From contig OY740808.1 in NCBI GenBank assembly GCA_963514005.1, positions 11,966,001 through 12,030,000 of the forward strand: DNA of 64,000 bases, in the 5' to 3' direction. The translations under genes and the position numbers were made by a program. The notes beneath the pieces are model-generated. The model saw only the letters and a program-made list of their open reading frames with translations, was not told the origin of the DNA and searched no databases. Source of the DNA: Raja brachyura (lineage: Eukaryota). Positions 1 through 64,000 of this stretch are shown here, piece by piece (positions within the stretch are counted from its first letter, which is position 1; every line of letters begins with the position of its first letter).

Positions 1-705
1 CTGCATTATATTCTTTGGTGTATTGTGGACATTCCTAATCGTTTGCACAAGATAATTATATCTTGAATAGAAGGGAGACAAGTATTGTTTGGTCATCCCG
101 GTGCGTGCCGGTAGTGCAAAGGAGATTGAACAGCGCACATTGAAACAGGAAAGTGTTAACTTTATAGAGACTGAAGAGAGTGCTTTTAGTGGAATCTTGA
201 GGGGAAAATCAAAGTGCTGTAGGAACTCAGTGGGCCAGGCAGCTTCTGAGGAATGAAATTGACAGGTAACAGTTCGGATCAGGACCCCTATTCAAATGGA
301 TGTTAATGTTATGGATTGCATCAAAAGTGGAAGGAGAATAAATGGGAAGTAAAAAATTGAGTTAAAGAAGGAAATTGATCAAAAGCCAGCTAAAATAACA
401 CCCTACTTAATTGAGTGTGAAAGAATGATTTCCCGAAGAAACCAAACGCCATGGATCTGAAAAGTCACCTCTACTTATCTGTGATCATAGGTGCCATCTG
501 ACCTACTAACTGTTTCCAGCCATTTTTGTTCATAGCCGATATACGTCATTTTCATTCATAATTACGTGGTTCTTGCACAATTTAACTGGATAAAATGAAG
601 GAATCATAATAATTTCCATCTATAAACTTCACTGAACTTGATTGCAAAACCCACCTCCAGATTTGTCATCTATTATAACTGTAAAAAAAGGTCACTACAT
701 CTGAA

Positions 706-893
706 GGTAGGCAAAAATCCTGGCAGCATCTATGGAGTGAAGGAAAGGAAAGACTGAAGAAGGTCTGAAGAAGGGTCTCGACCCGAAACGTCGCCGATTT
801 ATTTCGCTCCATAGATGCTGCCTCTCTCGCTGAGTTTCTCCAGCATTTTTGCCAACCTTCGATTTTCCAGCATCTGCAGTTCCTTCTTAAATA
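706..893 (+). mobile_element. Penelope-derived hairpin mini-element with 14-bp TSD
   Basis: Inverted arms; TSD TCACTACATCTGAA at 692-705 and 894-907; CTGAAGAAGGGTCTCGACCCGAAACGTC at 765-792. Confidence 0.75.
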
Positions 894-2530
894 TCACTAC
901 ATCTGAAAATTTCCAATATTTTTAAATAATCGTATGATATTAAAAGAAACACACAATGAAACATTTTAGTCAGTTGGCTTTCCTGTGCCGTGTTTTCTCA
1001 GAGCGGATTCCTCTCTGAATGTAAATTCAGCCAAATGTCCAGCGACGGAGCGCAAAGCTAACAAGGTTGGTGGAATTAGTTCGTGTAGCTTGTACCTTCC
1101 GCATACAATCTAACGCCCGAAAGCGTCACTGAACTGATCACAGCTATATCAACCATTTAGCCAGTGCCTATTCAAGGACAAGATGGTTCCAAGCCATTAA
1201 TGTTATGTCCGCTGTCCGGTGCGTTGAAGACTGATAAAGTACCAATCCAAGTCACGCGTGCCTTTCCAGGCCTCAGAATGACCTCACGGGCCAAACTGGT
1301 TTAAGAAATAGTTAGGCAGGTACTGTGATCGGACAGGTTTGCAGGGATATGGGCCAAGCGCAGGCAAGTGGGACTAGTGTAGCTGGGGCATTGTTGGTCG
1401 CTGTGGGCAAGTTGGGCCGAAGGGCCTGTTTCCACACTGTAGCCCTGAATGACTCTTCATTTAGAGTTTCTAAACTCTGAAATTTCTCGACAATGGTCTC
1501 AGCCGACCCAATCAAGCCCATTTTACTCCAAAGTTTCAGTGTTCTTATATTCTGATTTGTTGTTTTACCCATTCAGAAATACGTTTCACTATATTATCGC
1601 TCACAATGACAAATCCTTCAAGCTACTCGTGGCCTTTTATTTTGTCAAATGTGTTTCAAGGATTTATCCTGTTTTCATGTAATTGTGCAAAACGCAATTG
1701 TCTTTCTCATATCTTCATTGCAATGATAGTCAGCGCCTTCTTTGCTCTTGACCATCAATCTTCCCTGAGCTACTTAAGTTGACAATTGAATGTATTATTG
1801 CTTTCAGTCTTATGGCGATGAATACGGAAATGGCAGGAACGTCCTCTGAATTGTTAGCTCGTCACACAGTTTTATAACCTAAAAATATACATATACACAT
1901 TGTGAACTGTTTTGAAGATTAAACTCTCCAAGCACAAATAATATGGCGGTTTGCTGCAAAGATTAATCGGCGCCATCGAAAACCTAAACGATTCATAGCA
2001 ATTTATATGTTTGGGTAACAACTGCAAAGAAAATCATGCTTTATAAAGTTTCCACAAATTAAGGCTAAAATTAATTCAAGAATTAGTCGTAAAATCGTCA
2101 ACGTGTTCTATTTTCACACTTTCCAGCTCGCAACCACAAATACAAAGTTGAAAATTAAAATAAAATTGGGACATTGGAAATCGGAAATAAAAACAGTAAA
2201 TGATGGTGACACTCGGTAGCATCTGTGAAGAGCTGATTTCTTTGGTTCTGGTGAAGCTTTATTGACTTAACATAAGTTCACGTCCTTTTTCCCTTCACAT
2301 GTATTCCCTGAGGTGTTGTGCATCCCTAGTATTTTCTGTTTATGCACAAAATATATCTGCCTGCCTACCCGCTGACTACATACCAGTTCCTACATCTGGC
2401 CATGTAATTTGCTACTCTTCTGTTCTCCTCTATGATTCTAGCTATACCCTCCGCCCTCCACCCAACGCCAATGCAAGAAAACAGCTCGATGATTTGCCAA
2501 TATCACTCTACAATGATCCAGTAATTCGAT

Positions 2531-2578
2531 GTCACGTGGATAGAGATTTGCATGAATAATTAAAACTCGGTGACGTTG
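2531..2578 (+). promoter_or_regulatory. IgL cluster 1 V promoter: E-box (GTCACGTG) - octamer (ATTTGCAT) - CRE-like half site (TGACGT)
   Basis: CACGTG at 2533-2538, ATTTGCAT at 2546-2553 and TGACGT at 2571-2576, about 120 bp upstream of the leader ATG. The same module recurs with identical spacing at cluster 2. Confidence 0.9.
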
Positions 2579-2673
2579 TGATGTCGAGGAGTTCTTAAGG
2601 GGAGATTTCTAAACAACCAGAAGGACCTCTGTCGGAAAACATTTAGATTCTGACCCTCGCCACCACCTTCACC

Positions 2674-2722
2674 ATGTCTGAATGGATTTGCCTTCTCGCC
2701 GCATTCGTGTTCTGTTTCCATA
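2674..2722 (+). CDS. IGL: Ig light chain (type II/lambda) cluster 1, leader exon
   Basis: ACCATG Kozak; MSEWICLLAAFVFCFH + A, then GTAAGT donor at 2723 (phase 1); 90-nt intron ending ttatttcaccAG at 2812. Confidence 0.93.
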
Positions 2723-2812
2723 GTAAGTAGGAAACCTAATCATCAGGCAGCTGATCTTTGCATTCTGCTGATAGATTGTATGTTTACGAATATTAATTTG
2801 TTATTTCACCAG

Positions 2813-3154
2813 CTTCAATCGCAGAGATTTTGGTGACTCAGGACCCAATGTCCATCTCTACTTCTCCGGGAAAATCTGTCAAGATCACTTGTACCCTCTC
2901 AGGAGCTCAGATGAGCAGCTACTACACGAGCTGGTACTGGCAAAAGCCAGGCGGCGCTCCGGTCCTTGTGTGGTATGAGAGCTCCAGAGCTTCTGGAATT
3001 CCAGATCGATTCACCGGTACCGTCGATGAGCCAAATAACAAGATGCACCTGACCATCACCAACGTGCGATCTGAGGATGTTGCTGATTATTACTGTGCAG
3101 TGGCAAGTGCTGGTGTACTTACATTCGGCAAAGGAACCAGACTGAATCTGAGCA
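2813..3154 (+). CDS. IGL: Ig light chain (type II/lambda) cluster 1, germline-joined VJ exon
   Basis: EILVTQDPMSISTSPGKSVKITC...WYWQKPGGAPVLVWY...GIPDRFTG...EDVADYYC-AVASAGVLT-FGKGTRLNLS. V and J are in one frame with no RSS; GTGAGT donor at 3155. Confidence 0.96.
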
Positions 3155-5814
3155 GTGAGTAAAATAATGGCTCTCTGAAAAATGGCATTTGACTAATCGC
3201 CAGCTTTCAATTTTAACCGGTTTTCAAAACGTTCAACAAGTCGTCCTCCAATTCTTGCAATAATACGGAAGCGTATATGACAAACCCAAATTTGCTTTGT
3301 GAATATAAATGGAACTTGACGCCATTATAATATATTAATGCAGGGTAGGTGAATAGCCTCCGGTTAGATTTAAAGAGAACGAACTTACATTTGCGTAGTG
3401 TGATAAAAACTTGGGGGAAATAAACAAACTGGCTGAAGCGCTTAGCGAGTTATTCAGCATCTGTGGAGGCAATTCAGGTTGAGACCCAGCATCCTAAGTT
3501 CTAACTCCAAGGTGTTACGTACACAGATGGTGCCTGGTCCACTGAGTTCGTCCACCAGTTTGCTTTTCTTTGCTCTAGATTTCAGCATCTGCCGTCTACA
3601 TGTTTGCGTGTTAAAATGTTGGAGCGGATCTCGGAGTCACTTATTAGATGATCCTGTTACCGAGCGTTTCAACGTTGAGAGGAGACGGGGATGGTTAGGT
3701 CTGGATGTAACATAGGCAGGTGTGATAGATTCAAAGAAAAAATAGCCGTGTCAGTATCGAAGCCAACACTGATGCACCGATGAAAGTAGAGAATTGTTTG
3801 AGTGTGTGTTTAGCAATGTCCTATGAAGATCTTCGCCGTAAAGTTCGACGAGGAAATACAGTTTGAATTGACTCCCGTGCTAAAACTCATTGTCAGCAAA
3901 TACCAAAATCGCAATTATAAAACCTGTACACGTCGCATTTTAATTCACAGCAAACAGTATGGGCAGCATTTTTCGATCGATGTTGCAGGAGCTGGTGTAT
4001 GAAATTGTTGCAAGGTTTACTCATCTCCAAATTTTGAACATTCAATTAGAACATTCAATTAGAATATGCCTTGAAGCCCGTAACGCAACCTCTGCGTTTT
4101 ACATAGTCGGCGCATGGGCTCCAACAGCGCTCTTGAGTTGAGATGTCAAATAATTTAGCGCAATCTAATAACTAAGTTTATTTTCACCTGTCTTTACATC
4201 GTCCCCTCCCTTCCAGAATTCCAAGCCAAGAACCGGCATCCCGGTATCTAAAACTGTCAAAGGCAATGGACAATATTTATGATATTGTCCATGTTTTCAG
4301 AGCGCAGTCCCGGCCAGTATAACTTCTCTTTGTAGTACAATCTCCGCAACTTAGGAATTAATTTGTGAATGAAGGTTGCAGTCCCTCCATTGTATCAGCA
4401 TTCGTACAATTTGCAGCGGATGCATCTGATATCCAACTCCGCAATTATAGAAAACAATTTAAAGATTTAAAATTTTAAAACCCGCGCTTTTTCAGGAGCT
4501 TGTCAAAAACAATCCCTTTTGGTGCGACAGTATTAACAGCATTTAGTGGTATTGAAACGAGGATCGGGTGAACTGTGTTTTACGATAGCAAGAGAAGGGC
4601 CGTACAATAAATGCAGATGCTTAAATCCTGAATAAAACACAAAGTGCTGGGGAACACAGTGGACCAGGCAGCAGCTGTGAAGCGAATTAACCTGTTCATT
4701 CCCTTCCAAGATGCTGCCTGACCCTCCGAGTTCCTCCAGCATTTTGTGTTTTACACCATAGAGTAGGGCGAACTGGCTTCAGGAGTCTTACTTCATCCCT
4801 TGAGAAGACAATGGATTTTATTTTCACTAAGAGGGAGTTTCCATTGATATCTTACGTTTCACATCCCCAGTATCCTTTGTAGTAGGATAGCAAGGTATTG
4901 GCCTGGATACATCCGGGGACATTTTTTTCGAACTGAAATGTCTTCTTCGGCTTGGTGTATCGATAAACATTGATTGATACTAACTGTCGTTATTGGTTGG
5001 AAAATGCATTTAATGAACTTGCACATTCTGTGACTTTAGCACTCATGACCTTGCCCATGTGTATGTATCGCGGGGAGGATGAAGTTATTTAGCAGACTTT
5101 TGAATTTGTTCTTCCTGTGAACCGGCCGGGATCTTGGTCAATGCGAGTAGGTTGGTTGACGGAATTAACATCCCGACGCCCGAGTGGTAGCCTGATATAC
5201 TTTTGGCGCATCCATCAGAAATAGTGCAAAATTGTGAACAATTGAAGTGGCGAAGGAGGTGGGGGTTAAATTGCAGCGGAAATTATCTGAATTGGACACA
5301 CTGAAATATTTTGAGTTTGGCGGCTAATCTCCAAATCTCGCTGCTTATAATTTCAAGAATGGAGTGAAACGAGACCAAAGCATTTCATTGTAAGAGTCTT
5401 TAATTAATGTTGATTCCTCTGACCGACCCCACCTGCCCCCAGCCCTCCTGAATCACTGATTTTACATCGAAAACATTAAGATTGTCCTAATTATATTTTC
5501 AACCCTAAGGTACGTGAATAGGATGAACATTGAATGGACACAGCGTATTTACGGGACTGCCTCTTTCCAAAATCTCTACCTAAAATCGTTGATTTATTCT
5601 TACATTTGTGAATCGTTTCCAGACCTTTGGACAAACTGTAGTAATGATTTTCTGTTGCACAGACATTTTAACGTGTTCGCAAAATTATATTAATTGTAAA
5701 GTAGTGGAAATAAAAACATAATACATCGGGGCAGGAGTAGACCACCCAATACTTCCAGTTGGCTCCGAAGATACTCAGTTTATATTAATCCTAAATGTCC
5801 TGAAAGATATTCTG

Positions 5815-6048
5815 TTCAAGAGAGAACTGCAGATGCTGGAAATATCGACGGTAGACAGAAATGCTGGAGAAACTCAGCGGGCGAGGCAGCATCTACGGAG
5901 CGAAGGAATAGGTGACGTTTCGGATCGAGACCCTTCTTCAGACATTCTTCAATCTGAAGAAAGGTCCGGACCCGAAACTTCGCCTATTTCCTTCGCTCCA
6001 TACATGCTGGTTCACCCGCTGAGTTTCTCCAGCATGTTTGTCTACCTT
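5815..6048. mobile_element. Penelope-derived hairpin mini-element in the J-C intron, 14-bp TSD
   Basis: Inverted arms of about 95 bp; TSD TGAAAGATATTCTG at 5801-5814 and 6049-6062. Confidence 0.8.
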
Positions 6049-6301
6049 TGAAAGATATTCTGAATCTGTTCTCTCGGGAAATGTTCTCGCTGCATGCAAC
6101 CTTTCAATACATGAAAGGTTTTCCTGTTTCGATGCGAATATCATTCATTGCTCTGAAATCTAGAGATTGCATCCCCGTCTACTCAATTCTACCTCACACG
6201 GCAAATAATCTATCTATGGAACCTGGGGAAGCAAAGTAAACACTTGAATCGGAAGGCCAGCGTTAATAATTCACTATGCTGTACTTCTTTCTATTTTCCA
6301 G

Positions 6302-6624
6302 ATCCCCAGCCTCCCGCGGTGTCCGTGCTTGGACCTTCAGAGGAAGAAATCGCGGGAAAGGGCACCGCCACTCTGGTGTGTTTGGTGAACGGGTTTAACC
6401 CGGGCGTTGTGGAGATTGGGTGGACGGTGGACGGCAATGCGAGAAGTGATGGCGTCGACACAGGCCGAGCCCAGCAGGATCAGGACAACACGTTCAGTAC
6501 CAGCAGTTACCTGACTCTGCCAGCATCAGACTGGAACTCACACGAGATTTACTCCTGTGTGGTTAAACACGAGACTCAGGCAAACCCACTGAAGACAAAC
6601 ATCGCCAGATCTGGTTGTGCTTGA
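6302..6624 (+). CDS. IGL: Ig light chain cluster 1, constant (C-lambda-like) exon
   Basis: ctattttccAG acceptor in phase 1; NPQPPAVSVLGPSEEEIAGKGTATLVC...W...YLTL..SDWNSHEIYSCVVKHE...RSGCA*, a C1-set Ig domain with penultimate Cys. Confidence 0.96.
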
Positions 6625-6660
6625 TTCAAAAATATGATGTTTTGAATTGATACATTTGGA

Positions 6661-6666
6661 AATAAA
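6661..6666 (+). terminator. Polyadenylation signal of IgL cluster 1
   Basis: AATAAA about 36 nt after the C stop codon, followed by a GT/T-rich tract. Confidence 0.8.
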
Positions 6667-7029
6667 ATTCACGCTCAGAGATTACATGTCTGCTCTCTTT
6701 TATAGATTGTTTCAGTCACAGCAATTGCACAGTGTAATTTAATAAGATGGGGAGAGCAATAATGTCTCATTTATCGCCCTGCATTGCTCGATTTAAAAAA
6801 AAAACAATGATATCCTAAATATGCATTAATACATTAGTAAATATGCCGAGCAAAAGCTTTAAGTTCAGCTAATTAGCTTTACAACAGTTAGGGCGGAAAC
6901 GATGTAGCACACGAACAGTTTATTCGCCATGATTGTATTTCCAGGCCATGGCGCCGAATTAAACTAATCCAAGTTGGTCTTTTTTAAGTAATTCTAGGTA
7001 GGTTACGGCTGGAAAGAACAATGAATGGC

Positions 7030-7245
7030 TATGAAAGGAACTACAGATACTTGTTTACATTGAAGATAAACACGAAATGCTGGAGTAACTCAGCGGGACA
7101 TGCAGCATCGCTGGATAGATAGACCGCCCTGCAGTGTGAAGAAGGGTCATCAATTCCTTCTCTCCAGAGATTCTGCCTGTCCCGCTGAATTACACCAGCA
7201 TTTGTGTCTATCTTCAGTGTAAACCAGTATCTGTAGTTCCTTGCT
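7030..7245. mobile_element. Hairpin mini-element (related subfamily)
   Basis: AAGGAACTACAGATAC..GGAGTAACTCAGCGGGACA and its reverse complement TGTCCCGCTG..GTATCTGTAGTTCCTT. Confidence 0.7.
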
Positions 7246-7878
7246 ACGTACTTCTGTCAACCGTGGTCCAATTTTTTGTCGATGAACTGGTCTCACATTT
7301 AAAAGCATATCAGTGACTGTTACTACATACCAGATTTACATATGATTTTCACTTGGCCGATTTTAAACATTGCATGTTTTTTACATTCTAAACGGGTTTC
7401 AGTGATAGTTATACGCGAGCAAGTGCTAATGCAACGCGTCAACTGTAAGTTTATGGAACCGTTAATTCGCAACCACCCAATCTTCACCTTCTCTGATTAT
7501 ATTATATCTGATAATATTTTCACGACGGTGGCAATTTTGCCACAGCCGTAGTCCAGTACTCCAGTTGGGTACTCCAGCGCCGCAGACTTCATTAAGATTG
7601 ATTATGGAGTACACAACTCGCCGGAAAATTAAAACCGCTCAAGTAAGATGGGGAAGTTTGGATTGGTTTGTAGAGGGCCAGTGCAACAACAACCGGAGAG
7701 GGCTAGGTAAATAAAGCAGAAGAAAAATGCTGGAGGAACTCGGGTGGTTGCAAGATTTGGTGGCAAAGAGACAGGCAACGTTTGGGGTCGAGTGCGTGCA
7801 TCCGGATTGTTTGTAGAAGGGAGGTAGCCAATATAAAAAGCTAAGAATGGGGTTGAGACATGGGCTGGCTGGTGAAAA

Positions 7879-8229
7879 GTTAAGAAGGGGAAGAAGGTGC
7901 CATGCTAAAGAGGGGGGGGGGGGGGGGGGGAGGTGACTGAGTCGGGAGAAAGCAGTTAGTGGGTGGGTGATAGAGACTGATATGGGGAGAGAAGCAAAAA
8001 TGAGAAAAATAGGCCGGGGGAAGATGGAAGATGATATGTAGAGACACGTGAGGCTGCACTTACGGAAACTGATAGTGGGGAAGGTGAGAGGTGAGAACTA
8101 GTTAAGAAGGGGCAGAAGGTGCCATGTTAAAGAGGGGGGGGGGGTGATAGAGTCGGGAGAAAGCAGCTAGTGGGTGGGTGATAGATAGAGACTGACAGGG
8201 TCAGAGAAGCAAAAATGAGAAAGGAGGCC
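7879..8229. repeat. Direct duplication of about 130 bp (7879-8015 and 8101-8229) in a purine-rich segment
   Basis: GTTAAGAAGGGG..AGAAGGTGCCATG..GAGTCGGGAGAAAGCAG..AGAAGCAAAAATGAGAAA occurs twice. Confidence 0.85.
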
Positions 8230-8384
8230 AAGGGGGCAAAGTGAGAGTTGGTGGGCACATGGAACCAGTTGGACAAGGAGTAGGAGAAGGAGAGTTGCGT
8301 AGATCTGTTAAAAATTTATCACTTTTAATCAATTAAGGAAATACACAGCCATGTTTCAAACTGGGGTAGGCACGAACAGCTTTG

Positions 8385-8555
8385 GTGACTCAGCGGGACA
8401 GGCAGTATCTCTGGAGAGAAAGTATTGCTGACCAAGAAGGATCTCGAACCGAAACGTCAATCATTCCTTCTCTCCAAAGATGTTGCCTGTCCCGCTGAGT
8501 TTCTCCAGCTTTTTGTGTCTATCTTCGGTTTAAACAAGCATCTGTAGTTCCTCCC
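8385..8555 (+). mobile_element. Hairpin mini-element (degenerate)
   Basis: CTCAGCGGGACAGGCAG..TCTCTGGAGAG / CTCTCC..TGCCTGTCCCGCTGAG inverted arms. Confidence 0.65.
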
Positions 8556-8989
8556 CGCACATTTAATCTCACTGGGATAGTGTACATTCGAAAGGAAGGG
8601 ATAAATGAGACGATTTGCACTGGAAAGGAGATTAGTTACAGGATTCAGCATTGAGATGTCACTATGCCGATAAGATATTGTCACTATGTCACTATGACGA
8701 TAATAGTCACTATGACAAAAAAAAGATCCCACAATGGGTGAGATGGTGCCCCTCAATGTTGAACGGCCAAAACCTTTCCCGAAACGAGCTTGATAGAAGC
8801 TGATCCTTGAATAATATGATGCGAGCGATGTGATGGTCCACGAAAGCGCCAGAAAGCTCTTGACAAAATGGGAAAGTCGTCTCCTAGTTTTGCTGTTTGT
8901 CAAACTAATGGGGGTCTTTCAATGTCTCTAAACCTTTCTGACATTCAGAAGCCATTAAAGGTACGGAAACAGATTAAAGTGAATTTCAT

Positions 8990-9877
8990 TCAAAAGAAAG
9001 CAAACAAATTCCGAACGACAGACGGGAAAACATATATTATATGTACATAAATGTTCGATTAATGTAAGACATAACCTAATTCAATTTAAAATGTTACACA
9101 GATGATATTACTCGATAACTAGACCGAATAAGATATTTCCAAATGTCTCCCCCATTTGTGATAAATGTCTAACTCAAAATGCCACTACAGCACATTCCTT
9201 TGTCTCTTGTACATAACTGCACACATTTTGGAATTAAATTTTTGGAATTTTTGCGAAAGTATTTAACACAAAATTGAACCCCAATACAGAACTGATTATG
9301 TTTGGATCAATGGAAGAGGGGAGTAAATTAACTACGTTTCAAGAAGCTTTTCTTAATTATGGTTTAATAACAGCAAAAAAACATACTCAAATTCTGGGAA
9401 AACGCAACCACGCCAACGTTCAAAAAGGTGGATTTCAAATATGTCAGAAACGATACATCTTGAAGAAATGAGATTCCTCCTACTAGACAAAGTAGACCAA
9501 TTCTTAAAGACTTGGTCTCCTTTTATCGACTTTTTACAAGCATATGGTGCAACATAACACAACCTAAGAAATTAAATGATTCAGAACCGAGTGACGGATG
9601 GGTAAGAGTACGAAATAGGTAAATCTCTCCTAATTTATTTTCTCTCTGCTTTCTCCTTTTCTCTCAATCTTCTTAGCTTTTCATTTCTGCTCTTTATCAC
9701 TTTCGCTATCTGTTCCTACTCGCTTGTCCATCTATTTCGACACTCTTTATTTCCCTTTTTCTTTCACTGTTCTTTTATTATTAACTTAAAAACACGAAGT
9801 TGTACAAGAATGGTAATGCGTATGTATGTATTAGGTACTTAGGTACCACACTACTGTACATACATCTAACAAAAATA
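8990..9877 (+). mobile_element. L1/Tx1-type LINE 3' fragment
   Basis: Broken ORF2 C-terminus (CDKC..HSFVSC; LITAKK..KFW..; EEMRFLL..FLKTWSPFIDF) followed by a pyrimidine-rich 3'UTR that runs into the gap. Confidence 0.65.
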
Positions 9878-10038
9878 NNNNNNNNNNNNNNNNNNNNNNN
9901 NNNNNNNNNNNNNNNNNNNNNNNNNNNNNNNNNNNNNNNNNNNNNNNNNNNNNNNNNNNNNNNNNNNNNNNNNNNNNNNNNNNNNNNNNNNNNNNNNNNN
10001 NNNNNNNNNNNNNNNNNNNNNNNNNNNNNNNNNNNNNN
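9878..10038. other. Assembly gap (161 N)
   Basis: Run of n characters. Confidence 1.
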
Positions 10039-10879
10039 GCAAATGGACACAATTAAAATATGAATAAAATATGAAGCGTGAAACATAAAAGATGAAACAT
10101 CAGATAATTGAAATAAATAAAAATGCAGTTAGCCTTCAGTTTTTGACCCCAGAACCTTCTTTCAAATGAATGAGCCCATAGATCCTGCAGGAGATTAAAT
10201 AGTAATCTAAAGGAATCTCAGTCAGCCCTCACTCCACCGATGGGAATACCCTGGTGTGGACTGCGGTGGCGCTGCAGGTAGACCATTTGCTTCGGATCTC
10301 CAGCGAGCTGGGTTGAACCCTGATCTCCGATGCAGTCTTTGCGCTATTTTCTCCTTCTCCCAGTGACTGCCGTCTGCAACCCCCCCACCCCCTGACCCAC
10401 AGTGAGCTCCAATTTCTCATCAAATCCCAGGGTCGTGCAGTTTGTTGGGCTAATTGGCCACTGTAAATTTCAGTTAATGTAGGAGCATTAACTGTCATTG
10501 TGAGCGAATAGGTTACGATGAAATAAGCAGGAGAACGGGATGGATTGGATTGTTCTCGGACCTGCGAACACTCCCATCCATGTCATTGTCAAATCTGAAA
10601 TCACAGCATGAAAATAACAAGCAGTCATCCGGATGTCCAGATATGGGACCTCCCGTTAATGTGGAAGTATTAACATTTATTTTAAATAATTTTGAGAGCT
10701 TTTGTTATTTAAGTGGAAATTTTGCTTTGCACTGAGGAAGTAGAAACGGTTGGCCAATCAGCAGATTTAGATTTCATGTGCACTGAACACGGACACTGAA
10801 GTACAAATGGAAAAGGAGGTAAAACATCCCTGCAAATATGCTTTTTTTAATCACAGGTTGGTGATAACACTCTTAACCC

Positions 10880-12335
10880 ATAACATTTCATACCAAGAGG
10901 AGTTGAGTATCGGAGCAAAGAGGTCCTTCTGCAGTTGAATGCGGATAAATGTGAGGTTATCCACTTTGGTAGCAAAAACAGGAAGGGAGATTACTCTCTA
11001 AATGGCGTCAAGTTGGGAAAAGTGGAAGTAGAACTGGATCTGGGGGGTCCTTGTACACCAGTCTATGAAAGTAAGCATGCAGGTACAGCAGGCAGTGAAG
11101 AAAGCGAATGGGACGGTGGCCTTTATAACAAGAGGAATCGAATATAGAGGTCCTTCTGCAGTTGGACATAGCCCTTTTCAGTCTTCAAGGGTCCAAATTT
11201 GATCTTAACTAATGTTTTCTGCAAAGAGGTCCTTCTGCAGTTGGACATAGCCCTTTTCAGTCTTCAAGGGTCCAAATTTGATCTAAACTAATGTTTTCCT
11301 CTTCACATAGCTAAAGAAGCTTTTACTATCCTCCTTTATATTCCTGGCTAGCTTACCTTCGTACCTCATATTTTCTCCACGTATTGCCTTTTTAGTTATC
11401 TTCTCTTGCTCTTTAAAATTTATCCAATCCTCTAGCTTCCCGCTCATTTTTGCTATGTTGTACTTTTCTTTTCTTTTATACTGTCCCTGACTTCCATTGT
11501 CAGCCACGGTCGCCCCTTACTCCCCTTGGTATCTTTCTTCCCTTTTGGAATGAACTGATCCTGCACCTTCTGTATTATTACCAGAAATACCTGCCATTTT
11601 TGTTCCACTGTCATCCCTGCTAGGATATCTTTCCAGTCAACTTGGTCAGCTCTTCCTTTATGGCTTCATATTCTCATTTGTTCAACTGTAATACTGACAC
11701 CTCCGATTTACCCTTCTCTCTCTCTCTCAAATTTTAGATTAAAACGTATCATATTATTGGCACCACCTCCTAATGGCTCTTTTACTTCGTATTCCCTTAT
11801 CAAATCTGGTTCATTACACGACACCAAATCTAAAATTGCCTTCTCCCTGGTAGGCTCCAGTACAAGCTGCTCTAAGAATCCCTCACGGAGGCAATCCACA
11901 AACTCCCTTTCTTGGGGTTCAGTACCAACCTGATTTTCCCAGTCCATCTGCATGTTGAAATCTCCCATAACAACCTTTACGACATTCCAAATTTAACTCT
12001 TGATTCAACTTGCACCCTATATCCAGGCTACTGTTTGGGGACATGTAGATAACCCCCCTTAAGGTCTTTTTACCCTTACTACTTCTCAGTTCCATCCATA
12101 ATGACTACATCTCCTGATTCTATGTCACCCCTCGCAAGGGACTGAATTTAATTCCTCACCAACAGAGCTACCCCACTCCCTCTGCCGACCTGTCTGTTTT
12201 TTTCGATAGGACGTATACCATTGAATATTCCGTTCCCAGCACTGATCCTCATGCAGCCATGTCTCTGTAATTCCCACAACATCATACGTGTCAATTTCCG
12301 TCTCAAGCTCATCCACTTTATTTCTTATACTTCGC
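10880..12335. mobile_element. CR1-type LINE fragments (+ strand RT piece 10880-11165 joined to - strand endonuclease piece 11170-12335)
   Basis: NADKCEVIHFG (+); GITETW, MGDFN, EPTREKAILDLV, KEDSKSFFSYVK (-). Confidence 0.85.
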
Positions 12336-13789
12336 GCAATACAACACTTTGACTTTGGTATTCACCTCCCCTCTCACTCCGGTCACTATTGGCCCTGACC
12401 TTACTCTCTTACCCTACTTGAAAATTCCTTCCCATTAATTCGGGAATATTTTGTAACATTTTCTGTACTCACTTCCGCTTTAACTCTTTATTCTTCCAAT
12501 TTGACTCCCCCCCCCCCCCCCCCCCCCACTTCCCGCTGACTAGTTAGAACGCAACAAAAGCTTTTCGCTGCATCTCCGTACACGTGGCAATAAACTAAAC
12601 TCGAACTCCAAGTAGAGGTTGCTGTTCAATCAGCCATGGTGTTTTCAATGACGGAGACATTTCCAGGTGCTAAGAATTCCAAATGTGTTACAAATTGTAT
12701 TTTCAGAAGCATATCAGCGATTCATGGGGTTTGTGATCATCTGATAGCTTCATGGCTACCGTTGCCTCAAGCAAAGATGATCTTTTTCCCAAGGAGCTTT
12801 TAATTCGAGATTTGTTGCTAGTCATTACTAATTAATTCGCGTGTGCCAGATCCAGGGCTGTCAAGTCTCACACATTGAGCGTGAGACTCACGCATTTCAA
12901 CAAATTCTCACGCTCTCACGCTGATCACAAATGTCTCACACTCTGTCGTGAGAAATTATGTGATCAACGAGAATTTCAAAACTCATATCAAGTGCATGGG
13001 CCGCGCATGTTGGATAGCCGGGGCTGAAGGAAGGATGGAAGCAGAAGCAGCGGCGGGGCCAGATGCGGGCGGGGAGCCGGGGTTGGCGAGTGTTTGCCGG
13101 GCTGACGAGTCGCTCGCTGCAGCACCGGCCATGGAGCAGCCTCAGTGCAAGAGTCCCGGACCGTCGGCCTCGTCCGAAGCGTTGCGCCGATGCCATTAGA
13201 GTCTCTGTGCCGAATTCGAATGGATCAGGCAGCGTCTCTGGAGAGAGGAATGGGTGACGTTTTTGGTCGTGACTCTTCCAAGGTGACCCGTCACCTATTC
13301 CTTGTCTCCAGTGATGCTTGCCTGTTCCGCTGAGTTGCTCAAGCGTTTTGTATGTCTCTTCGGTTTAAACCAACATCTGCAGTTCCTTCTCACGCAATGT
13401 GACCCAACAAGACGACTTTGAAGCTAGTACCACTCGAGTGAGGCAGGGACAGAGAGAGAGGGGATGTTAAAAAATATCGATATTCATACTCAATCGGGGA
13501 AATTAGTTGATATCTGTCTTTAAATTGATATTTTGTTCTTTTGTTCTTTAAATGTAAGTCTTGGATTCATGTATCGTAGAAACAAATAAGCAAAGGCAAG
13601 ATGGTAAACGTAATCTACAAATAAAATTCAGAAAATGAAACTTGTGGAGAGGAACTTTGTCCTTCACTTTACAAAGAATAACCTCAGGGATTATGCGGTA
13701 AATGCTATTCAAATACTCTGCAACCTTGTGATTATATTGTTCATGTTCAAATCCGATAGGTAAGTCTTGATTTGTTCAATATTATAATT

Positions 13790-14075
13790 AGTTCAAAGAT
13801 ACAGCGTGGAAACAGGCCCTTCGGCGCCTCGAGTCCGTGCCGTCTATCGATCACCCGATCACACTGGTTCTATGTGATCCCACTTTCTCATCCACTCCCT
13901 ACACACTAGGGGACAATTTACAGAGGGTCAATTAACCTACAAACCCGCACGCCTTTGGCATTTTTGAGGAAACCGGAGCACTCGAAGGAAACCCACGCGG
14001 TCACAAGGAGCACGTGCAAACTCCACACAGACAATGCCCGAGACTAGGATCGAACCCGGGTCTCCGGTGCTGTGG
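13790..14075 (-). mobile_element. tRNA-derived SINE (elasmobranch HE1/V-SINE-like)
   Basis: B-box-like GGTTCGATCC on the - strand, central AATTAACCTACAAACC domain and CR1-like GGAAACAGGCCCTTCGG tail. Confidence 0.75.
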
Positions 14076-14511
14076 GGCATTGATTGTAATGCTAATACTT
14101 GGGCCTCCGCTCATATGCCCGGATGATTACCCAATATTACTGATTATTAATCCATTGTATTATCGATTATTTATGTTGCGCCCGTTCTCCTGTATCTGTA
14201 CAATGTGAGCTGCTTGCTTGCATTTACCGGATAGCACATATATTTCTAAACTGAACCCTGTCCGGCTAGCAGGGCTGTGTAGGGCCGAGTGGCGGGACAC
14301 GGTGACATCTGGCTCTGATCTCCACACAGCCAGTCACGAATCGAGCGGCGCCTCAGATGAATGGCTGCTTGGAGTCGGTCCAAAGACACAAAGAGGAAAT
14401 TGGATGGTTCTCCGGCTTTTTGTGTCTATCGGCGACTTGGAGAGTGGGCTGCACAACGAGTGACGCAGCTGGTTACGGCTCCCCTGACCCACGCTATTCC
14501 CATGCACTTAT

Positions 14512-14673
14512 GGGCCTGTCCCACTGAGGCGACTCATTAGACGACTGTCAGGGACTAGTTTTACTAGCCTTCACCTACGACACCTCACGACAACCTACGA
14601 CAGCCTCCGACAGCAAACAATGTTGCCACGTCGCTTGTAGTCGCCCGAAAGATTCCCTAAGTGGGATAGGCCC
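14512..14673. mobile_element. PIF/Harbinger-like MITE
   Basis: TIR GGGCCTGTCCCACT / AGTGGGATAGGCCC; internal (CC)TACGACA-type short repeats; TTA-like flank. Confidence 0.65.
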
Positions 14674-14819
14674 TTCAGTGCATCCTGGAGGGCAACCAGT
14701 GGCTGCTGGAAGTAGGGACCAAGCATTGGGTAGAAACTGTGGAAGAGAGTGGCCTTCAAATGCGGGTGATTGGAGAAGGCATCCTGCTTGCCTGTCAGAT
14801 TTTCACTTACTGTAACTGC

Positions 14820-15150
14820 AGGAAAAATGTTCCTGATGTTGGGGGAGCACAGAACGAGATGTCACAGTTTAAGAATAAAGGGTAGGCCAGTTAGGACTGA
14901 AATGAGAACAAATTTTCTTCAACCAGAGTTGTGAATCTGTGGAATTCTCTGCCACAGAAGGCAGTGGAAGCCAATCCACTGGATGTTTTCAAGAGAGTTA
15001 CATTTAGCTCTTGAGGCTCGCGAAGTCAAGGGATATGGGACAAAACAGGAAAGAGGTACTGATTTTAGATGAACAGCCATGATCATATTGAATGGCAATG
15101 CTGGCTCAAAGGGCCAAATGGCCTATTCCTGCCCCTATTTTCTATGTTTC
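14820..15150 (+). mobile_element. CR1 LINE 3' end
   Basis: GTTGTGAATCTGTGGAATTCTCTGCCACAG...CAGCCATGATCATATTGAATGG...TTCTATGTTTCT tail. Confidence 0.85.
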
Positions 15151-18100
15151 TGTGCTTGAGTAGAAAGCAATAAAACTCGACCACTTGATTTTGAAGCATT
15201 CATGCATGGTGGACCTATAATGTAGTCATAGAGTGATACAGTGTGAAAACAGGCCATTCGGCGCAACCTGTCGCCACCCACCAACATGTCCCAGGTACAC
15301 TACCTGCTTTTGGTCCATATCCCTTCAAATCTGTCCTATCCATGTATCACTCTAACTGTTTCTTAAACGTTGGGATAGTCCCTGCCTCAACTACCTCCTC
15401 AGGCAGCTTGTTCTATACTCCCACCACACTTAAAAATTTACTTCTTAAAAATACTTCAAACAAAATACATTGAAATCATACTTCTACAATGCACTAAAAC
15501 ATGATTTGAATACATCACATTTCAAAAAGTCCCTACCATGGGAGGGGGACAACACCCTCCCACGCCCTCCCTTCCACTCCCTCGCCGGGTACCCCCAAGG
15601 CGAGTGATCAGTGATCGCTCAGCCCCCCCCCCCCCCCCACAATCAAATATTCATAGCCCCTGGTTCAGACAGAGAGCACTGCTAGATGTGAGCGGGGAAC
15701 TGAAGCCAGTTGTCCGTCATGCCTGGATCCCAATGCTCAGCGCTTTTTGTTTGGGAGTTCGCTAATGTTATTGATTTGTAATTAGCATGATTTGTAATTA
15801 GTTGACAAAGCCTTAGTTTATTACTCCGGAATATCCATTGGGATGGGATCAGTGTAATATTAAAATGGCATGCAAGGTATCAGGCTGTCTGTCACAACAT
15901 ACATTCCCGATAACCCATTATTTCCTTCAGTTAAATATTGGGAAGGTAGCACTATTGTCATTTGCCACTCAATTATTATGTTTGTTTACCACACTGACCA
16001 TTTCTAACCTCCCCCCCCCCCCCCCCCCCCCCAATTCCTTTGACAGGTTGAATAGAATAGTCCTAAATCTCGTTGTTTTATTAATTGAACACGTAGATGA
16101 ACATCAGTTTAATCAGATGGAAACTGATTCTGGTGCGATGTTTAAGAGCTTGTTCAAAGAAGGGGCATATTTTAATGGAGTGACAGAGATACTTGCAGGG
16201 CAATTTGTGTGGAGGTTATTATTTGTCTTCAGTTTTAACTTGAACCAGGACATCTGAATGTTTAAATTAATATATTAATTGTGCTGATACTGACTCCAAC
16301 CAACCACGTAATGAATATCATCCATTCCGGAGGTTTTATTTTTCTGATGCCATTTAAACTTCACTTGGATTTCAATCACTTCAATGAAAATGGAATGGGG
16401 AGCATTGGAACAAAAGAAATTGCCCTCGGTACATATTAACTGTAATATAATAATGTATGCATGTTGGCCGGTGCAATCAAAACAAAGATATTTTCATCAT
16501 TGCTGTGTTATGAACACCACGGAAAAGATGATGTACTCTCAAGATCACATTTAATAGAGCAATATTGCCTAAATAAATAGTTATTGGACTTTGCATTTCG
16601 GAAAAGTCCCAGCTGAGAGGAAGACAGCAATTACTGAAAATATTGAGGGTAAAAATGACTTCAGGACAGTTTGTTAGGAAAATGAAGGGAATTGTAACAT
16701 AATACCTATACAGCTGAGTGAGTATAATATTATGGATGAGAAATTGTGTTCAACCAATTGATTACTTCTTTGACAAAGTAACTAGCATGTTAGATAACAA
16801 GGAAGCCAATGGATGTAGCAAATTGTGTTATACAAAATTTGGACCGTGAAGTGCCCCATAAATGATTACCGCATTAGATAACCACCTGTGGACTTCAATG
16901 TAATCGGTTAAGTCCAGGTGGTCAGATATGGGGCTTGATGTGTGGGCCAGATATATTGTTCGTGCAGAGGGGCTAGGAGCAAGGCCAAGTGTGCATCCAG
17001 AGTCAAGGTCTGGAATAGTACTAGGTGTGCAGTCAAAGCTGAGACAACAGGAGTGTTCAGCACTGGGAACATAAATAGGTAAGCAGCTGGACTCAGGGTC
17101 AGGAATGAGAGAAGGGAAGCAACTGGAATCAGGGTCAGGAATAGTACCAGGTGTGCAGTGAGACCCAGGTTGGTCAACATGGATCAAGTGTTTGATTATA
17201 ATCTGATTTGCATACGTGAATATATTAAAATAATTCATGTGTTGCACCTGTTGATCGGAGCCTGACTCCACTGTGGAATGTAATTAGGAATGTAATTTAG
17301 CCTAAGTTTATTCATGGCAAATCCAATTTAAAGCATAAGTATTGCATTCAAGTGTAATTAAAAGACTCTTTACAGTATGCACCAGATTGCACAATTTCAA
17401 GCTGAAAAATGCAAAAGCTCCGTACCAATGGGAGGGGGGCACCCCCCTCCCACACCCGTCCCCCCCCCCCCCCCCCTCACCACCACATCGGACGCTACGT
17501 GCCCTCGGGCTTGGTGTCTCGCAATTTCTCAATCCCAACTCGCACCCAATGTTGGCAGCCCTGCAGATGTGCTTACACCGATAGGTGGTGATGTTGTATC
17601 ACTGAAACCTCCTTCTAAAAGATTATCGATGGAAAGATAAATTTGTCTTCGGAAGCCACGCCCGGAATAAGTCCGAGAAAAGATCTGGACTCAAAACATC
17701 ACCTATTTCCTTTCTCCAGGGATTCTGCCGAACCTGCCTAGTTACTCCAGCTTTTTATGCCTATTTTCCCTGAATACATCAGGTCCAATAGTCTGCGCTT
17801 AGATTTTTCAGTATGTTTCCATCCCTCTGTACTCGACGCATGTGTTTTCCAGTCCACTGAAATTCGCTTTCCCAGATCCGACTGGCTCAGATTGGAATAA
17901 CAAGGCACTCGTCGGAAGCAAGAGTGCCAACAACACGTAGTGTGCATGAGTCAATGAGAGCATCACGTTAAAATCTCTTCTGGAAACCTGTTACGGATCG
18001 TTAACGCCATCTCCAGCTTTGCCCTCTGTCCGAACTCACGAGAGATTGTCAACATTTCTGAAAGCATTTGACCATCAAAATATTTATCAACTGGTAAATC

Positions 18101-20037
18101 AGAGTCATTCACTTAAATAAGGAAAAAAAGCGAAAGGCAAGAAACCTCAAGCCTAATACCGACGTAAAACAATGGTAATAATTTAAACATTGAAAACATA
18201 ATAAAAGCAATTTCAGATGTTGCAAACCGGGACATAAAACAAATTGGCGGAGGATCGCAGTAGCTTTGGCAGCATCAAATAAAACAAACTACCATATTTT
18301 AACCTAACTTCCGCTCGCTTTACGCAAGAGAATGAGCTGGCTAACCCTATACCGGCTGATCGCCCACAAGATTTCAGCGTGTGTGTGTAAATGCTGTGGA
18401 ATCTCGAGATCAATAGTGGACGAAGCCCCGGACAAAATGGTTGGTGGAGGTATCAAACATTTTTTATGGTTGGATTTTCACTAATGTTCTTTAAAAAGTT
18501 ATTTAACTTAAAGCCAGATAAGTCGTGGGATCAATGCGGTGTCGGAATTAATTTAGTTCAGCATGGAAATAGGCTCTGAACCCGATCGAGTCCACACTAA
18601 CGATCGATTTATCTATCTCAGGTTAATTTGCAATGGGTGCCGAGGGATGACGTCGGTAACGCCCCCTCCGCCCCCCCCCCCCCCCCCCCAACCCTCCCCA
18701 CACCGAATTTAAACAAGCCAATGGCACACAATATTTTACAGAACAGTCGCTAAAGGGAGGTCTCCGAAGACCTTATCGGTAATTTCTCAATTTTCAAACA
18801 TAGTATTTCCATGGACACCTTTTTCCTGGTCCTCTGTGTTAATTATCCAGTTATGCATTGGGTAACTACAGTCAGGAAAGCTTTATATCAGTGGCAGAGA
18901 GATTATTGGAGAAAATTCTGAAGGACAGAACTATTGTACATTTGGAAAGCCAGAGTTTCATTTGGGATATTCGACCTAGTTTTATGCGGAAGAACCCCTT
19001 TCTCGCTAATTTAAATGAATTTATTTGAGGAAGTAACAAAAGAGTTTGATTAAGGCAGGCTGGTAGGTGTTATACGTACTGTAGATAGGCATTTTTAAAT
19101 GCGCCGGATATGATCAATAAGTATAAGTTGATAAGTAAGGAAGGTTGGCTTGGGCTACATCGTTACATTGTTGAAGTGCGTTGGTGGACAAGTGCGCGGT
19201 GATGTATTCTGGGAAATCAAATAGACTGCATGCAGTAAATGGCAGGGGACAAATAATGACTGAGAACAGCGAAGAATAGGGACCCTTGTCTATAGGTCCC
19301 TGAAAAAATTGTCCCCGACAAATCATGTAGATTGGGGGGTCGTAGAGAGGATGGGTAGGTGGTGGTTGCAAACACATATGGATGCTTGTCTTCAGAGGTC
19401 CTGGCATAGAATATAAGGACAAGGACATAAGTAATAGGAGTAGAATTAGGCCATTCAGCAAATCATCTACTCTGCCATTCAATCATGGCTGATCTATCTC
19501 TCCCTCCTCACTCCATTCTCCTGCCTTCTCCCAATAACCTCAGACACCTGCGCTAATCAAGAATATGTCTATCTCTGCCTTAGAAAAATCCACTGACGGC
19601 CTCCACAGCCTTCAGTGGCAATTAATTCCACAGATTCACCACCCTCTTACCAAAGAAATTTCTCCTCATCTCCTTCCTAATAAAATGCCCTTTAATTCTG
19701 AGGTGATGACCTCTAGTCCTAGACTCTCCCACTAGTGGAAACGTTCTCTCCACGTCCACTCTATCCAAGCCTTTCACTATTCTGTATGTTTCAATGAGGA
19801 CCCCCTCATTCTTCTAAACTCCAGCCAGTACAGCAAACGCCGTGAGTGTCAGCAAACGCCCGTCATAGTTAACCTACCCATTCCTGGGATCATTCATGTA
19901 AACCTCCTCTGGATCCTCTCCAGAGCCAGCATATCCTTCCTCATATATGGTGCCCAAAATTACTCAAAATATTCCAAATGGGGCCTTACCAGTGCCTTAT
20001 AGAGCCTCGACATTACATCCTTATTTTTGTATACAAG

Positions 20038-21698
20038 CCATATAACCATATAACCATATAACAATTACACCACGGAAACAGGCCTTCTCGGCCCTTCCAG
20101 TCCGTGCCGACCATTTATTTTCCCCTAGTCCTTTCTACCTGCACTCAGACCATACCCCTCCATTCCCTTCCCGTCCATATACCTATCCACTTTACTTTTA
20201 AATGTTAAAATCGATCCTGCCTCCACCACTTCTGCAGGAAGATCATTCCACACAGCCACCACTCTCTGAGTAAAGACGTTCCCCCTCATGTTACCCCTAA
20301 ACTTCTGTCCTTTAATTCTCATGTCATGCCCTCTTGTTTGAATCTTTCCTACCCTCAATGGGAAAAGCTTATCCACGTCAATTCTGTCTATCCCTTTCAT
20401 CATTTTAAAGACCTCAATCAAGTCCCCCCTTAACCTTATGCGCTCCAAAGAATAAAGACCTAACTTGTTCAAACTTTCTCTGTAACTTAGTTGCTGGAAC
20501 CCAGGCAACATTCTAGTAAATCTCCTCTGTACTCTCTCTATTTTGTTGACATCCTTCCTATAATTAGGCGACCAAAATTGTACACCATACTCCAGAATTG
20601 GTCTTACCAATGCCTTGTACAATTTTAACATTACTTCCCTACTCCTATATTCAATGCTCTGATTTATAAAGGCCAGCACACCAAAAGCTTTCTTTACCAC
20701 CCTATCTACATGCGATTCCACCTTCAGGGAACTATACACAGTTATTCCTAGATCCCTCTGTTCCACAGCATTCCTTAATTCCCTACCATTTACCATGTAC
20801 GTCCTATTTTGATTTGTCCTGCCAAGATGTAGCACCTCACACTTATCACACTCATTAAACTCCATCTGCCATCTTTCAGCCCACTCTTCCAAATGGCCCA
20901 AATCTCTCTGTAGACTTTGAAAATCTACTTCATTATCCACAGCACCCCCTATCTTAGTATCGTCTGCATACTTACTTATCCAATTTTCCACCCCATCATC
21001 TAGATCATTGATGTACATGACAAACAACAGTGGACCCAACACAGATCCCTGAGGCACCCCACTGGTCACCGGCTTCCAACCTGACAAACAGCCATCCACC
21101 ATTACTCTCTGGCATCTCCCATTCAGCCACTGTTGAATCCATCTTGCTACTCCGCCATTAACACCCAAAGATTGAACCTTCTTAACCAACCTTCCATGGG
21201 GAACCTTGTCAAAGCCCTTACTGAAATCCATATGGACAACATCCACATTTGCTCCAGATGCCAGCTGATCTACATCGGTGAGACCAAGCGGACGCTGGGC
21301 GATCGTTTCGCCGAACACCTCCGCTCGGTCCGCAATAACTAACCCGACCTCCCGGTGGCTCAGCACTTCAACTCCCCCTCCCATTCCGTATCCGACCTCT
21401 CGTTCCTGGGCCTCCTCCACGGCCAGAGTGAGCAACACCGCAAGTTGGAGGAACAGCACCTAATATTCCGCTTAGGGAGCCTGCATCCTCTGGGCTTAAA
21501 CATTGAATTTTCTCAATTCTGTTAACCCAGACTGCCTCCTCCCCCTCAGCCCTCGGGCCCTGACATTCCTTCTCCATCTCCCACCCTCCACTGCTTTACC
21601 CTCATCAATTTCCCTAGTAACCTCTTCAAAAAATTCAAGAAGGTTTGTCAAACATGACCTTCCAGGCACAAATCCATGTTGACTGTTCTTGATCAGAC
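20038..21698 (-). mobile_element. Inner (younger) CR1 LINE, 5'-truncated, RT frame open 20125-21246
   Basis: [47 protein letters not shown]; tandem (CCATATAA)3 3' tail at 20038-20061. Confidence 0.92.
21247..21586 (+). mobile_element. Penelope-like element fragment (GIY-YIG endonuclease C-terminus) inserted in CR1
   Basis: CSRCQLIYIGETKRTLGDRFAEHLRSVR...HFNSPSHS...KLEEQHLIFRLG; flanked by TCCAC at 21242-21246 and 21587-21591. Confidence 0.85.
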
Positions 21699-23989
21699 TC
21701 TGTTGAAATAAATGCTAACAATGAGTTTGTTTCCTTTACTACCAATTCGACTTGCAGATTAACTTTTTGGGAATCCTGCATAAGCACTCCCATCCCTTTG
21801 CACCTCTGATTTCTGGATTATCATCCCATTTATAAAATAGTCTATGACTTTATTCCGATTACCAAATGCATGACTCCCCACTTTGCCACACTATAGCCCA
21901 TCTGTCACTTTTCTGCCCACTCTCCCAACCTGTCGTCCTCTTTATGCAGAGTCCCTGCTTTCTCTGCACTCTCTACCCCTCCACCTATTTTCTATCATCT
22001 GCATACTTTCCCATAAAGCCTTCAATCCCCATGTCCAAATCATTAATCTACAACGTGAAGAGTAGCGGCTCCAGCACCAACCCTTGCGGAACTCCATGAG
22101 TCATTGGCAGCCAACCAGAAAAAGCCGCATTTATTCCCACTCTTTGTCTTCAGCCATTCAGGCAACCTGCTATCCATGCTAGTATGTCCCTATTGATACC
22201 TTGGGCTCTCGTCTTCCTAAGCAGCCTAACACGTGGCACCTTATCAAAGGCTTTCTGAAAATCTAAATAAGCAACATCTACTGGCTCTCTTTGTCTGTCC
22301 TGTTATTTACTTCTTCAAAGAATTCCAGAAAAGTTGTCAAGCAAGATCCCCCCTTCCCAAAGCCCTGCTGACTTTAGCCTATGTTATCGTCTTCTAAATA
22401 CTCTGTAACCTCATCCTTTATAGTGGACTCTAAAATCTTACCAACCAAAGCCAGTTTAACCGGCCTATAGTTCCACATATAGTACCACATATTCTGCCTT
22501 GCTCCCTTTTTGTGCAGCGGGGTAATACTGCAATCATTTGGGACCACTCCTGATGCTAGTGATTCCTGAAATATCACTATCAATGCCTCCACAATCTCTA
22601 AAACCACTACATTCAGGTCCATAGGGTGCAGTCCATTCGGCCCAGGTGACTTATTCACCTTCAGCCCTTTCGGCTTCGCAAGCACCTTCTCCCTAATAAT
22701 AGCCACTCCTCTAAATTCCACCCCCTGACTCTCTTGAATTTCAGGCACATTGCTGGTATCTTCCACTGTGAACTCTGATGCAAAAGAGTTATTCAACTCC
22801 TCTGCCATTTATTTATTCCCCATTATCACTTCTCCTGCATCATACTTCAGCGGTCCAACGTCCACTCTTGCCGCTTTCTTCCCCTTTATATAACTGAAGA
22901 AACTCTTGCTGTCCTCTTTTATCTTATGTTCTTTAAAAGCTTCCCTGTCCTTTCGCTTCCCACTAATCTTTGCTCTGTTATACGCCTTTTTTTGTTGTTT
23001 TATACTGTCCTTGACTTTCCTTGTCAGCCACGGTTGTCTCTTTCTCCCTCCAGTATCTTTCTTCCTCTTTGGAATGAAAAGATCCTGCATCTTCTGGATT
23101 ATTCCCAGAAATTCCAGCTATTGCTGTTCCACCGTCATCCCTGCTATGGTCCCTTTCCAGTCAAGTTTTGGCCAGCTCCTCCCTCATGCCCCTGTAGTCC
23201 TGAGCTGAAACGCTATGATTATATTATCCACCATCACGCACTCTTCAGACTACTGGTGACCCAAAACGCTTCAAATACTTTGCAGGGACATTTGTGAGAT
23301 TTTACTTGGTAACTGCGAATGGAAAATATGTCAAACCATTTGCAGGAACACTTTTGCATAATATTTTATCCCGGTATTTTGATTAGACTTTCCGATTCAG
23401 TGATTAGACCACAAAGAATAACTGGAATAACGAGCGATTTTGCCATATGTATTGGTAGAAAACGAACGTGTGGTTATTCAATTATCAGTCTCCCCCCATG
23501 ACATTGATATTATAAAACGTGTTTTTGTCCTTCAGCACGGCGACTCATTCTCCTCCACTGTCATGGTTGAATGGTTAGCGACTGTGCCTTTTAATTCGGC
23601 AAAATACACATTGTTTCAGCAACACGCTGTTGATGAAATCGTGCTATGAAATGTTAGCCCATCCTTTAATGCATGTTTATAAATACACGGGTTGGTTTAC
23701 TATTAAAAGGCTTAACTATCATTCAAGTAGGACGTAAAATATTTGGTAAAAAGTAATAAGACAGTGAATATGGCTCAGAGCCATGTGTTTGTTTTGAAAA
23801 ACTTTCATTTTATATTTTGTATTTTCCTTACAATTATCCACGGACTTATCTGCCTGTCTATTGTCTATTTATTGTTCCCCCGTATTTGGGCTACTGAAGC
23901 CCTTCTATTCCTCAACTGTTCCAATCTACGACAACCCCGGCCTTGTACATCTCAAATCTCTGCTGTATCTTCTATTTCTCTGCCTTCCT

Positions 23990-24085
23990 CTGAAGAAGGG
24001 TCTCGACCCGAAACGTCACCCATTCCATCCATCCAGGGATGCTGCCTGTCCCGCTCACTTACTCCGGCATTTTGTGTGTACCTTC
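23990..24085 (+). mobile_element. Penelope 3'-terminal fragment with hammerhead-like core
   Basis: CTGAAGAAGGGTCTCGACCCGAAACGTCACCCATTCC...GATGCTGCCTGTCCCGCT. Confidence 0.7.
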
Positions 24086-24173
24086 CCCTATACGTTTGTT
24101 TCTCTCAGCCCTTTGCAGTGAGCGAGCTCTGCAAACATCAATCTACAATGAACCTCTAATTCCGTAATTCCAC

Positions 24174-24221
24174 GTCACGTGTTCAGCAATTTGCATGAAT
24201 AATTAAAACACAGTGACGTTG
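24174..24221 (+). promoter_or_regulatory. IgL cluster 2 V promoter: E-box - octamer - CRE-like half site
   Basis: GTCACGTG at 24174-24181, ATTTGCAT at 24189-24196, shared GAATAATTAAAAC and TGACGTTG at 24214; same 7- and 17-nt spacers as cluster 1. Confidence 0.9.
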
Positions 24222-24317
24222 CGATGTTTCTGAGTTCATAAGGTGCGGACTCCAAAGAGCCGAGAATCAGATTTCTGTCAGAAACTTGTCGCTTGGGACC
24301 TCGCACTGTCCTTCGCC

Positions 24318-24366
24318 ATGGCTGAATGGGTTCGGGGACTGACCGCACTGGTGTTATTTCTTCGCA
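24318..24366 (+). CDS. IGL: Ig light chain cluster 2, leader exon
   Basis: GCCATGG Kozak; MAEWVRGLTALVLFLR + A; GTGAGT donor at 24367; acceptor atttccgacAG at 24461. Confidence 0.93.
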
Positions 24367-24461
24367 GTGAGTAAAACACGCAATTCTTAATTCTGTTCTA
24401 TATTCTTACATTGCGTAAATGTTTCGAAGAGCTCTGAGCATTCATTTGGTATTTCCGACAG

Positions 24462-24788
24462 CCACAAGCGCCGTGGTGACAGTTATTCAGGACGCGTCTC
24501 TCTCAACCTTTCCGGGGCAAACCGTCAAGATCACCTGCACCCTGTCAGAAGGCACTATTTCCTATTCGAGCTGGTACTGGCAGAAACGAGACAGCGCTCC
24601 AGTCATGTTGTGGTATCAAACCACCAGAGCTACCGGAATACCTGATCGTTTTACCGGTACCGTTGACTCGACGAAAATGCATTTAACCATCACCAACGTT
24701 CAATCGACAGACGCCGCTGATTATTACTGCTGTATTTGGAGCATTAATAGAAATATCTTCGGGACGGGAACCAAACTGAATCTGGGCA
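24462..24788 (+). CDS. IGL: Ig light chain (type II/lambda) cluster 2, germline-joined VJ exon
   Basis: VVTVIQDASLSTFPGQTVKITC...WYWQKRDSAPVMLWY...GIPDRFTG...DAADYYC-CIWSINRNI-FGTGTKLNLG; GTAAGT donor at 24789; no RSS. Confidence 0.96.
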
Positions 24789-25044
24789 GTAAGTATTAAC
24801 AGAATTCAACCCGTCCTATGTCAATTACCAGCTTTTAATTCTTATTTTTATCTTTCCATCTCCCTTGCATCCGCGCCCACCTTTTTGATTCATCTAGTTT
24901 ACAAAGCGCTGATCAATTTATCGCTCAATCTTTTCACTTTTCAGGGAGGAAAGGCAAATATCTCCGAACTTGGCCAAATATTTAGTTCAAGTGGAAAAAA
25001 AAAGCAATAAACTATGTCAGTTTATTCAGACAAAACAGGGGACT

Positions 25045-25378
25045 GAGAGGCGCAGTGTTAGAGTTGCTGCAAAACAGAGCCAGAGACAGAGACCCGAACT
25101 TATTTACGGGCGCTGCCTCTACAGAGTTTGTAAGATCTCCCTGCGACCTCGCAGGGGTTCCCCGGGCTCTCAGGTTTCCCCCCACGTTCCAAAGACTCGC
25201 AGGTTTGCAAGTTAACGGGTTTTATCTCATTTGTCCCCATTGTGTAGAATGTAGATGAGAAACTGGGAGAACATAGAACTGGTGCGAACGGGTGATCGAT
25301 GGCCGCCATGCAATCGGTGGGCTGAAGGGCCCGATTCCACGCTGCATCTGTAAATTAAACTAAACTAAACTAAACTAG
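25045..25378 (+). mobile_element. tRNA-derived SINE in the cluster 2 J-C intron
   Basis: AGAGTTGCTGC head, central domain, GCTGAAGGGCC..TCCACGCTG tail and (TAAAC)n end. Confidence 0.75.
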
Positions 25379-26791
25379 TGATTCGTGCAGTGCAATTTTA
25401 AAATCTCTACACACGCAGTTCACAAGATAATAAAAGTTGTTGAAGTTTGGAAGGAGATCCAGAAGCCATTTATTAAGAGACAACCACACAAGAGACAACC
25501 AGAGAATTTATCTTTCAAGGTCGACAGAGGAATCCAAGGCTAGGGCTAGCAAAGGGCTGTTGGGAGATTCGGCAGCAGACAAGTTGGGACAGGAGTAGAG
25601 TAAGGACGTCATGAAACTGGAAATAATAAATGTCTATTTTCCCCTATGTACCATTGCCCGATTTCATCTTTTCATAGATAGACACAAAATGCTGCGGGTC
25701 GGGCAGCATCTCCGGAGAAAAAACGGTTGAATGACGTTTCGAGTCGTCACCGTCACCCATCCCTTGTCTCCAGAGAAGCTGGTTGACCCGCTAAGTTACT
25801 TCAGCATTGTGTGTCGATCTTTGGTATAAACCGTTCAGTTTAGTTTATTGTCACGTGTCCCGAGGTACAATGACAAGCCTTTGTTGCGTGCTATCCAGTC
25901 AGCGGAAAGGCTACATGATTTCAATCGAGCCATTTACAGCGGACATGGTAAGGGAATAACGTTTACTGCAAGATAAAGCCAGCAAAGTCCGATCAAGGAT
26001 AGTCCGAGGGTCACCAAAGAGGTAGATAGTACTTCTGCACCGCTCTGTGGTTGTGGTAGGATGATTCAATTCCATGATAATGCGCTTTGCAGCTCAAGTA
26101 GTACTTCTGAAGTTCAGTCACTCTAATGTCGGAAACAGTACAGCCAACCTAGGCGCAGAGATATCTAACATACAGCAAAAATAAAGGGAGGGGGGCGTAC
26201 TTTAGTCGGTTTTGGATGATAAATAAATATCAGCTTGGCCATTTTTTGCTTCATGTTAAGAATTGTAGTGAATTTAGAGTTGATTCATAGCATAAAGAAT
26301 TTGTTTATTGTTTCGTCAGAAAATGGATGCTTATTGTTTCGTTAGAAAATACATATTTTCGGTTTCGTGACTCTCTGACCCAGGAGCTGTTTCAGAAAGA
26401 CAAAATGTAGGTCTGAAAAAAATGGTGCATAAACGTATCTGTATCTTCACGGTGAAATATTTACTCTGTATATTAAAACTCTACGACAGCGTGGCTGAAA
26501 TGGTCAGCGGAGTTGAGAAACTAAGGCAGTGATTTGTCCAGAAACCTCGAAAATCAAACTTCCGCGGGTCAGGCGGCATCTCTGGAGAAAAAGGATGGGT
26601 GACGTTTCGGGTCGGGACCGGCTTTAAAAAATGATCCCGACCGGAAACGTCACCCATTCTTAATGAAATTCTGGTGGACAAACATTAACAACTCCTTGCA
26701 CATTTTTCCATTTGTAGAATAACAGCAGAAAGGGGCAGTTTGATTCAGACGTTGATGTTAATCACCTTCATGCACTTGTTTCTATTTTCAG

Positions 26792-27114
26792 GTCCGCTAT
26801 CCCCCGCGGTGTCAGTCCTCACACCTTCGGAGGCCGAAATCTCGGAAAAGAACAGCGCCACCCTGGTGTGTTTGGTGAGCGGGTTTAATCCGGGCGTTGT
26901 GGACATTAAGTGGACTGTGGACGGCAATGCGAGAAGTGATGGCGTTGAGACCAGCCGGATCCAACAGGAGGCGGACAACACGTTCAGTGCGAGCAGTTAC
27001 CTGACTCTGCCAGCCACAGTTTGGAACTCATACGATCTTTACTCCTGTGTGGTTAAACACGAGGCTCTGGCAAGCCCGCTGCAGGCAAACATCGCGCGAT
27101 CCAGCTGCATGTAA
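26792..27114 (+). CDS. IGL: Ig light chain cluster 2, constant exon
   Basis: tctattttcAG acceptor in phase 1; SPLSPAVSVLTPSEAEISEKNSATLVC...YSCVVKHE...RSSCM*. Confidence 0.96.
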
Positions 27115-27289
27115 CCCAAGCAGTTTGTGTATTCTGTTTTGCTTCCTTAAAAATGTGTATCATCGTTAGACAATTACAAAAAGTTTTGTCCAATACAGTT
27201 CCAATGAGAAAGGTTGTCCGTTAAGTTTTACGATTCTCACAGTGGATTCATTCAGAAGTTAAACCATCAATGTATCTTTCTGGCAAAGT

Positions 27290-27295
27290 AATAAA
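27290..27295 (+). terminator. Probable polyadenylation signal of IgL cluster 2
   Basis: First AATAAA after the C2 stop codon (about 175 nt downstream). Confidence 0.6.
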
Positions 27296-28299
27296 ACCTA
27301 TATTATCACCGGGTCCATATTTCTCCTGTATTTTTCCATATCTCTCACAAAATTGAGAATGTGCTGAATTCACATAAATGTTTACGATGCTGGTGAGTGT
27401 TAAGTCGGGCAATGTGTGTTTAAATTGGAGCCCGGTTGATTCCATATCGTGGAAATATGACCATTATCACTAGAACCAGGGCACGTGGTGCATTTACTTA
27501 GCTGAGAAATTCATGCAGAGAATTAAGGCAAATTAAGATGTAGCCATATAATGAACGGAAGATGGTCAGATGGAACCAGGGAGTGGGGGGAACGATGAGG
27601 CTCTGCGAGCATGGACCTGGAGCCGGGGGTTGGGGGGAGGGGGGAGCGAGTTTCGGGGCTCCAACCAAGATATCAGCCACGTGCAGTCCATGAAGCGCTT
27701 TTCCTTACGGAGTTTCCCTGCGTATCCACAGTGTTATTATCTGCGTAATGCTCTTTGTTGGTTTGCGTTAATTTCCCCTTCCATACACAAACAGTCTCGT
27801 TTTTTCAGATATACGGCGCCTACCCCTGCTGATTGCCACCCTCCTGTGAACCCACAACCAATTCCCAGGCCCAACACAACCCGTCTCTCTCTCCCTCTCT
27901 ACTCTATCGTCTGAGCACTGCACTCCCAACTCCAGGACCATCCTGACCCCCCCCACCCCCGGTCCCCCTCCCCCACCCCCCCCCCCCCCCCCCCGTTAGC
28001 GCATTGTGACCCAGCACCTCACCCTAGCTCCAACTTCACTCTTCCTTTCCCCGATCTCCTCCTCGTTGACACAACGTGGTCCGTATTCAGCGAAACATCA
28101 CTTTCTACCGCTGCGCCTGCACCTCGGCGAATTCCGGGCCCTTCAGTTTGTCAAGCTCCTCTCCCTACGTTTCAGCTTCGGTGCATATTTATTGGACAAG
28201 GAATCCTCATCCTGAACTATGTTTTTGTTCTCATGAACTCAGATCAGCTTTGCATTCGGACATCTCATTAATCCTTTTAACCCCAATTAATCAATACAT

Positions 28300-29040
28300 G
28301 AAGAAACAAGACTCTGCAGATGTTGGTTTACACAAAAGTAGACACAGTACTGGAGTAAATCAGTGGGTCAGACAGCATTTCTGGAGAATATAGATAGGCG
28401 ACGCTTCGGGTCGGGACTGATCAGTCTTCAGACTGATTGTAGTTGGGGGTGGGGGGGCTTGGAGAGAGGGGAGGTAGAGTGAGCGTGGGATGTGACGGAT
28501 GGACACAAACTAGGGTGGATTTTGATAGGCAGATGATGGAGAGAAATAGGTGCGAGTCCCGGTGCGGTACAGGGGAGGGAGGGGGTGAAACGGGGACGGG
28601 GCAGAACGTGTGAGGGGAGGGGTGTTGGAGTTTATCTAAAATTGGAGAATTCATTATCACTCCCACTTTCTCCCCCACACCGCGCTATCCCTGTGCCTCA
28701 GATACACGAACACCCATTTCCCCCTCCTCCTCCACCCCTTCCTACATTCCTTCCTCTGGCTTCACAATTCGGAACTCTTCAATTCGTCTGTCTCACACCT
28801 TTTGTTTTAATCTCTGGCCTTTATTCCTACCATCTGCCTATCATAGACTCCCTCGCCTGTGCCCACCAGTTACTTCCCACGCGTAGTCCTGCCTCTCCTG
28901 TCTCCCAGCGTTGTCTACCCCCCCCCCCCCCCCCCCACTGTAATCAGTCTGATGATGAGTCTCGACCCGTAACGTGACCTATTCATGTTCTTCAGAGATG
29001 TTGCCTGACCAGATGAGTTACTCCAGCACTTTGAGTCCTT
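28300..29040. mobile_element. Large inverted pair of Penelope 3' ends
   Basis: The - strand arm (28300-28655) runs to AAATTGGAGAATTC, the reverse complement of the GIY-YIG ORF end. The + strand arm ends ..AATCAGTCTGA..CTCGACCCG..GAGTTACTCCAGCAC. Confidence 0.6.
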
Positions 29041-31714
29041 TGATTACAAATCAAGGTTGGTGTCATCTGAACAGGAATGTGTCGAGATTCAGATTGTGGA
29101 TTTGTATTCAGCTGTTGTTACCTTCGGCATTACGCGATCCTTAAGTATTTACCAGAGTGTAAACTATTCGATATTTCTCATGAAATGAAGAAAACCAATA
29201 TTTTGGTTTGATCATATATGGTGGACATATTTCAAAATTAAATACAAATGGTTAGTTACATACTTTCTTTCTCATATAAGGCATGTATATATCATACCAG
29301 ATATACATATTCAATGCAATTGAATTTTCAGCCCATTCTACCTTTTCTTTTTTCTTAATTCTGCTTCCCTTCCTCCGTCTCCTTTCAGCTGTATCTCTAC
29401 CTCTGGCTTCACATTTCACTGTTCTTCTCTACTTACCAATTGTCACTTTTTTTTATCACTGATATCGCGGGCCATCTACCAATCAAAGCCCTTCCATCTG
29501 CATCCATCTGTCACCTCGAAGACCTCCCGCCACCCCCCGCCTATTTTTCCATTATCTCCGCCCGCACCGCCCAAGGTATGATGATAAAGCACACAAACCA
29601 AAATCCTATACTTCCAGCGGCGGAAGTCCGCAGGAACTGGAGGACAGAGCTGCGTGGTGCGTCCGTCGCCGTTTCCGTCGGAAAACAGCACCACTGCGTC
29701 GCTAATGTTTTCAACGATGATAAATAATATAAAAATAATAAAAGAGATGAATACTCTGAGCTACCGAGTTACTCCAGCACTTCGTGTTTTGCCCATTCCA
29801 CCTATCAGTTCAAGAATCGTATTTATGATTCACAGGAAACTCCTCCTTCCTTATTACATTTAATTCTGCTATGGTATCTATTTGTTCCATTGTATAATAC
29901 AAAACCAGTGCAAGTGGAAACATGAAACAAAATCGGATAATGTTGAGAGTATTCAACAAATAAGCCAATTGCGCTGACGAAATAAAGACATAAATTTATC
30001 ATTTTAAATCCATAACATTTAGTCCAAATCCAAATCTTAGAAACGCCATCGGTTTGTTGTAACATCTACAGATCTATAGATTTGTAGTTTCCACAGATTG
30101 AAGAGTGTTTAATTTAATATTAATATTTAAATATTTAATATTTAATTTAATATTACTTCTTCATGTCAGAGTGAACAAAATCATGTACAATTTTTATACA
30201 TTGGATGTTTGTAATTCAAATAGCATATCGCGGTGTCAGGATTGCCTAGCACAAATCAAACCCTGCAATGTTAGCCTGCAAGAACTGGCCAACTGATAGT
30301 TTTACTCTAGGGTGAAGCTATGTATAATGAAGAAAGTACATTTTTGAGCGGAATGCTTCTTTTGTCTGTTTATTGTATTGGGTATCCAAGATTGGGGTGC
30401 TTGACTTTATCTTCCAACCTTCAATGGGAATGGATTAGGAATTATTTTCCCTCCCAGTTTTCACTTTTGTTGTGGTGTTAGCAATGAGTTACAGCGACGT
30501 CTCAGCGCCATGTCAATGGGACTGCAAAAAGTTGTTCAGGTACCTTTGGGTACCAGATCCAACAAGTTAGATGATGAAGTTAGTGGGCGTTCCCAGGTAT
30601 TTACTGTGGATGACATACATAATTCTTAACATACGAGCCTTAACATACGAACAGCCGAGAAGAGAGTCAAGGTTCGAGATAGTGCACGTGGGCAATATAA
30701 GCAGGATGCTATTTCTCAATAGTCTCTATTGGAACCGTTAACTATTCGTTACAGAAGGGAATTGTTTGGATGAGAGAAGGCAATGTTTGCTGCTGGTATT
30801 AAAGTAGTTTAGTTTAGGAACTCCAATAGATCACAATGAAAGAGGAAACGTATATGGACATGACGAGTGGGCAATGGTGTGGCACTGAAGTGATACATTT
30901 TAACTCACGGGAGGATTTAGGGGATATGTTCATTGCAGGAGAGTCAATAGGATGGCAATGGGTTTTAAATATTTACATTATGGGTATCGAATGTATAGAA
31001 TATGTTGCAGTGGAGTAAAAGGATGATGCAATTGTGGAGTGAAGGAGATTGACAAAATTTGAGGGAGTAATTTTACTGGGGTAATAAATGGAAATGCTTC
31101 CTTACAAAAGGTGTAACGCAAGTCAGAAGCATTTATGTGCAAAGATCTGCTTATTCCAATAAGATGGATTTGTACAAATAAGATTCATGTTCATTTTTAG
31201 CTTGGGCTTAATTATTACAGCATAATATATATAAACTCTGCATTTAAACACTGCAATTAAATACACAGATAAACTCTGCATTTAAACTCTGCATTGAATC
31301 TATGATCAACGTGTTACCTGGGGGCTTCTTCGAAATATACCTCAGTGATTCCTCGAGGGTCCCACCATTACGACGAAAGGATTACCGAATATTGGGACAA
31401 ATCTGTCTTCATTCACGAAGAAGAAATATACAACCCAGATAAACAGAAAATTGATGTCAATCGGGTGTTTGAAGTTAATTTGCAGAACATTTACTTACAA
31501 CAGTACTATTTGATGCAGTTTAACACAGATGCCGTGGACTTTAAATAGACTGTTGGCGGCAAAAGAACATAAGAAAAATAATCAGCGTCAGGGCACGTGA
31601 CGTTTGAACCCTGACCCGCGATGCAATATGACCATGACTGATTATCCCAAGCCTCAGATCCTCTTTCCTTCCAGTTTCTCGCAGTCTTCAGTCCCTTGAC
31701 CTTGAAAAATCAAT

Positions 31715-31900
31715 TTTCGGTTTCCTCCCACACTCCAAAGACGGACAGGTTTGTAGGTTAATTGGCTTCGGTAAAGTTGTAAACAGTCCCTAGTGTTTAG
31801 GATAGAACTAGTGTACGTGGTGATCGCTGGTCGGTGCGGACACGTGGGCCGTTTCTGCGCTGTATCCCTATCTCTAATGTCTAAAGGCTAAAGTTTAAAT
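31715..31900 (+). mobile_element. SINE 3' half
   Basis: GGTTTCCTCCCACACTCCAAAGAC..GGTTTGTAGGTTAATTGGC..GCTGTATC. Confidence 0.75.
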
Positions 31901-33469
31901 CTGCCATGTCATGTCCCCTGAAGGATCATACATATTTAATAAAATCATCCATTATTCTTAGAAACTACAAAGAACATAGGCCTGGCGTCTTTAGTAGCTC
32001 ATGCTCGGACACCCTCTCATCCCAGGATTGAGCGGTACAATCTGGGAGGAGTTGCTGAAAATGTTGGAAGAATAAAAAATGACATTAATCAGGATTAGTG
32101 TAGCAAGGTTGGTTTTTGATCGGTGCGCGCTCGGTCGGCCGATGGACCTGCTTTTTAATGCTGTATGGCTACATCCTTAACGAAAACAGTTGGAAGGGAT
32201 CCGCCACGGTTTTAGGATTAAATGTCACACAATTTCTGCCCTTGAGAGTCTCTCCAGTTTACTTAACCCTTAACCGCCATGGCTGGCCCATATCATTTAC
32301 GTGGAAATGACTGCTACATTACCACGCAGTCAGTATGCCATGAATATACATGGTCTGGCTGAAGTCAGCTGAGAGATGCACTCAGATATGCACCCACCCC
32401 CAAATGGGCAAACACATGGCAAAATTATCAGAAGGTGGGGAAATGTAAGGCTCTAGCTATCTATTAAAAAAGAAAGGAAAATGTGCTTTTCCAAATGAGA
32501 GAAACTACAACTATTGGTATTTAGGGGGGCCTGGGTATTCTTCCACATGAGCCATGGGAAGATAACGTTCGGACGCAGCAAATAATTAGGAAATGAAATG
32601 TTGTATTGGTCTTCATTCCAAAAGGATTTGTATAAGCGTAATATCCTTGATTGATTTAGATGCGGCTATTTCTGACGAAGGGGCTCCGATCTGGAACAGT
32701 ACAGTAACATTTTCTGTGTTTATTCACAATTTTTAAAGGTCCGGTTATGAGGGCAGATTGCAGATGCACACTTTTATTATCACGGTAAGAGCAAAAGGGC
32801 GAAGAGTGATGTAACCGAATTATTAAGGAATTCTAAAAAGATACAGATAAACCATTTCCAGTATTGGTCATCTAGAAGGGAGAATAATCTAATAATAGGA
32901 GTTCTGTCATTTAGGAGTGAAATTAGATAACGCGCCTTCACACCATTAGACTGGTAATTTAAACCTGAAAACAGCATCACCATGACCATGTTTACCCGTG
33001 ATACCCAACCCAGCAGCAGACACGCCGAATATCCACCCCAGAGAAAGGTTGTGGAAACTTGAGCAATCTAAACTTTCTCATTTCTGATTTTTTTTTTTAA
33101 AGAGAGGCCAAATTGATTTTTTTTTTAATGGGAAATGTAGGGAATATTGAGAAGGACGGAAATGGGAAACCCAAACTAACAGAATTTACAAGAAATGGTG
33201 AAAGAGCAAAAAACAGCGAAGATGTGTTCCCGTTCAGCTCTGCCAGACCTATTTAATATAAATTATGCCATCCCTCTTTAAGATGCTCAAGAACATGAGA
33301 AATTGTTGTATAGGAAATTTGGACGCAAGAATTGCCATTGTTATTAATTTTAGTTGGAAATACCCAGACAGTCTTCCTCCAATGTATAGGAAATCAACCA
33401 CGTTTTGTTTTTTTTATGTGTAGTCAATTATTTTCGCCCAGATGGGATTTGTTAATATAATGTCCCCTT

Positions 33470-34918
33470 CATCATTGGTGTCTTTCTAGATCTATCCAAG
33501 GCATTTGATACAGTCAACCATTCAATCTTAATCTCTAAACTCAATAGATATGGGGTAAAGGATGCAGTGCTTCTATGGTTAACCAACTATTTAGCAAATA
33601 GAGTACAATTTGTCTATCTAAATGAAAGCTCATCCAAAAAAATGAGAATTTACTGTGGGGTACCACAAGGCTCCATCCTTGGTCCTTTACTATTCTTGAT
33701 CTATATAAATGACTTATCATATACCTGTAGAGTACGTCTTGCTATCCTGTTTGCGGATGACACCAATCTTAAAGCTTCACATAGTGATCTAAAATCATTG
33801 GTTGAATTAGTTAATGAAGAAATGTCTCATGTTTCTAAGTGGTTTGAAGTGAACAGGCTCTCTCTCAATATCAAAAAATGCAATTACATGATCTTCTGCA
33901 ATAAAAACTATTTTTCTCCCAAAGACAAATCTAAATTTTTTATCAATGGACATGAAATTCCTGAAGTAACATATACAATTTTTTTAGGAGTAACCATTCA
34001 TCAAAATGTAACTTGGAAAGAACATATCAATATTGTCTGTAGAAGATCAATGAAAATGCTTGGTATTCTGAGAAAGGTTTGTGCATTTATTCACCCGTCT
34101 TCCCATCTAACAATATATTACAGTTTGATTTGTCCTTATTTCAATTATTGTTATATTGTTTGGGGTTCTACCTATCCTTCCTATCTTTCTAAGCTACTCA
34201 TCATACAGAAGAAATTTATGAGATTAATTTCTCACTCAAATTCACAAGAACCTTCTGCCTCTCTCTTGAAGAAGTACTCAATTTTGTCTGTAGATAAACC
34301 GAATGCATTCCAAATATGTATTTTTATTTTAAAGTATCTTAAATGTAAACATGATTTGCCTGTTTTTCGTCATGATCTTTTCACCCTTTCTTCTAATATT
34401 CACCATTACCCAACCAGAAGAAGAAATGATCTTCATCTTCCGTTTTGTTGAACATCCAAACACCAACATTGCATTACTTTTAAAGGTCCTACATTTTGGA
34501 ATACCTTGCCGCTGTCATTAAAGTCTCACACCTCCTTAGCCACCTTTAAGATTGACCTTAAAAATGTTCTCATCTTGTCATGTGTTCTGACCTCCAGCTT
34601 TTTGTAATGCTATTTATGAGCTCAAACTACTTCTGTTGAGTCTTATCTCATACTATACATTATTATTTTATTTATTTTCATATTTTTAATTTTATATTTT
34701 TAATTTTCATTCTTAAACTGTATTATTGTTTATTATTGTCTTTTTTATTTCTCCTACCCCCTGATTTGCCATTAACGCTCATTTTCAGATGGGAGCGGAC
34801 TTTGTATAAGCCCTCTGGGCTTCCCTTCCCTCCCAGCACTGTATGGTATTATAAATTGATCGTTTGTCTTCTTTTAAAACATGGTGCAAATAAATAAATA
34901 AACAAAAATAAAATAAAA
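33470..34918 (+). mobile_element. L2/Crack-like LINE, 5'-truncated, RT frame open to 34451
   Basis: FLDLSKAFDTVNHSIL, GVPQGSILGPLLFLIYINDL, LFADDT, WFEVNRLSLN; 3' TATAAGCCC..GGGCTT hairpin and (TAAA)n tail. Confidence 0.85.
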
Positions 34919-35994
34919 TCATTAACTCGTCACCAAAGTAAATCAATACAGTAACCTGATAGATTACTAACCACTTTAATCAGTTACCTCGCATTGCAGC
35001 TATAACATTTCCCCATGAATTGATTTAATGATGCAGCTATTTCAAAATGATGAGTTTTTATTGATATTGAATACATCTCAATTAAATCAGAATTTCATGG
35101 TTAGAGTGTGAAAGCAAAATAATGCAGATGCTGGATATCTGAACGAGAAAAGGCAAAAGTTGGAGGGAAAGAGATAACGTGGCAAGTCGGCGACTTGCAT
35201 CCCATTTTGAGACAAGTCATTGATCAGAATCGTTAAGTCGTTTTCTCCCCATAGATGCTGCCAAACCTACAATGAATGTCAAGCGTTCTCTGCTAAATAT
35301 AGCGTGATTTCAGGATTTCAATAGTAGATCCTTTTTTTGGCTAAACACAACTGAAAGCAATTGTATTCGAACATAACGCGATACATTTTGAGATATTAAT
35401 TTAAGTATCCCGGTTTTAAAATAACAGTTAAAAAAACACACTGAATGAAATGAAATGCTGATGCTGGAAATGTGAGGGAAATCCGGAACGTCCCTCACAT
35501 ATGCTGCCCAGCCCATTGAGTTTCTCCAGCACTTTGTGTTTTGATTGAAGAAATCCGACTTGGATGAGGTTAAATGACATACAACGTTATTCGTTACCAT
35601 CACTTTCGTTGTTGTCTAAATGACATTGACTGCCGCAATGGAATTTCATTTTTAAGAGTCATCGGTAGTTGATTCCTTTGTGGGTGCATCACTGGTGATT
35701 TCTCGTCTGCATCTTGATGCACTTTGTATCAATCATAGTCAACGTAATGCCAACGTTTACTTAACCCGTACTTTAATATCAAGTTATTGAAAAGTATTGT
35801 AATCGTAAAATATTTTACATTAATTACATCGTAGCGCAAGTCATCCTCGGTGAATTATAATCTTCGGTGACAATATTAGAAGTGTGCGCTAAAACTCGCT
35901 AGCGCATTCATGGTTTTGCATCAGCATCAGTGATGTCATTTGTTTTACATTTCCGCGGGAATTTTCCGCGAAGTGATCGGACGAGGTGAAAGAA

Positions 35995-36285
35995 GGGCGG
36001 CACTGTGGCACCGTGGCAGAGTTGCTGCCTTATACAGCGCCAGAGATCGATCCTGTCAGTACGTTCTCTCTGTGACCGCGTGGGGTTTGTCCGGGTGCTA
36101 CGGTTTTCTCCCACACTCCAAAGACGTGCAGGTTTGCAGGTTAATTGGCTTCGGAAAAAAATGTAAATTGTCCCTAGTGTGTAGGATATAACTAGTGTGC
36201 GGGTGATCGTTGGGCGGTGCGGACTCGTGAGCGGAAGGGCCTGTTTCCGCGCTGTATCTCTAAAGTCTAAACTTCTAAAGTATAA
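35995..36285 (+). mobile_element. tRNA-derived SINE just 3' of GP1BB (antisense to it)
   Basis: GGGCGGCACTGTGGCA..AGAGTTGCTGCCT head; GAAGGGCCTGTTTCCGCGCTGTATCTCTAAAG tail. Confidence 0.8.
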
Positions 36286-36451
36286 CGAGCAGCAACGCAG
36301 AATTCCAGCGTCGGCGCATTTAAAACAAGAGGCGTTTTTCCGGCATTAACAAGAACTCACTGAGGGAAATCGCGGGTGTTCGGTCAAGAGTGCTGATCGG
36401 ATAAATGGTTTTCAATTGGCTTAGTCGATGGCAGTCCGTGTGAAGACGAAT

Positions 36452-37009
36452 TTAGTTTGATGACCGAATGGCCTCTTCGGAAAGAGCCTCAAATCTCCTC
36501 AAAAACCTTATGACGAATATCAGAAGAATAGCCTGGACGACGATAAAGACGACCAGTGCAATCTGACAGATGAGAACAATGCGACAGTACCAGTCATCAC
36601 ACGTAGCGATCACTTCATCCTCGGTTAAATACAGTATCCGCCTGCTCTGAAGCTCCGCGGGCGAGGAGCACGTCAGCTGTTTATATGGGGATCGGTCTTC
36701 TTGTTTAAGAAGCCATGACCTCAGGTATAAAATATTGCAATCGCATGTCCATGGGTTATTGTCCAACGACACAGACCTCAGCTGATGGAGAGTGTCGAAG
36801 AGCCCGTTGGGGATGGCAGAGAGTTTGTTGTTGCTCAGTCTGATTTCGGTGATGGTGTTCACAAAGCGTCTGGGAAGCGTAGTGACATTCAGGTCCTGAC
36901 CGCTGCAGTCCACGGAGGTCCCTGTGCAGCTGCACGTTTCTGGACACTGGAAAATAGCCACCGGAAGCATGGAAAGAAATACAAGGAACGATTCTCGCCG
37001 CCCCATCAT
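36452..37009 (-). CDS. GP1BB: Platelet/thrombocyte glycoprotein Ib beta chain
   Basis: 185 aa: signal peptide, LRRNT (CPETCSC..VDC), single LRR, LRRCT (NPWTCDC..YLRSWL..LTCSSP), juxtamembrane Cys, TM helix and short basic tail. Directly downstream of SEPT5, as in other vertebrates. Polypyrimidine/CAG acceptor 9 nt before the ATG (exon starts at 37018). Confidence 0.92.
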   Translation of the reverse strand: MMGRRESFLVFLSMLPVAIFQCPETCSCTGTSVDCSGQDLNVTTLPRRFVNTITEIRLSNNKLSAIPNGLFDTLHQLRSVSLDNNPWTCDCNILYLRSWLLKQEDRSPYKQLTCSSPAELQSRRILYLTEDEVIATCDDWYCRIVLICQIALVVFIVVQAILLIFVIRFLRRFEALSEEAIRSSN

Positions 37010-38597
37010 TGTAGTAACCTGCGTATGGATGGGGTGGGGAATGTGGAAGAAAATAACAAGTTAGCTTGTAAAAATAGACGGTGAATGAGACGTTGATGTA
37101 AGGAAGACACCGATCAGGATCTGGCTCACAAGTGAAAAGCTTATCTTAAAATGGTAATTAAGGAATAGTCCAACAGGATGCCACGTCTGCGGGATGGGTG
37201 GGTGGGTGGGGAGGAGAGAGGGGTGTGGAGGAAGCAGTCATAACATTATATTCAACATTTGGTCCTTGTGTTTCAAAGTATCGTTTAGGAGGATTTATTG
37301 CTAGGTCTGCAATATCTTTGGACCACCGAGGACTGTGCACCTGGCGGGAACAGGCATAGCACTCGCGGCTGTAGCTCAGTAGATAATCATCTGGTTTCTA
37401 GCCAGCTAGTCCATTGCACTCATTTCAATAGAGAACACATTGCACAATATTTTGTGACACAATACGTTTCCGAGGCTGGAATCTTGAGCAAAAAATAAAA
37501 GGCTGAAGGAAGTCAGCGGGTCAGACAGCATTTGTGGATGAAAGGAAACAATGGGCTGGAGTAATTCAGCAGGTCAGGCAGCATGGATGGAGGACATGGA
37601 TATGTGACATTTCGGGTCGAGACCGTTCTTCATATCCGACACTCGTCACCCGAGCAATGCGGTGTCGTATGTTAAACGTTGACCAACTAACCTTTCGATC
37701 CTGCAAGGTCCTCACAGAATCGCAGTTGTTTTCCGTCTTGGGTGTATTTCCAAATATACCGTTGCTTCTCCTCTACTTATGCGCCAGGCAGGTTTGTCCC
37801 GCTGATCAGAACCAAAATACAAAATACTGGAGAAGAGGCACAAGCATAGGACCAAGATAAAAAAGCAACACAAGGTGAAACGTGATTTGGAGACCCTTCG
37901 GGACCTCGTTTTTCCATCGCTTAACCATTGACGCCACACCAAAAACAATAAATGAACTGAAATGCCACGATGAGGCAGCAATACAACGAGTCAACCACGT
38001 TTATAATTTCTACAAGATAAATAAAAGATTTATACCACCGTTTCTTTTTTTTTAAGCGGTTATGGTGCCAATTCTGCATGACCCGTCGTTTCTGACGTAT
38101 TCTGCAGCTGGTTGCATATGTAAATTTAGTTGGAACATTTGAACTACTTAAGGATATTCCACTCCGAAATGTTGTTTTCATAAGCTTAAGTATTTTGCGG
38201 CGCTGCAGAGGCGCATTGACGACCGAATGGGGCTGGATCTTGGCGCATCCACTGGGGAAACGATTTTAGGGAGTTGTTTCTAGCGGGGTTCTAGCGGACC
38301 CCTGCTGAAGCGACCAGGCGGCTTTAACCGATTCCAAGCACGTGTGAGAAATGCCTCATAATTTGTTCAGGGTCCTAATGCTTCGATTACAATAATCAAT
38401 TTAACTAACATTTCATAGCTACACTACACGGATAAAGGGTTCCTTGAAGCATCACATTTTGTACCATTGATAACCAAGTTTGTCCGTTAAACAATAAAAA
38501 AAACAAAAATGCGAATTCAATTTCAATTGTTTATACACGATCGAACATCATTCCTAATGAAACTTGCTTCATTAAACACCCCCACGCCCCTATTTAC

Positions 38598-39135
38598 CTT
38601 TCGGTGTCTTGACTTATATCCTAATGTCCAGCATGTCTTTTCTACCGTAAAAGACGAGATTAAATAAATGCACAGGCGTGTGCAAGCATTTCACGCCAAA
38701 AATAATTAAAAACCCCCTGTTATTTTCAGTTTTGAGTGACCTCGTTAGGACGTCACAGCGACAGAGGATACTGCCCCAGTTGATAAAGGGACAGGGGTTG
38801 CCGTAAACAGCTCGTTGGTTTGCAGCCCCACCCAGTATCGTGATAAACTGCACGAAATCAGCAAAGCCCATCGAGTTCGGTGAATTGCACTATTCGGTGC
38901 AATTTCCAGTTTATCGGCTGGCTTGCTGCAAATTCATTGTTTGGCTCAGTAGTAATTCCCAGAAACACGAAAATATCTTATGGCCTGACACCATCCCAGA
39001 TAAAGCCGAATACAGCAAGCTGGAAAAAATCGGCCAGTACAAGTTGGAGATGAATGAAAGTGTAAAACCTGTGACCTCCGATGTCCCACAGCCCTCCGTG
39101 TGACTTCTTGCCGCGAATCATGTCTCGTTATCATC
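38598..39135 (-). promoter_or_regulatory. Candidate GP1BB promoter / non-coding first exon
   Basis: AAG|GTAAAT donor on the - strand at 38597; GATA motifs at 38781, 38841, 38911, 38998 and 39128; CACCC box at 38826-38833; repeat-free, CpG-containing segment. Confidence 0.45.
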
Positions 39136-40056
39136 GGGTTTGAATAGTTGTTTGCTACCTACACAATATGTTTCATTCTGTGTAAGACACCAGTAAATCG
39201 TTACCGAATACTGTTGCTCAACCCTGAATTCGGGAGTTCATGAGGACCATGGCCAACTTCGGCAAATGCACCTAGCCCACCATGCCAACTTGGTCAGTAT
39301 GGCCAGGGTAGGCTGAAGGGCCTGTTTCCATGATGTGTAGCTACATGACTCCATAATTTGTGTCCTTAAGTGTATCTCTCCGTCCTTTTCTGCACCTAAT
39401 GTGTCCCATCTACACTAGTCCCACCTGCATTTGGTCCATATTCTCTAAGCCTGCTCTCTCCATATACCTGTCCAAAAGTATTTTAAATGTTGTTATAGTT
39501 ACTGCCTTAGCTACCTCCCCTGCCACCTTATTCCACAAATACACCACCCTCTGTGTGAAAAAGTTGCCCCTCTGGTTCCTAGTAAATCTTTCCCCCTCAT
39601 CTAAAACCCATGGCCTCTGCATCTTGATTCCCCTCGTCTGGCTAAAAGACTCGGTGCATCGACCCTATCATTTCCCCTCATGATTTTGTACACCTCTAAG
39701 ATCTCTTCTCATCTTCCTACACTCCAAGGAATGCAGTCCTACCCTGCCCAACACCTCCCTATAGCTCAGGCCCTGTAAATGTTTTCTGCACTCCTTTCAG
39801 GTTAACAATATCTTTCCTATAGCAGGGTGACTAAAACTGAACACAATATTCCAAATGTGGCCATGCCAGCACCTTGTACATAACATCTCAACTTCTGTAC
39901 TCTCAATACCCGACTGTTGAAGACCAATATACCGGGGGACTTCCTGACTTCTTGATCTACCTTTGACTCAATTTTCCAGGTACTACGTACCTACATTCCT
40001 TGATTCCTCTGTTCTGCAACTCTCCATAGAGCTCAACCATTTACTGTGAATGTACT

Positions 40057-40218
40057 AAGGAAGGAACTACAGATGCTGGAAAATCGAGGGTACACAAAAG
40101 GCTGGAGAAACTCAGCAGGTGCAGCAGCATCTAAGGAGCGAAGGAGATAGGCAACATTTTGGGCCGAAACCCTTGGCTGCTGCACCCGTTGAGTTTCTCC
40201 AGCCTTTTGTGTACCGTG
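40057..40218. mobile_element. Hairpin mini-element with 15-bp TSD (1 mismatch)
   Basis: TACTGTGAATGTACT at 40042-40056 and TACTGTGAATGCACT at 40219-40233. Confidence 0.75.
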
Positions 40219-40391
40219 TACTGTGAATGCACTGCCTGGTTAAATTTCCCAAGGTGCATCACCTCACATTTATCTGCATTAAAGTTGCCCAACTGATCAA
40301 GATCCTACTGTAACCTTTGTTAACCATCTTTGCTATCTACAATATCACCCACTATAGTGTCATCTGCAAATTTATTGATCCTGCCTTGTAT

Positions 40392-41392
40392 GCTCAGCCC
40401 CCTGCTCTACTCTATAATCATGACTGTGTAGCCAGACATAGCGCAAACTGCATCGTCAAGTTCGCCGATGACACAACCGTTGTGGGACAAATTAAAGATG
40501 GTGATGAGTCAGAGTATAGAAGTAAGATCGGCCAATTGACCAAATGGTGCCAGCACAACCACCTGGCTCTCAATATCTGTAAAACCAAAGAACTGATTGT
40601 GGACTTTGGCAGAGGAAGGATGAGGACCCACAGTCCTATGTATATCAATGGGACGATAGTGGAGAGAGTCAAAAACTTCAAATTCCTGGGTGTGCATATT
40701 TCCAAAGATCTTTCCTGGACCCAGCACACTGGTGCAATTATAAGGAAAGCACATCAGCACCCCTACTTCCTGAGACGATTACAAAGATTTGATATGTCAA
40801 AGAGGATTCTCTTGATCTTCTACAGGTGCACAGTAGAGAGCATATTGACTGGTTGCATCATTGTCTGGGTCAGCAACTTGAACGTCCGGGAGGGGAAAAG
40901 ACTGCAAAAAGTTGTGAACACCACCCACTCCATCACCGGTTCTGACCTCCCCACCAACAAAGGGATTTATCAGAGTCGCTGCCTCAAAAAAGCAGCCAAC
41001 AGCATCGGAGACACACATCGTCCTGGTCTCACACTCATTTCACCACTGCCATCGGGAAGAAGGTACAGGAGCCTGAAAACTGAATGTCCAGGTTCAGAAA
41101 CAGCTTCTTCCCTATAGCCATCAGCCTATTAAACACTACAACCTCATATAGGCTCTGAACGACAATAGACTATTATTATAATTGTTGCACCATTTTGTTT
41201 GTTTTTTGAGTATGCGTGTATGTGTATATACATATATATGGGTATGTTGTGAGTTTGTGTATATACACACACTAAGCTTTTCTTTTTTCTCGCGTTTGTC
41301 ATATCATACTGTGTTTGCATATTCGGTTGTGCTGCAGCACGTAAGAATTTCATTGTTCAATCTGGGACACATGACACTCTTGACTCTTGACT
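40392..41392 (+). mobile_element. Rex1/Babar-type LINE, 5'-truncated
   Basis: HDCVA..IVKFADDTTVVG, LNICKTKELIVDF, FKFLGVHIS, FYRCTVESILTGCI, LPSGRRYRS; (CTCTTGA)n tail. Confidence 0.85.
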
Positions 41393-41734
41393 AAACAGCA
41401 GTGGGCCCAGCGCCGATCCATGAGGCACGCAACTAGTCACAGGTCACCAGTCTGAGAAACAAACTTCCACAATCATTCTCTGCTTCCTTCCAAGAAGCCA
41501 ATTTTCTATCCAGTCAGCTAGCTCTCCCTAATCCCATGCGATCCAACATTTCAGAGCAGCCTGCCATGTAGATCCGCATCAATGACTTGCTGAAATCCAT
41601 ATAGGCAACTTCCACTGCTCTGCCCTCAGCAACCTTTTTGGTTACAGGTTCAAAAAACTGAATGAGATTCATGAGACACAAGCTCCTACATGCAAAACTG
41701 TGCTGACTATCCCTAATCAGTCCTTGTTATAGTT

Positions 41735-42030
41735 TTTAGTTTAGTTTTAGTGGTTCAGTGCAGATACAGACCCTTTGGCCCACCGAGTCCGAGCTGACCA
41801 TTGTTCCCTGCACATTAATGCTACCCTACATACACTAGCTTATATCAAGCCAATTAACCTACAAACCTGTATGTCTTTGGAGAGTGGGAGGAAACCGAAG
41901 ATCTCAGAGAAAACTCGCGCGGTCACGGGGAGAACATACAAACTCCGTACAGACAGCACCCGTAGTCGGGATCGAACCCGGGTCTCCTATGCCGCAAGCG
42001 CTGTAAGGCAGCAACTCTACCACTGTGCCA
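41735..42030 (-). mobile_element. tRNA-derived SINE
   Basis: (TTTAG)n tail; GGGATCGAACCCGGGTCTC and CTGTAAGGCAGCAACTCTACC head on the - strand. Confidence 0.8.
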
Positions 42031-42099
42031 CCCCTCTCTCTGTCTATTCTCTATTCTCTGGAATGTCCATGGTTAAGGAGAGATGAAAGAAGTCTTAAG

Positions 42100-42297
42100 A
42101 GGGCGGCACAATAATACAGCGGTGGAGTTGCTACCTTACAGCACCAGAGACCCGGGTTCAATCCTGACTACGGGTGCTGTCTGCACGGTTTTTGTACATT
42201 CTCCCTGTGACCACGTGGGTTTCATCCGGATGCTCCAGTTCCTCCCACATTCTAAAGACATGCTGGTTTTCAGTTTAATTGGCTTCTGTAAATTGTA
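42100..42297 (+). mobile_element. tRNA-derived SINE, 3'-truncated
   Basis: GGGCGGCAC..GGAGTTGCTACCTTACAGCACCAGAGACCCGGGTTCAATCC. Confidence 0.8.
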
Positions 42298-43369
42298 TAT
42301 ATCTCAGCCAGGGCACCTGCAATATCTTCTCTAGCTCCCACATGCTATATCTGAAAAAACACTTTCATTTTTATGTTCTCTCTTGACCTTGACGTATCCT
42401 AAAACGCTTCCCAGAAGATAATATTTAATTTACCATTTTGTTTTGCCTTGATTAATGGAATATGGTCTTCACTGATGGGACTGCCATGTATTGCCCAGGC
42501 CTGGATGGGGGGAAGCTGCCTTCTGGTCTTGGTACCTCTGGGGAAATATACTTTGAGTCCACCTTCAATACAGAAGACACAGAAACCCTACTAGAAACAT
42601 CAGAAAAAATGGGTTTAGCAAGAACAAGGTACTAAGGAAATAAGTATTGGTGAGCTTAAAAGCTGAACATTCTGAAGGACCCAAAGATCTATATCACAAA
42701 GTTCTGAAGGACAAGCTGTAGAGATTATATATCTTCAAATTTTCAGTTTTGTGAACCTTTGTCCTCTAGTTCGAAAAGTGCAAATGTGACATCACTGTCT
42801 AATAAAAGGGACAACAAAAACAAGGAATGACTAGTCCGCTGGCTTAACATCAGTGGCAAGGGATAATACTAAAATTTCTCATAAATTATGTATAAACAAT
42901 TTCATTGAAAAAATAAACAGATTGTCAAAGTCAGGAAAGGACACCTATGAAAGGAAGATCACTTTTGTATATTCTGTTGGAGTTATTTGTGATGAAATGA
43001 TAGAACTGGTAAAGAGGAACCAATGGATATGTTGTGTTTGGGTTTTTGATAAATCCCACACTGAAAATTGGTCAACCAAATTAGAGTACATGAAATTGTG
43101 AGCAATATACTGACAGTGATTGAGAATTGGTTATCAACAGAAAGCTGAGAGTGGATATACATAAATCCTTCTCATGTTAGACACAAAATGCTGGAGTAAC
43201 ACAGCGGGTGAGGCAGCATCTCTGGAGAGAATCCTTCTCATGTTGGTGGGTTACGACTGTTGGGATCCACTGAGGTTGCAGCTTCATCTACTCGCGATCT
43301 ATATCAACAATTTGGCCGAGTGGACCAAATGACATATTTTAAAGTTTGGTGTTCACTCAAAACTAAACA

Positions 43370-43680
43370 GCGTCAATGGTGGCACAATGGTAGAGTTGCT
43401 GCCTTACAGCAAATGAACGCCGGAGACCAGTGTTCGATCCCGGCTACGAGTGTTATTGGGATTATGTACGTTCTCCCCGTGACCTGTGTGGGTTTTCTCC
43501 GAGATCTTCGGTTTCCTCCCACACTCCAAAGATGTACAGGTTTGTAAGTTAATTGGCTTGATGAATGTCAAAAATTGTCCCTAGTGGGAGTAGGATAGTG
43601 TTTATGTGCGGGGCTCGCTGGTTGACATGGACCCGGTGGGCCGAAGGGCCTGTTTCCACGCTGTATCTCTAAACTAAGCA
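43370..43680 (+). mobile_element. tRNA-derived SINE within a degenerate + strand CR1 (about 42620-44230)
   Basis: GGTGGCACAATGGTAGAGTTGCTGCC..GTTCGATCC..GGGCCGAAGGGCCTGTTTCCACGCTGTATCTCTAAACTAA. Confidence 0.8.
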
Positions 43681-46600
43681 AGGTGGAGGTGAACATAAGA
43701 CGATTTAGAGGGGAATAAAGCCATGTTGAGTGAATGGGCAAGAACATGGCAGATGGAGTATCATGTGAAGAAATTTAAATGTGCACACTCTGGTGCACAA
43801 AGAGAAATCCAGAATTACTTTAAATGATGAAAATTTGGGAAGTGTTGATGTTGAACCTCACCATATGTGCTTGTACACAAATGAAAGCCAAATAACCCAA
43901 CACTGAATGGCGACATGATGGTGTAACAAGTGATTAGTAATGCAAATGCTTTGTAAACCTTAGTTCAAATTGACGTAAACGTAAGAGCAAGGAGGTCTTA
44001 TTGTATTGTATATAATCTTGGTATGACTGCATTTATGCGGCTATACCAATCGTGGTATGACTGCATTTATGCAGCTTCAGTGTCCTCATGTGCTCATGTC
44101 TCTGGGTGAAAATTGAATTCACATGGAAATGCAGGGAATGAAGGGATATAGATCACATGCAGACAGAGGTAATTAGTTTAACTTGACATCATGTTCAGCA
44201 TGAACATTGTGGGCTGTAGGGTCTGTTTCTATACTGTACTTTTCTATATTCTAAGGTTGGAATGTTACCAACTGAGACATGAATAACCTCATTTTTGGCC
44301 CTGTTTTCACTCCACTCTCATTCTTCATCTCATATGATGGGAGGTTGCGTGTCAGGTATTTGTGAGATCTAGACTGGAGTACACTGCATGGTATTGATCT
44401 CCTCATGTAAGGATGGTAACACTGCAAACAGATTAGGGAAGATGTACAGACTGAAACCTGGAATGAAAGGCTATTTTGTGAGGAAAACTTTCGACATATT
44501 AGGTTATAATCAGTGAACCATAACGATTCCGTACTGCACTGCTCTGGATAAAACAAAACTTATCATTACCTAAAAATACTGACAATGACAAAATTCCACA
44601 TATTATGAATAATTATATTCCTATATGTGTTTTGAAAGATCACGTGTTTTATGAAGATATAACCATAAAACTAATTAGTTTTACCCAGTGTTTCCAAAGA
44701 CAGGGCAATATTCTGGAGATAAAGAAGAATGTGTTAGTATTTCATTTAATCCCTGCTGAACAAAATACAATGACTAAGGGGCAATTTTTAAAGTCAGCCA
44801 CCCTACATCATATATGCCTTATTTTTATGTACAGTTTTTGAATCATAAACATGTTGATCTCCTCACAGAACCCTTCATAAAATGAATGCAAGAAGAATAG
44901 CCAATTTCCAAATTACCACACTATATCTCATACATTCATAGGTAGAATGATTAATTAAAATTATCGTCGTTTGCTTTGTCATAGATTTCCTTAGGTTAAA
45001 TTTTTAATGTACCACTGATCTTTTTTAATGATGCCTCCCTTCCAAATGCAAAATCCAAAAATATTCTTGATATATTTACGTATTGTCAGGAATTCCAATT
45101 CATTTTCTGTTTCATCTGCAAAACTGTAGAAGTTCTTATCAAAAGTAAAGATTGCAGTTTTATTTAAAATTAAGGCAACATTTTGTTTAATTTATAATTA
45201 TTTTCCTTCCATAGTAATGCCTTCTTCCTTTTGAAACTACAGGTTATTTGATTTTTTGTTCCTTGTCTAGTTTGGGGCAAAGGCTATAATATACTTGGCA
45301 CATAGTCTTGGCTTGTAGTTCAAAAGCAGCTTATCTATATTGCTGGCTGCAAATGAACAACAAGTCAATGCAGCTCTGTAGATGAGTTGGCATTTTTCTC
45401 AAACATTTTATCTCTGTCGTCCTGTTGGAGCTTTGCATCAAAAACAAGTGTTTCTAATAGATTTTAAGTCTGTACAGAGCCTGACAGCAATTGTCACTTT
45501 CATGCTGTCCTTAAAGCACACCAACTATTGGAAAAAGGGCAGTATTTTAATAACACGAGGGCAAGCATTACAGCTGGGGATACAAGCTCTGAAATCCATT
45601 TAAAAATAAATACAAGCCTCCGTACTTCTGCGAGGCCCTGCAATGAAAGCTATTGACAAACAAAATAATGTATGATTTATGCCAGCATTTGGAATTGAAA
45701 TGCTAAACGCAAGCATGACGCCAATTTATTAAGATGGTTCAGTAGGCTTTTCAGAAATATATTAAAATGCTCTACATTAAGTAATGATAAAAGATACATT
45801 GTCGCTACAAGGGGACATAATGCAGCGTGCATTCAGTAAATGCACCCGTTTACAGGAAGTATAAAAACACAGGGAACCATACAGGGAATGAGTAATGCAC
45901 TACACCAAGCAAAGAGTGAGATTTTTGATCCAAACATTAATAAATATTACATTACCCTTTATATTACAATGACTGTAATGAGTGCAATGTTGTAGAAATT
46001 GAACTGTTCATCAGAATATATCAACAGAAGCTTGGCTTGTCTGTAATGCCACAAAGATACCGTGCCAAACTGTTTCCATTTACAGCTTGATGGGACCTCC
46101 CTACTCTGTGTCTTCTTTTGAGGCAGACAGCAAAATAGTTAGAGTGCTACATCATAGGGCCCTCCTGTTAATGATACACAGATACCAAATAGTTACAGAG
46201 AAACATAAGTTGAAAGCTGCTGAGTCAGGTGGGGGGAGGAGCAGGAAAGAAAATCTTCATCCTTTTGACATGATTGCCTAGTTTTTATCAGAAGCATAAA
46301 ATACGCGAAAGCTGTAAACTGAGTAAAGTTTAAATATTGGAATAGAATTTTTCCTCAAGTAGACATAGATGGTCCAGGAAGAGCAAGGTGTTCTCCAATT
46401 CTCCAGCCAACATTTATATCTCAGGCATCTTCACTGTATTACACCACATGCTATTAATCTCATTACGATATGTGGAACCATATGGCACATAATTAGCTGG
46501 TGTGATTTCCAACAGTGACTATATCTTTAAAGTGTTTCATTAGAAGTGTTCCTGAAATAAACAATATGAATGATATTTCTACATATTTTTAACCATGCCC

Positions 46601-48138
46601 GATATTTCAAAAGTAGGCCATTCATATCGAGGCCTATTCTATCTTTCAATAAAATTGCAGCTGATCTGTATTATAACTTTTTCACTAACCTTTGGCACAT
46701 ATCCGTTTATCACCCTGGGCAGCAGTAATCAATGAATCTGAGATTTAACCATTTTAATTGCTTTAATTACTATTTTCTGTAGGAAAGTATCCCGTGCTAC
46801 TATTACTCTTGTGGGGAGAAGTGAATCCTAATTATTTTTCTGAATTACTTTGGTTTATGTTAAGTACCTTTGTCTGACAGCACTTTAGCAAGTCAGTTCC
46901 TCTATCTGTCCCATTAATTCCATTCAGAATGATCAAAACTCTCTGAAATCACCCTTCGTTCTGTAATTTACAGGGAATGCAAAGCTAATTTATGCTAAAT
47001 CTTTTCTCAAAAGCATGGTGAAATACTAGTGAAATTGGCCGAACTTTCTCCAAGGAGAAAGCTTGTAAGCCTGGAAAAAGCTTGTAGAAGTATTGGAATG
47101 TGTCTCACACTTCGGTACTGAAATGTGTCTCCCATTGCATGTGCTAAATGTGATTTGTATTTTCATTGGAATCTACTTCCAAAATTCTGTCCAATGAAGT
47201 CAACTGAATTAAACGTTGCAAGTAGGATAAATGCATTTATACAGTGCTGTGATATATTTTTCATGTCTACAGCCAAGGACAATTTTGTGGCTTCTGAAAC
47301 ATAAACTAGGTTTGTCTTAATAATGATTTCTACGCAGTCAGAGTTCACAGAAAACGGAAAGGAATTATTCAATTGACATAGACATGAAACCATTCTGGGA
47401 GACATTTTGTATTCAATACACAATGAACTTTCTCATTGCCAATCTGCTCTTATTCAGGTTCCATTCTTTGATCATTATTCATTAAAAGCATAGATTGATA
47501 GATACAACGTCATAGAGTCATACAGCATGGAAACACTCCCTTAGGTCCATCTTGTCCACACCGACCAAGATGGCCCATCAAAGCTACTTCCATTTGTTCC
47601 TGTTTAGCCCATATCCCTCTAACCTTTCCTATCCATGTACCTTTCCAAGTTTCTTTTCAATGGTGTTATGCTACCTGCCTCAGCAACATCCTGTGGCTGC
47701 GTGTTCCCTATACCCACCAATCTCTTGACATGAAGGGAACCAGGGGATATGGGGGTTTTGCTGGCAAATAGCCATGTGTTAACAAACGGCACTGAGGTAG
47801 AAGATCAGCCATGATCATAGTGAATGGTGATCCAGTGGGCAAGGAAGGACTACACTTATTTCTATTTCGTATATTCTTATGATGATTTTGAAGGACAGGC
47901 TTTGAGGCATGGCAGAGTGTTTGTGCAATTTCGCACAGAATATTCATGGGTTTCTATTGTAACCTTGGCATGAAGTTATGGACAGCTTAAAGAAAAATGC
48001 AAACTGTCATTTTTGCTTTTCGCTGCGGTTATCAGAAAAAATGGGATGTCAATATGTACAAAATTATTCACTGGCCAGCACGTGCACTCCTGACCTTAAA
48101 AAAAACCCAATACCTGAAGTCAGACCCATTTGAAAACA

Positions 48139-48144
48139 TTTATT
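48139..48144 (-). terminator. Probable SEPT5 polyadenylation signal
   Basis: AATAAA on the - strand about 320 nt after the SEPT5 stop; part of the palindrome TTTATTAATAAA. Confidence 0.6.
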
Positions 48145-48461
48145 AATAAAGAGTATTTTCCACATAAGCATTCCAATGTAGATATCCCTCTGAATGTTGT
48201 TAAATTGTACTGACAAGATATTAAATACAAACCCAGACAAACAAGCAGGATATGTAAATTATATGGTGGCACTATACAGGGTAGGCAAGACACAAGGTGA
48301 CCCTTGAGCTGTCTCTAGAGTATAACAGGAAACACATGACACATTCTGTACAGTGCATTTCCCCCAGGGGCTTGTCCTGCGTCTCGTGTCACCTTCCTCA
48401 TTCCTGTTGGATTTGGTTGAAGTGGTGAGTCTTTGTTCTTTGCTCAGTCTCAGTCCATCAC

Positions 48462-48518
48462 TCACTGGTCTTGCATTTGCTGTTGCATTCGTTGCAACAT
48501 TTCCTGCATTCGCCGGAG
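48462..48518 (-). CDS. SEPTIN5: Septin-5 last coding exon
   Basis: LRRMQEMLQRMQQQMQDQ* (TGA at 48462); CAG acceptor; matches the SEPT5 C-terminus. Confidence 0.95.
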   Translation of the reverse strand, partial: LRRMQEMLQRMQQQMQDQ

Positions 48519-48778
48519 CTGCAGAAAGGAAGGTGTAATTACTGAGTTCTATTGTGTGCTGCTACACACTAGCAACAGGCAGAAGCAATGGTTTTTTCAT
48601 CATTGCACAATACACACTGGTTCAACAACCACACATCCCTTATACTAGGACAATGAGTGTCTAAAACGCTTGGGAACATTCATATTCAGATAATGAAAAA
48701 TGCAAACAGCTCAGTTTGCATAAATTGAATACTATGTGAAATTAGATTATATTCAAATACAATGAGGACTGGCAGATG

Positions 48779-50990
48779 ACATAGAAACATAGAAATTTGG
48801 TGCAGGAGTAGGCCATTCGAGCCTGCACCGCCATTCAATATGATCATGGCTGATCATCCAACTCAGTATCCCGTACCTGCCTTCTCTCCATACCCTCTGA
48901 TCCCCCTAGCCACAAGGGTCACATCTAACTCCCTCTTAAATATAGCCAATGAACTAGCCTCAACTACCCTCTGTGGCAGAGAGTTCCAGAGACCCACCAC
49001 TCTCTGTGTGAAAAACTTCCTTCTCATCTCGGCCCTAAAGGATTTCCCCCTTATCCTTATGCTGTGACCCCTTGTCCTGGACCTCCCCAACATCGGGAAC
49101 AATCTTCCTGCATCTAGCCTGTCCAACCCCTTAAGAATCTTGTAAGTTTCTATAAGATCCCCTCTCAATCTCCTAAATTCTAGAGAGTATAAACCGAGTC
49201 TAGTATAAACCGGGTATAAACCGAGTTCTAGAGAGTGGTGAGTCTCTGGAATTCTCTGCCACAGAAGGTAGTTGAGGCCAGTTCATTGGCTATATTTAAG
49301 AGGGCGTTAGATGTGGCACTTATGGCTAAAGGGATCAGGGGGTATGGAGAGAAGGAAGGTACGGGATACTGAGTTGGATGATCAGCCATGATCACATTGA
49401 ATGGCGGTGCAGGCTCGAAGGGCCGAATGGCCTACTCCTGCACCTATTTTCTATGTCTATGTTTCTATGAGTCTATGCAGTCTTTGTTCATAAGACAGTC
49501 CTGACATCCCAGGAATCAGTCTGGTGAACCTTTGCTGCACTCCCTCTATGGCAATAATGTCCTTCCTCAGATTTGGAGACCAGAACTATACGCAATACTC
49601 CAGGTGTGGCCTCACCAAGACCCTATACAACTGAAGTAGAACCTCCCTGCTCCTATATTCAAATCCTTTTGCTATGAAAGCTAACATACCATTCGCTTTC
49701 TTCACTGCCTGCTGTACCTGCATGCCTACTTTCAATGACTGGTGTACCATGACACCCAGGTCGCGCTGCATCTCCCCTTTTCCTAATCGGCCTCCATTTA
49801 GATAATAGTCTGTTTTCCTATTTTTGCCACCAAAGTGGATAACCTCACATTTATCCACATTATACTGCATCTGCCAAACATTTGCCCACTCACCCAGCCT
49901 ATCCAAGTCACCTTGCAGTCTCCTAGCATCCTCCTCATCGCTAACACTGCCCCCCAGCTTAGTGTCATCCCGCAAACTTGGAGATACTGCCTTCAATTCC
50001 CTCATCCAGATCATTTATGTATATTGTAAATAGCTGGGGTCCCAGCACTGAGCCTTGCGGTTCCCCACTAGTCACTGCCTGCCATTGTGAAAACGACCCG
50101 TTTACTCCTACTCTTTGCTTCCTGTTTGCCAGCCAGTTCTCTATCCACATCAATACTGAACCCCCAATGCCATATACTTTAAGTTTATATACTAATCTCT
50201 TATGTGGGACCTTGTCGAAAGCCTTCTGGAAGTCCAGATACACCACATCCACTGGTTCTCCCCCATCCACGCTACTAGTTACATCCTCGAAAAATTCCAC
50301 AAGATTTGTCAGACATGATTTACCTTTCGTAAATCCATGCTGACTTTGTCCAATGATTTCACCACTTTCCAAATGTGCTGCTATCTCATCTTTAATAACT
50401 GACTCTAGCAGTTTCCCCACTACCGATGTTAGACTAACTGGTCTGTAATTCCCCGTTTTCTCTCTCCCCCCCCTTCTTAAAAAGAGGTGTTATGTTTGCT
50501 ACCCGCCAATCCTCAGGAACTACTCCAGAATCTAAAGAGTTTTGAAAGATTATCACTAATGCATCCACTATTTCCGGAGCTACTTTCTTAAGTACTCTGG
50601 GATGCAGCCTATCTGGCCCTGGGGATTTATCGGCCTTTAATCCATTCAATTTACCCAACACCACTTCCCGACTAACCTGGATTTCACTCAAGTACTCCTT
50701 TGACCCGCGGTCCCCTGCTATTTCCGGCAGATTATTTATGTCTTCCTTAGTGAAGACGGAACCAAAGTAGTTATTCAATTGGTCCACCATATCCTTGTTC
50801 CCCATGATCAACTCACCTGTTTCTGACTGCAAGGGACCTACATTTGTTTTAACTAATCTATTTCTCTTCACATATCTATAAAAACTTTTGCAGTCAGTTT
50901 TTATGTTCCCTGCCAGTTTTCTTTCATAATCTATTTTTCCTTTCCTAATCAAGCCCTTTGTCCTTCTCTGCTGGTCTCTGAATTTCTCCC
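48779..50990 (-). mobile_element. CR1 LINE in the last SEPT5 intron, containing an inverted short copy at about 49230-49470
   Basis: [49 protein letters not shown]; (CATAGAAA)n tail. Confidence 0.92.
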
Positions 50991-51633
50991 ATGAGACATG
51001 AGAAATTATCAGGAGATTCCTTAATGACAACTTGATTCCCTTGTCAAATCAGAGACCAAAGGCTAATATTCAAGCTACAATCCAAGTTTCCAAATTCCTG
51101 TATGGATAGGCCTTGTATACTTTAATCTGTCCAATTTCACCTTCTGATGATTCAATGGGAATCCAATTTGAGTGGTTCCTATGTTGGGCAATAAATTTGC
51201 AAATCCAGTTTAATATCAGGCAGAAAATTGAAATTGTAGCTTATTTATAGCCAGATAAACAGTCATTAGAAAGCCCACTACGCAGGAGCACAGGGATTGA
51301 ATTCATTGCTGGGAAAGAACAACATTTCAACACCAATCTTATTTAACTGGCTCTGCCCACTGTTGGTGATTCCATATTCAAGCTAATCATGGCAAAATCT
51401 CATCTCGATTAATTTGCAAATGATTACTTCCTGTCAATTCTCAGAACAATTTAAAAATGAACAGCAAACAAAATGAAACAGTAAAATCACAAATGTTGAT
51501 TAAATATTTTCGGTGAATCTACTCACACAGGTGGCCACCAATAACAGACTCAAGATTGTTACAGACTATTCAGTTACATGGTGTGGATTTCACACCTCAG
51601 ACACTCATCTTTCTTCACACTTCAGCCACTCAC

Positions 51634-51736
51634 CTCTTCGTCTTTCATTTTGATCAGTTTTTCTGTTTCTGCATCCGGAGTTGGCACTGGGAGTATGGGG
51701 AGGGGACTTTCTGCTCGGTTGTCCTGGGTCAATTTA
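51634..51736 (-). CDS. SEPTIN5: Septin-5 exon (103 nt)
   Basis: [34 protein letters not shown], a SEPT5-diagnostic segment; AG/GT boundaries. Confidence 0.95.
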
Positions 51737-52639
51737 CTGTGTAAATTAAAGTATGGAAAAGTCAGTGGCTTTTTTCAGCTGCCTTTGTAATTTTATAATG
51801 TCACATTGGGAATAATAAAATAAATTCTGATCTTCCGATTCCACACTTCCAAACATGACAATAACATGAACTGTGTGAAACTCCCAACGATAAAATGGCC
51901 ACAATTTAGCATGGTGGATAGTGTCGATCCCCTATATTTCCACAAAAATCTCACGAGTGGTTCATAAGGTGCTTGTGGGAAACCCTTGAGAATTTGAGGG
52001 CCACTCATTGATCCGTTCTAATTTGTCTGGAAAAGCCATGAATTTTAGCAGAGTAATTCTTGCAAGGAGTCCTCAGAAAAGGAGTGGTGGAAATTCAAGG
52101 AAATTGAATAATTCACTGATATGAACTTCCATGGAAATTCTGCCCACGCAGTGTCTAAAAGAGTTATTTTTGAGAGAGGACCGCATGTTTTTTCCTTTGC
52201 ACGAGGCATGAACCAAATGATTCCGACAATCCTCGGGTTCTGGCACTGTAATGCTGAGAACTATATCCTGTACTTTGCATCTTTCCCTTCACTCTAAATA
52301 TTGCACTCGAGTTTGGCTTGCTTGTATTTATGGATAATATTATCTGATTTGATTGGATAGTATGCACAAATAAAGCTTTTCAATGTATCGGTACACATGA
52401 CAATAATAAACCTAAAGGTAAACCTAATTCAGCATCCATGGTATATCATCAATGCATGAAACAATAGGTGGAATTGGCTGCCGATAAATTCAGTTTCAAC
52501 ATTGCTCTGTCCAATGCTTAGAGGTGCGTAAGCAGAAATGGGATAGAATTGTGATGTGCTGAATCTGCATTACAGCCAGTGCAGTAAAGCTATTAATAAA
52601 TCTAATAAAATGCATAGATATAAAGTCAGCATGTTGAAA

Positions 52640-53700
52640 ACAGAAACATAGAAACATAAGTGCAGGAGTAGACCCTTTGGCACTCCGAGCCAGCAAAGCC
52701 ATTCAATATGATCATGGCTGATCATCTAAAATCAGTACCCAGTTCCTGCATTTTCCCCATATCCCTTGATTCCTTTAGCCCTAAGAGCTAAATCTAACTC
52801 TCTCTTGAAAACATCCAGTGAATTGGCCTTCACTGCCTTCTGTGGCAGAGAATTCCACAGATTCACAACTCTGGGTGACATTTTTTTTTCATCTCAGTCC
52901 TAAATGGCCTACCCCTTACTTTTTTCCTCATCTCAGTCCTAAATGGCCTACCCCTTATTCTTAAACTGCGACCCCTGGTTCTGGACCCTCCCAACATCAG
53001 GAACATTTTTCCTACATCTAGCCTGTCCAATCTGTTAAGAATTGTATATGTTTCTATCAGATCCAAAACTTCTAAATTCCTGTGAATGCAAGCCCAGTCC
53101 ATCCATTCTTCACCATATGTCGGTCCCAGGAACTAACCTGGTGAACCTACACTGCACTCCCTCAATAGCAATAATGGCCTTCCTCAAATTAGGAGACCAA
53201 AATTACACACAATACTCCAGGTGCGGGCTCACCAGGGCCCTGTACAACTGCATTAGGTCCTCCTTGATCCTAAACTCAAATCCTCTCGCAATGAAGGCCA
53301 ACATGCCATTAGCTCCCTACGCACCGTGCCTCGTTGCACCTCCCCTTTTCCTAATCTGACACCATTCAGATAATAATCGGCCTTCCTGCTCTTGCCACCA
53401 AAGTGGATACCTCACATTTATCCACATTATACTGCATCTGCCCACTCACCCATACTATCCAAGTCACCCTGCCGGCTCTTAACATCCTCATCGCAGCTCA
53501 CACTGCCACCCAGCTTTGTGTCATCTGCAAACTTGGAGATGTTACACTCTAATCTTGCACACTAATCTCTTGTGTGGGACCTTGACAAAGGCTTTTTGAA
53601 AGTCCAGATACACCATATCCACTGGCTCTTCCTTATCCATTCTACTTGTTACATCCTCAAATTTTTCCAGAATTATTTCCCCTTCATAAATCCATGCTGA
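52640..53700 (-). mobile_element. CR1 LINE fragment (SEPT5 intron)
   Basis: (CATAGAAA)n tail; RGRPFRTEMRK; DFQKAFVKVPHKRL. Confidence 0.85.
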
Positions 53701-53997
53701 CGTTGATAGGGTCATAAAGCATAGTGTCACACAGCACAGACATACAGTAGGACCTTCAGCCCAACTCTTCTGTCCAAGATGCCCATCTAAGCTAATCCAA
53801 TTTGCCTGCATTTGATCCATGTCCCATGAAACATTTCTTATTCATGTACCTGTGCAAATGTCCTTTAAATGTTATTGTTGCTCCTGCCTCAACCGCTATC
53901 TCAGGCAGCTTGTTCCACCAATATTGTACCACCAAAAGTTCCTCAGTGGATCTAGTTCCTGATGGGAGGGTGAATGATGGGCAGAAAGAAAACCAAC

Positions 53998-54133
53998 CTT
54001 GTCATTTCCTGAATGCATCGAGCTCTGAAGTTCTCATAGTGAATGTCCCAGGTAACATCCTTCAGGTCCTGCATGTGCGTTCGGATCAGCATGTTCCGCA
54101 GTTTTACAAAATCACAGTGTGCCTGGTTCTCCA
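53998..54133 (-). CDS. SEPTIN5: Septin-5 exon (136 nt)
   Basis: [45 protein letters not shown] (septin unique element). Confidence 0.95.
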
Positions 54134-55484
54134 CTGTAAAAAAATATAATCAAGAAACAATTCTTCAGGTTAGTTATTTATTGACTGCAATGACGAAGTG
54201 TCAGATGATGTCTGAGGAAGGTTCCCCCGACCCAAAACATCACCTAGCCATGTCTTCCAGAGATGCTGCCTGACCTGCTGAGTTACTCCAGTACTTTGTA
54301 TTTTATTTGTAAAACCGACAAACTGCAGTTCATTGCGTCTGCGCTGTTCAGAGGAGAGCCTTAGGAAATCTCACTCAATACCAGATCCACCCCACCCAGC
54401 ACTACCAACTGGACTCAAATATTTCACTCATATTACAAAGTGGAGGTTCAGCCACACTGGACGTGGTGCTCAAACATTTGTCTCAGAGGCAGTAATGCTG
54501 CACTGAGGCAAATGTTCTGTGCAAATAATTCAGTGTAAAGAAGTGGCTGGTAAACTACTGGTAAGTGGCTTGACTCTGAAAAATGTGTAATCAGGAAATA
54601 TACTGTCAATTATTAATTTTTCCTCAATATCAATTGAGTTTTACTTTGGACAGTAAAATTCAGATGGACCTTTTTGCACTTTTCATCTCATTGATGTCCG
54701 AGTTTCACATGGTGTTATTGTCATTTCAGACATAAAGATGTTGCTCCTAACTGTCCGCACATTTCAATGAAACCCTAAAGAACCAGCATTTATGCTTCTG
54801 GCACAATCTTATTGAATGGCAGAGCAAGCATGATAAGTCAAATCGGCTACTCCTGCTTTTATTTTTTATATCTTTACATTCTTGGGATCCAACAGTTAAA
54901 CTGGTTCATATGGAGTCAATGACACTAAAATATTTAAAAGTTACAAATTATTTTTTTGTTTAAAATGTTAAGTAATTAACCACTGTGCCCATTGAAATTG
55001 CAAATTGCATTTAGAATCAGTTTATCATAAATGTTGCACTAAAACTACATGCAAAAATGGGCATACCTTTTGTGTGTAATAAGCCCATTTTCAGCTTTCG
55101 TAATATAATCATACTATTGGCATGTTTTAGTATGTCAAGGAATACTTTGTAAAAAAATTCAGAAGTAATAACTAATTAGGTTTTAAAACACTGCCCAACA
55201 TTATTGGCTCTTGACAGTTTTTGGATTTGGCAATATACTAATTAGTGGGAGTGGAAAAATAAAACTAAACATTTCACAAAAGGGATGCTGGTTTGGGCAT
55301 GATTTAAATTGAGCATGCCCAGGTTGAAATCTTTGACTTTTACCCAAACAAGGACAATCTCAGACGCACCTACATGTAATTTCTTGATGTGTCTCCAAAG
55401 CAGGCAGCCCAATCAATCTAGTCTTTGCTTCTGAATGGTACAAATTGGAGCTTAATACTTTTGTGGGAGTTCGTCTCATTTAGA

Positions 55485-56220
55485 ATGCATTTTGTGCTCC
55501 CGATGTGGTCTTTTTTACATAGGAGAGACCAAGCATAGACTAGGCCACCATTTTGCTGAACACTTGCACACTCTCTCCCAAGGCTGGTTGGAACACCTAG
55601 TTGCTAATTACTTGTTAAAGTCCTCTTCCCATTCCCATTCCCATGCTGACCTTTCTGTCCTCTATTGCCAAAAGGAGACCACACATAAACAGGAAGAAAA
55701 GCACCTCATATTCCTCCTGGGTAGCTTACAAACAAGTGGCTTGAATATAGAATTAACCAATTTAAAATAATACCCCCATTTAAAAACATTGCATACATTT
55801 ACACCACTTCCCACCACCCCAGTCACCCTGCTCCTATCCCCTCTTCCATATGCTTATCTCCCATCCCTCTGCCACATTTCCTATTTATCTCCCTATCCTT
55901 CTCTTTCCCCTGTCCCCTTCCACCAAAATTCTTCCCTCTGACTTCACATTTCACTCCTGTCTTCTTTCCATATCTGACACATGTTTGTGTTCTTTTCACC
56001 TCTAGTCTTTGTCATTTACATCCATCTGTCAAATAGCCCCCCTCATCTGCATCCGCATATCACATTTGTCCCACCCTCACCTCGCTTTTCTAGCTTTCTC
56101 TCCCCAACTCCGAAGAAGGGTGTCAAAACACTGTCTGTCCATCCCTTCACAGATGCTGCCTGACCCACTGAGTTCTTCCAGCACTTTGTTTTTGATCACA
56201 ATTCCAGCATCTGCATTCTC
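55485..56220 (+). mobile_element. Degenerate Penelope-like element 3' part
   Basis: CSRCGLFYIGETKHRLGHHFAEHL...EEKHLIFLLG; pyrimidine-rich UTR; GATGCTGCCTGACCC..CCAGCATCTGCA end. Confidence 0.75.
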
Positions 56221-56593
56221 CCATGACTGATTTGATCAATTTCCTAGTGATTTTGCACAAAACTGATGAGGCTATCCATACAACTGTCTTGGCTAAGGTA
56301 AGATGGCATTCCGTAATGTATTACTCCTACTTTAATATCAGGCAGTGCCCTTTTGCATAATAGTGTCAGATTAATTAGAAAGTGCTCTATATTTTACATT
56401 CATCGACTGAGTTATTTTGCTATCTATCACTTTGTTAATAGCCAATATCTTGCTTGTCATAATAGAGAGGCAAGGAGAGAAAGGAGGGTTTTCTCCTCTA
56501 CTTTAAGATTTAAAATGCTCATATGTCAGGGCCACTTTGGAGCAGGGCAAGTTAGGCAGCCTTTCATTCCCCTCCTTCCCTGAGCTTGCTCAC

Positions 56594-56690
56594 CTTCTAC
56601 AATGCCCCATGGATACAGTCGGCCACGGACTCTCTGACCTCGAGCTTCCACCACTGTGTTGCTGCCGATGACTGCAAAGGGAATGCTCTC
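56594..56690 (-). CDS. SEPTIN5: Septin-5 exon (97 nt)
   Basis: [32 protein letters not shown]; AG/GT boundaries. Confidence 0.95.
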
Positions 56691-57432
56691 CTGTAACCAT
56701 TCAGAAGGAGGAAATTATATTAAGGAGGATTCATAAAAATGAAAAGTGAAGGAAAGACATGGAATATCTAATTGAAAAAAAAAAATAATAATAAGACCAG
56801 CACAGGTTTAATAAATGCCTTATCCCACTGAATGGTTTGTCCTAATGTCTCCTATGAGAAAACAATGAATTAATATAAGAAGATGTTCTGGCTTCTAATG
56901 GCACACTGGGCCATAATTATAGACCTTATCACAAAATATTACCTCTCCCAATAACAATCAAATCAGATTTGATTCCAAAGTTTATCAACAGAGAAGTATA
57001 AAGATCAAATCCTTTTACAAATCTGTATCTTCTTCATAAAGTTGCAACTCTCATGGAAATAGAGCATTGCATTATATAAGGTCTATTATATTAGTTTGTG
57101 TTCTGAGCCCAGGCAAATTAAATGCTGGTCAGGATTAAGGTCCTGTTCAGCTCTGGGAAGGTAGAATCGGGGAAGATCCCGCTGTTTCCACTCACAATTT
57201 GCATCAGGTAGGAACACAGTAAAACGCCAGTTAATCGCAACAAGGATGTGTTACGTAGTGAAACAAGTGCATCAGAGTTGGAGTTATTTAACTGAAGCTG
57301 TCCTCATCAGATCATTTCCTTCTCTAGTATCTGTTGCTGCAGTATCAAGGTCTGGTTCTTTCTAAAAAATAAATCACCACTTCCACCAACACTATTTTGC
57401 TTGAACCTCTCATTCCTTGAATTTCAATTTAC

Positions 57433-57534
57433 CTTTAGTTCTTTATCTTGCTTTTTAAATTCGTCATCTTCATCTGAGTCACATTCAGGAAATTGATATA
57501 TTTTAATTCCGTATTGTTCAATTTCATCTCTTAT
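57433..57534 (-). CDS. SEPTIN5: Septin-5 exon (102 nt)
   Basis: [34 protein letters not shown]; AG/GT boundaries. Confidence 0.95.
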
Positions 57535-57652
57535 CTACATTGGAACAGGGAGGAGCAGAGTAGAGCTCCAGTTAATAAACCAGGCTGAGAAATTCAATTT
57601 GTCAAGAACAGCAATGATTATGACATAGTGAAACAAGACCATGAACTTCAGG

Positions 57653-57880
57653 TTCAAGAAGGAACTGCAGATGCTGGAAAATCGAAGGTAGACAAAAATG
57701 CTGGAGAAACTCAGCGGTTGCGGCAGCATCTATGGAGCGAAGGAAATAGGCAACGTTTCGGGCCGAAACCCTTCTGAAGACTGAAGAAGTCTAAAGAAGG
57801 GTTTCGGCCAGAAACGTTGCCTATATCCTTCGCTCTATAGATGCTGCCGCACCCGCTGCGTTTCTCCAGCATTTTTGTCT
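57653..57880. mobile_element. Hairpin mini-element with 15-bp TSD
   Basis: ACCATGAACTTCAGG at 57638-57652 and 57881-57895; near-perfect inverted arms of about 90 bp. Confidence 0.85.
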
Positions 57881-58858
57881 ACCATGAACTTCAGGGATGA
57901 CAGACATTGATTAGTAGCCATGACAAAGATTCAACAATCAAACAAAGGAGTAATCAGGGAGGTTGTCTCTGAAGACATTGCTGAAGCTAGGAAAATTGGT
58001 GGAAAAACATAAAAGAGTTCCAGACATTTGCAGCATGATATGTGGGGTGAGCGGTGTGGTTGTGGGAGAATGTAAAAAACTGGAAATGCTAGAAATCCAA
58101 AATAAAAATTAAAAAATGCTGGAAATACACTGCAGGTTTGGCCACAACTGTGGGAAGAGAAACAGTTAATGTCAAACTCTATTTTGCTTCCCACAGATGT
58201 GGCCTGACCTACTGATTATATGGGTGGAGGCCTTGGCAGCAAATGTAGGGATGAGTTTGGGTTTAGGAACCAACACACAGTCAGTGAAACTAAAAGTGCA
58301 AGCTATGAAATGGATTGAAAATGTTGCAGAGATGGTGAACTGAGCAGTGAGGATGGGGCAATGGCTGGGGAATCATCAAAGGACCTGAGATTGCAAAATA
58401 ATGGCTGCAATGAAAAAGTGTGGATGTTGGTAAGCGCTGACCAGGTTGACCAGGCACTTGGTTTAATGTCCGGATTGTCTGTACCGCTTGACAATGTTGA
58501 TGAATACTGCCTTCTTGCTGCAGATGATGCATCCCTGAAAGAAGACTGATTGGGCAATAATTATACAGATTGGATCCATTTTGTTTTTTGTTAAAATGAG
58601 TTATCTGGGCAATTTTCCATCTTGTCTTTAAAGGCCAATGTTGCAACAGTAATGGAATTCCAAACCAGATTATATTTGTGAATGACTAGCAATATGGGCT
58701 GTTGATGTCATAGTTTGTTGGTGACAATGTGCCATTCTTCCTGGGATATTAATAACACAAATATTATGGAGAATATGCTTTTTGCCTCTGGCAGCTGAAT
58801 TTTATGTTCTGTTTATTTATCTCTGAGGCACTGTTATATTATGAATGATTTTTCTCAC

Positions 58859-58976
58859 CCTCTCTTTGAGTTTCTTCACCTCGATGGGAGTGAGCGAGTC
58901 TGCTTTTGCAATTATTGGTACAATGTTCACTTTCTGATGTAACGCTTTCATAAACTCCGTGTCCAGTGGCCGCAGC
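58859..58976 (-). CDS. SEPTIN5: Septin-5 exon (118 nt)
   Basis: [39 protein letters not shown], containing the G4 AKAD motif. Confidence 0.95.
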
Positions 58977-59715
58977 CTATACCCAAGCAGATGGAATAAA
59001 TTACACTCACAGTGGGAAGACTATCCCTCCCCACCTCCATAGACCAACCATCTCCAGCGAAAGTACAATCACAGTGAAAGACAAATCTAATCTCAAAATC
59101 TAACCATGGGCCATCGGCAAGTGGCTCCAATGATTCAAGGAGCAATGCTGTCCTTCCAAGTCCCATAATAAGAAGTAAAGCAATGCAAATTTAGCTTCTC
59201 GTGCAGTCTCTTCCACAAGAGACTACAAGAACCACTGATTTATCTGCCAATGTCTTACACAATTGTCTCAAAGAACAATCAGACCCAATTAGCCCAGGAC
59301 TGGACCCACTGTAAAACAACCATAGTACAGTCTAATATGTAAGCCCTTTCAATTCTCTCGCAAAGGTAAAGCAGAATGCATTAATTACAGAACACCGCCC
59401 TGTCCATAACTCACAACACAACCTAAAATACCTTCAGATTACTGGAGCATCTCTAAAACAAATGACAAGCTCTTCTGCAAGGCAAAATGCAGACCATAAA
59501 CTCACCCGAGACTAAGAAAACCAATACAGAAAGTTCAATGAAACCCTGGTGACATTATACTCAAGAGAGGCTCTCCTTTACTCCCAATGAACAAATTGGG
59601 CTGTTAATGTGGCTGATGACACATCATTGAACTTTACTTGCCTTGCCCCTTGATCGAATTTAGTGTGGGAAAGTACTCCAAGTACACTCCAGAAAGGCAT
59701 TTTCCTTCCTGATTA

Positions 59716-60210
59716 CTTCAATTGCATTCGCTGCTCTATGTGTCAACTGCTCTACATCAGTGAGACCAAGCACAGGCTTGGCGATTGCTTCGCCCAACAC
59801 CTCCGCTCGGTTCGCATTTACCAATCTGATCTCCTGGTGGCCCAGCACTTCAGCTCCCCCTCCCATTCCGAATCCGAACTTTCTGCCCTGGGCCTCCTCC
59901 ATGGCCAGAGTGAGTCCCACCGTAAATTGGAGGAGCAGCACCTCATATTTCGCTTGTGCAGTTTACACCCCAGCGGTAGGAACATTGACTTCTCCAATTT
60001 CAGATAGTCCTTGTTTTCTCCTTCCTTCCACTCCCCTTCCTAGCTCTCCCACAGCCAATTGTCTCCGCCTGTTCCTGTCTTCTTCCCGCCCCCCCCACCC
60101 ACCCCCACATCAGTCTGAAGAAGGGTCTTGACCCGAAACGTCACCTATTCCTTCGCTCCATAAATGCTGCCTCACCCGCTGAGTTTCTCCAGCATTTTTG
60201 TCTACCTTCA
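59716..60210 (+). mobile_element. Penelope-like element 3' part (GIY-YIG C-terminus plus terminal repeat with hammerhead-like core)
   Basis: CIRCSMCQLLYISETKHRLGDCFAQHLRSVR..KLEEQHLIFRL..NIDFSNFR*, then CTGAAGAAGGGTCTTGACCCGAAACGTC at 60115-60142. Confidence 0.85.
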
Positions 60211-60355
60211 ATCTCTATCAATGTCTCAGACCACTCTTCTCACCCCTTCTCCACCACCCACAGCTTTATTAACCCCGCAGAATTCATCTCACTCGTTGAG
60301 CAACAGAAGGCACTCACAAATAAACAGTACCCACCAGCTCAACACTCCCTCTTAC

Positions 60356-60490
60356 CCGTGTCCATAGGGAGAGATAAAATACAAGCAGCAGTGGATACGG
60401 TTATCCTGAATGTTCTTGCGATTTAGGCCACTCTCATCACGGAAATACTGCTCGAATTGTTGGTCAATATAGTCAGCTATAGGCTTCCAG
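60356..60490 (-). CDS. SEPTIN5: Septin-5 exon (135 nt)
   Basis: [45 protein letters not shown]; AG/GT boundaries. Confidence 0.95.
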
Positions 60491-61230
60491 CTGCCACAAA
60501 AAAAGAGAGAATTAGATGAAAGAGATCTCTTTCAAAGGAATGTTGGCACACAACTGTCAGCAAATCAGAATAGAGCCAGTGAGATTTCCTCTTGGTTTGT
60601 TTAGAAAGGCAGAGTTTGAAGTGTTGACTTGGTCTGTTCCTGCTCTGCCATTCATGGTTGATGCCATTTTTCTATCCTTTCCCCACAATCATGATCATCT
60701 TGTTTGTAAATAGCTTACCATCACACCAGTTTCAGTCACTTCCCTTGACTGCAGTCTTCATGACTGCAAACGCTCTGAGGGAAGTACTCTGGTACTGTCA
60801 TCCTCAATTGTGCATTCAACAGCTATCTCAGTTCCTCAGAGTAATGTCAGCAACTGTTGGTGATTTCCCATTGTTACGACCAAAAACCTCCAGGCCAATA
60901 TGATACAAAGATAAGGCACGATGGATTGAGGTTTATGTTGCGATACAGCTTAAACATTGATGCAAACATTTTGGAACAAATGACGTGAATCCAACTGTAA
61001 ACATTGTATGATATTCACTTACAGATGATCAGATGTGGGCTATTCAGCAGGTTCCTGGAAGATTAATTATCTTAACCCAGCTTGGCTATTTAACCCTTTA
61101 CATCCAAGCTTGAGGAAAATAATATCCACCATTCTGAGTTTTGAAACTTCTATCATCCTATCCCTTGGAAACAGAGTTCCACATTCCTGTCGCTTTTGTA
61201 AGGAATTGCATTTGCATCACAAAAACTTAC

Positions 61231-61354
61231 CTTTGTATGTTGTTGACTGCATCGCCAAATCCAGGAGTATCAACTATTGTCAACTTTAATTTAACACCTT
61301 TCTCTTCAATGTCCACTGTGTGTTTTAAAATCTCCACTGTTTGATTGATCCTCT
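61231..61354 (-). CDS. SEPTIN5: Septin-5 exon (124 nt); upstream exons (G1 box, N-terminus) lie beyond the window
   Basis: [39 protein letters not shown] with the G3 DTPG motif. All eight exons splice into one open frame. Confidence 0.95.
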
Positions 61355-61961
61355 CTGCGAAGTAAAGGTTAGGAAAATGTGAGGGCAATATATAACTAAT
61401 ATATTGCAATCATCCTACTCATCCACTGACTGATTAATGCATTGTCCAATTTTGAGGAATCAAAGCTATCTGATTAGTTTGTGATCGTCATTAACACCAT
61501 TGAAAATTATTATTGTAAATGGAAAAACTTGCAGAGGCCAGAAATTTGAAAGAAAACCAGAAAATTAGAGAAATGTAAAGCAAGTCCAGCAGCATCTGTG
61601 GAATAATTGCATGAAAGGTCTTTCACTTGAAATGTTTCTCTTCCATAGTTGCTACATGATCAGCTGACCAATTTCAGTATGTTCTATTTTTATCACTGCA
61701 TTCTCACCATCAGAGAAGTCATCAGAAAAAAATATTTGATCCATATTGATTTTAATCTTTGTCATTGCGATTGGTTAGCATTGCTGGGTTCCCAAAAGTA
61801 CCGGCAGCCATTGATCGCATTTTTGTGACCACAAGGACTCCCATTAATAATGCACTTTTTTTTATTATCAAGAAAAAATTATCTTTCCCCTAACCAGTTT
61901 TCAAGAGTTTTCATCTAATTTAGCTGAGAATAATGTACATCACAGTGTATCGATCAGATTG

Positions 61962-62148
61962 TGTAGGAGGGAACTGCAGATGCTGGTTTAAACCAAAAAT
62001 AGACACAAAAAAATGGAATAACTCAGCGGGACAGGCAGCATCTCTGGTGAAAAGGAATAGGCGACATTTCGGGTCAAGACCCAAAATGTCACCTATTCCT
62101 TTTCTCCAGAGATTCTGTCTGACCCGCTAAGTTACTCCAGTTTTTTTA
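61962..62148. mobile_element. Hairpin mini-element with 13-bp TSD (1 mismatch)
   Basis: ATCGATCAGATTG at 61949-61961 and ATCAATCAGATTG at 62149-62161. Confidence 0.75.
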
Positions 62149-62412
62149 ATCAATCAGATTGGCAGGCAGTGTATGTGGATATGCATGAAAGGGTTACTAT
62201 TTCAGAGCAAAGAACTTCACATTCCTAGCAGTGCAGAGATATCCTTATGCAATCAAGGTTCAGTTTAAGCCAAGTACCAGTCAGACATTTAATGGTGCAT
62301 TATAGGCAATAGCTAATGATGTCTCAGCATTAGAAGCACCAAGTTTCACACTGCTCACAAGTGGATGTGATTGCGTTTGCATTACTTTTTCTTGCTCAAT
62401 TCATCACTTTTA

Positions 62413-63513
62413 ACATAGAAACATAGAAATTAGGTGCAGGAGTACGCCATTCGGCCCTTCGAGCCTGCACCGCCATTCAATATGATCATGGCTGATCATC
62501 CAACTCAGTATCCCGTATCTGCCTTCTCTCCATACCCTCTGATCCCCTTAGCCGCAAGGGCCACATCAAACTCCCTCTTAAATATAGCCAATGAACTGGC
62601 CTCAACTACCCTCTGTGGCAGAGAGTTCCAGAGACTCACCACTCTCTGTGTGAAAAAAGTCTTTCTCATCTCGGTCTTAAAGGATTCCCCCTTATCCTTA
62701 AGCTGTGACCCCTTGTCCTGGACATCCCCAACATCGGGAACAATCTTCCTGCATCTAGCCTGTACAACCCCTGAAGAATTTTGTAAGTTTATATAAGATC
62801 TCCTCTGAATCTCCTAAATTCTAGAGAGTATAAACCGAGTCTATCCAGTCTTTCTTCATAAGACAGTCCTGACATCCCAGGAATCAGTCTGATGAACCTT
62901 CTCTGCACTCCCTCTATGGCAATAATGTCCTTCCTCAGATTTGGAGACCAAAACTGTACGCAATACTCCAGGTGTGGTCTCACCAAGACCCTGTACAACT
63001 GAAGTAGAACCTCCCTGCTCTTATACTCAAATCCTTTTGCTATGAAAACTAACATATCATTCGCTTTCTTCACTGCCTGCTGCACCTGCATGTCTACTTT
63101 CAATGACTGGTGTACCATGACACCCAGGTCTCGCTGCATCTCCCCTTTTCCTAATCGGCCACCATTTAGATAATAGTCTGCTTTCCTGTTTTTGCCACCA
63201 AAGTGGATAACCTCACATTTATCCACACTACACTGCATCTGCCAAACATTTGCCCACTCACCCAGCCTATTCCAGTCACCTTGCAGTCTCCTAGCATCCT
63301 CCTCACAGCTAACACTGCCCCCCAGCTTAGTGTCATTCGCAAACTTGGAGATATTGCCTTCAAATCCCTCATCCAGATCATTAATATATATTGTAAATAG
63401 CTGTGGTCCCAGCACTGAGCCTTGCGGTACCCCACTAGTCACTGCCTGCCATTGTGAAACGGACCCGTTTACTCCTACTCTTTGCTTCCTGTTTGCCAGC
63501 CAGTTCTCTATCC
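62413..63513 (-). mobile_element. CR1 LINE, 5'-truncated (same subfamily as 48779-50990)
   Basis: [34 protein letters not shown]; (CATAGAAA)n tail. Confidence 0.92.
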
Positions 63514-64000
63514 AAAATCCCTGTAACAAGTTCTCTATAACAAAATCCCAGTATGTGTCAATCTCATGCAGAAAGACAAGATGTCTGATCTCACAATGTC
63601 TTTGTTCCTATTATTCAGCCTCTCGATTGGTTCCTCTCTCATGAGGATCTGAGGCACAAGTAGTGTAAGAACACGTTGAGTGGAGAAAGGTTTCTCAGAA
63701 AAGGACTCAACATCATTATGGAATTCTTACTCAGGTATTAGATATAAACAATGGCACTAATCAAATTATGTCATTATACATTTCATTACCAATTTATTAA
63801 TTTTATTAATCCAAGATTAATCCCTTTTGGAGGAAAAACATCCATTGAAGCATGCGACTGAGTCTGACCACAAACCGGTTGACCAAAAGTATATGATATT
63901 AGCAACCTTAGCATAGTGCAATAACAGCAACTGCTAAACCACTGTAGCTTTTCCCTGCTAATTGAATGGCAACATTTTCCGACAACTGGACACTTGACGT

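What the first reader, a model, noticed from the sequence alone, without database searches (positions are those of the whole stretch)
2531..61354. Elasmobranch Ig-lambda clusters directly abut GP1BB-SEPT5: candidate ancestral home of the lambda locus
Seen: the C exon of the second IgL cluster stops at 27114 and the GP1BB stop is at 36452. They are about 9.3 kb apart and convergent, with no recognisable host gene between; SEPT5 follows. Known: human IGL and SEPT5/GP1BB both map to 22q11.2 but are megabases apart. Inference: the lambda-SEPT5/GP1BB linkage predates the cartilaginous/bony fish split. That would give synteny evidence, independent of phylogeny, that cartilaginous-fish type II light chains are orthologous to tetrapod lambda. 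It would also mean this window is the edge of a lambda cluster array.
Basis: partly seen in the sequence, partly recalled or inferred. Interest (0 to 1): 0.8.

Follow-up and report, generated by a model that had tools for sequence, protein, structure and literature searches.

The report
Skate lambda light-chain genes beside GP1BB-SEPT5
Two intact, pre-joined antibody lambda light-chain genes of a skate lie 9.3 kb from the platelet gene GP1BB and its partner SEPT5, and indirect evidence suggests sharks and rays share this neighbourhood, so the lambda locus probably already belonged to the "human 22q11" gene group in early jawed vertebrates.

Summary
The window holds two intact germline-joined L-VJ-C light-chain miniclusters on the + strand (2546-6624 and 24189-27114). 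A 9.3-kb spacer follows, with transposon remnants but no recognisable host gene. Then come GP1BB (36452-37009, minus strand, tail-to-tail with the second C exon) and the last eight exons of a SEPT2-group septin upstream of GP1BB on the same strand (61354-48462).

The V and C exons belong to the elasmobranch type II/lambda family, which contains the curated sandbar-shark lambda chain. Their CDR lengths exclude sigma and sigma-2.

New here: lambda genes and GP1BB share one chromosome-size record in 14 shark and ray species. In five orders their RefSeq accession numbers are consecutive or within 10. This argues against a misjoin and against dispersal limited to skates.

Published data add that amphibian IGL abuts DGCR2 and that human IGL and SEPT5/GP1BB are both at 22q11.2. 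Ancient linkage is therefore well supported. "Ancestral home" remains unproven. "Edge of the array" holds only locally: unchecked notes from this scan place further lambda arrays 0.5-0.76 Mb beyond SEPT5.

The result confirms the accepted lambda orthology and is moderately interesting.

The parts
2516..2618 (+). Promoter block of IgL cluster 1, with octamer ATTTGCAT at 2546-2553 (128 nt before the leader ATG), CACGTG and GTGACGT motifs
   Evidence: (repeat D7), 35, 51, 67: the core of about 60 bp is >90% identical to the cluster 2 promoter
2674..2722 (+). Leader exon of cluster 1 (16 codons + 1 nt; donor GTAAGT)
   Evidence: read from the sequence
2825..3154 (+). Germline-joined VJ exon of cluster 1. 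V and J (FGKGTRLNL) form one open frame with no RSS. CDR1 is 8 aa, CDR2 is 3 aa. Donor GTGAGT.
   Evidence: (V-set E 7e-18)
6302..6624 (+). C-lambda exon of cluster 1 (stop TGA at 6622-6624; AATAAA at 6661)
   Evidence: C1-set E 2e-25; 92% to Amblyraja and Rhinoraja lambda
9878..10038 (.). Assembly gap (N) in intergenic DNA between the two clusters. It crosses no gene and its continuity is untested.
20125..23090 (-). LINE remnant (reverse-transcriptase ORFs) between the clusters
   Evidence: RVT_1 E 3e-21
24159..24261 (+). Promoter block of cluster 2, with octamer ATTTGCAT at 24189-24196 (129 nt before the leader ATG)
24318..24366 (+). Leader exon of cluster 2 (donor GTGAGT)
24462..24788 (+). 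Germline-joined VJ exon of cluster 2 (FGTGTKLNL). CDR1 is 6 aa, CDR2 is 3 aa.
   Evidence: (V-set E 5e-14)
26792..27114 (+). C-lambda exon of cluster 2 (stop TAA at 27112-27114; polyA signal at 27290)
   Evidence: (C1-set E 5.5e-25)
27115..36451 (.). 9.3-kb spacer with SINE-like and LINE remnants (RT frame 33456-34448 +) and no recognisable host gene.
36452..37009 (-). GP1BB, single coding exon (signal peptide, LRRNT, one LRR, LRRCT, TM). PolyA signal at 35777.
   Evidence: human GPIb-beta E 6.7e-36; orthologues named GP1BB, 62-80% identity in sharks and rays
48462..61354 (-). Last eight exons of a SEPT2-group septin in the SEPT5 position, upstream of GP1BB on the same strand: 61354-61231, 60490-60356, 58976-58859, 57534-57433, 56690-56594, 54133-53998, 51736-51634, 48518-48462. 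The 5' exons lie beyond the window. The introns hold LINE remnants.

Best explanation
The window shows a real stretch of a skate (Rajiformes) chromosome. A run of immunoglobulin lambda (type II) light-chain miniclusters ends tail-to-tail against the conserved gene pair SEPT5 -> GP1BB. Each minicluster is a self-contained gene: an octamer promoter, a leader exon, a VJ exon already joined in the germline, a 2-3 kb J-C intron and one C exon. It therefore needs no RAG recombination. By inference, diversity comes from the many diverged clusters and from somatic mutation. The lambda/GP1BB neighbourhood is shared by sharks and rays, so it dates at least to the elasmobranch ancestor. Human IGL and SEPT5/GP1BB are both at 22q11.2, and amphibian IGL abuts DGCR2. 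The simplest reading is that lambda already sat in the 22q11-type linkage group before cartilaginous and bony vertebrates split, and that later local rearrangements changed its exact neighbours. Shown here: the gene content, intactness, isotype family and orientation, plus same-chromosome linkage in 14 species. Inferred: kb-scale adjacency in other species (from accession order), the ancestral state, and expression.
For: Gene models: searches give the octamers at matching offsets, canonical splice sites, intact frames and polyA signals. Isotype: the Mobula homologue P0003 retrieved 120 elasmobranch and holocephalan chains, among them the curated 'Ig lambda chain - sandbar shark' AAC59643.1. 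The window's C exons are 84-92% and its V exons 70-82% identical to skate members, and they nest in the batoid clade. Pristis XP_051887749 and XP_051887751 are numbered next to XP_051887747, which PMC12227049 labels IgL-lambda. CDR2 is 3 aa and CDR1 is 8 or 6 aa, which excludes sigma (CDR2 9-10) and sigma-2 (8 and 7) by the criteria of PMC5985310. The best single-domain PDB alignment of C2 shown is to a human C-lambda segment. GP1BB. Septin. Cross-species linkage: 'longest_contig' is identical for lambda and GP1BB in Pristis, Mobula birostris, M. hypostoma, Hypanus, Hemitrygon, Narcine, Heptranchias, Heterodontus, Carcharodon, Cetorhinus, Hemiscyllium, Chiloscyllium punctatum, C. plagiosum and Mustelus. 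RefSeq numbers, GP1BB versus lambda: Mustelus XP_078082987-8 vs XP_078082989-93; Narcine XP_069789812-4 vs XP_069789815 and XP_069789817; Heptranchias XP_067861657-61 vs XP_067861665, XP_067861666 and XP_067861668; Hemiscyllium XP_060700050 vs XP_060700057-9; Hemitrygon XP_072911816-7 vs XP_072911823. Literature: PMC7555362, PMC4487986, PMC9911811.
Against: That RefSeq numbers follow gene order is an assumption. It is supported only by internal consistency: tandem lambda genes and isoforms are numbered consecutively, and the offsets are similar in Hemiscyllium (197) and Chiloscyllium punctatum (181). In Pristis, Heterodontus and C. punctatum the sampled lambda genes are 180-400 numbers away from GP1BB, so adjacency is not shown there. 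No kappa, sigma or sigma-2 outgroup was placed in the trees. No holocephalan or bony-fish position was obtained. Sterlet and gar lambda are beside IFT81 (PMC5985310). The septin is called SEPT5 from its position only.
Confidence: 0.75

Rival explanations
1. Secondary arrival. Lambda miniclusters, which duplicate and move readily in cartilaginous fish, were placed next to GP1BB in the elasmobranch stem lineage. On this view the shared human 22q11 address is only loose macrosynteny or coincidence, and the site is not positionally orthologous to the tetrapod IGL locus.
For: The exact neighbours differ between lineages: GP1BB here, DGCR2 in amphibians and IFT81 in sterlet and gar. Other species carry a second lambda group on the same chromosome, and the scan's notes report arrays on both sides of SEPT5, so the arrays do spread. 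Some IgL clusters sit near TCR alpha/delta-IgH in sharks.
Against: That record also carries GP1BB in 14 of them. Lambda is next to a DiGeorge-region gene in amphibians and elasmobranchs alike, and lies in the same band in human.
Confidence: 0.17
2. Assembly artefact: the IgL clusters and GP1BB were joined wrongly inside the repeat-rich 27-36 kb spacer.
For: The spacer carries SINE and LINE remnants. The scaffold has one gap nearby.
Against: There are no N between 10039 and 64000. Runs X1 and X2 hold 0.82 and 0.77 of the sampled 31-mers of 27000-36600, though they may be the source sample. Independent assemblies of five other orders number GP1BB and lambda genes consecutively.
Confidence: 0.04
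3. The clusters are not lambda but another isotype (kappa/type III, sigma or sigma-2/type I) that automatic annotation mislabelled.
For: The 'lambda-1 light chain-like' names are automatic. No outgroups were included in the trees. C-kappa and C-lambda are poorly resolved in published trees.
Against: The same family contains the curated sandbar-shark lambda chain and the expert-labelled Pristis IgL-lambda. The CDR lengths exclude sigma and sigma-2. Identity to family members is 60-92%, against at most 49% between isotypes.
Confidence: 0.04

Closest known systems
Germline-joined type II (lambda) light-chain clusters of sandbar shark and little skate
   Same: The L-VJ-C minicluster layout, with V and J fused in the germline, one C exon and a penultimate C-terminal Cys. 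The window's exons belong to the same sequence family: one search includes AAC59643.1, and Table 2 of PMC5985310 equates type II with lambda.
   Different: Nothing essential differs. These are two further, mutually diverged members (V 61% and C 74% aa identity). What is new is their mapped position beside GP1BB.
Tetrapod IGL locus (human 22q11.2; Xenopus and axolotl IGL flanked by DGCR2)
   Same: The same isotype lineage, and linkage to DiGeorge-region genes of the 22q11 block (PMC7555362, PMC4487986, PMC9911811).
   Different: Tetrapod IGL has a translocon or J-C cassette organisation that needs V-J recombination. Its immediate neighbour is DGCR2 or TOP3B/VPREB, not GP1BB. In human it is megabases from SEPT5/GP1BB (own knowledge, about 2-3 Mb).
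[quoted passage not shown]
   Same: A septin lies immediately upstream of single-exon GP1BB on the same strand. The human order is CLDN5-SEPT5-GP1BB-TBX1, with a read-through transcript (PMC4487986).
   Different: Here 11.4 kb of transposon-rich DNA separates the septin stop (48462) from the GP1BB ATG (37009). Downstream of GP1BB lie IgL clusters, where human has TBX1.
Elasmobranch antigen-receptor complex (IgH isotypes and some IgL near TCR alpha/delta and PSMB5; PMC12227049)
   Same: A mapped chromosomal home for elasmobranch Ig miniclusters, with conserved synteny to a human antigen-receptor region.
   Different: A different linkage group (human chr14-like rather than chr22-like). That paper does not describe the lambda-GP1BB/SEPT5 linkage and states that the genomic distribution of the miniclusters is not well known.

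Membership tests
Cartilaginous-fish type II / lambda IgL minicluster | One leader, one V(J) and one C exon within a few kb, each cluster with its own promoter | tested here: met
   Cluster 1 spans 2546-6624 and cluster 2 spans 24189-27114. The octamers sit 128 and 129 nt before the ATG, the splice sites are canonical and polyA signals are present.
Cartilaginous-fish type II / lambda IgL minicluster | V and J fused in the germline, in frame, with no RSS (the joined form typical of skates) | tested here: met
   Single open frames run through YYC...FG(K/T)GT(R/K)LNL.
Cartilaginous-fish type II / lambda IgL minicluster | V and C sequences group with recognised lambda/type II chains | tested here: met
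   The family found contains the curated sandbar-shark lambda chain. The window's exons are 70-92% identical to skate members and nest in the batoid clade. Kappa and sigma outgroups were not included.
Cartilaginous-fish type II / lambda IgL minicluster | CDR1/CDR2 lengths compatible with lambda and not with sigma (CDR2 9-10) or sigma-2 (8 and 7) | tested here: met
   CDR1 is 8 aa in cluster 1 and 6 aa in cluster 2, and CDR2 is 3 aa in both, read from the sequence. The criteria come from PMC5985310. These lengths do not separate lambda from kappa.
Cartilaginous-fish type II / lambda IgL minicluster | Lambda-type RSS arrangement (V-23 / J-12) | not testable with these tools
   Germline-joined genes keep no RSS.
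Cartilaginous-fish type II / lambda IgL minicluster | Expressed as light chain in B cells | not tested
GP1BB (platelet glycoprotein Ib beta) | Single-exon type I membrane protein with LRRNT, one LRR, LRRCT and a TM helix, and closest relatives that are GP1BB | tested here: met
   Pfam finds LRRNT and LRR. Human GPIb-beta 8wfs_c aligns at E 6.7e-36 over residues 22-177. Orthologues named GP1BB run from sharks to amphibians.
SEPT5 (septin 5) | Septin GTPase core (G3 DTPGFGD, G4 AKAD) of the SEPT2 subgroup | tested here: met
   The exon peptides match the septin family. For exon 60490-60356 the best hits are Septin-1 and Septin-2, at E 2.5e-19 and 1.5e-18. For exon 54133-53998 the best hit is Septin-7.
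SEPT5 (septin 5) | Lies directly upstream of GP1BB on the same strand | tested here: met
   The septin stop is at 48462 and the GP1BB ATG at 37009, both on the minus strand. The human order comes from PMC4487986.
SEPT5 (septin 5) | Sequence closer to SEPT5 than to SEPT4, SEPT2 or SEPT1 | not testable with these tools
   Neither SEPT4 nor SEPT5 appeared among the PDB matches. Exons had to be searched singly, so the length window of the word search excludes full-length septins.
Conserved 22q11-type linkage of IGL with DiGeorge-region genes | Lambda genes and GP1BB on the same chromosome in several independent lineages | tested here: met
   Identical record lengths in 14 elasmobranch species. Human and amphibian data come from the literature.
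Conserved 22q11-type linkage of IGL with DiGeorge-region genes | kb-scale adjacency of lambda and GP1BB outside this genome | tested here: inconclusive
   RefSeq numbers are consecutive or within 10 in five species, but 24-64 numbers apart in three more and 180-400 apart in another three. No coordinates were available.

The most novel reading that the evidence does not exclude
The GP1BB/SEPT5-flanking position is the original gnathostome lambda locus. Tetrapod IGL (next to DGCR2 in amphibians, 2-3 Mb away in human) and the IFT81-linked lambda of sturgeon and gar would then derive from it by local inversions within one ancestral block. The SEPT5-GP1BB-DGCR block would become a positional landmark for finding lambda remnants in lineages thought to lack lambda, and for testing whether kappa and sigma sit on its 2R paralogons.
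Probability: 0.3. Interest if true: 0.6.

Novelty: new member of a known kind. Interest (0 to 1): 0.42.

Why it matters
A 2025 paper from the field (PMC12227049) says the genomic distribution of cartilaginous-fish Ig miniclusters is "not well known". It maps the IgH isotypes and only "some IgL". Here, in every elasmobranch species that could be checked, all listed lambda-family genes lie on a single chromosome-size record. That chromosome also carries GP1BB, and lambda genes probably lie right beside it. This gives positional evidence, independent of trees, that type II chains and tetrapod lambda descend from one locus. It also provides a landmark for comparative mapping of light-chain loci. 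It does not change the accepted view of lambda orthology; it supports it.

Tried and rejected
- **Read laying.** Pfam and Rfam queries and local BLAST databases were cut at 34650 and 34701.
- **Papers not held.** PMC7094790 and PMC12010099 are not held. No supplement is held for PMC12227049.
- **Word search with the C-exon ORF alone** returned only 4 hits because of the length window. I therefore used the database protein P0003 as the full-length query. I did not build or search a joined exon model of the IgL genes or the septin. Exons were searched one by one, and septin frame continuity was checked by phase arithmetic only.
- **Big representative search and structure prediction** were not used.
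- **Extra Ig or GP1BB-like fragments.** tblastn found none in the window. This was prompted by an earlier scan note about LRR-TM remnants in a neighbouring cluster.
- **Gap flanks.** They share no repeat copy that could size the gap.
- **Rfam** at gathering threshold found nothing.
- **Trees.** The V and C trees do not separate GP1BB-proximal from distal lambda genes. C domains group by species, so positional orthology of sub-arrays cannot be read from them.
- **Literature.** Searches for a published lambda-SEPT5/GP1BB linkage in cartilaginous fish found none in the held library.

Full report
**What is in the window**

Six-frame ORFs and Pfam show two V-set ORFs that run straight through a J motif: 2830-3162 with FGKGTRLNL and 24419-24799 with FGTGTKLNL. 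They also show two C1-set ORFs ending at 6624 and 27114, all on the + strand.

Reading the DNA gives complete miniclusters:
- Cluster 1: octamer ATTTGCAT 2546-2553, leader 2674-2722 (donor GTAAGT), VJ exon 2825-3154 (donor GTGAGT), C exon 6302-6624 (stop TGA) and AATAAA at 6661.
- Cluster 2: octamer 24189-24196, leader 24318-24366, VJ exon 24462-24788, C exon 26792-27114 (stop TAA) and a polyA signal at 27290.

The two promoter blocks share a core of about 60 bp that is more than 90% identical. The core holds CACGTG, the octamer and GTGACGT, and the octamers lie 128 and 129 nt before the ATG. This is better conserved than the V exons and suggests working promoters.

The clusters are old paralogues, with 61% amino-acid identity in V and 74% in C. 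tblastn finds no other V, C or GP1BB-like piece in the window.

**The gap**

The only N run is 9878-10038. It lies 3.2 kb after the polyA signal of cluster 1 and 14 kb before the promoter of cluster 2, in AT-rich intergenic DNA. The only ORF crossing it is made of X. Its immediate flanks match no repeat copy that could size it.

Continuity across the gap is untested. It matters only for whether cluster 1 is linked to the rest. It does not bear on the cluster 2-GP1BB junction, because 10039-64000 has no N.

**GP1BB and the septin**

The 185-codon ORF at 36452-37009 on the minus strand has LRRNT and one LRR. It aligns with human platelet glycoprotein Ib beta (8wfs_c) over residues 22-177, including the transmembrane helix, at E 6.7e-36. 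Its word-search relatives are named GP1BB, from sharks (62-80% identity) to coelacanth and amphibians.

Upstream on the same strand lie eight exons with AG/GT borders: 61354-61231, 60490-60356, 58976-58859, 57534-57433, 56690-56594, 54133-53998, 51736-51634 and 48518-48462. Their phases fit one another by arithmetic.

They carry the septin G3 (DTPGFGD) and G4 (AKAD) motifs. One exon matches Septin-1 and Septin-2 best and another matches Septin-7 best, and neither SEPT4 nor SEPT5 appeared among the PDB matches. I call the gene SEPT5 because it occupies the SEPT5 position of the human SEPT5-GP1BB tandem (PMC4487986). Discrimination from SEPT4 at the sequence level was not possible.

The septin stop is 11.4 kb from the GP1BB ATG. 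The interval and the introns hold LINE remnants.

**The junction**

The stop of C2 (27114) and the stop of GP1BB (36452) are 9,338 bp apart and the genes are convergent. The spacer holds SINE-like repeats and a LINE RT remnant at 33456-34448. The ten longest untested stop-to-stop frames gave no Pfam family, and Rfam found nothing.

**Isotype**

The C-exon ORF alone found only four hits because of the length window. They were ray and shark 'lambda-1 light chain-like' proteins and one contaminant. Using the full-length Mobula homologue P0003 as the query gave 120 listed relatives, all chondrichthyan. They include the curated sandbar-shark entries 'Ig lambda chain' (AAC59643.1) and 'immunoglobulin lambda light chain'.

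The window's exons fit this family closely:
- C1 is 92% identical to Amblyraja and Rhinoraja members.
- C2 is 84% identical to a Logan protein and 83% to a Rhinoraja member.
- VJ1 is 82% and VJ2 is 70% identical to Rhinoraja members.
- In maximum-likelihood trees both clusters nest inside the batoid clade next to skate sequences, with SH-aLRT 95-98.

The source is therefore a skate.

Pristis XP_051887749 and XP_051887751 belong to this family and are numbered beside XP_051887747, which PMC12227049 uses as 'IgLL'. Table 2 of PMC5985310 equates shark and skate type II and NS3 with lambda.

By IMGT counting, CDR1 is 8 aa in cluster 1 and 6 aa in cluster 2, and CDR2 is 3 aa in both. This excludes sigma (CDR2 9-10) and sigma-2 (8 and 7) by the criteria of that paper. 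The best single-domain PDB alignment of C2 shown is to a human C-lambda segment at 70 bits.

I did not put kappa or sigma outgroups in a tree. That remains the formal test.

**Is the linkage peculiar to this genome?**

This is the main new result. The word searches report, for each protein, the length of the record that carries it. For lambda-family genes and for GP1BB these lengths are identical in 14 species:

| Species | Record length (bp) |
|---|---|
| Pristis pectinata | 45,060,308 |
| Mobula birostris | 250,740,734 |
| Mobula hypostoma | 252,427,829 |
| Hypanus sabinus | 167,937,546 |
| Hemitrygon akajei | 179,570,447 |
| Narcine bancroftii | 321,486,706 |
| Heptranchias perlo | 48,464,211 |
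| Heterodontus francisci | 83,741,193 |
| Carcharodon carcharias | 146,975,297 |
| Cetorhinus maximus | 126,028,485 |
| Hemiscyllium ocellatum | 60,358,015 |
| Chiloscyllium punctatum | 103,522,493 |
| Chiloscyllium plagiosum | 54,599,976 |
| Mustelus asterias | 109,010,392 |

The family is therefore not scattered over the genome.

RefSeq protein numbers are also strikingly close:

| Species | GP1BB | Lambda genes |
|---|---|---|
| Mustelus | XP_078082987-8 | XP_078082989-93 |
| Narcine | XP_069789812-4 | XP_069789815, XP_069789817 |
| Heptranchias | XP_067861657-61 | XP_067861665, XP_067861666, XP_067861668 |
| Hemiscyllium | XP_060700050 | XP_060700057-9 |
| Hemitrygon | XP_072911816-7 | XP_072911823 |

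Mobula birostris and C. plagiosum are 24-30 numbers apart, and Carcharodon is 38-64 apart.

That these numbers follow gene order is my assumption. The data support it in two ways. Tandem lambda genes and isoforms are numbered consecutively. The distal lambda group lies 197 numbers before GP1BB in Hemiscyllium and 181 before it in Chiloscyllium punctatum, in two separate annotations.

In Pristis, Heterodontus and C. punctatum the sampled lambda genes are 180-400 numbers away. Mustelus, Heptranchias and Hemiscyllium each have a second lambda group several hundred numbers away. The common plan therefore seems to be one lambda group against the 3' end of GP1BB and at least one more elsewhere on the same chromosome.

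This makes a misjoin in the window very unlikely. It also refutes dispersal specific to skates.

**Is the window the edge of the array?**

Only locally. Earlier unchecked notes from this scan report:
- clusters 13 kb and 37.5 kb before the window (s1-880877, s1-880814);
- arrays called lambda 510, 558, 622 and 757 kb beyond the window's end, on the SEPT5 side (s1-880944, s1-880781, s1-881103, s1-881436).

I could not read those stretches. Together with the second groups seen in other species, they suggest that GP1BB-SEPT5 sits between lambda arrays. The scan thus noted these light-chain arrays before on other DNA of this genome, but none of its notes holds the words GP1BB, SEPT5 or septin.

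**How old is the linkage?**

- Human IGL is at 22q11.2 and spans about 1 Mb (PMC7555362).
- SEPT5 and GP1BB lie in the typical 22q11.2 deletion region in the order CLDN5-SEPT5-GP1BB-TBX1 (PMC4487986).
- In Xenopus tropicalis and axolotl the IGL locus is flanked directly by DGCR2, another DiGeorge-region gene (PMC9911811).
- In sterlet and gar the lambda gene or pseudogene lies beside IFT81 (PMC5985310).

Lambda next to DiGeorge-region genes in both elasmobranchs and amphibians, and in the same band in human, is most simply explained by inheritance from the common ancestor of jawed vertebrates. Which gene was the original neighbour, and whether the abutment on GP1BB is ancestral or arose in the elasmobranch stem, cannot be decided here. 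No position was obtained for a chimaera, coelacanth or bichir.

**Contiguity evidence that I could and could not get**

Runs X1 and X2 (organism A, one sample, possibly the source) hold 0.82 and 0.77 of the sampled 31-mers of 27000-36600. Another sample of organism A holds 0.21. Two other organisms hold 0.34-0.46, so close relatives carry much of this spacer.

**Novelty and verdict**

Germline-joined type II clusters in skates are long known. Six full-text searches found no paper describing lambda beside SEPT5/GP1BB in cartilaginous fish. PMC12227049 says the distribution of the miniclusters is not well known.

The finding is a sound and probably unpublished synteny observation. It supports an already accepted orthology and does not reveal a new kind of system.

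Noticed in passing
P0001 (hit of window 26740-27111): A 125-aa 'hypothetical protein HBI98_21985 [Aeromonas veronii]' is really a J-plus-C lambda light-chain fragment, 68% identical to the window's C2. It looks like elasmobranch DNA contaminating a bacterial assembly.
   Followed up: partly
window 2516-2618 and 24159-24261: The two cluster promoters keep a core of about 60 bp that is more than 90% identical (CACGTG, octamer ATTTGCAT, GTGACGT). This is more conserved than the V exons (about 79% nt) and makes the core a candidate minimal lambda promoter.
   Followed up: partly
window 37010-48461: The septin stop and the GP1BB start are 11.4 kb apart and the interval is full of transposon remnants (for example the RT/ALKBH8_N-like ORF at 40317-41117). 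The gap is much smaller in human (own knowledge). Whether SEPT5-GP1BB read-through still occurs here is open.
   Followed up: no
V tree of lambda-family proteins: Inside the lambda family a long-branched V subfamily (branch 0.67, SH-aLRT 100, 35 rows) is shared by sharks and batoids. It may be the 'long-CDR2 V on lambda C' lineage flagged by earlier scan notes 622-757 kb beyond the window.
   Followed up: no
C tree of lambda-family proteins: In sharks, C domains of GP1BB-proximal and distal lambda genes are nearly identical within a species (Mustelus, Hemiscyllium, Heptranchias). This suggests concerted evolution or recent duplication between sub-arrays. Batoids keep several old C lineages.
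   Followed up: partly
window 764-862, 5953-6051, 7141-7203, 8451-8561, 13318-13396, 17693-17755, 24010-24072, 25747-25857, 28969-29031: A SINE-like repeat family, with at least 9 copies in the first 30 kb and further matches in the septin introns. Copies also sit inside the J-C introns of both clusters and just upstream of the cluster 2 promoter.
   Followed up: no
window 20125-23090, 33456-34448, 48863-51030, 62789-63607: Several LINE reverse-transcriptase remnants of at least two types. Three related copies lie on the minus strand, two of them in the septin gene region.
   Followed up: no
window 34659-34697: The reads tool's filter tripped on this 39-base place, just after the LINE RT frame. 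The tool states this is no evidence of anything. I did not examine it further.
   Followed up: no
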